In this document: positions 1-64,000 of the stretch, piece after piece
How positions within the stretch are numbered: position 1 is the stretch's first letter
Layout of the letters: each line of letters starts with the position of its first letter
Virus record (IMG/VR): IMGVR_UViG_3300020045_012925
From: an uncultured virus (IMG/VR IMGVR_UViG_3300020045_012925)
Taxonomy: Duplodnaviria; Heunggongvirae; Uroviricota; Caudoviricetes
DNA: 64,000 bases
Direction: 5' to 3' (one strand)
The notes under the pieces: generated by a model
Database searches by the model: none
What the model saw: the letters and a program-made list of their open reading frames with translations, nothing else
Told to the model about the DNA's origin: nothing
Made by a program: the position numbers and the translations under genes

Positions 1-410
1 TTCTATGGTGGTCAGAGCTTTTTAGATTTGATCTATTCGACATATCTCGATCTTTAATACAATTCCATACAAACATAACTATGATTAAATCTGTTTCTGG
101 AGGTTTATACATATCCACAGAGCAGAATACTTATTTTTTAATTGGCAATAATCCAATTGAATTTACTTTGGTAAATGTTGCTAATTTTCCTGCTATTGAA
201 TGGTCAGAATCTATCGAGTATATTGAAGGTGGAGATATTGGATTTAATCCAGGTCTTTGTGCTTTATGGGTAAGTCCCGAAGGTGCAATTCTTGGTTTAC
301 CTTCTGGCCAGGTAGTAAATTTAACTAAAGAAAAAATTATTTATCCCGAAGATGTTTATACAGGTTTTAGTTGTTTAATGGGATATAACTTCATACATGG
401 ATCGTTTTAA
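1..410 (+). CDS. Tail/virion structural protein, C-terminal part (5'-truncated by window edge)
   Basis: Frame of ORF 81..410 is open back to position 3 (LWWSELFRFDLFDISRSLIQFHTNITMIKSV...); lies in the structural module. Confidence 0.6.
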   Translation, partial: LWWSELFRFDLFDISRSLIQFHTNITMIKSVSGGLYISTEQNTYFLIGNNPIEFTLVNVANFPAIEWSESIEYIEGGDIGFNPGLCALWVSPEGAILGLPSGQVVNLTKEKIIYPEDVYTGFSCLMGYNFIHGSF

Positions 411-430
411 TTAATTTATCGGAGATTATT

Positions 431-1153
431 ATGGCATTACGCTTTTCAACAGGTTTACGCAATGCAAGGCTGGATAAACAATCAGTAATTCAAAATCAAA
501 TCACTGGAACAGGGATTTCATTCGGAGACGGAGACGGAACGGGTGGCCGTGATACGATTAATGATTCTGGAAATGGCTTAGCTGGATTCAAAATTCATGA
601 CCTCATTAAAGTATCTGGTTCAACTAGTAATAATGTGTCTGCTGAAATTTTATCTGTATCAGCTGGAACAATTGAAATCCCCGCAGATACTTTAACTGGT
701 GAAATTGCCGGAGATCAGGTAATTTTATCATCTTCTCGTGGTGGATCATTAAAGGATTTATTCCGTAATGGGGTGCTTGACATTTTTTCTGGCATTCAAC
801 CAACTGATGCAGATACAACTGAATCTGGCACAAAGCTTGTTCGGATTACATTATCTTCTGGAGCTTTTGTAGCTGGTACAGCAACAAATGGAATTAACCT
901 TGGAACAGCAACTGATGGAGTTATTGGTAAAGATTCAGATGAAACTTGGTCCGGTGTAGGTCTTGTTACTGGAAATGCAGGCTGGTTCCGTTTTTATGAT
1001 AATGCCGCAACAACTGGTGCAAGTACTTCTGCGATACGCCTTGACGGAGCAATAGCAACAACTGGGGCACAAATGTCAATGTCTAACACAACAATAACTG
1101 TGAGTGGCACAACAACTATAGGCTCTGTGGCGATTACGGACCCGATGTCTTAA
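431..1153 (+). CDS. Virion structural protein
   Basis: 240 aa G/T/S-rich; MALRFSTGLRN N-terminus and IFSGxQPxxAD / AGWFRF / RLDGAI motifs typical of a phage virion protein family; GGAG RBS. Confidence 0.65.
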   Translation: MALRFSTGLRNARLDKQSVIQNQITGTGISFGDGDGTGGRDTINDSGNGLAGFKIHDLIKVSGSTSNNVSAEILSVSAGTIEIPADTLTGEIAGDQVILSSSRGGSLKDLFRNGVLDIFSGIQPTDADTTESGTKLVRITLSSGAFVAGTATNGINLGTATDGVIGKDSDETWSGVGLVTGNAGWFRFYDNAATTGASTSAIRLDGAIATTGAQMSMSNTTITVSGTTTIGSVAITDPMS

Positions 1154-1175
1154 ATTTAATGAATGGATATAAATT

Positions 1176-1547
1176 ATGGCTTATTTAAGTAATAATGTTT
1201 TTGATAATGGATTGAACCATATAGATACTAATGCAGAAAAGTTATATATTTTAAGCGCTGATCCTGGATCAACTTGGGGGAATATTGCAACATATGCTTT
1301 GGGTAATAAAGCTACGCCTGCAATAGCAGCTCCTACTGACCGATCTGCTGGGGGTAGAGAAATAGTGTTTGCTGCAATAACTGATGGCACTGTAACTGCC
1401 ACTGGAAATGCAACTCATTATGCTCTCACAGATGATTCAGCAAGCGAAATTCTTGCTTCAAGCACGTTGTCGAGTACACTATCTGTTACAAGTGGTGGAA
1501 CTTTTGGGCTTGAATCATTTACTATTGGAATACCTGATCCTGCTTAA
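1176..1547 (+). CDS. Virion structural protein (small beta-rich)
   Basis: 123 aa; 'DGTVTATGNATHYAL' motif; tail module context. Confidence 0.55.
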   Translation: MAYLSNNVFDNGLNHIDTNAEKLYILSADPGSTWGNIATYALGNKATPAIAAPTDRSAGGREIVFAAITDGTVTATGNATHYALTDDSASEILASSTLSSTLSVTSGGTFGLESFTIGIPDPA

Positions 1548-1583
1548 TATGTATAATTTTAGTAAATAAAGAGATGGATAAAC

Positions 1584-2342
1584 ATGGCTGATAAAGGAAT
1601 TGTAGTTGAAGAGGCTAATTCAGGTGAGAGCATTGGGTGTGTTGATTTGCGTAAACCCGATGATGACGCGAACAATCGTATAGTTCAGTTAGTAAGTGAT
1701 GTCCCTGTGTCCAGTGGATTACAAAACTGGTATAATGGAACACCACTCAGACTTTTGGTTTTTGGTTCAAGTGATGCAAAATCACCTATTCCAGCGTCTC
1801 AAGGTGATCATGAAGATGATTTATATAATTTGGATACAGAAATAACGGATAATTTGATTGATGTTCGTGATGCATCAGCGGTGATGTTTTTTGGCACTTT
1901 TTTAGTAGATGGTGATGATGTTGATGCAGTGAATGGTGTTTCAATAAAAGTCACACCATTGATTTTTCCTGATTCTGGAATTGTTCCAGCGTCTGTTTTA
2001 GCCCAAAGCGAAATTAGATGGAATAATAAGACTGCTCTTGCTGTCCCTACTGTAGCTGGTGTCTATGCTGGTGACAATGATGGAACAGGATATCTTAATT
2101 CACAAGCAATGCAAACATATATCTCTGGTTCATCATATAATGTCTGTCCATTCAACCCAATGGTATGGCCGACATATGGGGCATATAGTATGGGATTTCA
2201 TATCCGTGCTTCTCAAGCTATTGTTGGATCATTAAGAATTTTCGCTGCAACGCTTACTGGCAATGTTGCTAATTCAGCTTTGGTTGATCAGCATAATAGA
2301 AGCAAACAATTGTCTTCTGCTTTTTTCAAATCATATAATTAA
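1584..2342 (+). CDS. Hypothetical protein (probably virion-associated)
   Basis: 252-aa ORF in structural operon. Confidence 0.45.
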   Translation: MADKGIVVEEANSGESIGCVDLRKPDDDANNRIVQLVSDVPVSSGLQNWYNGTPLRLLVFGSSDAKSPIPASQGDHEDDLYNLDTEITDNLIDVRDASAVMFFGTFLVDGDDVDAVNGVSIKVTPLIFPDSGIVPASVLAQSEIRWNNKTALAVPTVAGVYAGDNDGTGYLNSQAMQTYISGSSYNVCPFNPMVWPTYGAYSMGFHIRASQAIVGSLRIFAATLTGNVANSALVDQHNRSKQLSSAFFKSYN

Positions 2343-2399
2343 TGACACTGTTTTTTCTGCCTTGTATTTATTTTTGATTTAACTTTAGGATTAACTATT

Positions 2400-2834
2400 A
2401 TGGATATTAAGATTGAAAAAGTAACGAAAGAAACGCTGTCATTTGTAAAGAGTGCGCTTAAAAAAGGTTTTGAAATACACCCACAATATATTTCAAGATT
2501 GCCTATTGATGAAACGTATATAGTCAGAGACGGAGATATCCTTCTGGGCGTAACTGTTCATCCAGAAGTTGAAAAAGGGAAACCTGTTTCAACTGGTTGG
2601 ACATCTGTACATCCTGATTATAGGCAACAGGGTATTTATACTGCTTTAATGGATTTTAAAATTGCATTTTTGAAATCCAGTGGAGCTTCTGAAATTATTA
2701 CAAAAGTACCCTACTCTCATATAATGAATCATCTGATAGAAAAGTATGGTTTTGTAGTAACCGGAGTTTGTGAGTTAAGTCAAAAATGGGGTTCTAATTT
2801 AAAAGAAACAAATATTTTGAAATTAACTTTGTGA
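2400..2834 (+). CDS. GNAT-family N-acetyltransferase
   Basis: Acetyl-CoA binding motif A: TSVHPDYRQQGIYTALM; C-terminal 'EKYGF'. Confidence 0.75.
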   Translation: MDIKIEKVTKETLSFVKSALKKGFEIHPQYISRLPIDETYIVRDGDILLGVTVHPEVEKGKPVSTGWTSVHPDYRQQGIYTALMDFKIAFLKSSGASEIITKVPYSHIMNHLIEKYGFVVTGVCELSQKWGSNLKETNILKLTL

Positions 2835-2902
2835 TTTTTGTGTCATAGGCTTAATATAGATAATATACTAACTAAAATTAAATATCAATAAAGGAAATAA
2901 TA

Positions 2903-3886
2903 GTGCCTTTATTAAGTTTTATAAACAATCTGACAGGGCAAATAGGTATTTTAACTGGAATACCTGTTCTTGGGAATCCTTCAGCAAACACAATGAGTAT
3001 TTCTGCTGGGGCACCTATATTGGAAGTCCCTTCAGGATATCCTATATCTGAGCCTGCAAGCATTGTCACAGATAACCCAATCCTTTATTCTCCAATCATT
3101 TTTTTGATAGAACATCCAAGCAATATTGTAACTGGCAATGCTATAGTATCAATTCCCACAACAATACCTTTTAGTAAGCCTACAGATTTGATTTCTGGAT
3201 CTGTCGTCATTGGTACAACTATGGGACTTAACTTCAATTTTATTGATATCGGTTTTAGTACGCCAAAAACAATTTGTTCCATCTACTGTGATGAATTAAT
3301 ATCGTTTGAAGTTCCTGAAACAGCTATTGAAATAATAGCATTCACAGATATTGTCGCTACAATTTTTGGCTTCATTGGAAAAGCTTCAATGGTTGCGACA
3401 GCAGATACTGATATAGTTGCGAATATTGAATTTGAAACGCCGAGACTGTCTATGTCAGCGTTCACGAATGCTTTTATATCTGCTTCGATAGGTTTGTCAA
3501 CTATGTCATCCATAGCTATAAATGCGGCTGTTGTAAGTATTGGATTAACGATTCCAATAACAAAAATGGATATTATTGCAATTAATCCATCTGTGGCAGG
3601 AATGGATTTTGACATACCAATTACTACGTTTTCAAGCTCTACTATTAATCAAGCTATTATTATTATATCAGGGATTATTGGACTTTCAACATGTATGCTC
3701 AATGCAACAAATGGAGCGTTATGCAACATAGCTATGGAGACTCCAAAGGTAACATGTAGTTTAACTGGATATAGCACAGGGCAGAATGAGGTTGAATTTA
3801 CTCTGCCTATTACAGACATGGTAAGCATAATAATTAATTCAGCATCTGAGGAAGTTCTAAGACATGTTCGAGGGAGAGTAAGATGA
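2903..3886 (+). CDS. Virion/tail structural protein
   Basis: 327 aa I/S/T-rich beta-repeat-like; GTG start with AAGGA RBS; overlaps next gene (ATGA). Confidence 0.5.
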   Translation: MPLLSFINNLTGQIGILTGIPVLGNPSANTMSISAGAPILEVPSGYPISEPASIVTDNPILYSPIIFLIEHPSNIVTGNAIVSIPTTIPFSKPTDLISGSVVIGTTMGLNFNFIDIGFSTPKTICSIYCDELISFEVPETAIEIIAFTDIVATIFGFIGKASMVATADTDIVANIEFETPRLSMSAFTNAFISASIGLSTMSSIAINAAVVSIGLTIPITKMDIIAINPSVAGMDFDIPITTFSSSTINQAIIIISGIIGLSTCMLNATNGALCNIAMETPKVTCSLTGYSTGQNEVEFTLPITDMVSIIINSASEEVLRHVRGRVR

Positions 3887-4320
3887 TCCTTGACACAAAT
3901 TTAAAAAATAAGGCTACAGGGCAATATCTCAATTTCGATGTTAATTCAATATGTAAATTTAATCAAGCTTATTGGGCTGCAGGTAGTAATGGTTTTTATC
4001 AGTTAGTTGGAGCAGATACGGCTAAAGAGGCTTATTTTGTTACGGCTACAATGGATTTTGGCAGCAATAATGACAAACGTCTACGATATGTTTATCTGTC
4101 CATTGAATCAACAGGAAATCTTTCTTTAATTATAAATACCGAGAAAGTTTCTGCTCAGACATATGATGTGAATATTTCTGGTTCTGGACAACAAGATGTT
4201 CGTATTCCAATTAAGCGTACTTTACATGGTAGATTTTGGACATTTAAAATATCAGGAACTTGTGATTTTTCAATAGATGAAATTAAAGTATTACCTATAG
4301 GTAGAAATCTTTTTCATTAA
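3883..4320 (+). CDS. Tail structural protein
   Basis: 145 aa; 'MDFGSNNDKRLRYVY...GRFWTFKI' resembles conserved podovirus-type tail proteins. Confidence 0.55.
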   Translation: MILDTNLKNKATGQYLNFDVNSICKFNQAYWAAGSNGFYQLVGADTAKEAYFVTATMDFGSNNDKRLRYVYLSIESTGNLSLIINTEKVSAQTYDVNISGSGQQDVRIPIKRTLHGRFWTFKISGTCDFSIDEIKVLPIGRNLFH

Positions 4321-4342
4321 TTTAATTTTATAAAGGTTTATT

Positions 4343-6376
4343 ATGGTAGCTACAAGTGATCTTGTATCAGAGCAATTTGATTTAATGCAGTCTATTGCTG
4401 TAGAGTTTGTAGATCAAGCATCAGCATTGCAGGCATCTATTAAGGCATCAATTATTGCTTTAGAAGTTCCTACATTTACTGATCCAAATATAACGATTCC
4501 TACACCTATTGAGATAACTAAAGTAATCAGTGCATCTCCAGATGTTCCTGATTTACCTGAAGCTCCAACTATTGCAGTATCTAATATTCCTACTCCGGCA
4601 ATAATTGAAATTGATACTCCTGTTTATACTGCACCAGATGAACCTTCAATATATTCTTTAAATACTCCAAGTAGTAATTTTACAAATGCTCCTGGAGAAT
4701 TAAGTATATCTCAACAAACATATACTCCATTGAGTTCTCCAGTTGTTCCAGATAAACCAGTATTGTCTTCTATATCAATTCCAACAGCACCTGTTTTAGA
4801 ATTTCCAATTGAACCTATTTTAGCTGATCTTTTATTTCCAACAGCTCCAAGTATTTCAACAATTTCTTTTGACGGAATAAAGCCTATTAATTCAGATATT
4901 GCTGTTCCAGAAAACTTTACCTATAACATGTCAGTCTTTCAGCATAGTGATGTTTGGAATGCTGTGATATCTAAAGTTGAATCTGATTTAATTGATGGAG
5001 CTACTGGATTAGATGCAAGTGTTGAAGCTGCTATTTATCAAAGACACAAAGATAGACAACAAGTTGAGAACGATAAACTTTATCAAGATACAGAATATTT
5101 GTATGGTGCTAATGGATTTAATCTTCCAACTGGAGCAATGGTAGCCAGATTAACAGAGATCAAAGCTGAAATTGCACGAAAAGAAAATGATGCTTCTTTA
5201 GATATTATGATAAAGCAGGCTGAACTTGCTCAAAATAATGCTCAATTTGCATTAGATAAAGGCATACAAATCAGTCAGATGTTACAAAGTTTTTATATTC
5301 AATCTGAAGAGTTAACTTTTAAAATTGCATTAGAAACTCAAAATAAAGCAATAGACATATTTAATGCAAGAATAGCTTTTTATAATGTAAAACTTGATGC
5401 ATATAAAACAGAAGCTGCAGTTTATGCCTCTTTGCTTCAAGCAGAATTAACTAAAGTTGAAGTGTTTAAGGCTGAAGTTTCTGCTATAAGTGTTCAGGCT
5501 GATATACAAAAAACACAAGTAGACATTTATACTCAGAAGATGGCTGCTGTTGAGATTCAAGCCAAAATATATACTATGCAGCTTGAAGGCACAAAAGCTG
5601 AATTAGGTTTAGAAAATCTTAAAATAGATTCTTATAAATCTATGGTAGAAGCTTATGCAGCTGAATTAAATGCAGAAAATATTAATGTAGAATCTTTTAA
5701 AGCTCGTATAGAAGCTGAGAATGCAAAAGTTGAACAATATTCTGCTCAAGTAGAAGCATACAAAGCCGCTATATCGGCAGAATCTGCAAGACTACAAACT
5801 TTGATGGAAATTGAAAAATTAAAGCTTGATTCTTCCAGATTGAATGTTGAAAAATATCAAGCAAATATACAAGCTGCTATTGCAGATATTCAGGCACAAG
5901 CCAGTATTGCCTCAGCAAAAGCTGAACTTTATAATGCTGATTCATCAAGATATAACACATTAATTTCTGCTCAAGCTGAAATTTCCAGAACTGAAAGCGC
6001 GAACTATTCTGCTCAAGTTAATGGAATTTCTCAACTTTATCAAAATGAAACAACTCAATATACAGCAGAAGTTCAGGCAAAACAAGATTATAACAGAACC
6101 TTGCTTGCTGAAATGCAAACAAATATTCAATATGCTACAGCATTACTTGAGACTTACATTAAACAGGCAGGTTTAATCTCTGATGCTTATATTAAAGTTA
6201 AAGATCTTCAAATTAATGGAGAACTCGGAGCTATGAATGCGGCAACACAATTGGCTGCATCGGCAATGAATGCAGTTAATACAAGTGCATCTCAGAGTAT
6301 AAGTTCTTCTTCAAGCGAAACATCATCAACTTCAGACGATTATTCAGAAACACATTCTTATCATTATGAAGGATAA
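4343..6376 (+). CDS. Virion structural protein with Pro-rich N-terminus and long coiled coil
   Basis: 677 aa; Pro-rich aa ~40-190, then 'GFNLPTG' and A/E/K/Q/Y heptad-like helices. Confidence 0.6.
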   Translation: MVATSDLVSEQFDLMQSIAVEFVDQASALQASIKASIIALEVPTFTDPNITIPTPIEITKVISASPDVPDLPEAPTIAVSNIPTPAIIEIDTPVYTAPDEPSIYSLNTPSSNFTNAPGELSISQQTYTPLSSPVVPDKPVLSSISIPTAPVLEFPIEPILADLLFPTAPSISTISFDGIKPINSDIAVPENFTYNMSVFQHSDVWNAVISKVESDLIDGATGLDASVEAAIYQRHKDRQQVENDKLYQDTEYLYGANGFNLPTGAMVARLTEIKAEIARKENDASLDIMIKQAELAQNNAQFALDKGIQISQMLQSFYIQSEELTFKIALETQNKAIDIFNARIAFYNVKLDAYKTEAAVYASLLQAELTKVEVFKAEVSAISVQADIQKTQVDIYTQKMAAVEIQAKIYTMQLEGTKAELGLENLKIDSYKSMVEAYAAELNAENINVESFKARIEAENAKVEQYSAQVEAYKAAISAESARLQTLMEIEKLKLDSSRLNVEKYQANIQAAIADIQAQASIASAKAELYNADSSRYNTLISAQAEISRTESANYSAQVNGISQLYQNETTQYTAEVQAKQDYNRTLLAEMQTNIQYATALLETYIKQAGLISDAYIKVKDLQINGELGAMNAATQLAASAMNAVNTSASQSISSSSSETSSTSDDYSETHSYHYEG

Positions 6377-8537
6377 TAAGCTTATAACAATATCCTCTCC
6401 AAGCATAAATCTTGTTGGAGATAAAGTATTAGCTGAACAATTTATTGGTCCTGCTAAAAGTCAAATGAGAATTTTGGAAAATAGTATGAAATTCCAAAAT
6501 CTATCTCAGGCTATTCGTAGGGTTAAATTGAATACTGATGTTTATGTGGAATGTGTTCGGGTGTTCAATTTGTCGATTATAAACATTGTGGCTAACTCTG
6601 TATCGTCTAAGGCTTTGAAAGTTATTGAAGATACGTTGAGTGATTTGTATATTGTATTCGGGCCATATGAAGTAAAATTGTCTTTGTCAAGTGTTGAGAT
6701 AGCTTTTACTCCGGGATCATCAATAAGTTGTTCCGGCGGATGTGCTGGTGAAATAACATATGTTGATTTACTGTCTGGAGGAAGTCAGGTTATTTATGGC
6801 CATTTTACTGGATATTCTGATGGAGCTTTAATTACGAGTGGCGCTGCATCCGGTGTTAATAGCTATAATCAATTTCGTTATTACAGGCATGATTATCGTT
6901 ACTTTAAACTTGCGAACAACAATATAAGCAACGAGGTTTTTTCTGATGGGTTTAAAATTGAATCTGCATTTGATTTTTATACTCCATTTGAAGATGCTAT
7001 TTCTGAAGATCAGGATGTAAAGGAATGGTCAAAAACATTAAAAACTTTTATGGTTGTTGCAAGATTGCAAGAACCAAAAGATATGACCGGGATAGCTTCT
7101 TATCCTTTTTCTAAATATTCAAATATTCAATATTATTTTCAGGCTGCGTATAATGGTAAAGAAGTTAAATGGGGAACTTCTAGATATATTGGACCATATT
7201 ATAGATATAAAATAGTTGATGATTATGGCATTGAAGACCATTTATTATATACTTTACATATTGGTTTCGATTTATGGGAAGATGATGAAGGAGATTTCTT
7301 TGCTGGCATTATGCTGGATTCAACAGCAAAGCTTAGTATATATAAACTGAATAAGTTGACATATAAAATGGAACTTCAAACTGAATATACTTCAACTGTA
7401 AGAAATGATTATTATACTTATTTAGATGAAACTTATCTTCCTTCTTATGTAGGTGATATAAGATATACAAGCGTAGAAAAAAGAGATTTCATTAGACTTC
7501 TTGGCTATGGTTATAAAAAAGAAACTGATGAGCATGTAGCTTATTGGGGTGATTTACATCATGAAGCTTTTAAATTTGCTTCAGCATATAATAATGATGG
7601 ATCTACAAGTAGATACGATGATATCGAAGCATCTAATTTTTATTGTTCAGAAGTTTTAAATACCGGGTCTTCAGAAAAACATTATCTTGAAACTAAATAT
7701 CCTCCTGTTATATTTCCTGATAGACTTCAACCTAAACTGATTTCTTCAATATGGAATCCATTAACAAGAACAATTAAATTTGTTTATCATGATTCTACTG
7801 AGAATATTTCATCTGAATATTCTACAAAACCTACAACATGGTATCCTGATTATTATTTTGGTGTTTATGAGGTTGATACTGATAAAGGAGATTTTGTTGT
7901 TGATGACATTAAATTATCTGAAGGAAGCACATATACATATACAGAAAGCTATGATGCCTGGCCTATCGCTATGACAGCTATATCATATGAGGCTAAAAGA
8001 TATAAAATTGAACGTATGATATTTACTCCTCAAGGTGATTTGATTTTTGAATATAGTACAAATGATCTTGTGACTACAAATCCTTGTTGTCCTTATTTCA
8101 TAGAAGATTTTCCTTCCTGGGATGGGATGACTAAGTTAACATATGAATGTTTAAATTATAATGATTATTGTCATTCTTATGATGGCAGTTCTTGTGGTGA
8201 TTCTCTTACTACTTGGTATCATGGTATTCTTGGCGATGATTATACTTATTATGACGAATTATGCGAATGTATTGAATATGTATGGAATACAAAATTTTAT
8301 GGAAATAATGAATATTTAAAATATGCTGCTGATTTCCATAGGAGTGACGAAGGCTGGACAGCAGTTTTATTATCAGGAGAAGACAAAGATGGTAATAATC
8401 ATGAAAACTGGATTATTTACAAAGACCTTGAGACACCAGGAAATTATCTTGCAGTAAGTAGTAGTGGGATCAAGAAAACCTTGACTGGCATTGATCGAGC
8501 TTTCTTTTTTCAATATTACAATGAAGAAATAATTTAA
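6366..8537 (+). CDS. Putative tail protein (Tyr/Asp-rich)
   Basis: 723-aa ORF coupled to upstream gene; structural module. Confidence 0.45.
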   Translation: MKDNKLITISSPSINLVGDKVLAEQFIGPAKSQMRILENSMKFQNLSQAIRRVKLNTDVYVECVRVFNLSIINIVANSVSSKALKVIEDTLSDLYIVFGPYEVKLSLSSVEIAFTPGSSISCSGGCAGEITYVDLLSGGSQVIYGHFTGYSDGALITSGAASGVNSYNQFRYYRHDYRYFKLANNNISNEVFSDGFKIESAFDFYTPFEDAISEDQDVKEWSKTLKTFMVVARLQEPKDMTGIASYPFSKYSNIQYYFQAAYNGKEVKWGTSRYIGPYYRYKIVDDYGIEDHLLYTLHIGFDLWEDDEGDFFAGIMLDSTAKLSIYKLNKLTYKMELQTEYTSTVRNDYYTYLDETYLPSYVGDIRYTSVEKRDFIRLLGYGYKKETDEHVAYWGDLHHEAFKFASAYNNDGSTSRYDDIEASNFYCSEVLNTGSSEKHYLETKYPPVIFPDRLQPKLISSIWNPLTRTIKFVYHDSTENISSEYSTKPTTWYPDYYFGVYEVDTDKGDFVVDDIKLSEGSTYTYTESYDAWPIAMTAISYEAKRYKIERMIFTPQGDLIFEYSTNDLVTTNPCCPYFIEDFPSWDGMTKLTYECLNYNDYCHSYDGSSCGDSLTTWYHGILGDDYTYYDELCECIEYVWNTKFYGNNEYLKYAADFHRSDEGWTAVLLSGEDKDGNNHENWIIYKDLETPGNYLAVSSSGIKKTLTGIDRAFFFQYYNEEII

Positions 8538-8555
8538 ATATAAAGGATATATAAT

Positions 8556-9530
8556 ATGTCCGTATTAAATGAAATTCAAAATAGAAGACACTCAAGAGAG
8601 TTAAAACGCTCAAGTGATGATTGGAGCAAGAGGGTATATAACGATCCTACGAATCCAGCGAATAGGTATCGAATGTCTATGGAAGAAGATACTGTTAATC
8701 GCATGGCTGATGCTGAGAACAAACGAAAGATGGCGCTTCAGCAATTACAAGAAAGTGGAGCGATAGAAAGACAAAAGTTAGTTAATACAGGTAATTTAGG
8801 TGTAGCTAAATTATCAGATTTGGGTGAAACAACTCGGCGCGGAATGACTGAACAAGGATTCTTAAACAGGTTAGGTGCTGAAAATAAGTATACTTCCCAA
8901 CGAGAAAGAGAAACTGCTATGAGGGAAAATATGAATTACTGGACAAGACCTCAATTTGGTAATGATGGAATGCAGACTAAAGGTCCTGTTGATCCAAGCT
9001 TAGCAAGTAAGTATGCCTTAAGTATGGAAGATGCAATAAATAGTTATAATAATACTGAAATGGAATCACCCAGTGATAAGGTTTATGAATCTGTTGATGC
9101 TCAAGGAATTAGAACTTTTGGTAATCAGGCAAGAAATTTATCAGGTCAGAATTTAGGAAACTTTAATCCAAAATCTAAAGTAGTTAGACCTATGAATAAT
9201 GTAAGGTCAACAAATAATGTTCCAGTAACAACAACTCCTAAAGTTAATACAACTTTACGAGATATAAATCCTCCTAAAAAACTTCCCTATGAAGGATATA
9301 CTAAAGCTAATATCCAAGATGGTTATGTTTGGGGTATTGATCCTAAAGGAAATTCCAGAAGAATGTTTGAAACTCAGTCTCCTGTTTATTCTTCAGGGCT
9401 TCCAAATAAGAATTTTCCTTCATATATTGATCAGATGAAAAGATTTAATCTTCCAGTTAATCCAGAAGATAATACAAAATATCAATCAGCTTATGATCGT
9501 ATGAAAAATACAAATTTTAGCTATAGATAA
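8556..9530 (+). CDS. Putative internal virion/ejection protein
   Basis: 324 aa, low-complexity helical/disordered; directly precedes the giant protein. Confidence 0.4.
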   Translation: MSVLNEIQNRRHSRELKRSSDDWSKRVYNDPTNPANRYRMSMEEDTVNRMADAENKRKMALQQLQESGAIERQKLVNTGNLGVAKLSDLGETTRRGMTEQGFLNRLGAENKYTSQRERETAMRENMNYWTRPQFGNDGMQTKGPVDPSLASKYALSMEDAINSYNNTEMESPSDKVYESVDAQGIRTFGNQARNLSGQNLGNFNPKSKVVRPMNNVRSTNNVPVTTTPKVNTTLRDINPPKKLPYEGYTKANIQDGYVWGIDPKGNSRRMFETQSPVYSSGLPNKNFPSYIDQMKRFNLPVNPEDNTKYQSAYDRMKNTNFSYR

Positions 9531-9552
9531 TATTTTAGATAGAGGTAATTAC

Positions 9553-12500
9553 ATGGCGTTATATGATTATGAAAGGCAACAATATCAACAGCCCAGAAAA
9601 CCAGTATCAAATGATGAATTATTTCGTCAAATGCAAGCCCAGGCTTTTGATAATCAGAATACATCTCAACCAGTTGAAGAAAGTTCTGGATTAAGACGCT
9701 TCGTTGGTGATCCATTAGTATCTCTTGGGCGTGGAGTTATTGGTGCTGGTGAAGGTTTTGTTGGGCTGGCAAATATTCCTACTGCTGGATATGCGGGAAA
9801 AGCATTAACAGATTTAACAGGCTATGATCCTGCAGAAGCAAAAAGAAGTTTAGCTACACTTTATACACCTGAACAACAGCAAGCATTTCAAGAAGTAGAA
9901 GCTGCTGAAGGATTCTTGCCTACATTAAAATCAAGGGTTCAAAACCCAAGTACTATTGCCCATACTGTCATAGAGTCTGTACCAAGTATGATAGGTGGCA
10001 GTTTGATTGGGCGTAAAGCTTTACAATATGCCCCTGGTATTGCTACAGCATTAGGTTCAAGAGCTGGTATGTTAGCTGGTGCTGCTGGAGAAGGCGCGAT
10101 GACAGCTGGTCAAATTGCAGAAACAGCCAGACAGCAATCTGATGATGGGTTGATAAATTTTAAACAAGCCGGACAAGCTGTAGCTGGAGGTATTGGTACA
10201 GGCGCTCTTGGTGTAGTTGGAAATGCTTTAGGTGGTAAACTTGCGAATAAGTTGGGTGTTGATATTACTGATATTGACACAGCTTTGGTTACAGGTAAAT
10301 TAGCTTCAAGTGGAAATATTGGTAAGCGCTTAATAGCTGGCGGAATATCTGAAGGTGTTTTTGAAGAATTACCTCAGTCTGTCCAAGAACAGATATGGAC
10401 GAATGCTGCGACAGGCAAAGATTTATATGAAGGCGTACAAGAAGCCGCTGCAACGGGATTATTGACAGGCGCTGCAATGGGTGCTGGAGCTAATGTTTTT
10501 AGTAACCAAAATATTGAGGATACAAAAAAGGAAGAAGTTAAACCCCCAAGAGAACAATTACTTAATGTTGATAAACAAATTTTTGATTTAGAACAAAATA
10601 CGCAGACTCCAGAATCACAGCAAACTCTTAATACTTTGTATGGTCAAAGAGATGAGTTATTAAAAAATATCAGGGGAATAACTGATACTCTTGTTACAAA
10701 ATATGAACAACCTTTATCAGATGATATAGATACCATATCCAGGCAGATAACTAATTTAGAAGCTTCTGGCAGAGATACGGTTGGTACGAAAGAGTTGCTG
10801 CAAGATCTTTATAGACAAAAAAAATTTTTAGCTAAACGAATTGAAGATGCTCCTTGGATAGAGACGGAAAGAGAAATTGAAAGACAGCAACGAGTTAGGG
10901 ATTATCAAAATAAACTTAAATCTATTGAATCCGATGAAACACTTAATGAAGAAGATAAAACTAATCAGATTAACTTATTAACTCAGCAGTATCAACAAGA
11001 TTATAAGCCAAGAGATTTTGCAACTGAAGCCAGAAAGACAATGCAAAAATCTGTTGAAAAATTAACAACTGGAACATTTATCCCAGCTGATCAAAATGAA
11101 CTTGATATGGCTATGGATGATTTAATGGCTCAATATGAAGAGCTTGCCAGAGAAGAAGAGGATATCAAGAAATCCGAAGAAATCATAAATAATCAAAAAC
11201 GCGTTCTTGGATTGTCTAAGCAAGTTGATATCTTGAAAGAAATTCAGCCTTTAAAAGATCGGGCTAAAGTTGAAAATATTTTCAATGTTCTAAGGATAAA
11301 AGAAAACCAAACAGATTTAACAGAACAAGAGAAAAAGACTTTAACGACTGCTAAGGCAAAATTAACTAAAGATAATAATCGAATTGAAAAGATTGCAAAA
11401 TTAAATCAAGAAATGTCTCAATTGTTTACTGATACTGATGAGACACTTATGGGGAGATTTCAGCGAGATTTTGATATACAGCGCCAGGAAAGTCAAGAAC
11501 AACAAGAATATAAGAATACGTTATATGATAATGCTATAAATTTTGTTACATCTCAAAATAAGATTAGTCCTCGTGGATTAATGGGACAGTTCGATTTGAC
11601 ATATCCTGAAGCTCAAGAACTTCTTAAAAACATGGAAGCTGAAGGAATTGTTGGACAATCTGGTAAGGCGAATATTAGAAATGTTAATAAGGTTTCAGAA
11701 GTGCGTTCAAATATTGAACATCCATTAGTAAATCAGATTACTGAACAGGAACAACCAATATTAGAAGAACAACCAATACAGTCAATACAACAAACTCCGT
11801 CAGTACAACCAGATATGCAAGGACAACAAATTGTCCAAGATGTTCCTGAGATGTCAAATGAAAAAAGTACGTTCACAGATGAACAGCCAGTAGAACAAAT
11901 AGTAAATCAACAACAGGAACAACCAATAGAACAAACAATAAATACTAAACAACCTCAAATCACTAAGCCAATAAAATCTGTTGAAGATTTCCAGACTGTT
12001 GAAGATCCATTAATCGCTGTACAAGAAGATATCCAGGCACGTCAAGATAATATTAGTGCATTAAAAGAAGAGCTTGAAGCTAATAAGCTTGAGCAATCCA
12101 GAATGGATATAAATGATCCTATGCTGGAAGAATTAAAGCTTGATGAACAAGCGATTAATGAGCAAATAAAAGAAGCTAATCGAGAGTTATTAATTACCAG
12201 ACTTACTCAGGGCAAAGGAAAGTTTCAAATAACTTATCATGGAACTCCACATCAATGGCAGCCTGAATTAGGCTTTCCTAATGGCCGTCCAAGATTAGAT
12301 AAGATTGGTACTGGAGAAGGTGCAGCTGCTTTTGGTCACGGCTGGTATTCTGCAGAAGTTTCAGAAACAGCTGAAAGTTATAAAACTTCAAATGAATCAA
12401 ACTTAATCAGTAGAATTGCTAATATATCTGATGTTTATGGAAATCCTACAAAAGGAAATGAAAAATCTCATGCAGAATTAACAAAACAACTTGAAAATTT

Positions 12501-15500
12501 ACCTGATTCAGGAGCACTTTATAAACTCGATATTCCAGATGAAACTATTCCAAAATTACTCGAATGGGACAAACCTATTTCAGAACAAAGTGAATATGTT
12601 AAATCTGCACTTAAAAAATTAGTATCTGATAAAGATTTTATTTCTTCTTTACGCCAAGATCGCGGATCACGTCCTGATTTTATAACAGGCGTTATGGGTA
12701 TTTCAGATGAACAGTTTCAAAACAAATATATCGCCAAAGGATATTCATTTAAAAATGGTGATATGTATAATCGTAAAGGGGATAAGTTACCTAAAATAGC
12801 TGTAGAGCAACAAAGAATGCTTGATGAAGAAAGTCAAGTATATCGTGATATGGGTCATATGTATCGTGATTTAGCTCATATGCTTGGTTCTGATGTTGCA
12901 GCATCAAATGCTTTATTAAATGTAGGGATTCCTGGGAATAAATATTTTGATGGTATGAGCCGAGCTGATGGTAAAGGAAGTTATAATTATGTAATCTGGG
13001 ATCAAAATGTACTTGATAAAATAGCCTTACTTGAACGTAATGGTGAAAAGATTAAAGCTATCCAAAAACAATATGAAACCAGAAATAAGCAAGAACCAAC
13101 CAAAGGCATTTCCTTATCAGACATTAAGAAGAACTTTAAAACTGAAGAAGTCTCCCAGGATGAAAATGGCATTATATCTGTAAAATTCAAAAATGGTAAA
13201 GGCATAACTTTTAATAGTGTTCAAGATGTCGGGAATGGCTTTATCCAGTTTGCCATAAATACTGGGCAGTTATCAAAAAATGGTAAGATCCTTGGAATTA
13301 CAACAGGAAGCAATGTTTTATTAGACAAAGATTTTGCAGATAACAAAACTGTATGGCATGAAACATTTCATGTATTTAAAAATCTTAACATGATAAATGA
13401 TGCTGAGTATAGCCATTTAGTTAAGGACTTTAATAAATTACGCAAAGCAGGCAAGTTACAATTTTCCTTAAGTACTCATGAAGATCCGATGGCAGCTTTG
13501 GAAGAAAACTTAGCTAACAGCTTTGCTCAAGTTATGACAAGTAGAGAGGATTATAGAAACACTGCACTTGGTAAAATGATCCAAAGAATAATGGATTTTA
13601 TGAAGAAGATGTTTTCTTTTGGGCAGCAATCATTATCTGGTTTTGCCAAAGAAGTTGAAATAGGAAAGATTTATAACAGAGAAATAAGTGATTTAGAAAC
13701 CGATACAGCTATGCCGAACTTCCAGTCCATTGGAAATACAAATTCAGAAGAATTCAAAAATTGGTTTGGTAAATCAGCAGCTAAAACAAAAGCAGGAGAA
13801 CCTGTAGTTTTTTATCACGGAACACCGAATAACTTTACTGTATTTGAAAACCGTCCTGGACAATCAACTTTACATGCAACATCAGGATTAGGTCACTTCT
13901 TCACTATGGACAAAAACTATGCTGAAGCATATTCCAAAGAAACTGGAAATGTAATGCCAGTTTATCTTAAAATGGAAAAGCCATACAAGATGTCTTTGGA
14001 AGAAGCTCAGTCATATGAAACCGTATTAGATGCGAAAGTTGCACAGAGATTGTTAAAGCGTAAAGGTTATGATTCTGTAATTATTCCTATTCCAGGATCT
14101 CAGCCAATGATTACAATTTTTAACTCTAACCAGATTAAATCTATCAACAATCAAGGTACGTGGGATATAAATAATCCTGATATAAGATTTGAGGTGCGTG
14201 AAAAATTAGGTATTCCCGAACAAGATATTCCTCAAGCTGAATATGATAAAATGCGCCAAGAAAACCGAGACCTAATTGGAAAGACAAAACAATTTTTGCG
14301 TTCCAAAGGACATGAAGTTAACCGAGAAATGAATAAATATCTCGGTGTGACTTCAACTAACTTGGCAAAAATCCATCCTATGTTGCGCGCTAAAGTAAGA
14401 CGGCTTGACTTTGATACATTACAAAGAATTCATGCAAACCTAAATATTGCTTTACCAGTATTAGAAGCTGTTAATAAAATGTCTTCTAATGAAAGATCAG
14501 ATTTTGATTGGGCAGTTAAGAATGGCGATTCAGGAAAGATTCTAAGCTTGACTGGCAAGTATAATTTTACTGAACAATATAATGCCTTAAGAGCTATGTT
14601 AGATCAGACACATGAAGATTTAAAAGATGTAGGATATAAGCCTGGTTTTGTAGATACTTATTGGCCAAGATTAATGAAAGATCGCGAAGGTTTCTTACAA
14701 GCAACTCGTGAGATATCTCGTGATCCAGTATTCACTCAAGCCTTGCAAGAGAAAGCAAGTAAGTTAGATAAAACTATTGAGCAGCTTGATCCAGATGTGC
14801 GGGCAGATATTATTGCACAAAAAATAATGGAAATAAAATCCGGCATGGGTGGACCTGCTAATATTCAAGGCAGAATCTTTGATAAGATCCCAATAGATTT
14901 GGGTAAATATTACATGGATAGTAGCGCAGCCTTGGTACAATACATATATTCAACAACTAAAAATATTGAAGCAAGAAAGTTCTTTGGTAAAGTTCCAACT
15001 AAGATTTCTAACGCGAAAAGTATTGTTCGTCAAAATAATGATAAATTAAATAAATTGCAAAACACAGCTGGTTTATTAGCCAGTCAAGATAGAGATACAA
15101 CAGATATTGATTTGCAAATAAAAGAAGTTAAAGATAACATTAAATTGCATGAAAAGGTAATTGAAGAATACGGCCAGACCAGAGACTTTACGGATAATAT
15201 TGGATCTTATATTGATGAAATTCGTGCGAGTCAATTGATTCCAGAAAAGAAGTTTCAAGAAAATGAAGGAATATTAAAAGATATTCTTAGTGCAAGATTT
15301 CATGAACGCGGAACATCTGGTATAGCCAACATTTATAAGAATGTATCTTTATTGGATACTATGGGATCACCATTATCAGCATTTACGCAGATCCAAGATC
15401 TTGGTTGGTCAATCTATGTTGGAGGACTTACTCCAAGAGGAATAACAAATACTGTTAAGAATATTGGAAAAGCTATAGCCAAACGATCAGATATTACTAA

Positions 15501-16590
15501 AGAAGATTTGGGACTCGAATGGATTGCTCAAGAATTCGCTGATGCTGATACATTAAGTTCTATAGTTAACAAAACATTTAAACTTATCGGATTGAATTAT
15601 GTAGACTCTATTGGTAAGGAATCATTAATTAATAATGCATATGATAATTATAGAGTTAAAGCAAAAGATAAGCCTAAATTATTTAAAGAAATCCGGCATA
15701 TGTTTAATTCTGATAAAGAAACAAATCAAGTAATAGAAGATTTACAAAATAATGTTAGAGATTCAAAAGATGTTCAGTTCTTAACATTTAGTAGGTTATT
15801 AGATTTTCAGCCTGCAGCAAAATCAGAAATGCCTGAAAAGATGTTAACTGCCGGGAATTGGAGATTGGCATACTTGTTGAAGACCTTTACCATAAAACAG
15901 TTTGATGTATTTAGGAATGAAGTATGGCATAAGCTTAAATCTGGAGATAAGGGTCAAGTTATTGAAGGATTACGAAATATGGCTTACTTAACAAGTATAA
16001 TGACCTTAGCAGGTGCTGGCGCAGATGAGTTGAAAGACTTCATATTAGGGAAAGAAACCAGATTTGAAGATCATGTAATAGAGAACTTTTTAACATTAGG
16101 TGGAGCTAATAGATATATTAGGATGCAGGTAAATCGTGAAGGCATAGGTACAGCTTTAGGCAAACAGGTATTACCTCCATTTAAATTTATCGATAACATT
16201 TATAAAGATATTTCACAAGATGTAACTGATTTACATTCAGCGAGATTTGTTGATTCAATACCAGTTGTTGGTAAACTTTATTACTGGCACTTAGGTAGAG
16301 GTGCAGAAACTAAAGAAAGTATTGCTGAACAAGATTTTAAGAAACTTGGAAAAGATGTTAGAGAATTCAAGAAGAGGCTGGAAAATAATACGGATAAACG
16401 TTCATTTGTACAGGCTAACATATCGGAATATAGGCAAATGAAGAGACATGAAAATGTTCAGGGAAATCTAAATAAATATACATCTTTAATTAATAAGTTG
16501 AAAAAAGTTCCTCAGACAGAAAATGTTAAACGTAGAATAAATCAATTGGAAGATCGGAAAGAACAGATAATGACGAGATATTTTATGTAA
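9553..16590 (+). CDS. Giant internal virion (ejection) polyvalent protein with FtsK-gamma-like, two ART-like and a HExxH metallopeptidase-like domain
   Basis: 2345 aa; G/A-rich N-terminus; LYDNAINFV..MEAEGIVG (FtsK-gamma-like); YHGTP..IGTGEGAAAFGHGWY; WHETFH; FKNWFG..VFYHGT..GHFFT..VMPVYL..GYDSV..QIKS..PDIRF (ART-PolyVal-like). Confidence 0.75.
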   Translation: MALYDYERQQYQQPRKPVSNDELFRQMQAQAFDNQNTSQPVEESSGLRRFVGDPLVSLGRGVIGAGEGFVGLANIPTAGYAGKALTDLTGYDPAEAKRSLATLYTPEQQQAFQEVEAAEGFLPTLKSRVQNPSTIAHTVIESVPSMIGGSLIGRKALQYAPGIATALGSRAGMLAGAAGEGAMTAGQIAETARQQSDDGLINFKQAGQAVAGGIGTGALGVVGNALGGKLANKLGVDITDIDTALVTGKLASSGNIGKRLIAGGISEGVFEELPQSVQEQIWTNAATGKDLYEGVQEAAATGLLTGAAMGAGANVFSNQNIEDTKKEEVKPPREQLLNVDKQIFDLEQNTQTPESQQTLNTLYGQRDELLKNIRGITDTLVTKYEQPLSDDIDTISRQITNLEASGRDTVGTKELLQDLYRQKKFLAKRIEDAPWIETEREIERQQRVRDYQNKLKSIESDETLNEEDKTNQINLLTQQYQQDYKPRDFATEARKTMQKSVEKLTTGTFIPADQNELDMAMDDLMAQYEELAREEEDIKKSEEIINNQKRVLGLSKQVDILKEIQPLKDRAKVENIFNVLRIKENQTDLTEQEKKTLTTAKAKLTKDNNRIEKIAKLNQEMSQLFTDTDETLMGRFQRDFDIQRQESQEQQEYKNTLYDNAINFVTSQNKISPRGLMGQFDLTYPEAQELLKNMEAEGIVGQSGKANIRNVNKVSEVRSNIEHPLVNQITEQEQPILEEQPIQSIQQTPSVQPDMQGQQIVQDVPEMSNEKSTFTDEQPVEQIVNQQQEQPIEQTINTKQPQITKPIKSVEDFQTVEDPLIAVQEDIQARQDNISALKEELEANKLEQSRMDINDPMLEELKLDEQAINEQIKEANRELLITRLTQGKGKFQITYHGTPHQWQPELGFPNGRPRLDKIGTGEGAAAFGHGWYSAEVSETAESYKTSNESNLISRIANISDVYGNPTKGNEKSHAELTKQLENLPDSGALYKLDIPDETIPKLLEWDKPISEQSEYVKSALKKLVSDKDFISSLRQDRGSRPDFITGVMGISDEQFQNKYIAKGYSFKNGDMYNRKGDKLPKIAVEQQRMLDEESQVYRDMGHMYRDLAHMLGSDVAASNALLNVGIPGNKYFDGMSRADGKGSYNYVIWDQNVLDKIALLERNGEKIKAIQKQYETRNKQEPTKGISLSDIKKNFKTEEVSQDENGIISVKFKNGKGITFNSVQDVGNGFIQFAINTGQLSKNGKILGITTGSNVLLDKDFADNKTVWHETFHVFKNLNMINDAEYSHLVKDFNKLRKAGKLQFSLSTHEDPMAALEENLANSFAQVMTSREDYRNTALGKMIQRIMDFMKKMFSFGQQSLSGFAKEVEIGKIYNREISDLETDTAMPNFQSIGNTNSEEFKNWFGKSAAKTKAGEPVVFYHGTPNNFTVFENRPGQSTLHATSGLGHFFTMDKNYAEAYSKETGNVMPVYLKMEKPYKMSLEEAQSYETVLDAKVAQRLLKRKGYDSVIIPIPGSQPMITIFNSNQIKSINNQGTWDINNPDIRFEVREKLGIPEQDIPQAEYDKMRQENRDLIGKTKQFLRSKGHEVNREMNKYLGVTSTNLAKIHPMLRAKVRRLDFDTLQRIHANLNIALPVLEAVNKMSSNERSDFDWAVKNGDSGKILSLTGKYNFTEQYNALRAMLDQTHEDLKDVGYKPGFVDTYWPRLMKDREGFLQATREISRDPVFTQALQEKASKLDKTIEQLDPDVRADIIAQKIMEIKSGMGGPANIQGRIFDKIPIDLGKYYMDSSAALVQYIYSTTKNIEARKFFGKVPTKISNAKSIVRQNNDKLNKLQNTAGLLASQDRDTTDIDLQIKEVKDNIKLHEKVIEEYGQTRDFTDNIGSYIDEIRASQLIPEKKFQENEGILKDILSARFHERGTSGIANIYKNVSLLDTMGSPLSAFTQIQDLGWSIYVGGLTPRGITNTVKNIGKAIAKRSDITKEDLGLEWIAQEFADADTLSSIVNKTFKLIGLNYVDSIGKESLINNAYDNYRVKAKDKPKLFKEIRHMFNSDKETNQVIEDLQNNVRDSKDVQFLTFSRLLDFQPAAKSEMPEKMLTAGNWRLAYLLKTFTIKQFDVFRNEVWHKLKSGDKGQVIEGLRNMAYLTSIMTLAGAGADELKDFILGKETRFEDHVIENFLTLGGANRYIRMQVNREGIGTALGKQVLPPFKFIDNIYKDISQDVTDLHSARFVDSIPVVGKLYYWHLGRGAETKESIAEQDFKKLGKDVREFKKRLENNTDKRSFVQANISEYRQMKRHENVQGNLNKYTSLINKLKKVPQTENVKRRINQLEDRKEQIMTRYFM

Positions 16591-16611
16591 CCTTATTTGG
16601 GAGAAATTATA

Positions 16612-16932
16612 ATGGCAAAAAATCTACATGTTAGAAATGGTAAAGATGGTTATGAATACACGGAAGTTATTGGAGACGGGAATAATGGGGAGACAATATT
16701 AATTCCTCCAGGCAAGGATAATGTTACGTGTACAATTATTGCCGGAGCTAATTCAGGTAAGTTTCAGTTCACTACTTCAACAGATGCAAAGGTGCTGGAT
16801 GGTACTGCAACTTGGATAGATTGGTCTAAAGGAGAAGTAACCGGTACTGATTATGACGTTCTGAACGGACCTGTTACAGCATTAAGGGGAGTAAGTACGT
16901 CAGGTGCAATCACAATTGAAGTTGTGAGGTAA
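16612..16932 (+). CDS. Hypothetical virion protein
   Basis: ATG at 16612 with GGGAG RBS; beta-rich 106 aa. Confidence 0.45.
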   Translation: MAKNLHVRNGKDGYEYTEVIGDGNNGETILIPPGKDNVTCTIIAGANSGKFQFTTSTDAKVLDGTATWIDWSKGEVTGTDYDVLNGPVTALRGVSTSGAITIEVVR

Positions 16933-16933
16933 T

Positions 16934-17920
16934 ATGGGATTATGGCAAAGCGAAAAAGATTCAAACAGACAAGGGTTTATTGGTTTGTGGGCAAGTAGTG
17001 ATGAGCTAAATCCTGTTTTCAAGATACCTCTTATAACTTCACCAGCTTCTGTTCCTTCTGGTCTTGTGTCAACTTTTGCAAGAAACAGCACAGCAACTTA
17101 CATAGATAAAGATGGCATCTTGCAGACTGCTGGGATTAATGTTCCGCGATTCCAGAACGGTAGGTACTTGTGCGAGCCTGCTGCTACTAACCGATTTCTT
17201 CAATCAGGAGCTCCTGCAACACAGGCGATTACTGTGGTATCTGGTACTGTTTATACAGTTCAATGCTATGGTTCTGGAAGTATCACTTTGTCAGGAGCAG
17301 GGACAGGATCAGTAGTTGAAGGTGCTCCTGTAACTTTCACAGCTTCAAGTACTTCTCTGACTTGTACTGTATCTGGAAGCCTAAATAGATCGCAAGTAGA
17401 AACCGGAACAAAAGCAACATCTTACATCCCAACAACATCAGCTCCTGTAACAAGAGCGGCTGATTCCTTGCATTACACTGTAGGGAGTGACATAACACAA
17501 GGACAAGGTAGCTTGTATTGTGAGTTTGTTAGCAGTATCAGTGCAATATCATCAATTGTCTTAAGTCTATCTGACAATACATATAATAATCGTATGTACA
17601 TCTTTATTAGTGATACTCAGCAAATTAGATTGGTTGGGTCTGTAGGTGGCGCGTCAACCTTAAATATTGATACGGAAATAACTAATAATGAATCATTGAA
17701 AAAGATATTGATTTGCTATGATGATAATAATGTAAGTTTGTATATAGACGGGGCTTTAGCTGGTACAGACACTTCTCACATAATACCAACTAATTACTCT
17801 AAATTATCAATCGGATGTTCACACGTTAATACTTACCAACGAAGAAGTGAGATAGGAAACATCAAGTATTTCAAAGAAGTCCTAACATCAGCAGAAGCAA
17901 TAAAAATCACAACACTTTAG
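16934..17920 (+). CDS. Head/tail spike-fibre protein with C-terminal LamG/ConA-like domain
   Basis: 'TFARNSTATYIDKDGILQTAGINVPRF' and 'QVETGTKATSYIPTTSAPVTRAAD' fibre motifs; 'VSLYIDG' lectin-like C-terminus. Confidence 0.7.
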   Translation: MGLWQSEKDSNRQGFIGLWASSDELNPVFKIPLITSPASVPSGLVSTFARNSTATYIDKDGILQTAGINVPRFQNGRYLCEPAATNRFLQSGAPATQAITVVSGTVYTVQCYGSGSITLSGAGTGSVVEGAPVTFTASSTSLTCTVSGSLNRSQVETGTKATSYIPTTSAPVTRAADSLHYTVGSDITQGQGSLYCEFVSSISAISSIVLSLSDNTYNNRMYIFISDTQQIRLVGSVGGASTLNIDTEITNNESLKKILICYDDNNVSLYIDGALAGTDTSHIIPTNYSKLSIGCSHVNTYQRRSEIGNIKYFKEVLTSAEAIKITTL

Positions 17921-17927
17921 GAGGAAT

Positions 17928-18332
17928 ATGAGAGTCCAAGCATACATAGAGTTAGACTTAGAAGATAGAACAGAAGAGCAGGAAGAAGCATTCCAGGCTT
18001 TCTGCTCACATTACCTCCTGAGTCAGTATCTGATAGGAAGCAAAGAGGGCAGAGAGTACTATCACTGCATACTGGTAGATGCAGATAACATCCCTGAAAT
18101 GGTGTCATTGATGTCAGCCAGGCGCCCTATTGTAAATGGATGCTGGGATGTTAACGGCAACGTGTATAACGCAGTACAGTATACGTTTGACCTTGATTTG
18201 CATTTACTCCATACACCACCAGAGCAATCTGTTACGATTGTTAATTGTGAAGAGATAATAACTGAAACAGAAGTTACAGAGTTCCGTGCAATGCACGGTT
18301 ATGCTGGCTGGTCTTTACCAATTGAATATTAA
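17928..18332 (+). CDS. Hypothetical protein (possible fibre chaperone)
   Basis: 134 aa, strong AGGAGG RBS, follows fibre gene. Confidence 0.4.
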   Translation: MRVQAYIELDLEDRTEEQEEAFQAFCSHYLLSQYLIGSKEGREYYHCILVDADNIPEMVSLMSARRPIVNGCWDVNGNVYNAVQYTFDLDLHLLHTPPEQSVTIVNCEEIITETEVTEFRAMHGYAGWSLPIEY

Positions 18333-18351
18333 CTCCAAGGATAATTAACAC

Positions 18352-18672
18352 ATGACTGATCATGATGCAATACTTGAAAGTCAGAAATATCAAGAAAAGA
18401 TACTTGAAAAACAGAGCGTCCAGTTGGAAAATATTGAAAAATCTCTTGTAGCACTTGCAATTCAGGGAAAAGATATTGTACATATTAACGGTCAGATAGA
18501 AGCTATTTGGAAGAAATATGATATTGCTTTTGGTCCAGATGGAACAATTTCAAAATTACAAATCTGCGCTGCAAATTGTCCTAAAGATGAACTTGAAAAA
18601 ACCTTATCCAGGCAATGGGTTGTAATTTTATTTATTCTAACATTAATTGGCGCACTTAAATTATGGGGATAA
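18352..18672 (+). CDS. Putative holin-like membrane protein
   Basis: Coiled coil plus C-terminal TM helix (WVVILFILTLIGAL); directly upstream of lysozyme. Confidence 0.5.
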   Translation: MTDHDAILESQKYQEKILEKQSVQLENIEKSLVALAIQGKDIVHINGQIEAIWKKYDIAFGPDGTISKLQICAANCPKDELEKTLSRQWVVILFILTLIGALKLWG

Positions 18673-18676
18673 ACAA

Positions 18677-19090
18677 ATGGATTTAAAGAAACTTAAGCAG
18701 ATGTTAATCAAACATGAGGGTAAAAAGTTATGGCCTTATAAATGTACTGCGGATAAATTAACTATTGGTATAGGACATAATTTAGATGCTAAAGGGATAT
18801 CTAATGCTGTAGCGGATTTGATGTATGAAGAAGATATTATGGAAGTCATTAATGATTTGCATAAGATATTTGAAAACTTCAACGATCTGCCTGAACAAAT
18901 ACAATTAGTGTTAGCTGATATGAGGTTTCAACTCGGGGATAATGGGTTTAGAAAATTTAATAAGTTAATCAAATCTGTGGAACATAAAGATTGGAAAAAG
19001 ATGAAAATTAATATGGCTAACTCTTTATGGTATAAGCAGACAAATAATCGTGCCAAGGATTTAATTAGTTTAGTTGAGCAGGTTATGTGA
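18677..19090 (+). CDS. Endolysin, GH24 (T4-type) lysozyme
   Basis: HEG-x7-C-x5-TIGIGHN catalytic E/C/T pattern; 'SLWYKQTNNRA'. Confidence 0.85.
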   Translation: MDLKKLKQMLIKHEGKKLWPYKCTADKLTIGIGHNLDAKGISNAVADLMYEEDIMEVINDLHKIFENFNDLPEQIQLVLADMRFQLGDNGFRKFNKLIKSVEHKDWKKMKINMANSLWYKQTNNRAKDLISLVEQVM

Positions 19091-19515
19091 TGGATGATAC
19101 TGTAATTTATATGAAAAGCGTTCCAGGTAAACCTTTATATCGGACATTAACCAGGCCGCTTAAATTAAAAACTATAGATAACAGACAATCAGAAATTCCA
19201 GTCGGGTTTGAGTGGGACGGTAGTAGTTCTGAACTTTTGCCTGAAACAAAATCAAAATTTAAAAGAATATTATTAAGGGTTATAGCTGAGCCATTAAATT
19301 TTTGTATGAGAAGTGTGTTTCCCCGGCACAGGCATCCTATCGCATCTTGTAGACATGATTGGAGATGTTTACACTCAAAGAATTGGAAGGAACGAAAATG
19401 GGCAGACAAGCAATTTGAGATTGACGTAGGTAAAACGTCGTGGTGGATAACAAAGAAGATAGGATATTATGGTGTAAGGATCGGGGCATGGCTGGGAATA
19501 GGAATATATTATTGA
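19087..19515 (+). CDS. DUF1353-like protein
   Basis: IPVGFEWDGSS ... ASCRHDW ... ADKQF motifs. Confidence 0.7.
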   Translation: MMDDTVIYMKSVPGKPLYRTLTRPLKLKTIDNRQSEIPVGFEWDGSSSELLPETKSKFKRILLRVIAEPLNFCMRSVFPRHRHPIASCRHDWRCLHSKNWKERKWADKQFEIDVGKTSWWITKKIGYYGVRIGAWLGIGIYY

Positions 19516-19520
19516 GATAA

Positions 19521-19561
19521 AAAATTAAGGGAGAAAATAATAAGTTCTCCCTTTTAATTTT
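19521..19561. terminator. Bidirectional intrinsic terminator between the converging late and early/middle arms
   Basis: AAGGGAGAA (19527-35) / TTCTCCCTT (19545-53) stem with A and T tracts on both sides. Confidence 0.75.
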
Positions 19562-19591
19562 GTGTTCACCTTGTGAACGAAAGTTAGAAAA

Positions 19592-19870
19592 TTATTTATA
19601 AGGTAAAAATATGCTATCTCGAATATCAGGATGAATTTTAAATTGTTTAAAAAAGTTATTATCTTGAAAAATTACATTAGCTTCTTCAGCTGAAGAGTAT
19701 TCAATAGCTTCATGGGCTACAGTAATATTATCAGGATTGTTAAGAAGAATCTTAAGTGGTTGGCTGTTGCAAAGAGCAGTGTCTACTGTATCCCAACAAG
19801 TATTACTACTTATTTTCCAGTTAACGATCATTCCATTAACTAATAAAACATTTTTATACATCATAGACAT
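19592..19870 (-). CDS. Hypothetical protein
   Basis: 92-aa ORF with AGGA RBS. Confidence 0.45.
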   Translation of the reverse strand: MSMMYKNVLLVNGMIVNWKISSNTCWDTVDTALCNSQPLKILLNNPDNITVAHEAIEYSSAEEANVIFQDNNFFKQFKIHPDIRDSIFLPYK

Positions 19871-19899
19871 AACATTTTTTCCTTTTTAAAATAAATTAG

Positions 19900-20160
19900 T
19901 TAACCAACCATCATCCAGTTGCCATCATTATCTGGGGCAATTATTCTGGCATTTTCATCCAAAAGGAGTTCGTGTTCCAATAACAGGTTTTTAAAGTCTT
20001 GGAATGTATTAGTAATTGGAATGACTTCCCCGGATTGCATAACCACCAAGGTTTGGTTATTTTCATCTTGTTTGACCATCATAATTTTTTGCCAATTCAA
20101 TAATATGGATTTATCCTGATGACCGGCTTGAGTTACATTTGCAGTTAGAAACATTATCAT
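19900..20160 (-). CDS. Hypothetical protein
   Basis: 86-aa ORF with AGGAG RBS. Confidence 0.5.
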   Translation of the reverse strand: MIMFLTANVTQAGHQDKSILLNWQKIMMVKQDENNQTLVVMQSGEVIPITNTFQDFKNLLLEHELLLDENARIIAPDNDGNWMMVG

Positions 20161-20179
20161 AATAGGCTCCTTTGGTTTG

Positions 20180-20686
20180 TTAGGTTAATTCAGTTTCACC
20201 AGTAAATTCTTTCCAAAATTCTCTGGCCATATAATACTTATTACATTTAATGAAGAACGGGTTAATCATGTAAGTATGCTGTTCAGGATAGAATGAATAC
20301 TTTTTGAACTCTTTAGCTTTACAGACTAACTTGTTGTTTGTTAGGTCAATAATTCCACGCTGCTTAAACCTGGCTTGGGAAGAGTTTAAATCTTTCCACC
20401 AATCTATTGTTGCTAAATTAAGATCTTTATCTCTGGCATCTCTGATCTGTTGAAAAATCTGTTGGCCTGTCTTGGATAGGGCAATAATCCGATCAAATGG
20501 ATCAAGCTTGGAGTGTTTATAATATGAGTTTTTATACTTAATCGGGCCGGTTACTCCGAACGGGCGTTTGTCCTCAATTACGCCACGAGCAAAACTTACA
20601 TTAATCTTATTATTAAAGCCGGGCTTCAGGATCATTTCAGGATCAAGATGGTTAAAGATACTTAATAAATCGGTTTCGTCGGTCAA
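20180..20686 (-). CDS. RepL-like winged-helix replication/maintenance protein
   Basis: 'GIIDLTNNKLV...YMINPFF' resembles RepL-type wHTH C-termini; TTG start, AGGAG RBS, own promoter. Confidence 0.5.
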   Translation of the reverse strand: MTDETDLLSIFNHLDPEMILKPGFNNKINVSFARGVIEDKRPFGVTGPIKYKNSYYKHSKLDPFDRIIALSKTGQQIFQQIRDARDKDLNLATIDWWKDLNSSQARFKQRGIIDLTNNKLVCKAKEFKKYSFYPEQHTYMINPFFIKCNKYYMAREFWKEFTGETELT

Positions 20687-20723
20687 GTTAATCTCCTTTG
20701 GTTAGTGGTGTTCACATGGTTTT

Positions 20724-20752
20724 ATGGTATCAAAAACGACACGGTTTGTCAA
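20724..20752 (-). promoter_or_regulatory. Sigma70-type promoter
   Basis: TTGACA-17 bp-TACCAT on minus strand with extended TG. Confidence 0.75.
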
Positions 20753-20924
20753 GAAAAAAGATAAAAAACGACATGACCTGTCGCACCCAAAAACGCCAAA
20801 ACCCGCGCCAATAAAGGGTCTTAGCGTTTTTGACCTGTTTGAATCACCCATATTTATATATTAAGGGAACCCAATGCCGGCAATCCCTACATGTGAACAC
20901 CAATTAACCAACCATCAAATCACA

Positions 20925-21263
20925 TTAACCTTCCAAATTTGTGGGCATAACATAATTAACCCTCTTACAATATTCAGCCCGTTTAGCATTATTCCAATTC
21001 CCAATAGGTCTCAAATACCCAACTACGCGGGAATAAACTTCACAATTAGTTCCAAAGTTAATGGGATCTTCATTATTGCAGGTTAAACATTTGAATAAAT
21101 ATTCCCCATTATGTTTGTTCTTGGCAATTATTCCACCACTATATTCAATGGTATCCTCAGATTTGCGTTCTAACTTAATTTCAAAATCCTCCCCACAATC
21201 GTGGCAAGTAACCAGGCAAGTGCCATATTGATTATCGCCCAACTTATCAGATAATGTTTGCAT
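20925..21263 (-). CDS. Stand-alone NrdD (class III RNR) C-terminal glycyl-radical/Zn-ribbon protein
   Basis: CxxC...CxxC then EVYSRVVGYLRPIGNWNNAKRAEY. Confidence 0.75.
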   Translation of the reverse strand: MQTLSDKLGDNQYGTCLVTCHDCGEDFEIKLERKSEDTIEYSGGIIAKNKHNGEYLFKCLTCNNEDPINFGTNCEVYSRVVGYLRPIGNWNNAKRAEYCKRVNYVMPTNLEG

Positions 21264-21577
21264 AATTTTTGTTCCTTTTAATAATTATTGTATTATAAAA
21301 ATATCCGGTTCAACTTCATGTGTTACTTCTTCATACTCTTGACATTCTGCCATACCTTTTAGACAAGCTACTTTACTGTTCAATCTACCTCGTTTATAAC
21401 AAAACTGTACATTGACTGCATCAATTGGAAGGTCCAACAATTCTTTGTCTCTTCCAGTATGCGCCCATACTATTTGGTAAGGCAACTAATTTGATGCGTT
21501 TATCAATTTTAGTTTTGTCAAATATTAAGTGTTTACATCCTTGGAAGGTGATAATAATATTTGTTCCTCCAAAAAAG

Positions 21578-22246
21578 TTAGATAATTTGCCATTCTTTTA
21601 ATTTAAAATAACATCTACTGGTAGCGATTATATCATCCAATGCATCATGTGCAACTTCGGAATTGAATTCATTTGCAAATTCCCAAGGAGCATTAAATAA
21701 TTCTTCATGATAAGATGATATTTTTTCATATAATTCAATTAGTTTTGGCCATTTAGCTTTGCCATTTTTATTTTTAGCACCAACGAATTTTCCTATATTC
21801 TTATCTTTCATTGTACAAAAATATGGCAGATCAAGATAAAATGCCGACCGGGCTTCATCAGACATTTTATCAACATTCCTCTCCATCATCTGATATACAT
21901 ATTGCCAATCGAAATCATAGTTATGACAAATGATTATGTCCGCTTCCCTCATCAGGCGACCAAACTTATCTATGACTTCCCATTCATTTAGACCATTCTC
22001 TTCAGCGTATTCAAGTGAAATTTTATGTGTTTCAAATGCCTTTGGATGCTGAGTTCTTCCGTTAGGCTTTATTAATAGGTTTAATCTATCTATTTCGGTT
22101 TCTTCAGTAGTTAGTATTGCTCCTAATTGAATACACCAACCTTGGTTTTGATGATCACAAGGTAATGATTTAGTAATAAATCCGCTGGTCTCTGTGTCGA
22201 ATAAAAGTACTTTTGTTTGTTCATCAATTTGTTGTTTATCAATCAT
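21578..22246 (-). CDS. DEDDh (DnaQ-like) 3'-5' exonuclease
   Basis: FDTETSG, HNYDFD, AHDALDD. Confidence 0.85.
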   Translation of the reverse strand: MIDKQQIDEQTKVLLFDTETSGFITKSLPCDHQNQGWCIQLGAILTTEETEIDRLNLLIKPNGRTQHPKAFETHKISLEYAEENGLNEWEVIDKFGRLMREADIIICHNYDFDWQYVYQMMERNVDKMSDEARSAFYLDLPYFCTMKDKNIGKFVGAKNKNGKAKWPKLIELYEKISSYHEELFNAPWEFANEFNSEVAHDALDDIIATSRCYFKLKEWQII

Positions 22247-22272
22247 TTGTTTTAATATCCTTTTAATTTGTA

Positions 22273-22530
22273 TTAAAAACCTGCATCAAAATATAATTTT
22301 AAATCAGTTAAAGTAAATGAATCTCCTGGATTTAATTTTCCAGCATCAATACTTCCTATAAGAAGTTCTTTATTATAAAAAGAAATTTTTGTAGAATCTG
22401 AATAAGTTTTTACTTTTAAAGTATCACAAAAAAGTGTTACCTTAAGAGAGTCATTTTTATCTTCAAAAACATTTCCAATACCACTTAACATATGACTTAA
22501 AAAATCTTTACTGAATTTAATTTTGCTCAT
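22273..22530 (-). CDS. Hypothetical protein (direct-repeat-flanked cassette)
   Basis: Start MSKIKF at 22530 with AGGAG RBS. Confidence 0.5.
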   Translation of the reverse strand: MSKIKFSKDFLSHMLSGIGNVFEDKNDSLKVTLFCDTLKVKTYSDSTKISFYNKELLIGSIDAGKLNPGDSFTLTDLKLYFDAGF

Positions 22531-22786
22531 TTGTTTTAATCTCCTTTTTGTTATCCAATACTTCCTGGATTGTTCCACCTTGAATGTAAACAATATGTTC
22601 TTTGCGAAAATGAATTACTCCTCCATCAACTGTTTCGTAATAATGCCAATTTGGTGTTTCTAAATCTCTCCTATACCTGCCTCTAAAGGTAACTTTACCC
22701 TTTGTTGTCTTTACAATATAATTATACCATATAACTTTTTTTGGTTCTCTTGCAAGATTCATTTGTGTATCCTTAAATTTATTCAA
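22517..22786 (-). CDS. Hypothetical protein
   Basis: 89-aa ORF overlapping neighbours. Confidence 0.45.
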   Translation of the reverse strand: MNKFKDTQMNLAREPKKVIWYNYIVKTTKGKVTFRGRYRRDLETPNWHYYETVDGGVIHFRKEHIVYIQGGTIQEVLDNKKEIKTNEQN

Positions 22787-24056
22787 GTAAATTATCTTTT
22801 ACAACATTACGATTCATGAGGCTAAAAACCGTTTTGTCTAAACAACTTATGTCTGCCATATGTCTTTCTGGAAGAATAACATGAAAATGACTTCCGGAAG
22901 TTAAAGAAGTTTCTTCAGTTACTAAGCCCGACGCTACCGCCATATCTGCATAATCTCTAAGCTGCTTAATATTGTCAACATCTAAATGAAATGTTCGTAC
23001 CAACTCATTCCAATTAAAACCGATTCCGATTTTATTCTCTATGAATGACAGCATCTTAGCGTAGATGTTTGCATTATTTGACATGCCCAAACCGTGGAAC
23101 GCATAAGGCATTTCGCGTTCTGTAACTTCTAAAATCGCCAGAGCGATGTTAAAATGCTTATCAGTAATAACCATGTCATTTGACTCACTTGCAGAGATTA
23201 GCATACATAGTTTGTTTAAATGCAATGCCCTCCTGGAATTATATCCCATAAACCGATCATTTGGAACACCGTCTTCGTTTGTACTATTCTCATACCAGCG
23301 AATATAAACATTGAAGAAACTCTTATCCATTTTAAATGGTCCATTTAGTTGGGCTATTTCTTGTAGGTCTTTGTTAAGATTTTCATAAATTTCAATCTCT
23401 TCGTCAGTCAGATATTGCAAGGCTATTTTCTGTTTCGCTCCCTGACCGACTACAAAAATAATCCGAGATATCAAGCCGCCACCAACTGCATCTTGACTCA
23501 ATCTTGACTGCAACAACGATGGTGTAATGGCTCCTATAATCGTTAACCAACAATTAGATAAATCTTCTCCTTTTCTTGATAAAGTTTTATAAATCCATCT
23601 ATCAGCACAATCGAATAAGTCTGTAATAGACGGGATTAAAGTTTGATCTCTGTCAGATAAGAATACTTGAAATTCTTCTGCCCAGATTGATAAGCTCTTA
23701 TGCTTGCGTTCCATTCCTTTGGAGTCTATATAACTCGATTCGCTGTCCATGATTTCTTTATACAATGCTGGTGTTGAACCCAACGAATCTGAACCCATTG
23801 GAATTTCTAAGTTCTGTACCATTCTTTTGGCAATTTTCATCGCCGATCCTTTCCGACCTCCCGGAGGACCAACTAATGCAATAAACATATTAGGATATAC
23901 GTTGCCACGTAATTCCCCCCAATCACAATAACATTTCCTTTGCAAGGCAGATGATATCGCTCCCAAGGCTGACCATATATGATATAACTCTGGAGACTCA
24001 GTCCTTTGGGTTACTTTCATATAATTAGCCAGCCAGTCTGATAATTGCCTTGGCAT
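22779..24056 (-). CDS. DUF3987-like P-loop protein (putative replicative helicase)
   Basis: LVGPPGGRKGS Walker A, 'AEEF' Walker B-like, 'GGLISR' arginine finger; adjacent to DNA polymerase. Confidence 0.7.
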   Translation of the reverse strand: MPRQLSDWLANYMKVTQRTESPELYHIWSALGAISSALQRKCYCDWGELRGNVYPNMFIALVGPPGGRKGSAMKIAKRMVQNLEIPMGSDSLGSTPALYKEIMDSESSYIDSKGMERKHKSLSIWAEEFQVFLSDRDQTLIPSITDLFDCADRWIYKTLSRKGEDLSNCWLTIIGAITPSLLQSRLSQDAVGGGLISRIIFVVGQGAKQKIALQYLTDEEIEIYENLNKDLQEIAQLNGPFKMDKSFFNVYIRWYENSTNEDGVPNDRFMGYNSRRALHLNKLCMLISASESNDMVITDKHFNIALAILEVTEREMPYAFHGLGMSNNANIYAKMLSFIENKIGIGFNWNELVRTFHLDVDNIKQLRDYADMAVASGLVTEETSLTSGSHFHVILPERHMADISCLDKTVFSLMNRNVVKDNLLE

Positions 24057-24123
24057 GATTATTTACCTCTATAAAAATGCCACTTAAATATAATTTTGTA
24101 ACCATAAAATATTTCCACCATAA

Positions 24124-26658
24124 TTATACTCCTAATTTAATAAATGCATTGTCAACCGCTTCTTGGGTAAACTGAGATATCTCTGCCGTTTTCCCTGCCC
24201 ATGATTTGCCAATCTTGGCGTCTAAACCTATTGTGAATGATTTGCCTTTGTAGGTAAATGTATGAGTCATGTGGTCTTTGATTATTAAGAGTATGGAAAG
24301 TAAATTTGGTATTTGATTTTTGTGGAAAGAAAATACTGCCGAGTCATGAACAGTAGTATTGAACCGAATGTCATAATTGTTTTTATCTAATCTGGGATCA
24401 TTTGCACATTTGATAAGCCCACGGTTTAATAATTCTGCTACAGTTGACTGAGGCTTGTATGAATAAGCGTTTCTAAATAACGCCGGGTTCATTTCACCTA
24501 AGAACTTCCTTGGACGATTGAATAAGTTATACAATATTCTGGTTGCCATAACTTCTTCTTCTATACTTCTATGCCAGCGCTTTAATCCAGGAAATCTATC
24601 TGAGTAGTTTTGCAACAACTGTTTACATTCTGAAATAGACATGAATATGTCTTCTGTTGCTAAGTTATCAGAGAATGTTTGTGACCCCATATTATAGTTT
24701 GAGGCATGAACTACGCGCTTGCCCATATCCCTCATGGTGTGTCCAGAACCTTTTTTATTCTTAGCTTCATAAATAACATCTTCAATTGGGATATTAAATA
24801 TCTTGCTGGCATTAAAACTATGAACGTCTACACCGGATTCAAAGGCTTCAATCATGTTAACATCCTGACTTAAGAATGCTACAACATGAGCCTCTGCTTT
24901 AGCTAAATCCACTTCACATAAAAACCAGTCAGGATCAGGGATAATATGTTTCTTAATCTCATATGTCATTTGTTGTAAATTTGCACCTGTTCCAAAGAAG
25001 GTTTTCTCAGTAGATAGTCTTCCTGAAACTGTGCCAGTTATCTTATAAGATGATCTAATCTTATTGTCTGCGTCTGTAATTATGGTAAAATAAGTAGATA
25101 CTAATTTCTTATATTTACGCATTTTTAAAATTAATTTAGCTTCCCAGGAGCCTTTTATTTTCTTCTTGGCTATTCTATGTAATGCTATGGTATCACAAGA
25201 TACGTTACCTGTTTTTCTATTTACATAAGGCTTAATCATGCAGATACCATAAAAATATGCAATCATCTGTTTTGATGAGCCTACATTTATTTCGCGACCA
25301 GCTAATTTATTAAGTCCATGCTGGAGGGCGTTTATCCTATTTTCGAACTTCTTCTTAGTTTGAAGAATCCCTATTTGATCTGTTAACAACCCATTGAATT
25401 CCATTTCCATTAGAGGCTTATGTAAATTCATTGTATATTCCATTGCATCGTTACAACCAAATTCGTCTAACTCTTCTGCGAGGCGTTCATAAATTGGTAA
25501 TAAGTACGCGGAATCTTTAGCATTATAATACCAATATTGATTCCAATCTTTGATGATTTTTAAATGTGCTTGCTTACCTTCGTCTTTGTAATAAGGATAA
25601 TAGGTGTATATAGATGTTAAATAATCTAACCCTTTTGGAAGTTCCGTATAACATATATGCTGGGCTAACATTGTATCAAAATAAAAGTTATCCGTTTTAA
25701 TACTCATTGTTCGCAAGATGAACATCAAGTCGAACATGCCGTTCTGACAAATCTTTTTAATATCTGGAGAGTTTAAAATCTCCGCTAAACCTGTCCAGAT
25801 TTCAACTTCCTGTTCAAGACTCCAATAATTTCCACTATTGTCCATTAAAGGAATTGACATGGATCGAATAATGTTTAGGTCTTCATGCTTGTCATATATC
25901 GCTAATGAGAAGCAGGTAATAAATTCCGGCGTAGCTTCAATGTCAAATGCTACATATTCACTATGTTTAACTGCTGCATACATTGCCCGGATATCATGGA
26001 TTAACGGTTTGACTATTATTTTTGTATTGTTATTTAATAAGATTGGGTCTTCGAGTATTCTTAAGGCTTTGGTTATGTCTGCAATTATGGTGTAAAAATG
26101 AATCGGGTTTCCTGAATATAATGTAAACTCTGGATGATATGATAAGCCAATAATTTTTCCGGCCAACTTATCTTTTAGATGTACAAATTCTTCAGCTCTA
26201 AAAAATGATCCGCGATACTTAGCTATGGAATCAAACCTGGGCTCGTCAATCAGTAATCTCATAGGCGTATTACCTAAGAGTAATATAACTTTTCCGGGAA
26301 ACTCAGATAACTCATCAATTAAATCTTGTTGGAGTTTTCCCCAGTCTGGATGTCGCCAGCCTTTTATAGTCCACAGCTTGTCGGAATTTCCGCCTGGTGG
26401 TTTTGTCTTACAAGCTGTGGTCATATAAATTTGATACCTTGCCAATCGACATGCTGCACAGATTCTGTTAAATTGACTGCCAGATGGTCCGGTAAATAAT
26501 TCATGTTTAACAATTTCTACATCATTTGGAAAGTCTCCAACTACAGCAATATCAGCTGATTTAATATTATTCGATGGAGGGCAATCTGTTATTAATGGAT
26601 TAAAAGAACTTTCTTTTTCCGAGTATTTTGTTTGATTGCTGATTTTAGGTATGATCAT
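24124..26658 (-). CDS. polA: Family A DNA polymerase with N-terminal uracil-DNA-glycosylase-like domain and 3'-5' exonuclease
   Basis: UDG-like VVGDFP..FTGPSG..YHPEF; exo FDIE/NGMFD/YNAKD; TVSGRLS; motif A DLAKAE; motif B RxxxKxxxHxxxY; motif C TVHDS. Confidence 0.9.
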   Translation of the reverse strand: MIIPKISNQTKYSEKESSFNPLITDCPPSNNIKSADIAVVGDFPNDVEIVKHELFTGPSGSQFNRICAACRLARYQIYMTTACKTKPPGGNSDKLWTIKGWRHPDWGKLQQDLIDELSEFPGKVILLLGNTPMRLLIDEPRFDSIAKYRGSFFRAEEFVHLKDKLAGKIIGLSYHPEFTLYSGNPIHFYTIIADITKALRILEDPILLNNNTKIIVKPLIHDIRAMYAAVKHSEYVAFDIEATPEFITCFSLAIYDKHEDLNIIRSMSIPLMDNSGNYWSLEQEVEIWTGLAEILNSPDIKKICQNGMFDLMFILRTMSIKTDNFYFDTMLAQHICYTELPKGLDYLTSIYTYYPYYKDEGKQAHLKIIKDWNQYWYYNAKDSAYLLPIYERLAEELDEFGCNDAMEYTMNLHKPLMEMEFNGLLTDQIGILQTKKKFENRINALQHGLNKLAGREINVGSSKQMIAYFYGICMIKPYVNRKTGNVSCDTIALHRIAKKKIKGSWEAKLILKMRKYKKLVSTYFTIITDADNKIRSSYKITGTVSGRLSTEKTFFGTGANLQQMTYEIKKHIIPDPDWFLCEVDLAKAEAHVVAFLSQDVNMIEAFESGVDVHSFNASKIFNIPIEDVIYEAKNKKGSGHTMRDMGKRVVHASNYNMGSQTFSDNLATEDIFMSISECKQLLQNYSDRFPGLKRWHRSIEEEVMATRILYNLFNRPRKFLGEMNPALFRNAYSYKPQSTVAELLNRGLIKCANDPRLDKNNYDIRFNTTVHDSAVFSFHKNQIPNLLSILLIIKDHMTHTFTYKGKSFTIGLDAKIGKSWAGKTAEISQFTQEAVDNAFIKLGV

Positions 26659-26667
26659 GATTTAACC

Positions 26668-27957
26668 TTATTCTAAAAGTATAAAGTTATTAATAACTAC
26701 AGAAACATAGGATGAATTTTCTCTCATAAGAGTATTTTCTATGCTGGCAATATGTTTCATTGAAGATATTTTATGATCAATTAATACGGATTGATTTGCA
26801 TGGTAAAATTCTCCCGATGAATCTATAAAATTAAATGCAATAAAATATTCATATGTTGGAGTTATTTGATAATGTGTGGTCATTTTATATCCTTATTTAA
26901 AGGTTCAATAAAAGTATTTATTCTTCTTTGAAGTCCAGGAGAATCCAAGTTTTCTATTTTATTTAAGTATAAAGCAACTTCTTTCATCATATCATAAAGA
27001 TTTAAAAAATCTATACTTACTGTTTTATTATTCTCAGATTTAATTTCTAATCTTACAGAATTATTTTTTGGTAAAAATACAAAATATGCCTGTTTTATTT
27101 TCTTTAAACTATACAATTCACAGGTTTTAGATATTTTAATTTTTGCTACCTGTAATATCTTTTGGAATGGCATTTTATAATCTGTCCTTTTTTAATGCTC
27201 CTGGCTCTGGAGCTTTGATTTCCTGTTTACAATCTAAACATAAATAAGTTCTTACTCTCATAACTGTCGCGTTGATTGAAGTTATTGCAAAGTTATAATA
27301 TGGTTCGGAAGCGTAGCCATTTGGATAAGTTACCCTGGCGAAACCATACTCAAGTGGAACGAGATTCCTGTGTAGGCAACATAAAGATTTTGGAGGATCT
27401 TTTATGCTGGGTTTTAAAGTTAATGGTTTATATGTATTGGACATTGTTTAGTTCCTTATTATTTATTTATAACAGTATAACAACCAACACGATGACATGT
27501 CAGTTCCCCACTTAATTGATTTTTCCAGACTTGCCTGTTGTTTCCACATTTCGGACATACTGGATATTTGACAAATATAAAATCTGTTTTCTCTGTGCAG
27601 ATAGCCCCACAATCACAAAACCATTCGTTATGATCTTCCATAACAAGATCTCCACAAAAGTCACACTTCAGAATATCATGTCCCATTGATTTATCTCCAT
27701 TTTATTTATACATGCCATTTCTCAATTACTATTGGCTTTTGCCCTTCAGCAATAATTAGTTCGTACATCAGTAGGTCTGTGATATATGTCATGCAGGCTT
27801 GTACAGTTTTAAATTCTTTGTCCTGATCGTCCTTTCTGGAATGCTCACCAGAAATCCAATATTTTCCTGGACCTCCTCGAATACGGTATATTCTTTCGTT
27901 GTTTTGCCAGATATCCCAATGACCATAATTTCTGTAAACAACTCGAAAATCTTGCAT
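26668..27957 (-). CDS. Cluster of five small hypothetical genes (26668-26883, 26880-27173, 27175-27444, 27459-27686 Zn-ribbon, 27706-27957)
   Basis: Tightly packed co-oriented ORFs. Confidence 0.45.
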
Positions 27958-27962
27958 ATTTG

Positions 27963-29378
27963 TTATATCCCCTCAATTTGTGCTGTTATTCCAGTGTAGT
28001 TTTTCAATCTTGCATAAAATTCCGGAATATATTTGTTACTCTTATCACATCCAATAGGTAGCATTTTGGCCTTAGCTGCTGATATTAGGCAATTACCTGA
28101 TCCGGCAAACGGGGATAAGAATATCGTGCCTGGCTTGCACATGGCAGTAATTAGTTTATCATACAATTCTACTGGCTTTTCCCATTGGTGGATTCTTTGA
28201 GCTGCTGATACAGTAGGAATACTTATGGCAGCCAATAAGCTGGATGTATTAAACTGTGCTTCGCCTTTCCGGAATAACAGGAACATTTCCCAGTTAGATA
28301 TCATATTCTTTTTGGGAACATTTGTACTTCCTCCAGACTTAATCCAACAGCCTGGCTCTTGAGTTTTAAATCCTGTCTCTTCGGCGATCTGCCTGATTAA
28401 GGTGTAATACTCTTTGCCGGTCCAACAAAGTACCCAACTATCAGGCATTAGTTTATTATACAATACTGGAAGATAACTGTAATAGAATTCAAGTAATTCT
28501 TTGCTTTCCCAATCTGTAGCTTTACTTTGAATTTTTGAAGTCTTTCCATATGTGGCATTAAAGTCAATCGCGTATGGCGGATCAAGTTCAATCATACCCA
28601 CTGAATTGTCTGGAATCTTATTTAGGAATGTTTTATAATTTTCGCTGACATAAATTACTTGAATATTTAAATTTTCTTTTTCTCCAGATTCTGCGCGTTT
28701 CACGGATTCTATTTCAGCATTAATGTATTTTTGTTCAGAAATTAATTCTTTTGAAACTGTGTTTTTTACCGGGATATTTACGTTTCCATTTTGTAATTTG
28801 GTTAAATTATCTTGTTCAACTTCAGTTAAATTATTCATGCGCTGAATTGCATTAGCTTGCTGGCCCATTGATTTATACATTTCTCTTGCACGGGCTTTAG
28901 TAGATTGATCCTTTAATTCAGGGAATATTTTAATAGCTTCAGCAAGTGCCAGATCAGTTGATAATCCTCCAATACTGCAATGCAATCTTTTTGATGTTTC
29001 CCTATATCCCCATATTAGGTTATTATTTTCTGCTTTTTGTTTCCAATAGTTATGAATGTTATATTTTAGCATAAGCTCTTCCGACCAGGTGAACTCTTTT
29101 CTGGTGGCATTTTCCATTAGTTCAATCAACAGCTTATCATCTGGATCAATACCATCTGCAACACGGACATCTATTGTGGTCATTCCGATTTGTTGACATG
29201 CCCGAATTCTGCGCTCACCTGCAATTAGGCGATTATCAGATGTTATGATTATCGGATTTAGGAGGCCGGAATCTTGGATGGAATTAGCTAAAGTTGTGAT
29301 GTCTCCAGTATCGAGTCTGGCACGATCTTGGATAATAATTGAATCTATTGAACGTTGTTCGATTTGAAATAATTGCAT
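27963..29378 (-). CDS. ParB-like CTPase/HTH domain fused to a beta-class N6A/N4C DNA methyltransferase
   Basis: GLLNPII..LIAGERRIRA and ENATRKEF ParB boxes; HTH WGYRETSKRLHCSIGGLSTDL; DPPY followed by HQWEKP and SPFAGSG. Confidence 0.85.
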   Translation of the reverse strand: MQLFQIEQRSIDSIIIQDRARLDTGDITTLANSIQDSGLLNPIIITSDNRLIAGERRIRACQQIGMTTIDVRVADGIDPDDKLLIELMENATRKEFTWSEELMLKYNIHNYWKQKAENNNLIWGYRETSKRLHCSIGGLSTDLALAEAIKIFPELKDQSTKARAREMYKSMGQQANAIQRMNNLTEVEQDNLTKLQNGNVNIPVKNTVSKELISEQKYINAEIESVKRAESGEKENLNIQVIYVSENYKTFLNKIPDNSVGMIELDPPYAIDFNATYGKTSKIQSKATDWESKELLEFYYSYLPVLYNKLMPDSWVLCWTGKEYYTLIRQIAEETGFKTQEPGCWIKSGGSTNVPKKNMISNWEMFLLFRKGEAQFNTSSLLAAISIPTVSAAQRIHQWEKPVELYDKLITAMCKPGTIFLSPFAGSGNCLISAAKAKMLPIGCDKSNKYIPEFYARLKNYTGITAQIEGI

Positions 29379-29588
29379 AATTTTTATTCCTTTAAATCAG
29401 TAAGTTTAAATTCTTCAAAGTCATCATGAAATAAACAAGCTATTACTTCTGCATATCCTTCCCAATTATCTACACCAAAAGATATTAAAGCATGTAAAAA
29501 TCTTGAGTCTTCACGTAATTGGTTATAATATTCTAATGATATTGTTTTTGTATTTTCCATAAATATTATTCCTTAGTTATTTTAGTTG

Positions 29589-29882
29589 TTATATACCTAC
29601 GCATGTATTTGCATTTTGTTTAATCTTGTCTATTGCTTCAGATATAGACAGATCACCATATCTTCTAATATCAAAGTTACCACTTACAAGCCAAAACTTA
29701 TTATCTGTATCTTTATATCCTGTTTCTATATCTCTTATATTACCTTTTCCTCCTCTTGTTAATCTATCCAATATAGAGATAATCCCATAATCACTCTTAT
29801 GCGTCCACAAGATATCATCATCATTATTATACATAGTTTTTATAAATTCTAATGATCTTATTTTTATATTTGTATTTTCCAT
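29589..29882 (-). CDS. Hypothetical protein (direct-repeat-flanked cassette)
   Basis: 97-aa ORF. Confidence 0.5.
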   Translation of the reverse strand: MENTNIKIRSLEFIKTMYNNDDDILWTHKSDYGIISILDRLTRGGKGNIRDIETGYKDTDNKFWLVSGNFDIRRYGDLSISEAIDKIKQNANTCVGI

Positions 29883-29887
29883 AAGTT

Positions 29888-30205
29888 TTATTCCTTTGGA
29901 AACATTGAAATAATCAATGATATTTGTTCTTCAGTTAATTTGCCTAAAGCCTTATTTACGGCTCCTATAGGATCAGCGAGCATCTTATTTTTTTTGTTTG
30001 CCGAATTTCGTTTGGCTATATTCTTTAGGGCGCTCTTGGTTATTTTTGTTGAACCAGCTTTTGCAGCACTCAAGGATGACAAGCGTTTATTACGAGTTAG
30101 TTCCACCAAAGCTGTTTTGTCTTTCAAAGTTAGGTCTAAGAAAGATGTGCAATATATTCTGGACATTAGTGTCATGATAAATTCCTGTTCATAAAGTGAA
30201 CACAC
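29888..30205 (-). CDS. Hypothetical basic protein (start probably downstream, at MTLMS)
   Basis: ORF with C-terminal 'ALGKLTEEQISLII' motif. Confidence 0.45.
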   Translation of the reverse strand: MCSLYEQEFIMTLMSRIYCTSFLDLTLKDKTALVELTRNKRLSSLSAAKAGSTKITKSALKNIAKRNSANKKNKMLADPIGAVNKALGKLTEEQISLIISMFPKE

Positions 30206-30450
30206 ATCCGGGCTTCGCCCGGTCTTTTATTAATTAAATACCTTTCGTTTATCTTTTGTACTTATAATAAGTTCCATGTTTGAAGGCCACACGAAATTTC
30301 CACTCTTATCTAAATAAGTTTCATTTAAAATTTCATTAATATCCTCACATGATAGGTTTTTTAAAATTAAATCTTTTTGTTCCGTCTGGATTGGTTTGTA
30401 GAATTATATTTGATATCATAACTGGTTTCCTTTATGAATTATTAAGTTCC

Positions 30451-30663
30451 CTAATCTTGTTCCTTTATCGTATCCAAAAGTAATTTTGCAAGTTTAACTG
30501 CTCCATCATTTGGATTATGATAAATAATTGAGCCGTCATCTACAAGGTATTTGTGCTTAGATGAATTTAAAAGCTTGCCTTTGTTTACTGCACTTCTGGC
30601 ACATATTGTATTTCCATTTATCATTATAGCAACTGATATCATTTTATCTGTCATCTCCGTCAC
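30451..30663 (-). CDS. Hypothetical protein
   Basis: Small ORF overlapping mazG-like gene. Confidence 0.45.
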   Translation of the reverse strand: MTEMTDKMISVAIMINGNTICARSAVNKGKLLNSSKHKYLVDDGSIIYHNPNDGAVKLAKLLLDTIKEQD

Positions 30664-31093
30664 CTAAAACTTTATTGTTTTCTTGCCGTTTAATGGCTTT
30701 ATTTAAATTTATAATTGCCACTTCATTTAAACTATATCCCAGATCTTCAGCCGCCTTAGCTATGTACCACAACTGATCTCCAAGTTCCTTAATTATTAGC
30801 AGTACCGTATCTTGGTCAAAATTCCCTTTTTTGTCTCGTAAAATCTTTTTTAGCTGCTCATTTATTTGGCTGCCATTGATTAGCATACAAACAGCGGTTA
30901 GGATTTTCTCAGAGTATTCTCCGGCTTCTCCGAATAATCCCAACAAAGGATATAGCTTTTTATATTCATCAGGATAATCATTTGGTGATGTCGTAAAAGT
31001 TACATATCTTTGATATTCATCAAGATTTAAAGTAAATCCTGGAGTTGTAATTCCTACAGAAGATTTTAACTCATTTATATTATTAAGATTCAT
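30644..31093 (-). CDS. MazG-like NTP pyrophosphohydrolase
   Basis: LGLFGEAGEYSEK ... KELGDQLWY ... NLNK ... GDGDDR. Confidence 0.85.
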   Translation of the reverse strand: MNLNNINELKSSVGITTPGFTLNLDEYQRYVTFTTSPNDYPDEYKKLYPLLGLFGEAGEYSEKILTAVCMLINGSQINEQLKKILRDKKGNFDQDTVLLIIKELGDQLWYIAKAAEDLGYSLNEVAIINLNKAIKRQENNKVLGDGDDR

Positions 31094-31272
31094 TTTCTAT
31101 ACCTTTTGATTTTTTATATTGCTCGATTAGATCTTCCTGACCATGTTTATATCCATGAATAAAGGCGGTTGTATAATGTAGTTCTATAATAGGTATTATT
31201 GTTTCATCTTCTTGGTGGATTTTTAAAACTTTACTTATATATTCCCAGTGTTCTTTTGCCATCTTTGTTGAT

Positions 31273-32265
31273 TTATTCATTTGATGCTCCTATCAATTTT
31301 GTTAATCCATTAAATATCTCAGGCTCCAGGGATAATAATTCTTCAAAAACAGGTAACATTAAAGATCTCATTTGGGGATGAGCTTTTTTGCTACAACGTA
31401 ATTTAAATATATGATACCATTCGCGCAATGTACCTGTTATTATTATTTCAGTTTTTATGGAATTACTTAATACTTCACGAGCTTCTTGAGCTTGCCACTT
31501 TAATATTAATAGGGATTTATAATTTAATTCTGTCAATATACAGGATTCAATAAATATTCCCGATGAATCATCAGAATTGCCTGACCTAAACAATGGCGTG
31601 TATGTTCCAAGATATTGTTCATCAACCCATGTGGGAAGAATAAACTTTATTTCATCTTCATATTTAATGTATCTCGTGGATTCCTGACTAAATGCGCATG
31701 GTCTGTGCCTAACTAATTCGTGAGTTATTCCGCGATTTGTTATAAACCTAATCGTTTTTGTTGAATGAATTGCCCGTTCCATAAGAGACATCTTAGTTGG
31801 ATAAATGGGTAAAACTTCCTTACCATCCCAGCAGACAGAATTAAATAAATATGGAAATATATTTGATAATGCATACTCTATGGCTTTAATACTTGAGTTG
31901 TCTGGAATATTTGGGAGAGATAAAAACTCCATCCAGGCTCTCAAATTTCCAGAAGCAATATTATTATGGAAGGTTGAACAAGTTATGTATTTATTATTTA
32001 TTGCAGCCTCTTCTAATAAGTTCATGTTTAAATCTATTTGGAGATTTTTAATTTCTTCTATTGTCTTTGTTGGACAGGTAAACGCGATATAAACATGCTC
32101 AAGTACTGAAAGATGCCCGATGGATTTTAACATCTTAACAAATTTAATACCTGATGTATCTGTTATTTTATCTTCTGATTTGTAACAAACCCTGCCGCAA
32201 AGTTCAATTAATTTATATGGATCAGATTCATTTATTATCTCATGATATTGTTTGATTAATCTCAT
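31273..32265 (-). CDS. thyX: Flavin-dependent thymidylate synthase
   Basis: GHLSVLEH; THELVRHR..SQESTRY; W..IFKLR..AHPQMR. Confidence 0.9.
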   Translation of the reverse strand: MRLIKQYHEIINESDPYKLIELCGRVCYKSEDKITDTSGIKFVKMLKSIGHLSVLEHVYIAFTCPTKTIEEIKNLQIDLNMNLLEEAAINNKYITCSTFHNNIASGNLRAWMEFLSLPNIPDNSSIKAIEYALSNIFPYLFNSVCWDGKEVLPIYPTKMSLMERAIHSTKTIRFITNRGITHELVRHRPCAFSQESTRYIKYEDEIKFILPTWVDEQYLGTYTPLFRSGNSDDSSGIFIESCILTELNYKSLLILKWQAQEAREVLSNSIKTEIIITGTLREWYHIFKLRCSKKAHPQMRSLMLPVFEELLSLEPEIFNGLTKLIGASNE

Positions 32266-32497
32266 TTATGTCTCCTATAATTATTTTGGGTAACATTAAT
32301 TCTTTTTCATGATACATGTAGTTAAGAACTTCTTCAAAACGCTCTGTTTCAATTAGTTCTTTCAATGATAAAAAGATTGAATCGAATAATTTTTTTTGTT
32401 GTCCATAATGAAATCTTGCCTGGACAAATTCATATAAATCCCTATCTATTCTTGCTGTAATTTTGCCATACTCTAAAGATGACATTTTAATCTCCAT
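32240..32497 (-). CDS. Putative ribbon-helix-helix DNA-binding protein
   Basis: KITARIDRDLYE strand-helix pattern. Confidence 0.4.
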   Translation of the reverse strand: MEIKMSSLEYGKITARIDRDLYEFVQARFHYGQQKKLFDSIFLSLKELIETERFEEVLNYMYHEKELMLPKIIIGDINEINQTIS

Positions 32498-34340
32498 TCA
32501 GTAATTTAAAAAGTTGTTCCTCGGATATTTGAGGAATATTATATTTTATTGCTTTATCAATTTTTACTTTACCAGGTTCAGCGCCAACAATTAAATAATT
32601 AGTTTCCCTTGTAATATATTGGGAATACTCGTAATTGTGAATGTTTAAATATTCTATCATAGCCAGCCGCTCTTTGGATAAAGTTCCAGTAATACAATAA
32701 ATAGCTCTGGCCTGACTTGGTATTGATGTTAGTTTAAAATTTTTCATTTCACTTATTGCAGAAGTATATAAAGATACTGCGTAAATAAAACTTTTTTGTG
32801 CTCTATCAGATATGTGAATGTTAATCTTTCCGGAACTTAAAAACTGGCAAAGTCTAAGAGAAGTTTTGTATGCCAAACCAGGTAGACCTAAACCAGCTAT
32901 GAAGTGCGCCATGTTTTTTGTATCAGAAATATTGTTTACATTTTCAAATATATTGGCAAAAATCTTATCTCCAAGAACATTGATTAGTTGGAGTACAATA
33001 TTATATGATACTGGATCAAGTAATGCCCAAGGCTTATCTTTTAATATATTATAACATGTTTGATCTTGTAATATTTTTTCAACTAACGCTTCACCAATGC
33101 CGTCAAGTTTTATGCCTTGAGGAGAATAAAAGTGAGCAATGGATGTTATGAGTTTTGCCAGGCATTTTTCATCTGTACAAATTAAATGTACGCCTGAAAC
33201 TGTTAAAGTGGATTTACAGATTGGGCATTGTACGGGTAAAGGGGTAAAATAGGCTGTTTCCAGGGCGTCGTTTTGAACAGGGGTAACCGTACTAAGCACA
33301 GGCAAACAGGTCTTAGGATTAAAATTTTCGCCTGTATTTTTGAACCCTGGGCATAAACCCTGGTTACTTACGGAAATAATCTTCGGAATTATCTCTCCTG
33401 CTTTGCCCACAGAAATCTTTGATCCTATTTGAATTTCGCGTTCAAGAATCCATTTGGCATTATTCCCTGTTACGCGAGTATTAACAGTTCCACAAAGTTC
33501 AATTGGTTCGTATATTACAGTAGGGATTACTCTGCCTAATCTACTTACATTCCATTCGATATCTGTTACAACAGTATCTTTTATTTGTATTGGGGGTTTC
33601 CATGCAATTGACCAGTTATTTGTTTTACCATTGTTTAAGGCTACCAGGCGAGTCTTTTCATTTTTCACCTTCAGCATTAAGCCGTCTATTGGGTATATTT
33701 TTGACCATTCAGCATGAAGTATAAGTAAAAGTTCTCCCAAGAAATCAAGGTCACCGTCGTAAGTGTAAGGATAAAACAATTCTCCATAATTATGACTTAC
33801 TGCTGTCATTTGAACTGTTGGAATATCATGTTTTCTTGCAAGCCAGCCTGATACTGTGTTGCGCGGATTTTTACCATATTCAGTTTTCCAGTCTTCAAAT
33901 GGGATTATAACTTCCATGCTTTGGAAATGTTTTAAATTTGAAGGAAACTTAATATATGGAATCTTACCTGATATGTCTTGTCCACATTTACCGTCACCCT
34001 CAAGAGATAGTTTCCATCCAGATTTTGTAGCCGTCATAACTACTGCGCAGCCATCGTATTTTGGCTCTATAATAATTTCTTGTGAACCAAATCTTGTGAA
34101 GAATGGCTTAATGTCAGAGAGACAAAATGCTTTATTTGTACCATATATTGGGAACTTGTGCCAGTCTGTTCCTGTAAGATATCCTCTATTTGCTGTATGG
34201 TATAATAAGTCATTATTTGGGTCAATCTTATATAACTCTTGCCAAAGTATATCGTATTCTGTATCGGATATGAAAGGTATTCCTGCGGCATAGGCTGCAT
34301 TGGCGTCTTGAACTTGTTTGATTAATTCTATCTTATTCAT
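32487..34340 (-). CDS. ligA: NAD+-dependent DNA ligase
   Basis: ISDTEYD Ia domain, EPKYDG motif I, NPRN, YPIDG, OB fold (GEIIPK), Zn finger, C-terminal BRCT (ITG..TNYLIVG..KAIK). Confidence 0.9.
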   Translation of the reverse strand: MNKIELIKQVQDANAAYAAGIPFISDTEYDILWQELYKIDPNNDLLYHTANRGYLTGTDWHKFPIYGTNKAFCLSDIKPFFTRFGSQEIIIEPKYDGCAVVMTATKSGWKLSLEGDGKCGQDISGKIPYIKFPSNLKHFQSMEVIIPFEDWKTEYGKNPRNTVSGWLARKHDIPTVQMTAVSHNYGELFYPYTYDGDLDFLGELLLILHAEWSKIYPIDGLMLKVKNEKTRLVALNNGKTNNWSIAWKPPIQIKDTVVTDIEWNVSRLGRVIPTVIYEPIELCGTVNTRVTGNNAKWILEREIQIGSKISVGKAGEIIPKIISVSNQGLCPGFKNTGENFNPKTCLPVLSTVTPVQNDALETAYFTPLPVQCPICKSTLTVSGVHLICTDEKCLAKLITSIAHFYSPQGIKLDGIGEALVEKILQDQTCYNILKDKPWALLDPVSYNIVLQLINVLGDKIFANIFENVNNISDTKNMAHFIAGLGLPGLAYKTSLRLCQFLSSGKINIHISDRAQKSFIYAVSLYTSAISEMKNFKLTSIPSQARAIYCITGTLSKERLAMIEYLNIHNYEYSQYITRETNYLIVGAEPGKVKIDKAIKYNIPQISEEQLFKLLNGD

Positions 34341-34553
34341 TGTTATTCCTTTGCATCTTTTAATGTTTTAGGCCAATCAGATAATAGATCTTTACAGAGA
34401 TTGCATATATGTGTTATTTTGTTTCGTTCAGAATTAGATAAGCCATTGTTATTTAATGTTGTTTGTAATGCTGCCATGTGTCCGGTGATTATGCGCTTGT
34501 TCCAATTTCGTTCTCTGGCAATATTTTGAGCTGGTGTCATTATTAAGCTTTCC

Positions 34554-35090
34554 TTATCTATATAGTCCAAAGTCCTTTAGTTTTATTTTAGCCATTCTAC
34601 CATCTGGATGATGAAATACAATACCTTCAAATTGGAATGCATGTAACATTTTTTTAATATAAATATATGAGATATTAAACTTGGATACTTTATAAGCTTT
34701 ATGGGACATTAAAATATGGTTTGGTACTTTGTCTTTGTTTTTGTGAATCTTAGGTCCGATTAATTCATATGTTCCATTTGGTAATATTGGATCATAAGCT
34801 TCGATGTAATATTTATCTTCTTTGGAGGAAAAATCAACTGGCAGCCAACCATAAAATTTGTTAGCTTTATAATCTGAAAAAGTTAAAATGAATGAGTCTG
34901 GAAAATTATGTTCATCCTTAAGAATTGCGCGTTTATAATAAATTGAATCCTTAATCATTGCCGCCATGCCTTGCCACTTGCGATATGCAATTCCTTCATT
35001 GTCAAATACCCATTGACATTCAGGATTAATTTTATCAATCACTTTGAATGTTTTATAATCTCGTTTGAATATAGTTGGAATTTTTATCAT
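34554..35090 (-). CDS. DUF5565/RLIG1-like RNA ligase family protein
   Basis: KIPTIFKR; RKWQG (motif I variant); GTYELIGPKI; EGIVFHHPDGRMAKIK. Confidence 0.65.
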   Translation of the reverse strand: MIKIPTIFKRDYKTFKVIDKINPECQWVFDNEGIAYRKWQGMAAMIKDSIYYKRAILKDEHNFPDSFILTFSDYKANKFYGWLPVDFSSKEDKYYIEAYDPILPNGTYELIGPKIHKNKDKVPNHILMSHKAYKVSKFNISYIYIKKMLHAFQFEGIVFHHPDGRMAKIKLKDFGLYR

Positions 35091-35102
35091 TATAATTTCC
35101 TA

Positions 35103-35480
35103 TTATTTGTAGGCTGAAAAATAATTTGATTCTATAATCTTTTTGTATTTTATCAAGTTTGCTTTATCTTCAAATCTTGGAATATTTAATTCTTTTGCAA
35201 GTTTAATTTCATCTTGTACGCCTTCGTGATCTTGGCTATCTGGCAATATGAACATAACCTGGGATACTTTTAAATATTCTAAACAGTAGTCACGAAATTG
35301 TTGGATATTAAAAATATTGTCAGGATTCATGATTATGAAGTCCATATCATGCCAGGGACAAAAAGGAGCAAAGCCTAAAGAAAAGAATTCTGCACAAGCT
35401 TTTCTGCCACGACCAATGTTTTTTAAAATATCTAATACGTTATTAGCAGAATATGCCCCGGCTACATATAATCTAAGCAT
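35103..35480 (-). CDS. DUF4406/nucleoside-deoxyribosyltransferase-fold protein
   Basis: LYVAGAYS..PFCP..EGVQDEIKLAKELNIP. Confidence 0.6.
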   Translation of the reverse strand: MLRLYVAGAYSANNVLDILKNIGRGRKACAEFFSLGFAPFCPWHDMDFIIMNPDNIFNIQQFRDYCLEYLKVSQVMFILPDSQDHEGVQDEIKLAKELNIPRFEDKANLIKYKKIIESNYFSAYK

Positions 35481-35481
35481 A

Positions 35482-35940
35482 TTAATCTCCTTTGTTAAAG
35501 TTATTAACTTCAAAAGTAACATTACATTCTTTAAGCATATTAATAGATAAAATTAAATCATCTTGCCATCGTTCAGGACAGTAAAGAATTGACTTATTTA
35601 CTACAAGTCTCTTTATGCCTGATTGAATAATTGCTCTGGCACAAGATGTACACGGGGGCCATAAACAATACATTGTACAGTTATTTGTTTTGGCACCAAA
35701 TCGAGAAGCATTATAAATTGCATTACGTTCAGCATGTTCAAAATATTTATATTTTAATGGCCGTTCTTGTTTAATGGGATCATGGTTTAAGCCGCGAGGA
35801 AATCCGTTATATCCTGTTGATCTTATTTCATTTGAAATACCAACAATTATTGCGCCTATTTTATTAGAAGGATCTTCGGATTTCAATGATACTGCTTTGG
35901 TTATACTTATGAAGTATTCATCCCAGGATATTTTATTCAT
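35482..35940 (-). CDS. dCMP deaminase
   Basis: TGYNGFP, HAERNA, PCTSC. Confidence 0.9.
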   Translation of the reverse strand: MNKISWDEYFISITKAVSLKSEDPSNKIGAIIVGISNEIRSTGYNGFPRGLNHDPIKQERPLKYKYFEHAERNAIYNASRFGAKTNNCTMYCLWPPCTSCARAIIQSGIKRLVVNKSILYCPERWQDDLILSINMLKECNVTFEVNNFNKGD

Positions 35941-36242
35941 CTTTATTAATCTTTTTCCTGGATATAAAGGTTTAAATAATCATTGAAAGCCCTTAATAAC
36001 TGGATACAGAAAACTTCTTTTGAAGGAAAAGATATATGGAAATCAGCAGAAGTTTCTATTTCAGTAATATATATAGGATATCCAAGAATTGAATTTAACT
36101 CAGATAATGCACTAAATGTAGATGTTATTATAATGGTATTATCTGGAAATTTTAAACCTGTTGCGTGTTCAGAATATCTTATTCCTTTTGCAATGTATTC
36201 GACATAATTACTTCTTAAAGCGATGTTCATTTGTTGTCTCCT

Positions 36243-37055
36243 TTACGTCTGGGCAACAGTTTCAGGCTTCGGCAAATCAACTCCGCCGATGTTGATAGTT
36301 GGGTGCTTAAATGTTTCTTCGCATGTTCTGATGTATATATAGAACTCGGTTTGTCCAGCAACATTAACGCCAAAAGGATACCCACTTTTAAACAATCCAG
36401 CTTTCCATCCTGCATCAGGATTGTTGGTGCATTCAACATTTTTTCCAATCAAATGCTCGGCATCCCTCCAGTTTAATCCAGAATAATATTCAGGCACGAA
36501 TGTTGTTTGCTTACGTCGATATACACAATGTTCAGACCAATTAGGTTCTCTGTATAAGTCTACCCAATTTAAACTACCATTATGGGCTAATGCAACTTGC
36601 CATATCTCCCAAGGTTTTTCATAAGTTTTACTGTCTTCAGCATACTGCTTTTTTTCTTTTTCAAAAAAATCAATACTTTCATTGACCTGTGTAACAGAGG
36701 TAACTGGAATACTGTAATCTATTAGACCTTTCTTGATTGCTGTGCTAATTCTTTCTGCTGCTTCTACTATTGATTCATTTAATGCATACTTCTTTGCATA
36801 TTTGGTTAAAATTTTGATATCTTTTGTGAATGAGTAATAGTTACACTGTTCAGTCATGCTATATCCTTTTTCAAAAAGATTTTGAGTTTCATCTAATTTG
36901 TCATTTAAAAACTCATCTGCATTGATCCATTTCCAAAACATATTAATTTCTTTACAGGCTAAAATTCTTGCAGCCTTAAGTATTGGAACATCCCAAGAAA
37001 TTGCTACTTCTTGTAACCTTTTGTTACCAAATAATATCTGATTTTGTGAGAGCAT
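36243..37055 (-). CDS. Hypothetical, apparently chimeric protein (direct-repeat-flanked cassette)
   Basis: 270-aa ORF ending exactly at the repeat junction. Confidence 0.45.
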   Translation of the reverse strand: MLSQNQILFGNKRLQEVAISWDVPILKAARILACKEINMFWKWINADEFLNDKLDETQNLFEKGYSMTEQCNYYSFTKDIKILTKYAKKYALNESIVEAAERISTAIKKGLIDYSIPVTSVTQVNESIDFFEKEKKQYAEDSKTYEKPWEIWQVALAHNGSLNWVDLYREPNWSEHCVYRRKQTTFVPEYYSGLNWRDAEHLIGKNVECTNNPDAGWKAGLFKSGYPFGVNVAGQTEFYIYIRTCEETFKHPTINIGGVDLPKPETVAQT

Positions 37056-37165
37056 TTGTTGTCTCCTAATTATTAGCGTTCAAAAAAAGTTTGAAGAAGA
37101 ATAAAGATTTTTTGTTTATGTAATTGGTGTTCATTTTTTGAACGCTAATTAGAAAGTTTAACTGA

Positions 37166-37372
37166 TTATTTATCTAATTTCTTTGCATATGCGTCAATAT
37201 TTTCTATCGCCATTTCATATGCCATAGCTGCAACTTCATCTATAACTTCATCATCAGATAAAGCTTCTAATGCTGCTTCATCAGCAACATATTTAAGAAA
37301 ATCAATTTCTTCTTCCTGAGTAGATCCTACAAAACCCATATTATAACAAGCTAACCAATAACGATGTGCCAT
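37166..37372 (-). CDS. Small acidic hypothetical protein
   Basis: Start MAHRYW with AGGAG RBS. Confidence 0.5.
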   Translation of the reverse strand: MAHRYWLACYNMGFVGSTQEEEIDFLKYVADEAALEALSDDEVIDEVAAMAYEMAIENIDAYAKKLDK

Positions 37373-37409
37373 AATATATCTCCTTTTATTAATAAAAAAA
37401 CAGTATAAA

Positions 37410-37458
37410 ATATCCAACCAAAACTAAATCGGGTAAACTTAAAATTTTGGTTGGATAT
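37410..37458 (-). terminator. Hairpin/terminator after SSB-like gene
   Basis: 14-bp inverted repeat ATATCCAACCAAAA / TTTTGGTTGGATAT, T-rich downstream on minus strand. Confidence 0.5.
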
Positions 37459-37470
37459 CATTTTTATGGT

Positions 37471-37893
37471 TTACTGAATCCTGACGATTTCATTTCTTGG
37501 CTGGCCAACTTTAACAGGCTTGCCATTTTCATCAGTTCCCATTCCATCGTTATATGATAGATCCGCTGTGAATTCGAGACCTTTTAAATCGCTTTCATCT
37601 GTCTCTTGATCGGGGTCAAGACCTAATGCACGAAGAAAATCTTTTACGCGTCTCCACATGTCATTGGATTTTGTATCATCATCTTTGGTATAATCTTTAT
37701 AATTACCATACCATAAGGTGTGAAACAAAGTTTCAGCAGCATCTTCTCCATCAATTTCACAAACTAACATGCATCCATATCTGCCTGTTTTAAGTGATTT
37801 TGTTTCTTTAACTGTTGTAATGCGAAGATCATATTCTCCAGACTCTACAGGTTTTTTGTCTTGAATTTCTTTGAGTGGCGGAATAGCAAACAT
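37471..37893 (-). CDS. DUF669-like single-stranded DNA-binding protein
   Basis: PVESGEYDLRI..KSLKTGR..FLRALG..RNEI; follows Sak4-like ATPase. Confidence 0.65.
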   Translation of the reverse strand: MFAIPPLKEIQDKKPVESGEYDLRITTVKETKSLKTGRYGCMLVCEIDGEDAAETLFHTLWYGNYKDYTKDDDTKSNDMWRRVKDFLRALGLDPDQETDESDLKGLEFTADLSYNDGMGTDENGKPVKVGQPRNEIVRIQ

Positions 37894-38074
37894 GGTAGTT
37901 CTCCTTTATTTAATTAAATTAGTTTTACTAAAAGTTATGATTTTATAAAATACTTTTGACTTTTTCTTTTTCTTTGCATCAGATAGTTTTAGGTAAGGTA
38001 ATTTTATAGCTCCTTTTCTTGTTGTTGGAAATCTGGTTAATGATGTAAACATAAGTTTCCTTTTATTAAATAGG

Positions 38075-38905
38075 TTAAATTGTTGTTTTACGGTTTAAAT
38101 AAGCTTTTACTAAATCATCCATAGTTATATTTGTAACATATGAATTGTCAAAAACGCGAGACTTTGCCTCAAAGTTTAATTTTTCTGTAAAATAAATTTG
38201 GCGATTTGTACCTTTTACGGTTAATAAATATGCCTCATCGAAATCACAAGCGATTAACTGCCTAAATTGACCATTTACAGCGGGATATCTGGCAACAACT
38301 TCTTGGTCAGAGTTCATTAAAGTATGCAAATGTACAGTTACAGCGACGGCACAGGGGAGTTCTTGGAGTGAACTTGTTAATGTTGTCATCCAGTTTAGGA
38401 GCTGTCCCCAGTGAGCTGGTGCCATGCCGAGTTTCATGTCTAACTTTTTGCCAATCCCAGATGGGGTTACACTGGATTTCTGGCAGATTTCAGCTATTGC
38501 TTTTTGATTAGCGTTAGTTAATGAGTCAAGAACTAATAATCCGTTATTAGATACCAGGTGTTCAAAGAACTCGTTTTTACCATCTTCAGTAAAGGTTTTC
38601 CAGAAATCTGAAAACAACACAGAACTTGATGAAAAGTTATCTATTGTTATGTTTTCCCGATTACCGATTAATTTCTCAATTGTTTTCTCTCCACCTTTAT
38701 CAAACATATAATAATGTATTGGACCATTAGTGTATGTTGATGTGAAGTGAGTTTTACCACTTCCAGAATTTCCGCAAAGTAAGAATTTTAGGTTAAACTT
38801 TCTTGGCTGTTGAGATAATTTGGTTTTATTAAAAGATTTGGGTTCATTTGAATTTGGTGTTTGTTCGGAGTTTTGGGTTGGTTTAATTGCGCTTACAGTT
38901 ACCAT
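38075..38905 (-). CDS. Sak4-like AAA ATPase (ssDNA annealing)
   Basis: GNSGSGKT Walker A, LVLDSLT Walker B, terminal AKSR. Confidence 0.75.
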   Translation of the reverse strand: MVTVSAIKPTQNSEQTPNSNEPKSFNKTKLSQQPRKFNLKFLLCGNSGSGKTHFTSTYTNGPIHYYMFDKGGEKTIEKLIGNRENITIDNFSSSSVLFSDFWKTFTEDGKNEFFEHLVSNNGLLVLDSLTNANQKAIAEICQKSSVTPSGIGKKLDMKLGMAPAHWGQLLNWMTTLTSSLQELPCAVAVTVHLHTLMNSDQEVVARYPAVNGQFRQLIACDFDEAYLLTVKGTNRQIYFTEKLNFEAKSRVFDNSYVTNITMDDLVKAYLNRKTTI

Positions 38906-38925
38906 GATAAGTTTCCTTAATTATT

Positions 38926-39276
38926 TTAGATTTCTTGGCATTTGGATATATCAAAAACTTTTAAAAAATTATTATCTTCATTAGATAAAACAATTTCAAG
39001 ATTAGAAGAATAATATCCATTATTATTCCCATATCCAGGAATGCGTATAGGAAAACCTTTAAAAGGTTTTAATTCAATTCCATAACCTTCTATACGCTCA
39101 AAAAAATTATCTGAAGTTAAATCAAATTCAAGACCATCAAAATCAGATAAAATAAGATCTGAAAAACTTAAATAATGATTTTCACAGCAATCTTGATCAT
39201 GATGATAAGTTAAAATTGTATTATTGTCAAATGTAATTGAATCGAAATTAATAGATATAACTTTAGATTTATTCAT
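38926..39276 (-). CDS. Hypothetical protein (HDQDCCE motif family)
   Basis: HHDQDCCE and NNGYYS motifs common in small phage proteins. Confidence 0.55.
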   Translation of the reverse strand: MNKSKVISINFDSITFDNNTILTYHHDQDCCENHYLSFSDLILSDFDGLEFDLTSDNFFERIEGYGIELKPFKGFPIRIPGYGNNNGYYSSNLEIVLSNEDNNFLKVFDISKCQEI

Positions 39277-39307
39277 TATAAATTTTCCTTAATTAAAATA
39301 AATTTTA

Positions 39308-40285
39308 TTATGCAGCTTCTGATAAACGCTTTTTAGTTTCTTCATCAATCAATTCCGGATCCCATTCGGAGAACTTGAATCCCTGGGGAGCTTTGTCAAT
39401 CCATAATAATGGGTTATTCCGGCTTTTGCATAAATCATAATATGCGCAAGTTGTACTGAAGGAAGTACACGAGTAGCCGGGTTTGCGATGAAAAGAATTA
39501 AGAATGTCCGTTCTATTTGTGCATCTTAATTTATCTTCTTCCAATATAATTAGGTTTTTCTGAATATCTGAGATATAATAAACAAGATCAGCCAGGAAAT
39601 GATCTAAGGCTGAAACTCTTTTGTTTACTGTAATAATTTCAAAGCCAATTTTAGTTTTTTGACATAATGCCATTCTATATGTCATAGTAGGTATTTTGTC
39701 ATAGAATAATCTGCCCGCTGTAATATATCCGTCAGTCTGAAATGATTGGGCAAACGTGTCTGGGGTTGTTTTATAAATTGCCTTGCATGTTTTATGGTCA
39801 ATGATTTCAATGCCCGTTCCGTCAGACATGATTAGGTCTTTCTTACCTATATAGCGAGGCAGATTTGGATGGTCATCATCGGAGAGGTTTAGAGCAAATG
39901 GAGCTTCTACAGCGAGAATTGAGCGATTTTGAGTATCTAAGGATAAGAATCTTGTCCAATAATCCTTGTACATGTTTGCTGCATGACCTGGGGATTTTGG
40001 AAAAATAATGTCTTCATTTTTCCATATTGGCTCACCATCGAGTTTCCATAAAGCATTGAAGGCTTTTATAGAATTAATTGTAGCGTCCATTATGGATAAT
40101 GCTGAGGGATCTTTTTGAAGAATTTTATATGTTGATTCAAGCCCGTAATGCCAGCATGAACCAAATACGAGGTGGATAGATGTTCCTGCAGGACGCAGAT
40201 TCATTATGTATTGAAATAAAAATTCGCGCGGACATGACATGTAACAAGCTATTGATGAATAGTCAATCTTTTCATTGTAGTTCAT
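39308..40285 (-). CDS. PD-(D/E)XK Cas4/RecB-like exonuclease
   Basis: SCPR, FGSCWH, VEAPF, GKKDL..IIDHKT, C-terminal Cys cluster. Confidence 0.8.
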   Translation of the reverse strand: MNYNEKIDYSSIACYMSCPREFLFQYIMNLRPAGTSIHLVFGSCWHYGLESTYKILQKDPSALSIMDATINSIKAFNALWKLDGEPIWKNEDIIFPKSPGHAANMYKDYWTRFLSLDTQNRSILAVEAPFALNLSDDDHPNLPRYIGKKDLIMSDGTGIEIIDHKTCKAIYKTTPDTFAQSFQTDGYITAGRLFYDKIPTMTYRMALCQKTKIGFEIITVNKRVSALDHFLADLVYYISDIQKNLIILEEDKLRCTNRTDILNSFHRKPGYSCTSFSTTCAYYDLCKSRNNPLLWIDKAPQGFKFSEWDPELIDEETKKRLSEAA

Positions 40286-40312
40286 TTTAATTTCCTTTCA
40301 TTGATTAAAGGA

Positions 40313-40389
40313 TGGTAGCCAAAATGAGATTCGAACTCATACTTGTAAGATTTTAAGTCTTATGTCTCTACCAGTTGGACTATTTGGCC
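40313..40389 (-). tRNA. tRNA-Leu (UAA anticodon), CCA encoded, short variable loop
   Basis: GGCCAAA/TTTGGCT acceptor, anticodon arm TAAGA-CTTAAAA-TCTTA, T arm ATGAG-TTCGAAT-CTCAT, ACCA end; 77 nt. Confidence 0.92.
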
Positions 40390-40395
40390 AGATTA

Positions 40396-40638
40396 ATTGT
40401 TAGACTTCTTACACGTGACCTTTTTTAATTACCGTTTCTGCTCGTCTCACTTTACAATACTTTACTTTTTTAATGGGCATATTAAAAAGTTTTTTCTTGC
40501 AAGTCAGGGGTGCTAAATCTGTTTGCATTGACGATGCTCAATTCCACGAACCAATATTACTTTTATTCCTGCATTTTCATGCCCTAACAGAATATTTCAT
40601 AAAGGAAAAAAAGGCCACTCGGTAAAAAGTCTAACAAT
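40396..40638 (-). ncRNA. Candidate structured non-coding RNA (~243 nt)
   Basis: Ends pair in a ~28-bp interrupted stem with G-U wobbles on the minus strand; three nested internal helices. Confidence 0.5.
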
Positions 40639-40731
40639 ATTAAATTGTGCTGGCAAAGGTTAATTGAGTATGCGAAATTCAATTAGATATTTAATATTGC
40701 CAGCACAAAACATAATTAGAAAGTTAAAAGA

Positions 40732-41094
40732 TTAGGCATTGTTAAAATTTGCCAGAATCTGTGCGCGAAGTTCAGGCGGCAGATTGCCAAGCAATTCCAA
40801 TGCTTTTTCTTCGGGTGACTTTGTTACTCGCAAAGTAGGTTTCCAATCGGAATAATCTTCAGCTAAAATTGTTTCGTCGGTAAATTCAAAATCCCCGTTG
40901 TCGTCCTTTTTTTCAAGCTTTGTACGAATTGGTGCGCGAAATGCAACTTTCAGGCCGTTCTGGACAATGTTTAGAACATGCTCTTCCCCAAGGGCTTCGA
41001 CAATATCTGCCAAAGATGTCAAGTTAAGAATTTCAGGCTGTTCTACACGAATTGTTCTGTCAACTTTGTTAGCTTTAACTTCGATTGTACTCAT
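40732..41094 (-). CDS. Hypothetical protein (probably highly expressed)
   Basis: Start MSTIEV at 41094 with AGGAG RBS downstream of a consensus promoter. Confidence 0.6.
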   Translation of the reverse strand: MSTIEVKANKVDRTIRVEQPEILNLTSLADIVEALGEEHVLNIVQNGLKVAFRAPIRTKLEKKDDNGDFEFTDETILAEDYSDWKPTLRVTKSPEEKALELLGNLPPELRAQILANFNNA

Positions 41095-41227
41095 GATGTT
41101 TTCTCCTAATGTTTTTACATGTAAAATGGCGTTATGCCTACCGGGGTTATAATGTCCGGCGAATTGTGGGTCTATAAAAAGGATGCCGGCTTTTTGTGCC
41201 TTGTGCCGTTTTGTGCCGACATTAACC

Positions 41228-41256
41228 GTTATACTAAAAACAAACGGGCTTGTCAA
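41228..41256 (-). promoter_or_regulatory. Sigma70-type promoter
   Basis: TTGACA-17 bp-TATAAC with T-rich UP region. Confidence 0.75.
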
Positions 41257-41307
41257 GAAAAAAATGATGCCTGGTAAAGTTTTTTGTATAACTATTACGT
41301 CATACGT

Positions 41308-41601
41308 TTACATCGATTTATCAATTAAATAATTAAGTTCGCGCTTCAAATCTTGTTTAAGCTTATCTTTGTTAATTAATCCAGATATGTGGTATTGCAT
41401 ACATATTGCACCACGATCCGTTTTTGTTTCTTCTTCAATTACTGGAAAATACATAGATATGGCATCCAAATATCTGCGAATACTTGAAATCGGGATGCCA
41501 GATTCTTGGCTGAGTTCTCTAATAGTTAATGGTCTCATGGATAGGAGGTGCAGGCAAATGCAGCATCTATTAACCATGTCGTATTTGTTAATATTTGGCA
41601 T
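41308..41601 (-). CDS. Winged HTH transcription regulator
   Basis: PLTIRELSQESGIPISSIRRYLDAI. Confidence 0.7.
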   Translation of the reverse strand: MPNINKYDMVNRCCICLHLLSMRPLTIRELSQESGIPISSIRRYLDAISMYFPVIEEETKTDRGAICMQYHISGLINKDKLKQDLKRELNYLIDKSM

Positions 41602-43088
41602 TATTCAATATTTGTGAGTTTAGCTAATTTATAATTTTCTTGGTTATTTTTGATTGCCTGGGAGAATGATGGATTCCAACAAGCTGGACAACCAGAAATG
41701 TCAAGAGTATTTAATGCTCGTGAGGCAGCTACGTATAAGATGTTTGTTTCTTCATCGCTGGGAGTATAATCTGGCGTGGATATTTTAAAATCATTTGCCA
41801 ATTTAACTGTTGGCCACTCTAATCCTTTTGATTTGTGTGCAGTTGTTATAGTTATATCAGCTTCGGCGGGATCTTCTTTTGTTGATTCCAAAATCGATAT
41901 TAATCTATCATGAGTGTAGGTTTCAATTAATTTTATTATTGGCAATAAATCGCCGCCCATATCAGATTTTGCATATTCCAGGAGTTCCTTGTAATTAGAA
42001 AATAAGAAAAGGTCTGGATGATTTGTTGTGCCTTTAACTTTTAGCCAATGTATTGAGTTTATTAGATATGTTAATGCCTGAGTGCCTCCGTGGATATGGA
42101 CGTTTAGGTCATTTTTGAGTGCATTAATTGTTTCAGCAATTACGGATTTGTTTGTTCTACAAATTATGCAATCCACCGAATGTATGGAATCATAAGATAT
42201 GTTGGATTGAATATTGTCATTGCCTCTAAATGGTGTATATGATAAATTAATTGGATAATAGCTGGTGATTATTTTATTACATAAATCAGCGATGGAATGC
42301 CCGAATCTGAATGATTGGGTAATGTTTAGGGTTTCCAAGGATCTGTCTTTTAAAGCATTAATGGCACCTCTCCAAGAGTAAATTTGCTGGAATTGGTCAC
42401 CGACAAAAATCTTTTGACACTTCTGAGATTTAATAACATCAGAAATCACTGGATTGCTGTCTTGATATTCGTCAAAAAAGATATAGTCTTTATTAATAAT
42501 CGGGTTTGTTAATGCCCAGGCTTTTAAATAAATATCATGGGTTATTGGAAGATTTGAATCAAGGTTAAGCATTTTTTGAAAAACATTAGTTGAAACTTGA
42601 ATGAGATCATTTTGCATTTCGAGAATGTCTTCAGTGTCAAGAATTGTTAGTAAGGGTAAATGCTTTTTGCTTATCATAAGATCTGCGGAGTAACAGTATT
42701 TTCGTATAGTGTTTAATATTAGATAACCTTTATTCGCGGGACTTTTATAAAGTCTGGGATCTCCAATATCTTCGGTTTCAGCTAATAATTTACCAGTTAG
42801 CTTCTTTAGGCGTTTTTTATATTTATATCCTACCGCTGAATATGCCAGGCTGTGGCCTGTTTTGCATTCAATGGAACTGGTGAATTTTTTAGCTGATTCT
42901 ACAGCCAGTAATTTGTTGAAACTCACAGATAAGCCGTACCCAGACATTTTGCGCGCAAGTACAAGTAATAAGAATGTCTTGCCTGAGCCAGGAGGAGCTT
43001 GGATTGCGAAATCATTACTTGAGCCAGTTATACTGTTTATGTGGCTCTCTTGTTCGAGAGTTAAAACTTTCCCTTTATATTTTATCAT
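41601..43088 (-). CDS. UvrD/REP-like SF1 helicase
   Basis: APPGSGKT, FDEYQD, VGDQFQQIYSWRG, TAHKSKGLEW, LYVAASRA. Confidence 0.9.
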   Translation of the reverse strand: MIKYKGKVLTLEQESHINSITGSSNDFAIQAPPGSGKTFLLLVLARKMSGYGLSVSFNKLLAVESAKKFTSSIECKTGHSLAYSAVGYKYKKRLKKLTGKLLAETEDIGDPRLYKSPANKGYLILNTIRKYCYSADLMISKKHLPLLTILDTEDILEMQNDLIQVSTNVFQKMLNLDSNLPITHDIYLKAWALTNPIINKDYIFFDEYQDSNPVISDVIKSQKCQKIFVGDQFQQIYSWRGAINALKDRSLETLNITQSFRFGHSIADLCNKIITSYYPINLSYTPFRGNDNIQSNISYDSIHSVDCIICRTNKSVIAETINALKNDLNVHIHGGTQALTYLINSIHWLKVKGTTNHPDLFLFSNYKELLEYAKSDMGGDLLPIIKLIETYTHDRLISILESTKEDPAEADITITTAHKSKGLEWPTVKLANDFKISTPDYTPSDEETNILYVAASRALNTLDISGCPACWNPSFSQAIKNNQENYKLAKLTNIE

Positions 43089-43644
43089 TTGTTTATCCTT
43101 TAATTGCGGGAGAAATGTTTATGAATTAATTGAATTAAATCTTCTGATAAGGCTAATTTAGTTTTTGCATCGGCAGTTAGGATAACTCCTAATGCGCTTA
43201 CTAAAGTAGCATCTAATGCATAATTTAATGCGTCAAACAACGTATAAAGGTCAATAAGACTGTCTGCGGCCTTGGATAATTTGGCGTTTATTTTAATTTT
43301 TGTTAATTCTTCTAATTTGTTGTCAGACAAGTTTGTTTTTGATTCGAAATTCATAATAGATTAATCCTTTTGGTTAAATGTAACCTTTAAAGTAGGCATT
43401 ATTTTGTCTTTTATAATTTATCGCAGGAATACCTGCATTCTTCTAAATCAGCATTTAATTGCTCTATTTCATCACTTAATTGTGCTATTTGTTGTTCCAT
43501 TATATCTATTTTATTTGTGCATTCTGAACATGTTATTGTTAGTTTAACTGCCCTGTTTCTATATTCTACGTCAGTATTGAAGCAGCAATGAGCACCACAA
43601 ATACCACAATATGTTTCTACATTAATCATTTTTTACTCCTAATC

Positions 43645-44523
43645 CTATGTTACGTTTCTATTAAATTCACATTTAAAATCCATACAATATGCATTACAAA
43701 TAATATCATTCTGTGCATTATGTTTTTTAAACCATTGTAATCGCTCTTTCATAATATTCTCAGAAACTTTTGCTATAGGATCGCCACCTTCTCTAAAATA
43801 TATTAAACAGGGATAATGACTATCCCCTACAATAGTAACATCATATTTTACAATATGGCATTTTACTGGAGGATTGCCTCTCATTCTATTACCACAATTA
43901 AAGTTATTAATTCGATAATTCAAGATTGGATATTCTGGATATTTATTTTTAAATACCAGTGGCATCTCATCTTTTGTAGATGTAGATAATTTAATATCAT
44001 CTACACCTAAAGATAAAATAAAATCAATTATTTGTTCAGTCCTATTAATATTTATAGAATCTACCACCATTCCTACATTTACATAATGATGTTTAGATAG
44101 TTCTCGAATAGTTTTTATAACTTCCTGTGGGTTTTTATATCCCCGTTTTAACAAGATATCTATATCATAATCATCTAATGATATAGAAAACATGTCTACA
44201 TCTAACTTCAAATAATTATCAATTCCATAAGTTCCATTTGTACTTAGTCCTATTTTTTTGGTTTTATGTCGTATTAATTTGAGTATTTTTTCAAAATCAT
44301 TGTGTAAAGTAGGTTCTCCTCCTGTTAATTGAACATGGTTACAAGAATAAAAGCTTGCGAAATATTTTTCAACAATAGCGTAAGATACCTCTGCTTTAAA
44401 TCTATTACAGTAAAGGCAAGAAAAATTACATCTGCCTGTCAAGGCTATCTCTATATACCAAGGATCTATACCAGTATAGAATAGTCTATCATATGTTATT
44501 TCTGAAAATCCTGTTTCTCTCAT
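43645..44523 (-). CDS. Radical SAM protein with C-terminal Cys-rich (twitch/SPASM-like) extension
   Basis: CNFSCLYC, LTGGEPT, STNG, ISLD; C-terminal C..YPC..C..YC..C. Confidence 0.85.
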   Translation of the reverse strand: MRETGFSEITYDRLFYTGIDPWYIEIALTGRCNFSCLYCNRFKAEVSYAIVEKYFASFYSCNHVQLTGGEPTLHNDFEKILKLIRHKTKKIGLSTNGTYGIDNYLKLDVDMFSISLDDYDIDILLKRGYKNPQEVIKTIRELSKHHYVNVGMVVDSININRTEQIIDFILSLGVDDIKLSTSTKDEMPLVFKNKYPEYPILNYRINNFNCGNRMRGNPPVKCHIVKYDVTIVGDSHYPCLIYFREGGDPIAKVSENIMKERLQWFKKHNAQNDIICNAYCMDFKCEFNRNVT

Positions 44524-44899
44524 AATATTATTTTCCTATAAATTTAGATCTTCAAAATTATCGTCTTTTACACAATTGTGGTTTGGGTCTACTGAAATAT
44601 TAATTAGCTGTTGGTGACTGTCAATAAATATGTTTGTATCTAATTTGGCTCCGCAATAAATGCAGGTGGTGTTGATATTTAATGTTATGTCGGTATTTAT
44701 GGATATTTCTGGCATTTTATAGCTCCTTATTATTTACTGTCATCGTCATAGTAGATTTCAACCAATTCATGATATTGTTTAAGATGTTCTGCAAGCTTTT
44801 CTGCATTGCCTTTAGACATTAAGCCGGTTCTAACCCATTCACCGTTACAATCATTTAGCCAGCGCCAATATTTTATTCTCCAATGCATTTTATGGCTCC

Positions 44900-45675
44900 T
44901 TATTTATCGTCTTCTATAGAATATAATAAATCATCTAATTCAGCCATTTTAGCTTCATGTAATAATAAATACGTATTATAATCTAACGTACTAATAAAAG
45001 CATAAGCATCTTCTTTGGTGTGGAAAAGGCAATTAAGTTTGTTATTTCTTTTATTCGGACAGTCAATTACACCATAATCAGAATAATAAGCATGAGTTTC
45101 AAAAGATGATTCAGGGTAATATATCATCATCTTGGAATCATCAAGTTTTGATTTAATAATTATTGGAGAAATTTTACCACGGATTACGGAATAATAAAGC
45201 TGATCTACATTTAATTCATTGTATTTCACGCGAGCGTCAATCATTTTTTATTCTCCTTTTCATAAATTTGATATACAAAAACTTCATCAATTCCATCCTC
45301 GTCATAAAGATATTCATATTGAGGATTTTTTGACCCTATATATGATCTCCATTTATGCCCCCTCCAGCCTCCACTTTCTGGCTGGTTTTCCCTTTTTACT
45401 GGTGTTAATGTAATAAGAAATGTTCGGTCAGTGTCATTTAATTCAGGGCATTGTTCCAGAATCTGCATATAATTATCACAAACCCCATATTCATTAATTG
45501 AAAGGTTATTACCTATACCTTTTTTATAGTTTTCTAAATAAAGGTTCACATTAAAATGAGATATTAGAATAATTCCTTCTTTCAGAACTTCTGGGGTAAA
45601 ATCATTACCATTAAGTTGTCCAATCATTTCAGAAATTGGATCAAGAATTAAAGCATTTTGGTCTGTTTTTAACAT
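44900..45675 (-). CDS. Two hypothetical genes (44900-45244, 45241-45675) between direct repeats
   Basis: Coupled ORFs. Confidence 0.5.
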
Positions 45676-45688
45676 TTTTTATGGCTCC

Positions 45689-45958
45689 TTATTTTAATAT
45701 GTCCTGTAATGAGATTGTGTCAGAATCTTTTTTTGCTATGTTCATTTTTTGCTTAATCAAAGTTATGGATTCCTGAGATGCTGGTTCATCAGGGGATTCG
45801 GATAAAAACGAAATACCATAGTAAAATGTAAGTCTTAGGATTTGACTAATTGATGCACATTGATCGGGAGTTATGCCGGCACAGATTAAGCCGTCCCTGG
45901 CTTTCGCGATTTCACTGATACTTAAACGTGTAGAGACTACTTTTTTAATGTCTTTCAT
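45689..45958 (-). CDS. Putative ribbon-helix-helix protein
   Basis: KVVSTRLSISEIAKA..SISQILR. Confidence 0.45.
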   Translation of the reverse strand: MKDIKKVVSTRLSISEIAKARDGLICAGITPDQCASISQILRLTFYYGISFLSESPDEPASQESITLIKQKMNIAKKDSDTISLQDILK

Positions 45959-45993
45959 GATTGGGTTCCTTAATTATTTGGGTTCCTTAATTA

Positions 45994-46437
45994 TTAGTCA
46001 TCCATCCAGTCTGAGGGCGGACTGAAATCTGTGACGGTTGAAATTACTGATTCAGAAGAAATTTGGATAGGGTCAAATTCTTGGTTGCTCAAAATATGGA
46101 ATGGCTGAACTTTTGGAAGTTCCAAAATGTTTGGTGGTACTAAATATTGTGGTGGACTGAATCTTTTTGGTTGGGGCAAAGATGATATATCAAATTGATT
46201 GGGTTCTGACTTTTTATTTTGGTTTAACATTAAATTTACTTCGTTTAAAATGTTTAACGGTACGTCATCCGAGCGGTTTATGTTCATTTTGGCTAAATAA
46301 TCAAGATATAATAGCTTAACTATTTTGTTTGGTGTACTTGGGACATAATTAGGCTCGAATTGACGTATAATTTGAAGGCCGCGAGCAATTTGGTATGGGG
46401 TTAATCTGAATGTTACAGTTGGATTTTTATCTTTCAT
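45994..46437 (-). CDS. Putative ribbon-helix-helix protein (paralog of previous)
   Basis: PTVTFRLTPYQIARG..TPNKIVK. Confidence 0.45.
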   Translation of the reverse strand: MKDKNPTVTFRLTPYQIARGLQIIRQFEPNYVPSTPNKIVKLLYLDYLAKMNINRSDDVPLNILNEVNLMLNQNKKSEPNQFDISSLPQPKRFSPPQYLVPPNILELPKVQPFHILSNQEFDPIQISSESVISTVTDFSPPSDWMDD

Positions 46438-46860
46438 GATTTATTGGCCTTCTCATTGGTTAGATGGTCAAATTTGCCTGATTGAATCTTATTTGTGATC
46501 CAATTAAATTGGGTTTTAGTCAGACTTCCGTTTACAGCGAATGTTTTGTCCGGAAAAATGGCACCGCGATACATTTCTTCCCTGGTGCGAATGACGATTT
46601 TGCCCTCATAGGTAATTTTTATGGTTGTGTTAGTGAAGGTTCGCTGGCAATATGAGGAAGATTTCATATTTGTGTCCTTTTCAAAATTAATTGTTTATGT
46701 AATGGCTGTTCAATTTATGAACAGACTTTTGAACGGGATTAATCTTTTTTTGTGTATGTAATTTTGTCATGCATATAATCAATGATGATGGAAAAATGCA
46801 GGCCGACTATAAATCCTGATAAACCAGCTAAGATTGTGAGTAATAAATATTTTTGTGACA

Positions 46861-48416
46861 TTATATATCCTTTATTATTTTAAAGTTATTTTCCTGGAGC
46901 CAGTTATGGAATCGCTTGGCAGTATGATAACAACCATGTACGCAGCATTTATTATATAATCCAGAACAATTTACAGATTTACAAAATTCATATTTTTTAT
47001 AAGTTATCTGGGATTGTTCCTGAAGACTTTCTAACCATTCTAAGCATTGTTTTAGCTTATCTACTTTAAGCTGGAATATGTCTAAATATTCTTTACATGT
47101 AAGTCCTGATTCTGCATATTCATAAGTCATCTCTTTAGTGGATAGGCTTCTAAACTCTATTTTTGTATCATAAAGATCATCTTCAGCAGCACTCAAAGTG
47201 TTCAGGATAATTTCTAATACTTTGGTTTTCATTTTAATCTCCTATTTGTATCCAAAGTAGGTTGACTGCCTTTGGAATAGTTTATGCCAGATATTGAGAG
47301 GATCAAAAACCTGGCGTTATATGTTTAATCTTTTGAGGCAAACCAAATAGTTGCCATTATCATCCAATACCAGAAAACATTAGGATTTATAGTTTTATCA
47401 AAATGAGAACATATTCCCAGAATAATACAAAAAAGTCCATAAAGTATAGTAGGCATTTTATATCCTTTAAAAGAGTTATAACTTAGTATTCTGGAGTTTT
47501 TCCAAGATTATTGCCTGCATTTCTGGGGGCAGGTTTTCAATTGCCTTCATTGCCAGGGATGCTGCTATTTGTTCTGGTGTTGGTTTATCGGATTTTTTGG
47601 AAGGTTTCTTTTTGCTGTGGGGCTTTAATGATTTACGGCCAATCATTAAGTTGTAATCATTCTGTGATTGTTTTTCAGCTTTATCCAGGCGCTCAAATAA
47701 TCGCGCTATTTTTGACCATTCGTCAAATGCCAGATAAAAGGCATCGGCCTTATTATCTTTGTCTTCCTTCAGGCGATGTAAAACAGGAATTAGTTCAACT
47801 TTCCTGGTTTGGATAGCTAAAATTTTGTTTTCAAGTTCAATTGTGGTTTGAAATTCATTTGTTGGCATGATATATCCTTTGGTTATATAATTTGGTTATA
47901 CTTCCCAATTTTTGGTAACTTCATCTACTGCATTGTCCAGGTCTTTACCGACAAGATTTAAATTTCTTGGAAGTTCTAATTTTGGCTGAGCTAAATTTTG
48001 CTGTTGCTTGAACTTTTTGCGACGTATAGCCTGTTTGCGCAAACGTAAATTTATATCAAACTCATTATATGCGCGAAAGTAATTACTTGGCGCGTCGATA
48101 TTGTTTGTGAAATCAAATTTTGGCATGATTAAATTCCTTTTGATTAGATAATTTGACTGGATTAAAAAAGAACAGTTTAAAGACATGTTCAGGTCTATAA
48201 AAATTACGCTAAGTTAAAAAGTTCTTTTACGGCTTCTGCTACGTCAGAACCATTTTGGGCATATCCGCTAATTCTATATGTTCCATTGATATTGCCTTGG
48301 TATAATTTTGCACCAGACTTAAACATCATGAAAGGTGCTGATCTTTCGTTCAAATCAATATCGGGATATTTATCAAGCAGGTCTTTTTTCTTAAATACTA
48401 CGGTTACACTTCTCAT
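46861..48416 (-). CDS. Cluster of small early hypothetical genes (46861-47232, 47476-47868, 47896-~48126, 48204-48416)
   Basis: Co-oriented ORFs with RBSs. Confidence 0.45.
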
Positions 48417-48500
48417 TTTTTATTCCCCCTTGGATTATAAAAAATATTTGTATGACGTATAAAAATAGGTTTGTATGACGTAAACACCTATCATGTTTAC

Positions 48501-48529
48501 CGTATACCACAACAAAACCGGCCTGTCAA
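48501..48529 (-). promoter_or_regulatory. Sigma70-type promoter followed by two TATGACGTA boxes
   Basis: TTGACA-17 bp-TATACG with TG extension; boxes at 48451-59 and 48474-82. Confidence 0.65.
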
Positions 48530-48534
48530 GCGAA

Positions 48535-48601
48535 AAATTCATGCCCGCCGTTTTATTTTTACCTAACTTAATACAGTTCAAATAATAAACGGGCACGAAT
48601 T
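48535..48601 (-). terminator. Terminator-like hairpin
   Basis: Minus strand AATTCGTGCCCG...CGGGCATGAATT followed by TTT. Confidence 0.55.
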
Positions 48602-48621
48602 ATGGGGATTATCTAAGATTA

Positions 48622-49148
48622 CAAGAGTTCAAAAATGTAGTCTGGTTCTATGTAGATAATAACCTATATATCGTTCTTTGTTGTAAAGATCGGCCAGCAA
48701 TTGCGCTTCGTCCTTGTTTGTGCATGTTGTAAATCTCCATCCTCCCTTACCTTAGGTGTGACATATATTCTCACCACGCTTAACAATTATCCACAAGTCA
48801 GCAATTTCTTTCAGCAAAATAAATTCTTTGCAATTTGTTGCCGGCCTCACATGTAAAATTGTATTTTTCTATCTCAGCTATCAATGTCTTATCAATTTTC
48901 CTGTCTGGACACCTAAAAAATGGCTCGTCTTCTTCACACTTGCAATGATTAAACTTGCAGTCGCCATAATAAACACACTTTTTATCTGTCATTTCTCCTC
49001 CTCTTGTTATGTTGATAGTCCCACAGGCAGGTGGAACTTTGGGTTTGATATCAATACCTCACTCGCCCTTTACCGTCACAATGAAGTTGAATTTTGTTGC
49101 TGCTTGAATTTTTTGTGTCCAAGAGTTCAAAAATGTAGTCTGGTTCTA
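48622..49148. repeat. 29-bp perfect direct repeat flanking a 469-bp insert
   Basis: CAAGAGTTCAAAAATGTAGTCTGGTTCTA at 48622-48650 and 49120-49148. Confidence 0.9.
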
Positions 49149-50283
49149 AATTGAAAAACTCAGCGCATATGTTTTCTGCCAGATCGAGTTCTCCATCATC
49201 TAAGTATGATGCTAACTGCTTTTTTGCTGCCAGCATTAGTTTGTGTGCATCTTTTGGGGTCATATCATCTCGTCTGATTAATATATCCTTTATGGTTTCC
49301 AAAATAGTTTTCCTTCCTTATTAAGGGTTAGGTTAACTGGTTTTACCATGGATAACATTAGTTGTTCCGAAATATGTTCTATTTGATCAGATTTAATTTG
49401 TCTTAATTCTGACCGAATCTCAGTATGGTGATAATAACACCAGGTGTAGCCGATACCAATTCCACAAATAAAAACTAACGTGTTATTAATAAATTTTGAT
49501 TTCATAATAATTATGATTCCTTCAAATCTGTTATTCCAAATACCAGCCGGTTTTAGCTACTGTGTTTATTATCGTCCCATTTGGGAGTTCCTTTTTTTCA
49601 CGGGTGTCATTACTAAATATCCAGGGCTTAACTGAGAATTTTCCAGTATTTGCTGATTCTAAAGCTGCTGTGACGGCCAAATCTAAGATCATCCCAGGAA
49701 TTGGGGAGACAAAAACAATATTGCCTGTTAATAATTTACATAGACTGTCACGATATTGTTTGTCCCAGCCTGTTGCGGGGACTAATAATGTTGAGTATGT
49801 TCCAAAAGTTTCGGTTAATATAATTTGTTGTTCGGGCAGCAGTTTGTGCTGCTCATTGATTATTATGGTGGTTTCCATAATGGGTCTCCTAAAAGATGAT
49901 TACTTCATTAAATTTGATGACTTCAGAAATTGGTTTGGCTTCCAGTAATGTTGTACCTTCTAAAATTTGAAACGCACAATATTTGGCGCTAAATTCCATT
50001 GCTTCGCTAATGCATCTGGAAACAGAAAACCTGCCTGATAGGCTAATAATTTGGTCTTTGCCTGTCTTGGTGGATTTTACCAATTTGATGTATCGCACAA
50101 TTATTTCTCCTGTTTAATATTTTGGTTATTCTGTCTGATTTCGCGCCAATAATCTGTCAATGGCTTATTCCATGCCAAAGACTTACAATTCGGGCATGAC
50201 TTAGGCAGTTTGGTTGGGTGCCTGGGGTACCAAACATAATTGCAGCGTTTACAAACTAATATGGTGGTGTAATGGTCTGGCAT
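49051..50283 (-). CDS. Early small genes (49051-49302, 49290-49505 TM, 49531-49878, 49889-50098, 50101-50283 Zn-ribbon CxxC..CPxC)
   Basis: Co-oriented ORFs downstream of promoter at ~50350. Confidence 0.5.
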
Positions 50284-50327
50284 AAAATAAGACTCCTTTA
50301 TATATGGTTGTATAGGTGTATAGGGTG

Positions 50328-50356
50328 ATAATTGCACAAAAAACGGGTGCTGTCAA
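50328..50356 (-). promoter_or_regulatory. Probable sigma70 promoter
   Basis: TTGACA (50351-56) with weaker -10 (AATTAT at 17 bp). Confidence 0.5.
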
Positions 50357-51000
50357 GGGTAAAAATGAAAATTTGTAAAAATGTGAAAAAGGCCGGTTTT
50401 AAAGGTCGGTAAGGCGTTGGGATAGGCGTATATATAGGGATAGGCTGAAGGGGCTTTAAATGAGCCAAAAAAGGGGCTTAAAAGGCAAAATAATAAGGGG
50501 GTTTTGTGCCTGTCAGGGTATGCCTGTATGGTGCTTGTGCCTGGTGTAAGTTAAGTATGATAAAGATAATTAGGTAAGGCTTATAGGTTGGCTGGTAAGG
50601 GGTAAAATGTCGTGTTTGCTGGGGATAATGCAAAAAGGGCTATAGTGGTCGGTTGATCGGGTGAAATAGTCTGGAAAAGCTTAAAAAGGGGCTTAAATAG
50701 CATGAATGGTGAATGGTGAACATGATCATGGTAAATGCCTGTTATGGTGACTGTGTCCGGTATAGGCGTAAAGGGTGAAAATGGCTGTTTACCGGGCCAT
50801 GATGCTTGTTTGGTGTAACGGTATTCAAAAAGGGTCTGATAAGGCTGAGATGGCTTAAAAAGAGGCAAATTAAAGGGATTATGATAGATGCCTGTTTATG
50901 CCCCTTTCCTGTTCCTGGTGCCTGTTCCTGGCTGGGCCTGGTTTGGGGGGATCGCTAACTTTATGCCTGCTATAATTTAGAGTACGGATATAAGTTAGAA

Positions 51001-51285
51001 AAAGGCAAAAATGCCGGGTATGTAATTATGACGTAATAATTAGGGGGGGTGCCTTTTATATAACGTATGACGTATACATATAACTCTAACTTAGTTATCT
51101 CTCTAACTATATATATATATATTAGAGTAGAGTAGAGTTTTAAGTTATCTCTCTATCTAACTATATATATATAATAATAAACACTAATCTATTAAGACCA
51201 CCCCCTATATTAAAAAATCACCCCCCCTGAAAAGGGTACCCCCTCAATTATTACGTCATAATTGGTACACGCAGGTTTTTGATTT
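51001..51285. repeat. ~55-bp imperfect inverted repeats enclosing (TA)n tracts: candidate origin or terminus
   Basis: Perfect 18-bp core AATTATGACGTAATAATT 51024-41 / 51246-63; internal AGTTATCTCTCTA..ACTATATATATATA twice. Confidence 0.75.
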
Positions 51286-52107
51286 CGTAATAGTTAGACG
51301 CTGAAAGGTGCATGAACAGCGGATCTCCCAAAAGGCGGGTAAGGCTGGCGATGTTAGGTAAGACTCAAAAATAGACTGTATGACGTATAATAGGGTAAGG
51401 TATACAATAATGTATGACGTAATAATAGGGTAATGTATACGAAACTTAGGATAGGCTAAGATTGTTATTTGAAACTCCCTGGCACAATACTTGCTGTTGA
51501 TTTTTTATCAAAAATGGCCCTTTCGCCCCTTTTGCCTTGTAATATATTACTGTCTAATCGCCCATTTTCGTTATTTTCACCAATTAATCACTCTTCCAAA
51601 TTATAGAAAATCTCTACAATTACTGGATTTTTACATATTATAAGGTTTATTAATCTTTACAGAGTAACAAATCAATTCCTATTTACAAATTATAATGGTT
51701 AATAATTAGCTGGATTACATAATTGAGACGGATTTCAAGATATGTGGATCGGGCGAAGCCCCCCCCCCGTTTGTGAAAGGTTGACTGTAGGTGGTGCCTG
51801 GTCTGGTTCTGGTGGTTATGGTTTTGTTTGTTCCATTGTGCCTGGTATGGTCCTGTTTCCCGGGTATAGGGTGCCTGTGCCTGGTCCAGGGTAAGGCTAT
51901 TAAGGGCGAAGCCCTTGCCATTGGCTTTATCATTATATAAAGGGATTGTTTCAGGTGGAACAGGGTAAGGCTGTTTTAGGGCTTTAGAAGGGTGAAGGGT
52001 GAAGGGGCTATAATGGTATACGTTAATGGTCAAAGGGCGTGAAATAGGCTATTAATGGCTTTAAATCAAACAGCCTGTCCCTGTGCCTGGGTGGCCTGTT
52101 CCTAAAT

Positions 52108-52148
52108 AAAAAAGCCCGCCTGACCCTGGGAAGGATCAAACAGGCTTT
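52108..52148 (-). terminator. Intrinsic terminator
   Basis: Minus strand AAGCCTGTTTGATCCT-TCCC-AGGGTCAGGCGGGCTT then T run. Confidence 0.75.
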
Positions 52149-52170
52149 ATCCGGTTTACTGTTTAAACTG

Positions 52171-52659
52171 TTATGCCATAATCTGGCTTATTTCATTCGG
52201 ATAAACCATAGTCAACAAAGTTCTGATTTCTTCATCTGATTTTCCTTGTGACCGTAAAACGGTCAACATAACCGTTCCGGCCTTAATATTCGCCTGTGCC
52301 TGAATATCAGATACGGTAACTTTCATTTGTGGCCTGGTCATAATTTCCCAGCCGAAGGCATCCACTTGCTTTTGGCCCATTCCATTTGACCATGTTTCAG
52401 TTTTTTTGCAGGCCTTAAATCTGGCCCGGCAATCAATAACATGTTTTTGGATACCTTTCTGTAATACCGAATGTAGGCATCCTGTCTTCCTGGCCCAATC
52501 TACCAAATTATCTTCGTCTTCAAATTGTTTGGATGAAGGGAATTGTTCTCTTGGTAAAAAATGCTTTTGCATCTTCGGCACCTGGCCGGGCACACTTGTT
52601 TCTGTTTCCAGGGTATCTAACAATGTAAAGATTGACTGACTTGTTTTTTCGGTTTCCAT
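52171..52659 (-). CDS. Hypothetical early protein (first leftward gene)
   Basis: Start METEK with AGGAG RBS; two upstream promoters and own terminator. Confidence 0.6.
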   Translation of the reverse strand: METEKTSQSIFTLLDTLETETSVPGQVPKMQKHFLPREQFPSSKQFEDEDNLVDWARKTGCLHSVLQKGIQKHVIDCRARFKACKKTETWSNGMGQKQVDAFGWEIMTRPQMKVTVSDIQAQANIKAGTVMLTVLRSQGKSDEEIRTLLTMVYPNEISQIMA

Positions 52660-52704
52660 TTTTAATTCTCCTTTGATTAATGTTTTTGACTTCACCTAAC
52701 TATT

Positions 52705-52733
52705 ATACTAATCCAAACAGTTAAGTTTGTCAA
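52705..52733 (-). promoter_or_regulatory. Sigma70-type promoter
   Basis: TTGACA-17 bp-TAGTAT. Confidence 0.7.
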
Positions 52734-52807
52734 ATGGTTTGTTATTCATAAATTTTAAAAGACTAAAACTTTTGAATAACCCAAATCTATTTGTTATTCA
52801 TGGTTTC

Positions 52808-52836
52808 ATTATCTCAAAACTTTTCCGGTTTGTCAA
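52808..52836 (-). promoter_or_regulatory. Sigma70-type promoter
   Basis: TTGACA-17 bp-GATAAT. Confidence 0.7.
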
Positions 52837-53232
52837 GATTTATTTTTCTATAACTTTTTGTTGTCCCTAACTTTTGTGTCCCTGTTCTGGTATGGCTGTA
52901 CATATTCCTTGAGTATACCATATTGGTGTAATGGATGCCTCGGTTCTATATAACAGTATACCTTTTTTATATACATTTTTGGAATTTCATATTTTAAATG
53001 CCGGCATATTTTATTGGAATCCAGTTATTTTAAATGCCAATAATTTAGTGAAAAGAATAAGTTTGAACCATTCAAGATTTATTGTTTCCAAGATTAGTTG
53101 TATCCCGGTGAGTTATAATAAATAATGTTTTGTTCACACCATGAACGGGCCATTATTATATAGCCGGGCCGGGAATATGAATGCCGGCAAAAGTTACCAA
53201 ATAAACCTTTTTGCCACAATCAATATTTACCC

Positions 53233-53261
53233 TTGACACCTATATTTATCCCATATAAAAT
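53233..53261 (+). promoter_or_regulatory. Sigma70-type promoter for packaging/structural operon
   Basis: TTGACA-17 bp-TAAAAT. Confidence 0.75.
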
Positions 53262-53311
53262 ATAGTAACATACAAAAATTTATTCTTACCTTTTATATAG
53301 GCAAACTTCCT

Positions 53312-53923
53312 GTGGCACAAAACACTTCTCAATATTCCAAATTAAAGGAGCTAAAAACTCAGCATAGAACCATATGCCAAATGTCTTTCAATGGGTTTAC
53401 TAATAACGAAATCTCCGAAAAGATGGGCATGTCGACGTGCACGATATCTTGTATTCTTCGCAGCCCATTAGGGGAAGCCTACATTAGTGGTTTACATGAT
53501 CGAGTGCAAGAACAAACAATTGACGTGCGCAAGCAATTGATTGGAATGAATAAGGATGCCTTATCAGCTATAAGTCGAATACTCGATCCGAAACAAAAAG
53601 CTCCGTTTAATGTTCAATTAACCGCTGCAAAAGATGTATTGGATCGCAATGGTTATAAAGCTCCAGATCGCATTAACGTAGACATGTTTGTACAAAAAAC
53701 TGATTTAGAAATTGATGCAGAAATAGCAGCTATGGAAGCAGCTATAGCAAGAACTCAACATAAGTCATCAGATATCGTTCCTCCTAATGATGAAATAATG
53801 CCTAATAATAATTCATTCAAAGTATCCGCTTTAGCTGCTTCCATTCCACTTGACATACCTGAAGAAGTATCCACAAAGTTAAATGATCCTTCTTTTGATC
53901 CATTCAAAAATATTGAGTTATAA
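53312..53923 (+). CDS. terS: Terminase small subunit (N-terminal HTH)
   Basis: GFTNNEISEKMGMSTCTIS HTH; 'AAKDVLDRNGYK'; precedes terL. Confidence 0.7.
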   Translation: MAQNTSQYSKLKELKTQHRTICQMSFNGFTNNEISEKMGMSTCTISCILRSPLGEAYISGLHDRVQEQTIDVRKQLIGMNKDALSAISRILDPKQKAPFNVQLTAAKDVLDRNGYKAPDRINVDMFVQKTDLEIDAEIAAMEAAIARTQHKSSDIVPPNDEIMPNNNSFKVSALAASIPLDIPEEVSTKLNDPSFDPFKNIEL

Positions 53924-53925
53924 CT

Positions 53926-55395
53926 ATGCCTGATTTATCCACTATGAGCAGGGATGAAAAAGAGCATTATCTAAAATTACTGAAAACCAAAAACATTAGG
54001 TTAAAGCAAAATAAGATAGCTCAATTCTTTCCTGAAGACGGTCCACTTAGTAGGCACAACTATCCCAAGCATATGGAATTCTTTCGGGCAGGCAAGAAAT
54101 TTCCCCAGCGCTGTATCATGGCAGCAAACCGAATAGGAAAGTCAGAATCAATCGGCGCGTATGAAACTACTTGTCACCTCACAGGAAGATATCCTAATTG
54201 GTGGGAGGGAATCCGCTTCAATCGGCCGATAAATTGCTGGGTAGCGGGAACTACTGGAACAACAGCCCGAGACATTGTACAATACAAACTAATCGGGCCA
54301 CCTGAAGAATTTGGAACAGGTTTAATCCCTGAGAAATACATAATCAAGACAACACCAAAAGCCGGCGGTGTACCAAATGCAGTAGACACAATATTAATCA
54401 AGCATATTTCAGGTGGTATGAGCAGATGCAAAATTAAGTCCTATGCTGAAGGTAGGAAGTCATTTGAAGGTACAGAGCAAGATTTAATTTGGCTTGATGA
54501 AGAATGTCCCATAGACATATACACTGAATGCCTTACTCGAACAATGACAACTAACGGATTAATTATGTTAACATTCACCCCGTTAGAAGGTATGACTGAG
54601 ACGGTTTTACAATTCATGCCGGATGGTCAATTGATAGAAAACCAATCAGGTGGTAAGTGCCTAATCACTGCTACTTGGGATGATGCTCCACACCTAACTA
54701 AATTACAGAAAGAAACCCTTTACAATGCCTTACCGCCTCATCAGCGAGAAGCAAGATCAAAGGGTGTTCCTCAATTAGGCTCAGGTGCAATTTATCCAAT
54801 TCTCGAATCAAATATTACTGTAGAAGATTTTGCCATTCCCAAACATTGGCTTCACTGTTATGCTATGGATGTCGGCTGGAATAGAACTGCAGCAATTTGG
54901 GCAGCCACAGATCCTACGACAAAAATAACTTATTTATATTCCGAATATTATCAAGGTAACGCTGAACCGATTATCCACGCTGAAGGAATAAAATCCAGAG
55001 GTGCTTGGATACCCGGAGTGATTGATCATGCCGCGCATGGACGCAGTCAAGTAGATGGACAAAACCTTTTTGACATTTATTACAATTTGGGTTTAGACAT
55101 ATCTAATGCAAACAAAGCTGTCGAAGCTGGCATATACACCGTGTGGCAATTATTATCTACAAACAGACTAAAAGTTTTTCGTTCTCTCGGTTGTTGGTTT
55201 ACAGAGTTCAGGCAATATTGCCGGGATGTGGATGGAAAAATAATGAAGAAGAACGACCACCTGATGGACTGTACAAGGTATTTGATTATGTCAGGTTTGG
55301 ATCGTGCAATATCTCGACCATATTGGGAATTCGAAGCTTGGGAAGAAAGTGATATATCATCAACGCGTGAATGTAACGCAATTACTGGATATTAA
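53926..55395 (+). CDS. terL: Terminase large subunit
   Basis: AANRIGKS Walker A, WLDEE Walker B, TFTP coupling motif, MDVGW and NDHLMDCTRY nuclease. Confidence 0.93.
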   Translation: MPDLSTMSRDEKEHYLKLLKTKNIRLKQNKIAQFFPEDGPLSRHNYPKHMEFFRAGKKFPQRCIMAANRIGKSESIGAYETTCHLTGRYPNWWEGIRFNRPINCWVAGTTGTTARDIVQYKLIGPPEEFGTGLIPEKYIIKTTPKAGGVPNAVDTILIKHISGGMSRCKIKSYAEGRKSFEGTEQDLIWLDEECPIDIYTECLTRTMTTNGLIMLTFTPLEGMTETVLQFMPDGQLIENQSGGKCLITATWDDAPHLTKLQKETLYNALPPHQREARSKGVPQLGSGAIYPILESNITVEDFAIPKHWLHCYAMDVGWNRTAAIWAATDPTTKITYLYSEYYQGNAEPIIHAEGIKSRGAWIPGVIDHAAHGRSQVDGQNLFDIYYNLGLDISNANKAVEAGIYTVWQLLSTNRLKVFRSLGCWFTEFRQYCRDVDGKIMKKNDHLMDCTRYLIMSGLDRAISRPYWEFEAWEESDISSTRECNAITGY

Positions 55396-55398
55396 TAA

Positions 55399-57513
55399 AT
55401 GGCTATGTTAGAAGAAAATCTTGATCCTTCCCAGCTTGTTATGGAACCACAATCCGAGGGAATGCCGAATATTTGGGCAGAAGAAACTCCAGTAGAAGAC
55501 ATAATCAATCCGCCTGCACAAGATATGGATATCGACATTAAGGTTGAAGAAGAACTTTTGTCTGCTGAAGCAATGTTGATGCTAACAAATCTTGCAGACA
55601 AACAATCTAAGGAAGTAATCACCGATCTGACGACCAAAGTATTTGAAGGATATAAAATTGATTTAGATTCCCGAACTGAATGGGAAGAACTAAATAAGCA
55701 GATCATTGATCTTATAAAGCTCTTAGTAAAGAAGAAAACATACGCTGGTGATGTTGTAGCGAATATTAAGTATCCCCTAATCACCAATGCATGTATTCAA
55801 TTTGCAGCTCGGGCATATCCTGAAATAATAAAAGGTAATGATGTTGTAAAAGGTAAAGTAATTGGCAATGATCCTAATGGCCTAAAGTTTGATCGCGCCC
55901 AAAGAATTTCTAACTTCATGTCCTATCAGGTTCTCAATGATATGGAAGATTGGGAAGAAGGTGTGGATCAGTTATTATTTACTTTACCTGCAATAGGTTG
56001 CGCGTTCAAAAAAACTTACTTTGATGCAATTGAGAAGCAGCACGTATCTAAGATGATATTCGCTGACGATTTGGTTGTAAATTATTTTACTCCATCAATT
56101 GATCGGGCTCCCAGAATTACTCATCGCATATATCTTTATCAAAACGAAATAGTTAGTCGCATAAATTCCGGGATGTTTACAAAGTTTGATGTGGCCGAAT
56201 TAGGTCAGGCAACTTCAGAATCAGGTCAGGCAGACGATGAAACACCACATTTATTTTTGGAACAACATCGCTGGTATGATTTAGACAAAGATGGTTATCA
56301 AGAACCTTATGTTGTTACAGTCCATTATGAAACACAAAGATTAGTTAGGATTGTTCCAAGATTTGCTTCAGATGGAATTATTCGCGCTGACAATGGTAAG
56401 ATTATAAAAATTAATCCAGAGCAATATTTTACCAGGTTCTTATTTATGCCGGCCATAGATGGTGGATTTTATGGTATGGGCTTTGGAAGTTTATTACTTA
56501 GTACAAACTCCGCAGTAAACACCATAACCAATCAATTATTAGACTCTGGAACATTATCAAATCGGCAGTCAGGATTCCTTGGTAGGGGATTACGATTAAC
56601 TAAAGGCAAATCAATTCAGCTTGGTGTTGGAGAATGGAAGCCAGTAGAATCCACTGGGGATGATATTCGTAAGAACGTTTTCCCAATGCCGGTACGCGAA
56701 CCAAGTCCTGTATTATTCCAGTTGTTAGGTATGCTAATCGATGCTGGTAAAGAATTATCCGGCATGACTGAAATATTATCCGGTCAAAGTCCAGGCGCTA
56801 ATGTGCCTGCTGAATCTGTTTTGGCATTAATCGAACAAGGCTTGCAAGTATATTCTGCCATCCATAAACGGATTCATAGATCACAATATAAAGAGTTTCA
56901 AAAGTTAAGAAGGTTAAATGCTCTTTATTTGGATCAAATGTTTTATAGCTCCGTATTAGATGATGAAGCTGCTATTGTGCAGTCTGACTTTTTTGCAAAA
57001 GATTTTGATATTGTACCTGTATCAGATCCTAACTCTACCACAATGATGCAGCGCATACTTAAAGCTAAGGCCATGTTAGAATTAAGGGGCCAGGGATTAA
57101 ATGATCAAGAAATCCTCAAGCGTTATCTATTATCCATGGATATTGAAGATATTGATATGATCATACCTAAGGAAGAACAAGAAAATCCGATGGAGCAATT
57201 ATCTTTGCAGAAACTCCAATTAGAGCTGGAAGAACTTTCAAGTAAGATTAAAAATTTGGATGCAGATACTGAGTTGATATTGGCAAAAGTTCAGACTGAA
57301 TCAATAGAGCCTGATAGAAAACTTTCGGGCATTACCAATGACAAGGATAAACTAACCTTACAGGGACTGTCTGCATTTAATCAGATGCAACATAATGATA
57401 AAAAGTTAGGATTAGAAGATAAGAAAATCGGCGTTCAACAAGTGAACAAGATTAATCAAAATACAAACTTTATGAAAAGAGAATACGGTTTAGAAACTAA
57501 TAATCAGGAATAA
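55399..57513 (+). CDS. Portal protein
   Basis: 704 aa after terL; 'YPLITNACIQFAAR', 'GCAFKKTYFD', 'GFYGMG', 'NQLLDSGTLSN'. Confidence 0.88.
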   Translation: MAMLEENLDPSQLVMEPQSEGMPNIWAEETPVEDIINPPAQDMDIDIKVEEELLSAEAMLMLTNLADKQSKEVITDLTTKVFEGYKIDLDSRTEWEELNKQIIDLIKLLVKKKTYAGDVVANIKYPLITNACIQFAARAYPEIIKGNDVVKGKVIGNDPNGLKFDRAQRISNFMSYQVLNDMEDWEEGVDQLLFTLPAIGCAFKKTYFDAIEKQHVSKMIFADDLVVNYFTPSIDRAPRITHRIYLYQNEIVSRINSGMFTKFDVAELGQATSESGQADDETPHLFLEQHRWYDLDKDGYQEPYVVTVHYETQRLVRIVPRFASDGIIRADNGKIIKINPEQYFTRFLFMPAIDGGFYGMGFGSLLLSTNSAVNTITNQLLDSGTLSNRQSGFLGRGLRLTKGKSIQLGVGEWKPVESTGDDIRKNVFPMPVREPSPVLFQLLGMLIDAGKELSGMTEILSGQSPGANVPAESVLALIEQGLQVYSAIHKRIHRSQYKEFQKLRRLNALYLDQMFYSSVLDDEAAIVQSDFFAKDFDIVPVSDPNSTTMMQRILKAKAMLELRGQGLNDQEILKRYLLSMDIEDIDMIIPKEEQENPMEQLSLQKLQLELEELSSKIKNLDADTELILAKVQTESIEPDRKLSGITNDKDKLTLQGLSAFNQMQHNDKKLGLEDKKIGVQQVNKINQNTNFMKREYGLETNNQE

Positions 57514-57529
57514 TTAGAAAGGAATAATA

Positions 57530-57948
57530 ATGGAAAAATTCATTAGTATAGCTATGGTTGAAGCTTTTGAAATGTCTCGTAAAGATTATAATATTTATCG
57601 TGGTTGGGAATTACCTAAAGATGAAAATGGAGATGATAAAGGATATCTTGTAGAACTTTTCAATGTAGGCAAATCAAATCATCCTGATCATGAGGGATAT
57701 ATTTCTTGGAGTCCAAAAGAAGTTTTTGAAAAAATGTATCGTAAAGCTGAAGGTATATAGATAAAAGCGTATGTAGAACTGGCTGGAATGGAAAAGGTAT
57801 GTATATTTATCTTGATAAGATTATGCAGCTTGATAAAGAACCTATTTGTCCCTTTATTTCAATGCACAATGCCCAAGGTGAATGTCAACCAGGCTGGCTT
57901 GCATCCCAGGCTGATATTTTAGCAGAAGATTGGATTATATTAAATTAA
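57530..57948 (+). pseudogene. Frameshifted fusion of a conserved phage domain with DUF2829/Tad2-like anti-Thoeris domain
   Basis: 57530-57760 YNIYRGW..GYLVE..YISWSPKEVFE; -1 frame 57760-57948 DKSVCRTGWNGKGMYIYL..QPGWLASQADILAEDW. Confidence 0.7.
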
Positions 57949-57950
57949 AA

Positions 57951-58402
57951 ATGAAAAAACAAATACGCATAAGTATTTCTCAAGATGAATTAACATCAAT
58001 TCCATGCAAGGCTATAGAAGCCTTTTTAATTGGCAAATTATCCTCTGCTGGCATACCAGTTGAAGGTATAATCTTATTCGGTGGCGTATCAACTGGCAGA
58101 CTAACATGCTGGGAGAGCTTATCCGATAAAAAGGTTAACTACTTATGGGAATATGACGCATGATTATTACTCCAGAAGCATTTGCCGAATGGCAAGCACA
58201 TCCTGTGACAAGAGAAATTATCGGAGCAATAAAATCTTCGAAGCAAACCTTAATGGAAAGCTTTGCTAATGGTGTAACATTATCCCAATCCGCGGATATA
58301 ACACATGGTTTGACGCACAAATTAGTTGGTCAAATAGAAGGTTTGAACCAATTATTAAATATTACAATAGATAACGATGTAAAGGAATCAGAAAATGAAT
58401 GA
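57951..58402 (+). CDS. Two small hypothetical genes (57951-58163, 58160-58402)
   Basis: Coupled ORFs; second has 'EWQAHPVT' motif common after portals. Confidence 0.5.
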
Positions 58403-58706
58403 AGCAAAAATAATGCCTACAGGCGGGCATGTGTTAATTAAACCTAATAAGGTAGAAGAAGTAACTAAGGGCGGAATAATTTTGACGCAAACTACTCGGG
58501 ATTCTGAACAGGCAGCCGCTACACTGGGTCAAGTAATAACTATCGGACCTAATGCTTGGAAAGATATCGATGATGGTCTTCCATGGTGTAAGGAAGGAGA
58601 TAAAGTTAGTTATGCCAAATATGCCGGAGTATCCATGCTCGGGGCAGACAAAGAAAATTATGTCCTCATAAATGATACTGACATTTTAGCAGTTTTAGAT
58701 TTTTAA
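58395..58706 (+). CDS. groES: GroES-like co-chaperonin
   Basis: PTGGHVLIK..EEVTKGGIIL..GQVITIGP..GDKVSYAKYAG..LINDTDILAV. Confidence 0.9.
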   Translation: MNEAKIMPTGGHVLIKPNKVEEVTKGGIILTQTTRDSEQAAATLGQVITIGPNAWKDIDDGLPWCKEGDKVSYAKYAGVSMLGADKENYVLINDTDILAVLDF

Positions 58707-58720
58707 CTTAGGGGAAGATT

Positions 58721-59638
58721 ATGATTGAAGAATTTATTACAGATATCATTGCAGCCTCTACAGTAGAGGAACCAGCCAAGGCTGAAGAAACCCAAATAAA
58801 TGTACAATCAAAAGAAGCAGAAACTACAACAATAAACGATACTCCAAATAATCTTGATAACCAACAATCCGATGTTTCAGTAGAATCTTTAGCAAAACAA
58901 CTCGGATGGACTCCAGATCATAAGGGAGACTCATATGTCGATGCGGCTACTTATATTTTAAAGTCCCGCGATATTCAGGCTTCTATGAAAGATCACAATA
59001 AAGATCTTAAAAATCAACTCTCAACCATGCAGGGTTCCATAGAAGCTTTAAAGATTCACAATGAACGCGTATACAAAACTGAACTTACTCGTCTCCAGCA
59101 AGAATTAAAAGAATTAACCCAGAAGAAAAAAGCTGCCGTCGAACTTGCTGATGTAGATACTGTAGATCAATTAGATGCTCAAATCGATTCTGTTAAACAA
59201 TCAATTAATGAGCCTGTACCTCAAACAGTATCTACAACTAATCCGGTTTTTGATGAATGGATTAAAGACAATTCCTGGTATTTAACTGATACTGAAATGG
59301 CAGGTTATGCTGATCAGATAGCTCAGCAATATATAGGCGCGCCACCAGATCGGATTTATAAAGCAGTTAGAAATAAAGTGGCTGAAATTTGGCCTGAAAA
59401 GTTTGAACCTTCCAAATCAGATAAAACAACCCAAGGTAAGCTTAATGAATTAAATCAAACAAAACTAATTGGGCCGGCAAGTCCAGTAGAAGGTGCATCA
59501 CATACAAAAACCTCAGCTAAGTTTACTAAGGCAGATTTAACGCCTGAACAAATTTCAATTATGAAACAATTTACTGGCGCAGGAATAATGACTGAAGACC
59601 AGTATATAAATGATATTGCAAAATTACAGGGAGCCTAA
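58721..59638 (+). CDS. Scaffolding protein
   Basis: Acidic N-terminus, 'AKQLGW', coiled coil, 'WIKDNSWY'; upstream of capsid genes. Confidence 0.65.
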   Translation: MIEEFITDIIAASTVEEPAKAEETQINVQSKEAETTTINDTPNNLDNQQSDVSVESLAKQLGWTPDHKGDSYVDAATYILKSRDIQASMKDHNKDLKNQLSTMQGSIEALKIHNERVYKTELTRLQQELKELTQKKKAAVELADVDTVDQLDAQIDSVKQSINEPVPQTVSTTNPVFDEWIKDNSWYLTDTEMAGYADQIAQQYIGAPPDRIYKAVRNKVAEIWPEKFEPSKSDKTTQGKLNELNQTKLIGPASPVEGASHTKTSAKFTKADLTPEQISIMKQFTGAGIMTEDQYINDIAKLQGA

Positions 59639-59640
59639 TC

Positions 59641-60048
59641 ATGGTAGACCAAACCAATATAGAAAAGCCAAGTGCTAACAATAGGAAACGTGTTCCACTT
59701 GGGACAAGAAATGTATTAACTGCACCGAAGAAATCCGGATTCGTGCGCCGATATGTAAATGATGAGCCAGATCGTATTCAAATGTTCAAAGATGCTGGCT
59801 ACGTTGTAGTGGATGAAAACTTACCAGTAGGTGATCCTAAAATCGGACAGGCTTCAAGCTTGGGAAGCATTACAAATCCATCTGTAGGTGGAGGAAAGAA
59901 GGCTATACTTATGGAAATTAAACAGGAATATTATGATGAAGACCAAGCTGCTAAGGTTGCCAAGATTAAGAAGATCGAAGATGAGATGAAACGCAATACT
60001 CGTCCCAGTTCCGATGCAGAGAACTTTGGTAAAGTTTCAATTTCTTAA
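59641..60048 (+). CDS. Conserved head-module hypothetical protein
   Basis: 'GFVRRYVND..RIQMFKDAGY..ILMEI' motif. Confidence 0.55.
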   Translation: MVDQTNIEKPSANNRKRVPLGTRNVLTAPKKSGFVRRYVNDEPDRIQMFKDAGYVVVDENLPVGDPKIGQASSLGSITNPSVGGGKKAILMEIKQEYYDEDQAAKVAKIKKIEDEMKRNTRPSSDAENFGKVSIS

Positions 60049-60078
60049 CTAATTTTATTTATTTTATGGAGTTTTATT

Positions 60079-60666
60079 ATGGCAAATTCTGATGCTCCGT
60101 CCGGATTTAAACCAGTTAAACATTTAAATGGTAATCCCTGGAACGGAAAAGTAAATGTGTATTATATTCCAGCTACTGATGGTACGGCCACTTTCATCGG
60201 TGATGCTGTTAAGTCTGCTGGATCAGCTACTTCCGATGGCTTATATCCTACTGTGGCTCAGGCTGCTGCTGGAGATGCTATTCGAGGTATTGTAATAGGA
60301 TTTTCTGATCAACCTTATATTTCTGTTAATACAGATAATTTGAATGAAAAATATCGTGCAGCTTCTGTGGCCAGATATGCTTTTGTTGTAGATGATCCGG
60401 ATGTAATTTTTGAAGTTCAAGAAGATAGTGATGGTGGTTCTATCGCTGCAGCTTCTGTAGGTTTATCTTGTGATTTTGTTGTAGGTTCTGGATCTACTGT
60501 TACAGGCAAATCTGCGATGGAAGTTGATTCTTCTGATGTAGGAACTGCTGCCGGGCAGTTTAAACTTTTGCGGGTCTCAAATAAAGTTGGGAATGAACTT
60601 GGTAATTATTGCAAATGGGAAGTATTGTTCCGCGAACATGAAATGCTGGCAGCTACTGACGTTTAA
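60079..60666 (+). CDS. Capsid decoration/cement protein
   Basis: MANSDAPSGFKPV..FIGDAV..VVDDPDVIFEVQ; immediately before MCP. Confidence 0.65.
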   Translation: MANSDAPSGFKPVKHLNGNPWNGKVNVYYIPATDGTATFIGDAVKSAGSATSDGLYPTVAQAAAGDAIRGIVIGFSDQPYISVNTDNLNEKYRAASVARYAFVVDDPDVIFEVQEDSDGGSIAAASVGLSCDFVVGSGSTVTGKSAMEVDSSDVGTAAGQFKLLRVSNKVGNELGNYCKWEVLFREHEMLAATDV

Positions 60667-60701
60667 TTAATTTCAGTAACTACAATTAAGGAGATATTAA
60701 A

Positions 60702-61622
60702 ATGGGTGTTATTACTACTAATAATTTTGCCAAGGATCTTATTCCTGGGGTAAAAACCTGGTTCGGCCAAAAATATAAAGAGTATCCAATTGAGTATTTA
60801 GATATCTTTGAGAAGATGAACTCAACTCGGGCATTTGAAGAAGAAGTTGGTGTAACCGGATTTGGTCTGGCAGCTATAAAAAATGAAGGTACAAACATTG
60901 CTTATGATGAACAAGAGCAGGGCTTTGTATCAAGATATACACATGTCACATACGGATTAGGTTTTATTATTACCCGTGAAATGTATGAAGATGGTATTGC
61001 GGTTACTGTCGCCTTGAGACGTGCAAATAGTTTGGCCTTTTCAATCCGGCAGACCAAAGAAATCGTTGGTGCTAATATATTGAATAGAGCTTTTACTGCA
61101 GCTTATACTATGGGATCTAATTCAGATGGCAAGGAATTGTGTGCTACTGATCATCCTAATAAAGCAGGCGGTACTTGGAGAAATGAATTATCTACTGCAG
61201 CTGATTTGAGTGAATCTGCTCTTGAACAGGCTTGTATTGATATTGCTGGCTTCACTACAGATAAAGGTTTAACTATTGCCATTCGTCCAAAAGCTTTGAT
61301 TATTCCACAGGCTCTGGAATTTGATGCTTATAGAATTTTGGAATCCATTGGGCAGTCTGGAACTGCAAATAATGATATAAACGCTTTGCGTTCCAGTGGT
61401 AAGTTTCCTCAAGGTATTATGGTTAATCATTATCTTACGGATACTGATGCATGGTTTATTAAAACTGATTGCCCGGACGGTCTTAAATATATGGAACGTC
61501 GTGCAGATTCTTTCGGCACAGAGAATGACTTTGATACTGAGAATGCAAAATTCAAAGCTACATTTAGAGGCAGCTTTGGTTGGTCTGACCCAAGAGGAAT
61601 TTTTGGTTCTCCTGGAGCTTAA
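60702..61622 (+). CDS. Major capsid protein
   Basis: 306 aa; 'STRAFEEE..GFG.A..K.EG', 'LIIPQALEF', 'HYLTDTDAWF', 'FGWSDPRG'. Confidence 0.85.
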   Translation: MGVITTNNFAKDLIPGVKTWFGQKYKEYPIEYLDIFEKMNSTRAFEEEVGVTGFGLAAIKNEGTNIAYDEQEQGFVSRYTHVTYGLGFIITREMYEDGIAVTVALRRANSLAFSIRQTKEIVGANILNRAFTAAYTMGSNSDGKELCATDHPNKAGGTWRNELSTAADLSESALEQACIDIAGFTTDKGLTIAIRPKALIIPQALEFDAYRILESIGQSGTANNDINALRSSGKFPQGIMVNHYLTDTDAWFIKTDCPDGLKYMERRADSFGTENDFDTENAKFKATFRGSFGWSDPRGIFGSPGA

Positions 61623-61704
61623 TTAATTGTTGTTCATTTTATGAACCTAACTTAATGAGCCGACCACTTGGAAGGCTCACATAAGTTTTATATAGGAGAA
61701 ATTT

Positions 61705-62643
61705 ATGTCTGTTACAAATTTTCCAAATGGAATTGCATTTGATAAGTCAAAGTATATTTCATTTTCTTCTGGTAATACTGTACCAACAACTGGCACGACT
61801 GGATACAATCCTGGATGCATATTTATTAAGAGTAATGTATCTTTAGGTCAAGCAACACATTGGACGAACATGGGAACAGAAACATCATGCTTATTCGTTC
61901 CAACAGGTACAGTTTATGGTTATGGAATTAAATTGGCTGATGGTCCAATTACAAGTGCTGGTGGCGATACAACTGAAACGATTTCTCGTCCAAGTTTAAT
62001 CGTATCCAATGATATTGCATTTGTTAATCATGAAGTAACTGATGATTCAGATCAAATTGTTGCAGCAATGGCAACGGATAATACGATAACAATTACAGGT
62101 TCAGCTGATCCTTCTACAGCACATGGATATGTTTTTGCTACATTAAGAAACAGATGTATTCCTGAATGGGATATCGTAGCTGCTGGAACGCATACAACTG
62201 CTGGTGGAGCCGCTGCAGAAGCAATCACCATATCTGGCGTACTTGCTACTGATATTGCATTTGTAAATTACGGTGCAACCAATGATACCGATGTAATTAC
62301 AAAAGCTGTTTGTAGTGCAAATACTTTAACAGTAACTTGTTCAGCTGATCCAAGTACAGCTCATAGCATACATTATGTGGTGATTCGTCCAAGAGGGACA
62401 TTTAAACCAAGTCATTATATCGCATATGCTGGCAAGCACACTACAGTTGGAGGTGCAGCTGCAGAAGCAGTAACAATCTCCGGAGCATTGTCTACAGATA
62501 TTCCAATCGTCATATACAATACAACCAACGATACCGATAGTATTCTTAAAGTTGTAATGACAACAGATACAATGACTGTAACCTGTTCCGCTGATCCATC
62601 AACTGTACATGCTTTCAGTTATATGTTGCTTAGAGCATATTAG
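61705..62643 (+). CDS. Virion protein with three ~80-aa tandem beta repeats
   Basis: Repeat ...AGGxxxExITISG..TDI..ND.D..T.TVT.SADPST.H..Y..R three times. Confidence 0.65.
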   Translation: MSVTNFPNGIAFDKSKYISFSSGNTVPTTGTTGYNPGCIFIKSNVSLGQATHWTNMGTETSCLFVPTGTVYGYGIKLADGPITSAGGDTTETISRPSLIVSNDIAFVNHEVTDDSDQIVAAMATDNTITITGSADPSTAHGYVFATLRNRCIPEWDIVAAGTHTTAGGAAAEAITISGVLATDIAFVNYGATNDTDVITKAVCSANTLTVTCSADPSTAHSIHYVVIRPRGTFKPSHYIAYAGKHTTVGGAAAEAVTISGALSTDIPIVIYNTTNDTDSILKVVMTTDTMTVTCSADPSTVHAFSYMLLRAY

Positions 62644-62648
62644 ATGTT

Positions 62649-62735
62649 ATGCCTATTACGAATTTTCCTAATGGTATAACAGTTGGAAATGTTACTCTGG
62701 ATTCATCTGGGGTAACATTATCCGATACTGTTTGA
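62649..62735 (+). pseudogene. Remnant paralog of the 61705 gene N-terminus
   Basis: MPITNFPNGITVG... (28 aa) versus MSVTNFPNGIAF. Confidence 0.45.
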
Positions 62736-62780
62736 AATAAATAATGTTGGTTCAGAAAATGAATATAGTTAAGGAATATT

Positions 62781-63089
62781 ATGACTTACAAACCCGGAGA
62801 TTATTTAGTCATTTGTGATCGTTGTGGATTTCAACGTTACGCAACGGAATGTAAAATGACTTGGGATGGATATTTTGTTTGTGAGGATACTTGCTGGGAA
62901 CCTAAGCACGAGCATTTTAATCCACCAAAACCTCTGGGTGAAAAGCAATCAGTGCCTGTTCTCAGAACTGAGGATTTATTAAATTTTGCCTCATCAATAA
63001 GTAATGAAACCTTAGAATCTACAGTAACTCAAAGTGTTAAAAGTGATGGATATTTTATTACAACTCCAATTACTGGAGATGACTTATGA
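62781..63089 (+). CDS. Conserved Cys-containing head-module protein
   Basis: ICDRCGF..WDG..VC...CWEPKH. Confidence 0.55.
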   Translation: MTYKPGDYLVICDRCGFQRYATECKMTWDGYFVCEDTCWEPKHEHFNPPKPLGEKQSVPVLRTEDLLNFASSISNETLESTVTQSVKSDGYFITTPITGDDL

Positions 63090-63733
63090 CTTATGAAGAA
63101 TTAATTTCAGCTGTCTCAAAGATTATTCAAGATGCTTCATTTACAAATTCTGATATTGGTATATATATTAATCAGGCACAGCTTGAAATTGCAGGTGGAA
63201 TGCAGTCTGCTTTAGGTGATTGGATAACTCCTCCATTACCAAAATTGCTAACCATTGATACTGTTACTACTGATGTTGATTTAGCATATGTTGATCTTCC
63301 TATTGATTTTCATAGAGGATTACAATTCGCTGCTTCAGTAAATGGTTATGAAATAGATATTTCTGATTCATTCATATCTTTTAGTGAAGTATATCCGTTA
63401 CTTAACAAATCAGGCAGTATTTCAGAAGTTTGTGAATTTGGTGGAGTTCTTTATTACCAAGGTATTCCTTTAGTGGCTGAAGATATTACAATTCACTATT
63501 ATAAAGAACCTACTGAAATGGTTAGTGATGATGATGAACCATCTGGAATTCCTACTCATTTGCAAAAATCTTTATTAGTAAATCATGCTGCTTGGAAAAT
63601 ATATGAATTAATTGAAGATGGTCTTGAAGGTCCAGGAGTAAATACTCAACGTTATATGCAATTATTCATGAATGCCTTGAAAATATTAGAGTTATCAATT
63701 CCATATGATACCAGAGGAATGGATTTAATATGA
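63086..63733 (+). CDS. Head-tail adaptor protein
   Basis: 'YINQAQLEI', 'YVDLPIDF', 'HYYKEP', 'IPTHLQ.LLV' adaptor-like motifs. Confidence 0.65.
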   Translation: MTYEELISAVSKIIQDASFTNSDIGIYINQAQLEIAGGMQSALGDWITPPLPKLLTIDTVTTDVDLAYVDLPIDFHRGLQFAASVNGYEIDISDSFISFSEVYPLLNKSGSISEVCEFGGVLYYQGIPLVAEDITIHYYKEPTEMVSDDDEPSGIPTHLQKSLLVNHAAWKIYELIEDGLEGPGVNTQRYMQLFMNALKILELSIPYDTRGMDLI

Positions 63734-64000
63734 GTGATCCTATAGTAATATTCCGAGGTACATCCGGGCTTAATACAGTAGCTGATCCTGCAAGAATTCC
63801 AATAGCTAATAATGCTATATCAGACGTGGCAGAGTTAGTCAATATGCGAATTGATCAATATAATAGGCCATCAAAACGTGTTGGACAAACAGTTAAATCT
63901 GAAGGTAAATTTCATTCTTTATATTGCGATAATGGAGATTGTTTTGTAGCTAAAGATAATGCAACATCCACGAGTATTTATAAAGTTAATAATGATGGAA
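63730..64000 (+). CDS. Tail protein N-terminus (3'-truncated by window edge)
   Basis: ATGA overlap; MSDPIVIFRGTSGLNTVADPARI..NMRID..SKRVG open to end. Confidence 0.65.
   Translation, partial: MSDPIVIFRGTSGLNTVADPARIPIANNAISDVAELVNMRIDQYNRPSKRVGQTVKSEGKFHSLYCDNGDCFVAKDNATSTSIYKVNNDG

Follow-up and report, generated by a model that had tools for sequence, protein, structure and literature searches.

We identified a palindrome, GTTCA-N5-TGAAC, that is dispersed in eight exact copies over the genome of an uncultured virus (IMG/VR IMGVR_UViG_3300020045_012925; the window analysed here is the whole stretch of 64,000 nucleotides). On balance, we favor the reading that these palindromes are cognate sites, parS-like or operator-like, at which the phage's own ParB-HTH-methyltransferase fusion protein (ParB-MTase) docks on double-stranded DNA; this protein is the best candidate and the most likely reader. 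The phage is uncultured; its DNA is present in wastewater runs, and one contig of the family was binned in a Bacteroidales MAG.

A palindrome is dispersed across the phage genome

All eight exact copies listed in an earlier note on this DNA were recovered at the same positions (Table 1), with gaps of 4.2-10.6 kb against the 4-11 kb given there. That note's estimate of fewer than 0.1 chance copies compares with 0.04-0.10 here. Dinucleotide shuffles lead to an expectation of 0.04 copies (0 of 100 shuffles reach eight), pentamer counts to an analytic expectation of 0.096, and Markov backgrounds of orders 1, 3 and 5, against which the note had proposed to count the motif, to means of 0.06, 0.10 and 0.09 (maximum of 2 copies, 300 simulations each). 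The single pentamers are not enriched (GTTCA, 84 versus 87.9 expected; TGAAC, 73 versus 70.8 expected). These counts confirm that the motif is real and enriched over chance.

Both one-mismatch copies named previously (25709 and 62750) are present, as are three that had not been listed (16767, 38359 and 48576), and the window holds 13 sites with at most one mismatch versus 2.2 expected. An N4 copy at 11871 had been overlooked. The left flank of the copy at 62750 (aataatgtt) resembles the left flank of 53132. The proposed consensus YGTTCA-N5-TGAACR is exact at its left end, with Y at -1 in 8 of 8 copies, and nearly so at its right, with R at +1 in 7 of 8 (61632 has C). The arms extend symmetrically to AACTKGNY-GTTCA-YWWR-TGAAC-RNCMAGTT, and a palindrome with symmetric extended arms is a signature of a dimeric protein.

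The sites are mostly intergenic, as had been claimed: 25 of 39 sites in six genomes lie outside ORFs, in DNA that is 92% coding. Two window sites had correctly been placed within genes, 11705 in a giant ORF (9553-16590) and 57433 in an ORF (55399-57513) with a weak portal match (9lbz_A, E 5e-4). A giant-gene copy also lies 2.07-2.44 kb from the gene start in four complete relatives (G001 and G003-G005). The 11871 copy is in the same reading frame as the sites within the giant genes of G003 and G004, where the peptide is read as F-T-N-E (frames derived by hand from coordinates and sequences). A GGGAGAA/TTCTCCC hairpin immediately precedes 19564. The 30187 site falls within a GTG-started ORF call; it is probably intergenic, because 11 nt past it, on the minus strand, there is an ATG that has an AGGA ribosome site. 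This ATG starts the first gene in the run that ends with the ParB-MTase gene, and the equivalent site in relative L154 lies 482 nt upstream of the ParB-MTase gene. An additional GTTCA half-site lies 13 nt from 46708, and the same relative place as 53132 is occupied in relatives. The position most regularly conserved in relatives is that of 61632 (5-10 nt after the major-capsid stop).

Table 1. Palindrome copies and the ParB-MTase gene in the window
Feature	Coordinates	Strand	Context
Palindrome N5, GTTCAAATATTGAAC	11705..11719	.	In giant polyvalent-protein gene, ~2.15 kb from start
Palindrome N4, GTTCACAGATGAAC	11871..11884	.	In frame, encodes F-T-D-E
Palindrome	19564..19578	.	76-nt gap between convergent ends of structural arm (+) and replication arm (-)
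Palindrome	30187..30201	.	Directly after CCGGGC/GCCCGG terminator-like hairpin (30208-30222)
Palindrome	37129..37143	.	Intergenic, minus arm, between 36243-37055 and 37166-37417
Palindrome	46708..46722	.	Intergenic, minus arm, 40 nt upstream of gene 46434-46667
Palindrome	53132..53146	.	Early/late divergent region, 165 nt upstream of terS
Palindrome	57433..57447	.	3' end of probable portal gene, 80 nt before stop
Palindrome	61632..61646	.	9 nt past major-capsid gene stop
Probable degenerate copy, one mismatch, GTTCAGAAAATGAAT	62750..62764	.	Intergenic
ParB-HTH-methyltransferase gene, 471 aa	27963..29378	-	Candidate reader of palindromes

The palindrome is a family trait and behaves as a protein-read site

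In 85 related loci (1.02 Mb), we counted 125 N4, 22 N5 and 5 N6 copies, against 0-7 for every other spacer length. The palindrome is a family trait and is not peculiar to the window. Spacer class (N5 or N4) is a genome-wide property, with in-gene sites following the class of their own genome, and N4, N5 and N6 copies are found together in single genomes. The same half-site occurs in relatives spanning 30-46% G+C.

We found no base-pair covariation in the flanks of 143 unique sites, where Watson-Crick pairing was no higher than expected from column composition; z reached 3.1 at position 10 and 1.7 at position 12, and did not exceed 1.7 at 13 of the 15 flank positions. Site orientation was unrelated to transcription, with 17 sites co-oriented and 22 opposed. 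The lack of flank covariation and of a fixed orientation points to a palindrome bound by protein rather than to a hairpin or a promoter. These observations support the view that the motif behaves as a double-stranded, protein-read palindrome and is neither an RNA element nor a promoter.

The candidate reader is a ParB-HTH-methyltransferase fusion

ParB-MTase comprises a ParB CTPase-type fold (residues 1-~95), an HTH block (~123-150) and a beta-class N6/N4 methyltransferase (261-452), with a low-confidence linker at ~200-250. The earlier description of the protein was accurate: GERR (54-57), ENATR (89-93) and DPPY (266-269) are present, Pfam finds ParB_N and N6_N4_Mtase, and ParA, also said to be missing, is absent from Pfam scans of the window ORFs. 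The CTPase fold matches Pfam PF02195 (E 7.6e-11) and structure 7bnk_B (VIA Z 11.2, rmsd 2.6, 83 aligned). The N-domain and HTH together align to ParB-parS (6t1f_C, Z 10.0, 143 aligned, model 6-176), Noc-NBS (7ol9_A, Z 10.1, 147 aligned) and KorB (8qa9_A, Z 10.0, 157 aligned); another KorB structure, 8qa8_C, is also among the fold matches (Z 10.5). The Pfam ParB HTH model gave no match to the protein. The HTH block (WGYRET..L.CS.GGLSTDL) is the best-conserved stretch of the N-terminal half, among proteins down to 35% identity there, and DPPY and the FAGSG SAM motif are invariant.

The GERR and ENxxR boxes are kept in 7 of 7 aligned N5-type proteins and replaced in 8 of 8 aligned N4-type relatives (DG[LF][HRN]R and [SA]NMD[RD][KE]); many proteins of the wider group have GGRR. 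Because box residues vary across clades, a hydrolysis-driven cycle would not be a conserved requirement, and this variation, as read from the alignments, weakens the CTP-hydrolysis part of the model discussed below.

ParB-MTase is predicted to dimerise via its methylase domain. The homodimer model scored 0.68 (best control 0.00), a mark reached by 20 of 30 proteins solved as one-chain pairs and by 1 of 23 solved as single chains. Runs agreed in at least 54% of contacts, partner pLDDT was at least 68, and the modelled interface spans residues 322-386 in the methylase domain. Since beta-class methylase dimers have already been solved, this pass may reflect likeness to those structures.

Evidence linking the palindrome to ParB-MTase

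The fusion and 5-8 sites occur together in each of the 7 relatives with a completeness of 90% or more. Both are present in every family member whose relevant region is covered, and no relative with the motif but without the fusion, or the reverse, was found within the family. Lacking a discordant relative, co-occurrence is uninformative within the family and cannot single out ParB-MTase. All four basal relatives L157-L160 carry a site inside the ParB-MTase gene itself, at +685 to +702. This site encodes S-x-x-E-H in three of them and, in another codon phase, V-H-V-V-N in the fourth; its retention in two reading frames suggests selection on DNA, not on the peptide. The nearest site in N4-type genomes is 3.4-3.6 kb from the gene.

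The earlier note had also proposed comparing motif and HTH variation across relatives. Recognition-helix identity does predict a shared half-site (AUC 0.868; HTH, 0.853; ParB N-domain, 0.852; methylase, 0.781), but primase identity, a proxy for common descent, nearly equals it (0.845). Covariation with the ParB HTH is thus no better than phylogeny. The mapping of helix to site is not one-to-one, as a single half-site, GTTCA, is paired with several different recognition helices, and one helix, SVSTAIKRAE, accompanies both GTTTA and ATTAA half-sites.

Distant phages that share the replication module carry their own palindromes

What the window has in common with these distant phages is limited to replication genes: ParB-MTase, PolA and primase, to which individual phages add a nuclease, an ATPase, a UvrD-type helicase or the 174-aa protein encoded at 40732-41256. 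Among these phages, a Desulfofustis phage has six copies of GTCCCA-N3-TGGGAC (0.003 expected), Vibrio phage ABTNL-3 has four of CAATCG-N6-CGATTG (0.005 expected) and L177 has five of TTGAATAA-N3-TTATTCAA in 21 kb. The fusion is encoded in 75 of 80 loci of the wider set, and of the 58 loci that are 15 kb or longer, 17 contain at least three dispersed palindrome copies at p < 1e-8, against 0 of 28 random IMG/VR loci; at least three dispersed copies were found in 0 of 4 other phage genomes. No exact 6-mer palindrome was repeated in 19 of the 58 wider-group loci, and L178, which encodes a 63% relative of the Vibrio protein, has one copy of the ABTNL-3 motif in 21 kb. Closely related phages from the same kinds of sample differ in half-site. 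The lineage-specific palindromes of distant module-sharing phages support ParB-MTase as the candidate reader.

In the record ON073792, entered as 'Aphanizomenon phage Yong-DA', the encoded ParB shows 28% identity to the window protein (E 6e-13) in an alignment that extends through the first HTH helix. The same record carries five dispersed GGTGTTCAGACGTCTGAACACC-type palindromes (GTTCAGAC-GTCTGAAC), one of them in the parB gene, that share the outer half-site and GGT/ACC flanks with the window family and are presumably its parS. ON073792 differs in encoding ParA and a standard ParB without a methylase, and its recognition helix reads AGINQMLRL whereas that of the window protein reads GGLSTDLAL.

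Alternative explanations for the palindrome

An unlikely alternative is that the palindromes are operators of another dimeric DNA-binding protein of the phage, acting in transcription, replication or packaging, and that ParB-MTase is merely a neighbour. Some sites do look regulatory: they lie upstream of terS, after terminator-like hairpins (19564 and 30187) or 11-165 nt upstream of start codons, and 53132 is followed, 87 nt downstream, by a strong sigma-70-like promoter. Many relatives have sites in or near terS, and TerS shows a weak HTH signal at its N terminus (GerE, E 1.3e-3, which is below cut-off). The reader could also be encoded among many small conserved ORFs without a family or assignable fold, and covariation of the ParB HTH no better than phylogeny leaves room for it. 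However, among the genes that the window detectably shares with the distant phages carrying palindromes, a Pfam or PHROG DNA-binding module is found only in ParB-MTase; the 174-aa protein, also shared, has no assignable family in these scans, and the only other HTH hint (41308-41601, IclR-like, E 2.8e-4) is unmatched in the relatives compared. The giant gene, the portal gene, the convergent junction and the capsid-stop site are places unlike operators, and orientation is unrelated to transcription.

It is improbable that the palindrome is instead the recognition sequence of the methyltransferase domain, a bipartite target read by a dimeric beta-class enzyme, with the sites serving as regulatory methylation marks and not as HTH docking sites. 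The domain is predicted to form a symmetric dimer with invariant DPPY and FAGSG motifs, each half-site contains adenines, and lineages differing in palindrome also differ in methylase domain. Yet sharing of a half-site is predicted least well by methylase identity (AUC 0.78), and the HTH, not the methylase, is the best-conserved N-half block while the half-site is invariant. An orphan methylase gives no reason for an ~80-fold enriched, intergenic and syntenic target, and symmetric arms of 8 bp per side exceed typical methylase targets. A host factor exploited by the phage, such as a nucleoid protein or global regulator, appears a similarly improbable reader. The N5/N4 switch and the half-sites of distant lineages could reflect different hosts, but constancy of the half-site across the G+C range of the relatives suggests varied hosts, half-site differences among close relatives fit a fast-evolving phage protein better, and copies of all three spacer classes coexist in single genomes. 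We give very little credence to a nucleic-acid hairpin, whether in RNA, as a terminator or processing site, or in single-stranded DNA, as an N4-type promoter used by a virion RNA polymerase. The 5-bp stem, 4-6 nt loop and tolerated change in loop length would suit a hairpin, as would complementary flanks in some copies (37129 and 53132 fold to -15 kcal/mol), copies after gene ends and the giant virion-type protein. Flank pairing is nevertheless at or below chance, and the stem is invariant in sequence and not merely in pairing. Neither strand gives a consistently stronger fold, and the sites are not linked to the strand that is transcribed. The sites are also without a U-tract, no terminator is called in the scan at the sites themselves, the sole PDB match of the giant protein is an FtsK gamma domain with no RNA polymerase family found, and Rfam finds only a tRNA.

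A possible mechanism and its relation to known systems

If ParB-MTase reads the palindromes, it would dimerise via its methyltransferase domain, which would replace the C-terminal dimerisation domain of ParB, and the two HTH modules of the dimer would read two YGTTCAY half-sites. Docking would give each genome 5-9 places at which the enzyme nucleates on phage DNA. More speculatively, nucleotide-gated clamp closure and then sliding might follow docking, and methylation, or KorB-like gene control, might spread in cis on phage DNA only. The earlier note had proposed such a load-and-spread system; the motif enrichment and ParB-MTase as best candidate stand, but the CTPase boxes on which it drew are not kept in N4-type relatives. 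CTP-dependent clamp closure, sliding and cis-restricted methylation are speculative and argued from analogy.

The IncP plasmid RK2 carries 12 OB sites, and the ParA partner of its KorB protein is IncC. KorB is a sliding CTP clamp that acts 'up to 1.5 kb away', and the KorB/OB system resembles ours in its ParB-family CTPase fold and HTH, several palindrome copies and a replicon of ~60 kb (PMC11790492). KorB differs in having its own C-terminal dimerisation domain and a clamp-locking partner, KorA, with repression as its output. The C-terminus of the window protein is an apparently active DNA methyltransferase, and neither ParA nor KorA was seen. No integrase or repressor family is among the Pfam/PHROG hits of the phage.

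In ParB-parS and Noc-NBS, two HTH modules likewise read a palindrome of 16 bp. The N4 form YGTTCAYWWRTGAACR has the same length and the same outer TGTT..AACA as the parS consensus. Unlike chromosomal ParB-parS, the phage system is without ParA, its sites are genome-wide with no clustering near an origin, the N5 form, with its odd length of 15 bp, is ancestral in the family, an enzyme replaces the C-terminal domain, and Box II/III residues vary between clades. B. subtilis parS-359 lies within parB (PMC4442127), similar to the site in the fusion gene of L157-L160.

HerB (YfjB), from the F plasmid leading region, is a ParB-like protein in which a CTP-binding domain and HTH are joined to a non-canonical dimerisation module, giving a clamp-like dimer (PMC13370423). 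HerB targets the host chromosome, and no consensus motif or parS-like repeat was reported for it (PMC13370423); the phage system differs in having a sharp palindrome on its own DNA and an enzyme as dimerisation module. A phage ParB-like protein is also coupled to a DNA-modifying enzyme in 5mYOX thymine dioxygenases, which need a phage ParB-like activator on double-stranded DNA (PMC13229309). There, ParB and enzyme are separate polypeptides, the reaction is oxidation and not methylation, no DNA-binding domain is obvious in the ParB, and mutating its NTP residues was without effect (PMC13229309).

The window protein has the same domain architecture as a surveyed fusion class, PF02195+PF01555, that is more frequent in phages and prophage regions (PMC12704722). 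The available text of that survey gives the ParB-N6_N4 fusion no DNA site or function beyond 'perhaps in anti-defense', and does not include it among the nucleotide-binding proteins that it names (PMC12704722). The phage protein described here adds to this class a candidate for the cognate site, an HTH lying between its two domains and a dimer predicted to form via the methylase.

A dispersed palindrome with a variable spacer is a family trait

We identified eight exact copies of GTTCA-N5-TGAAC in the window, all eight where an earlier note had placed them. Its estimate of fewer than 0.1 copies by chance holds up: dinucleotide shuffles yield 0.04 copies, pentamer counts yield 0.096 and, in the comparison with a Markov background that had been named beforehand as a check, orders 1–5 yield 0.06–0.10, against 8 observed. 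At no more than one mismatch, the window contains 13 sites vs. 2.2 expected. The single pentamers GTTCA and TGAAC are not enriched in the window; the signal comes from pairs of them at a constant spacing.

We retrieved 274 relatives from IMG/VR by TerL search and 55 by searching with the ParB-HTH-methyltransferase fusion (ParB-MTase). The first 85 loci (1,021,432 bp) contain 125 copies of GTTCA-Nk-TGAAC with k=4, 22 with k=5, 5 with k=6, 7 with k=0, 4 with k=8 and 0–1 for every other spacer; the inverse arrangement, TGAAC-Nk-GTTCA, occurs 0–4 times per spacer. Of the 119 family loci that span 10 kb or more, 109 contain at least one site. Ten relatives searched whole carry 5–8 sites each and no copy of the backwards-read pattern. 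The GTTCA-Nk-TGAAC palindrome characterizes the family, and its spacer length varies. An exact 6-mer palindrome test on 20-kb windows of this family is under-powered (0/58), because the sixth base is only Y.

Spacer class is a property of the genome. N5 is found in the window, in its close kin L001 and L002, and in relatives L010–L013 and L154–L160, and N4 is found in most others. Mixed classes occur in a few genomes, among them the window, with one N4 site, and relative G002, with N4, N5 and N6 sites.

Sites recur at syntenic places: 5–10 nt past the capsid-gene stop, upstream of terS, within the giant gene at about 2.1–2.4 kb from its start, and where arms meet. Of 39 sites in six genomes, 25 fall outside called ORFs, although coding sequence makes up 92% of the total (binomial P 7e-19), in line with the earlier observation that most sites are intergenic. 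We also identified 32 extra half-sites within 100 bp of full sites, a 1.6-fold denser occurrence (4.13 vs. 2.54 per kb).

The in-gene palindromes of the giant gene lie just past its FtsK-gamma segment. Many N4 relatives carry a palindrome inside the 3' part of terS, about 290 nt before terL (L004 9704, L009 9731, L024 9711). These terS copies have the form GTTCAC-N-GATGAAC and read V-F-T-D-E, the same peptide that is used by the giant-gene copies. One recurrent coding solution seems to accommodate the DNA site in both genes.

The palindrome as a double-stranded site

An alignment of 143 unique sites shows symmetric arms: the left arm reads AACTKGNY and the right arm its complement. The spacer begins with Y and ends with R, and the N4 form is thus a 16-bp palindrome (YGTTCAYWWRTGAACR).

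We rejected a hairpin or RNA element in view of covariation, folding and Rfam results. Arm Watson-Crick complementarity in the 143 sites equals that of independent draws from the column compositions. Flank pairing is at or below shuffle expectation, with position 1 below it (0.29 vs. 0.45, z -4.3) and the largest excess at position 10 (z 3.1), and the sites show no stem-keeping base-pair covariation. Folding of both strands gives no consistently better strand, and an Rfam scan of the window returns a tRNA only. A hairpin does lie beside site 30187, at 30208–30222, and is a separate element. An intrinsic terminator has a G+C-rich stem followed by a T-run; the GTTCA/TGAAC stem has two G-C pairs in five, and a terminator scan called no site. 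A directional promoter was considered because EM yielded an asymmetric flank, with CTGGnT to one side of the site. We rejected it, as flank-derived orientation does not track transcription (17 sites co-oriented, 22 opposed); the asymmetry probably reflects redundant orthologous sites. Profile and structure searches found no RNA polymerase or sigma factor family in the window. We conclude that the palindrome is recognized as double-stranded DNA by a symmetric dimer, rather than acting as a hairpin, terminator or phage-polymerase promoter.

Scans for sigma-70 promoters were uninformative (80 hits vs. 84.5 in shuffles; 99 vs. 96.9). Window DNA, or part of it, occurs in 20 public runs drawn from 10 studies; 18 of these runs have shares of 0.20–0.55. 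The four runs examined are wastewater RNA libraries with contigs 90–99% alike. We set them aside as a source of transcript ends: they are assembled contigs of related wastewater strains, from which starts, ends and strand are not readable.

Domain architecture of the ParB-methyltransferase fusion

The N-terminus of the fusion contains a ParB CTPase (ParB/Srx) fold (Pfam accession PF02195, E 7.6e-11, 42.4 bits vs. a cut-off of 26.3). Phmmer matches to ParB and Noc chains cover residues 9–108, and a VIA match to Myxococcus xanthus ParB (7bnk_B) has Z 11.2, rmsd 2.6 and 83 aligned residues. A model of residues 1–250 (pLDDT 73.4) has helices at 125–132 and 136–151 and matches ParB CTPase domains at Z ~11. 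Over both domains, the model matches ParB-parS, Noc-NBS and KorB across 143–157 residues, including ParB-parS 6t1f_C (Z 10.0, rmsd 11.2, 143 aligned, residues 6–176), Noc-NBS 7ol9_A (Z 10.1, 147 aligned) and Noc 7ng0 (Z 10.5, 149 aligned); the high two-domain rmsd reflects the angle between the domains. The HTH alone matches the VirB core (3w2a_A, Z 5.8), and the Pfam ParB HTH model has no match in the fusion. A predicted HTH domain directly follows the ParB N-domain in this model.

The GERR (box II) and ENxxR (box III) motifs that the earlier note had read in this protein are present at residues 54–57 and 89–93 (ENATR). Aligned N5-type proteins have AGERR and ENxxRK (7/7), and N4-type proteins have DG[LF][HRN]R and [SA]NMD[RD][KE] (8/8); G54, R57 and N90 are the box residues invariant across both types. 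Box II is GERR or GGRR in the wider group beyond the family. The catalytic residues of boxes II and III are not conserved across clades. Within the N-terminal half, conservation is highest in the block WGYRET..L.CS.GGLSTDL, across proteins whose identity over that half falls to 35% (43% over the whole protein).

A methyltransferase occupies residues 261–452, where the ParB C-domain would be, and a canonical ParB C-domain is absent. This region matches the N6_N4_Mtase profile (Pfam accession PF01555, E 5.4e-20), and its PDB sequence matches include DpnA-type 5hek_A (E 1.1e-8) and CcrM 6pbd_A. DPPY (266–269) and FAGSG (424–428, the SAM-binding FxGxG) are invariant in 10/10 orthologues. Judged by this profile and these two motifs, the C-terminus belongs to the beta-class N6/N4 DNA amino-methyltransferases. 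A homodimer model through the methylase domain scores 0.68 vs. 0.00 for the best control, a mark that 20 of 30 solved homodimers and 1 of 23 single chains attain, with contact agreement of at least 54% and partner pLDDT of at least 68. The predicted dimer may reflect likeness to solved methylase dimers remembered by the model.

Pfam scans of the window ORFs contain no ParA/CbiA-type family, as the earlier note had also seen, and the only AAA match is the Sak4-like AAA_24. As no ParA partner was found, we do not file the locus as a ParABS partition system. Immediately upstream of the fusion gene is a short gene of the T7 gp5.9 RecBCD-inhibitor family, which suggests an anti-defence gene run.

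Association of sites and fusion within the family

All seven relatives that are at least 90% complete (7/7) have both the fusion and the sites, and none of the relatives examined was found to have lost either one. Two N5-clade fragments, G008 and G009, have no ParB-MTase match, but their sequence ends before its expected position and they count neither way. The gene run containing the fusion is headed by a site in the window and in the N5 relative L154. In the four most divergent members (L157–L160), a site lies inside the variable linker of the fusion gene itself (+685 to +702, in two codon phases). This placement recalls parS-359 within Bacillus subtilis parB, as described in PMC4442127.

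All N4 genomes fall in one clade of the ParB-MTase tree (32 rows, support 98), below which the N5 genomes branch; this needs one spacer change. The TerL tree needs 2–3 changes, counted by eye from the printed tree, and places the N5 clade as sister to the N4 locus L019 (support 96). Both trees are quick, midpoint-rooted and built on differing taxon sets, and their spacer-change counts are only a hint. Spacer class and box residues coincide on a single branch, and this coincidence thus carries little weight. For the proposed covariation of motif and HTH, identity of the recognition helix predicts whether two loci have a common half-site (AUC 0.868), but primase identity predicts it nearly as well (0.845), and the comparison does not set the HTH apart from phylogeny. 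The mapping from recognition helix to site is not one-to-one.

Other palindromes beside related fusions

We identified ParB_N+N6_N4_Mtase fusions beside PolA and primase in Desulfofustis phage LS06-2018-MD01 and Vibrio phage vB_VspS_VS-ABTNL-3, which have only replication genes in common with the window. The former carries six copies of GTCCCA-N3-TGGGAC (0.003 expected) and the latter four copies of CAATCG-N6-CGATTG (0.005 expected). Locus L177 carries five copies of TTGAATAA-N3-TTATTCAA. In the Desulfofustis phage (L173, OP947158.1; 249–41295), the palindromes have long symmetric arms of up to 29 bp (TTGCTAT-GTCCCAA-N-TTGGGAC-ATAGCAA), and one lies just upstream of terS and another just upstream of an annotated transcriptional regulator gene.

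We sampled 80 of 465 primase-linked loci. The fusion is encoded in 75 of these 80, and the other five reach no more than 3.6 kb upstream of primase. The sample contains many 15-bp palindromes, each specific to its lineage and all in the same register, with half-sites GTTCA, GTTTA, ATTAA, GGTAA and others. A strict test (at least three dispersed copies, p < 1e-8) was passed by 17 of 58 primase-anchored loci of at least 15 kb vs. 0 of 28 random IMG/VR loci. Among other phage genomes, 0/4 have at least three dispersed copies; the two copies in T7 fall within its terminal repeat.

Staphylococcus phage EW and the record filed as ‘Aphanizomenon phage Yong-DA’ (ON073792.1, L176) were rejected as other kinds of element, with a ParB that lacks the methylase. 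The latter has no annotated virion genes and resembles a plasmid in its content, which includes ParA, ParB, a replication protein and many genes for polysaccharide synthesis. This ParA/ParB replicon has five dispersed GGTGTTCAGACGTCTGAACACC-type sites (GTTCAGAC-GTCTGAAC palindromes), one of them inside parB. The FtsK-gamma domain of the giant protein was rejected as the reader, since Pfam (E <= 0.001) does not find this domain in the giant proteins of the two distant palindrome-bearing phages. An atlas search of a conserved 174-aa protein was uninformative.

Genome context and host

The window has a G+C content of 33–38% and three arms (see table). We found no near-identical cultured phage, and the best TerL matches are P22-like phages (51–53%) that have only the terminase in common. 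Encoded near the family A DNA polymerase are a dCMP deaminase, a MazG-like protein and a ThyX whose N-terminal extension is long. The NrdD-end ORF and the radical-SAM protein may form a phage ‘spare-part’ glycyl-radical module, which hints at an anaerobic host.

Features of the window by arm, gene and regulatory element
Feature	Coordinates	Strand	Details
Structural arm	1-19515	+	2345-aa polyvalent protein
Replication/early arm	19592-52695	-	PolA, primase, NAD ligase, ThyX, dCMP deaminase, Sak4-like ATPase, PD-(D/E)XK nuclease, UvrD-like helicase
Packaging/head arm	52931-64000	+	terS, terL, probable portal, major capsid protein
Giant polyvalent protein	9553-16590	+	2345 aa; ART-PolyVal ADP-ribosyltransferase 1413-1534; FtsK-gamma winged-helix 654-711
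NrdD fragment ORF	20925-21263	-	112 aa; PF13597 positions 511-562 of 562, C-terminal glycyl-radical end of anaerobic ribonucleotide reductase only
Family A DNA polymerase	24124-26658	-	N-terminal uracil-DNA-glycosylase-superfamily domain (PF03167, residues 32-182) before 3'-5' exonuclease and polymerase domains
ParB-MTase fusion	27963-29378	-	471 aa
gp5.9-like protein	29384-29560	-	58 aa; PF25708, E 1.2e-14
tRNA-Leu	40313-40389	-	anticodon TAA; sole Rfam/ARAGORN match in the window
Radical-SAM protein	43645-44523	-	separate from the NrdD fragment
Long non-coding stretch, early region	50869-51682		814 bp; unusually long
Long non-coding stretch, early region	52696-52930		235 bp; unusually long
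Consensus sigma-70-like promoter	52836-52808		leftward
Consensus sigma-70-like promoter	52733-52705		leftward
GroES-like co-chaperonin	58395-58706	+	Cpn10, E 9.5e-18; among head genes

A search of bacterial genomes returned a single match, the 11.6-kb family contig L170 (DAOWGM010000156.1), which is binned in a Bacteroidales MAG. It encodes a ParB-MTase 60% identical to that of the window and carries one N4 site. Its placement either hints at the host or is an artefact of binning. Clear GGAGG-type ribosome sites, as in the window phage, are unusual for Bacteroidota.

Interpretation

Docking of the fusion at the palindromes is the best-supported reading of these observations, and we lean slightly towards it. 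Extending this reading to a CTP-driven load-and-slide methylase is plausible but goes beyond what was found, and we think it rather unlikely. Under that extension, docking at dispersed palindromes would lead to nucleotide-gated closure of a ring whose third side would be the methylase dimer. The closed ring would topologically trap the enzyme on phage DNA, leading to processive methylation in cis. If so, methylation in cis would shield the phage from restriction while host or competitor DNA stays unmethylated and unprotected. The lineage-to-lineage variation in spacer and half-site would in that case serve as a natural code of specificity, and co-infecting relatives would not share protection.

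In layout, the closest characterized analogue is KorB with its dispersed operators on RK2, as outlined in PMC11790492. The recent PMC12704722 places ParB-fold/methyltransferase fusions among the commonest unexplained ParB architectures in phages and lists no DNA target or function for them. A word search of open-access text, which cannot prove absence, found no description of such sites.

The window and several hundred uncultured relatives offer a concrete candidate target for ParB-MTase fusions, a 15/16-bp palindrome. They also offer natural variants of its spacer (N5 to N4) and its half-site (sister-lineage changes), and the predicted methylase dimer, in place of the ParB C-domain, would provide a structural rationale. 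If binding holds, the load-at-a-site principle of ParB, KorB and Noc would extend to delivering a DNA-modifying enzyme, and this could account for how a phage keeps a protective modification limited to its own genome. Should another protein turn out to be the reader, the palindrome remains a conserved genome-wide control site in a large uncharacterized group of environmental phages.

Follow-up and report, generated by a model that had tools for sequence, protein, structure and literature searches.

The minus strand of an uncultured tailed phage carries, at positions 40396-40638 of the window analysed here (the whole 64,000-nt stretch of IMG/VR record IMGVR_UViG_3300020045_012925), a 243-nt element that is probably an RNA: an optional, stem-closed module in a variable slot for small RNAs. 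We put the chance that it serves the phage as an accessory small RNA, one module of a larger RNA cassette, at about even. A preliminary description of this DNA had presented the element as a rod-shaped structured RNA released from the 5' side of a tRNA, and had overlooked that near-identical strains lack it.

Genomic setting of the element

The window represents most of a tailed phage genome of ~65 kb, whose plus strand encodes terminase, head and tail proteins and lysozyme and whose minus strand encodes polymerase, primase, NAD ligase, ThyX, Sak4, exonuclease and helicase. Judged by the exonuclease, the closest named phage shares just 29% identity. The sequencing runs that contain the stretch are wastewater and sludge metagenomes from 8 studies, with at most 0.51 of its words present in any of them. 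One contig of this phage family (L177) is binned in a Bacteroidales MAG, which represents either a host link or a binning artefact.

The slot is 446 nt long in the window and lies between a conserved 120-aa ORF (40732-41094, minus strand) and the gene of a PD-(D/E)XK exonuclease (39308-40285, minus strand), with a Sak4-like annealase gene (38075-38905) farther on past the exonuclease. The 120-aa ORF has 28 homologues; it matched neither Pfam nor PHROG, and the Atlas gives only unnamed viral clusters for it. Within the slot the order is hairpin H (40645-40708, minus strand; 64 nt with a 12-bp closing stem and an 11-nt apical loop), the element, and a tRNA-Leu(UAA) gene with encoded CCA (40313-40389, minus strand). 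As originally described, the 3' end of the element stands 6 nt from G1 of this tRNA (40389-40313 in the direction of transcription).

Upstream of the 120-aa ORF a promoter-like site, TTGACA-17-TATAAC (41228-41256, minus strand), was read by eye; it fails the promoter scan's rule for the last T and is absent from the scan list. The terminator scan found no minus-strand site between this promoter-like site (41256-41228) and the tRNA, and the two observations together therefore imply one early transcript. Another promoter-like site, at 40656-40628 across the 5' edge of the element, was set aside, 11 sites having been found where 13 were expected. The 5' leader of the 120-aa ORF (41095-41227, minus strand) is richer in GC and contains the word GGCACAA repeatedly, and its promoter-like site resembles another at ~48496-48538. 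A second inverted repeat of the window, at 51024-51263, is 240 nt long, with 34-nt arms of 85% identity around TA-rich direct repeats and a DNA fold z of -6.1; it is situated near a switch from minus- to plus-strand genes, and by position could be origin-like or packaging-related.

Predicted fold

On the minus strand the terminal arms of the element pair as had been claimed, forming 17 bp, a 3x2 internal loop and a further 12 bp. In this 29-pair closing helix, positions 40638-40622 pair with 40412-40396 and 40618-40607 with 40426-40415, so that folding and pair probabilities place its 5' strand at 40607-40638 and its 3' strand at 40396-40426 (both minus strand). Most of these pairs have a probability of ~1.0, the lowest value being 0.6 for the outermost pair. 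With a minimum free energy (MFE) of -62.9 kcal/mol, the whole element is more stable than its shuffled versions (z -4.26, 0 of 200 as good), and its plus strand folds equally well (z -4.23). The interior at 40427-40606 is no more stable than shuffles in the sense (z +0.68, 152/200 as good) or the antisense direction (z -0.36), and the sub-interval 40473-40583 has a z of +0.73; hence the whole folding signal resides in the terminal inverted repeat.

The inner helices of the preliminary description fared unevenly. TTCTGTT/AGCAGAA (helix H2; 5' strand 40586-40592, minus strand, pairing with 40442-40436) has moderate support, with pair probabilities of 0.55-0.73, and the apical ATTGA/TCAAT hairpin is weak (0.29-0.40), whereas GGGCAT/ATGCCC (0.01) and TGCAGG/CTTGCA (0.00) do not form in the predicted ensemble. 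A forced rod reached -59.2 against -62.9 for the MFE structure. The element has no stable inner arm, and for this reason neither the rod with bubbles nor the comparison with 6S RNA finds support. In the folding model a clamp encloses a loose A-rich loop, a shape different from the bubbled rod. The earlier argument that the non-Watson-Crick positions, being G·U on the minus strand only, favour an RNA carries little weight for the element alone: the closing helix contains only 2 G·U pairs and the plus-strand z is equal.

In the accessible text of PMC8876501, 6S RNA is drawn as ~200 nt with a terminal closing stem, a central bubble and an internal arm capped by a loop. A phage-borne 6S-like RNA, mimicking an open promoter and holding host RNA polymerase, would share with the element the length near 200 nt and the long closing stem (243 nt and 29 pairs), and the same text notes that 6S sequences are poorly conserved (PMC8876501). 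The element, however, lacks the internal helical arm and any defined central bubble, and no 6S model matched it even at E<=10, which makes this reading highly improbable.

Rfam searches agreed with the first impression that no known family is present, the tRNA being the only match at the gathering score. At E<=10 no match fell within the element; one weak match to a miRNA family covered the upstream hairpin and touched the first 9 nt of the element. Readings as a CRISPR-repeat mimic, SRP RNA, RNase P RNA or an intron were dropped, no such Rfam model having matched at E<=10.

Empty allele and the nature of the indel

Contigs from two studies, one of DNA run X1 (depth 120) and one of RNA run X16 (depth 8.35), join position 40389 to 40637, so there are near-identical phages without exactly the element and its linker. 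The X1 empty-site contig differs from the window at 2 of 283 letters and at 2 of 149. The present/absent unit measures 247 nt (40390-40636, minus strand) and consists of a TG...CA element at 40636-40398 and an 8-nt A/T tail, with a joint that may sit 1 nt further on; G1 of the tRNA forms one edge of the indel. The window's own allele is absent from the contigs of the 4 runs examined, out of 20 that contain the stretch, and among the 4 RNA run X18 is uninformative, with 15/30 bins covered overall and no cover over the element. The absence from near-identical strains thus identifies the element as an accessory module, and leaves room for a MITE-like origin.

The empty allele retains the left linker whole. 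Since slippage at the shared 6-nt repeat would retain the right linker, insertion or recombinational exchange would explain the indel better than deletion of a palindrome.

An inserted DNA element would have these properties as well. According to the available part of PMC11602168, MITEs are 50-800 bp long, encode no transposase, end in inverted repeats of 10-15 bp or more, show a target-site duplication of 2-10 bp when compared with the empty site, have several copies with different flanks or an autonomous partner that shares their ends, and occur in phages. The element agrees in repeat length, absence of a transposase and size, and like prokaryotic MITEs it is short and non-coding, has terminal inverted repeats and is matched by a clean empty site. 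It could accordingly be a MITE, or what remains of an IS: a DNA element unable to move by itself, with imperfect terminal inverted repeats of 29-32 bp, which a host transposase moved into a tolerant A/T linker before the tRNA, with the RNA fold as a by-product. A folding signal that lies entirely in the ends and is strand-symmetric would be expected of such a remnant. TG...CA ends mark several IS families, and the unit here, TG...CA plus 8 nt, has a tail that agrees at 6/8 positions with the 8 nt on the other side.

This duplication is nevertheless imperfect although the empty-site contigs are nearly identical to the window, and 9% of the A/T-rich 8-mers of the slot match equally well. The element is present in the window as a single copy. 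Its arm pattern had no match in genomes of 185,579 species, a collection that may not include the host, and viral contigs held no paired partner for it. Its interior blocks are conserved in diverged variants (see below), and the neighbouring modules of the slot are gained and lost likewise and are RNAs. On balance we regard a MITE origin as unlikely, though a serious contender; if true, the phage would simply have captured a host element, a finding of small importance whose main use would be to mark the host.

Diverged variants and coding potential

Two diverged variants were recovered. A 216-nt contig of RNA run X20 (depth 2.5) spans ~40407-40629 and lies wholly inside the element, its ends corresponding to element positions 10 and 232, 9 and 11 nt short of the ends. 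It matches 40522-40629 with 14 differing letters and 7 single-base gaps, all of them in 40567-40594, so that 40522-40566 is ungapped. A purine-rich 3' block (40420-40453, minus strand), 27 nt of which lie outside the closing helix, is identical at 34/34 positions, whereas the adjoining variable A-rich block (40454-40521, minus strand) is replaced by 65 other letters. Of the 3' strand of the closing helix, 40420-40426 recurs in this contig together with 40407-40418, to which its final 12 letters were matched by eye. The net length change is -3 in each of two segments. The position of the contig inside the element offers a weak hint of a discrete RNA: it is a single record from a library that may hold DNA, the other X20 contigs are similar in size, at 168-230 nt, and RNA ends cannot be read from contigs.

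The second variant, a 314-nt contig of DNA run X1 (depth 18), aligned to 40521-40570 only. By eye its 30-letter loose ends resemble the window on both sides, and they retain five H2 pairs but not the TGCAGG/CTTGCA helix. The contig aligned to neither flank of the element and may thus lie in another context, which would suit a MITE. The interior block at 40521-40570 (minus strand), which holds the weak ATTGA/TCAAT hairpin, is kept in both variants. Across the two variants conservation is thus patchy, and it extends past the inverted repeats to blocks of the interior.

The conserved interior also bears on a purely cis-acting function, in which the 29-pair helix would serve as an RNase III site or a barrier to decay, either tuning the early transcript or setting free its inner ~200 nt. 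RNase III requires about two helical turns; the closing helix is long enough and contains an internal loop, and it has a strong promoter-like site on one side and the recombination genes on the other. A cis-acting stem, however, needs no 180-nt interior with conserved blocks, strains without the element are abundant (depth 120 in X1), and the ends of the X20 contig, which are not RNA ends, show no 2-nt 3' overhang. We consider a processing or stability stem to be quite unlikely.

The longest ORF noted previously, of 23 aa on the minus strand, does exist, but as the C-terminal part of a 39-aa sense ORF that begins at 40528; there is also a 50-aa ORF on the plus strand (40473-40625). Neither the 39-aa nor the 50-aa ORF has a clear ribosome-binding site upstream. 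Exact look-up retrieved no homologue of either, nor did a protein search with the 50-aa ORF or tblastn of phages with the 39-aa ORF. One of these ORFs could in principle be a small-peptide gene locked in a long hairpin, comparable to type I toxin mRNAs, and the two net changes of -3 in the X20 variant would agree with a reading frame. The single-base gaps are scattered, however, and cause local frameshifts, and in this variant unalignable sequence takes the place of 68 nt of the sense ORF; together with the missing ribosome-binding sites and homologues, this renders a peptide gene the least credible of the readings considered here.

The slot in related phages

For comparison, 131 exonuclease loci were gathered through alignments of both flanking proteins. 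With the window they gave 132 sequences, which resolved into 66 distinct slots (the window included), 39 duplicates and 27 sequences without a flanking gene. The slots range from 75 to 1444 nt in length. At least one of ten recurring motifs occurs in 41/66 slots, in 22 different combinations, and module content differs in five of the seven pairs whose exonuclease genes are at least 93% identical.

The most frequent structures are module A and tRNA-like shells. Module A is a multi-stem RNA of ~80-120 nt present in 21/66 slots (e.g. L019:3382-3467), and it covaries, with two-sided changes at 8 of 21 predicted pairs among 8 aligned copies. Rfam returned only tRNA matches on 20 loci, and none for module A in the loci scanned. 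tRNA-Leu-like shells were found in 18/66 slots (L111:3259-3464, L009:2944-3133, L031, L036, L030 and others) and retain acceptor, D and T arms; unrelated sequence stands in place of the anticodon and variable region, and against phage records the T arm alone matches. Canonical tRNAs are present in 2/66 slots.

Long stems are concentrated in the slots, with 52 stems of at least 11 Watson-Crick pairs in 15,371 nt of slot versus 6 in an equal length of exonuclease gene. Single non-Watson-Crick positions in the slot stems comprise 16 G·U, 2 C·A and 9 others. Without the window the ratio of G·U to C·A is 14 versus 2 (p=0.002), a tally that comes from related and hence not independent sequences and that covers the slot as a whole, not the element alone. 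Taken as a whole, the slot is selected for as RNA of the sense strand. Other slot modules (L009, L013, L006, L052, L086, L085) likewise have long closing stems, which span 110-167 nt, and a closing stem with a payload is a common design here. In some relatives the slot contains only a terminator-like hairpin, and read-through is therefore not universal.

The loop region of hairpin H is common to L005:3405-3467 and L006:2912-2981, where the closing stems differ in sequence, a pattern as would be expected of an antisense or decoy loop. A search with the loop pattern returned 49 viral loci, which by eye are chance matches without the closing stem.

Several other slot contents deserve mention. Motif F (L012 slot 96-137, L089, L100, L086), ~45 nt long and located directly 5' of tRNA shells, looks by eye like a small pseudoknot and is possibly a ribozyme; Rfam had no match for it in the three of its loci that were scanned. 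Motif G (L044 slot 12-90; L105 slot from 222) has two T-arm-like loops. The slots of L066 and L049 hold stem-closed loops whose pyrimidine runs could, by eye, pair with a ribosome-binding site, a possible antisense design. Two slots contain ORFs, one of 80 aa at L001:4720-4962 (same record as L107) that by eye has a motif like that of acyl carrier protein, and one of 166 aa in L116 (slot 80-580) that by eye is HNH endonuclease-like. tRNA-like genes with odd anticodon arms are also found downstream of the exonuclease (L012:6755-6849, L089:6784-6870, L029:4746-4846), where a second slot of such genes may exist.

Homologue searches and comparison with known systems

No full-length homologue of the element was found in any collection searched. 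Blastn and nhmmer against the related loci gave nothing real, the best match in 37 related virus records covered 19 nt (E 0.006), phage and plasmid records held no homologue, and in one MAG the only match, 20 nt of T/A-rich sequence, was due to chance. Of the pattern scans, three on viral contigs returned 13, 4 and 4 matches, none extending, and two on genomes returned 0. Compared with nine other slot rods, the best score of the element was reached by 9 of 200 shuffles, and compared with 65 slots by 1 of 60, in both cases no more than multiple testing gives. Within the window the longest match elsewhere is 13 nt (64/100 shuffles as long). Literature titles and abstract openings, a level of text that cannot exclude an existing account, held nothing describing the element or the slot.

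The preliminary description had also likened the element to a protein-sponge RNA. Csr/Rsm sponge sRNAs are defined by many ANGGA motifs in loops; the element contains 0 ANGGA and does not belong to this class, and GGA is not enriched (2 versus 2.05 expected). The word AAAGT occurs four times, which 68/1000 shuffles equalled, and tests for phage-internal targets were negative within the window.

In phage T4, RNAC and RNAD sit in the tRNA cluster and are co-processed with tRNAs. The accessible part of PMC9697503 lists them as small phage non-coding RNAs without known function. The element resembles this loose class of tRNA-linked phage RNAs in that it is encoded on the same strand next to a tRNA and has no conserved ORF. 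It differs from RNAC and RNAD by its absence in close strains, its long clamp and its unstructured interior, and blastn matched its sequence to none of the phage records. If functional at all, the element would by analogy act like the tRNA-linked phage RNAs without known function.

GOLLD and ROOL are described, in the available text of bioRxiv 10.1101/2024.12.08.627333, as phage and prophage non-coding RNAs of unknown function that are often near tRNA islands. They are large (many GOLLD RNAs exceed 800 nt), have ornate covarying structures and are represented in Rfam, whereas the element is only 243 nt long, its interior does not fold stably, and no Rfam model matches it. It belongs to none of the catalogued families tested.

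That single RNA units come and go within a phage array has a precedent in UG27 systems, in whose reverse-transcriptase ncRNA arrays related loci differ by single units, as far as the accessible text goes (bioRxiv 10.64898/2026.09.22.753630). The likeness lies in a variable phage array with single RNA units gained or lost. According to the same text, however, UG27 units share one fold beside the reverse transcriptase, whereas the slot modules here are unlike each other, and no reverse transcriptase was found among 49 window proteins scanned. The part of PMC10690425 available to us reports tRNA-like candidates in phages, and slot modules may be among its 10,006 candidates; five contig ids were absent from 6 of its supplements.

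Proposed release and role

Relatives carry structured RNAs in the slot, and the terminator scan gave no site ahead of the tRNA; the context therefore fits co-transcription with the tRNA and release by RNase P, as had been proposed for a non-coding RNA at this position. Under the accessory small RNA reading, an early transcript from ~41256 would run through the 120-aa gene, hairpin H, the element and tRNA-Leu. Cleavage by RNase P at G1 is an established step of tRNA maturation, and the host enzyme would cut here as well. A single-strand nuclease may then cut the A/U linker at 40644-40639, and 3' trimming would halt at the closing helix, leaving a ~243-nt RNA with its ends clamped against decay.

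The working part of this RNA would be the loose interior, in which the blocks 40521-40570 and 40420-40453 are kept and the sequence between them changes. Its likeliest job, at the level of a guess, would be to act as a decoy that binds an RNA-binding or defence protein of the host, because early phage functions that are optional and vary between strains often serve counter-defence; base-pairing to a host RNA would be the second choice. The element would be gained and lost by recombination in a slot that adjoins the phage's own exonuclease and Sak4 genes.

Strains with and without the element co-occur in wastewater and are otherwise little different, and a comparison of the two alleles could test the role of a tRNA-linked phage RNA. 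The slot itself, with the covarying module A and the tRNA shells, represents a stronger lead than the element: across the family it holds at least ten recurring motifs, one of which covaries clearly and has no Rfam model, and 18 tRNA shells. Tentatively, and as a speculation that we would not yet favour, the phage family may keep a plug-in bay of swappable small RNAs at the head of its recombination operon. Its modules would consist of a clamping stem or a tRNA shell with an exchangeable payload and would be swapped as other phages swap anti-defence proteins. In that case the element, freed by the host's tRNA maturation enzymes, would act as an RNA decoy for a defence or RNA-binding protein of the host, and at 243 nt it would represent the largest stem-clamped payload among the slots examined.
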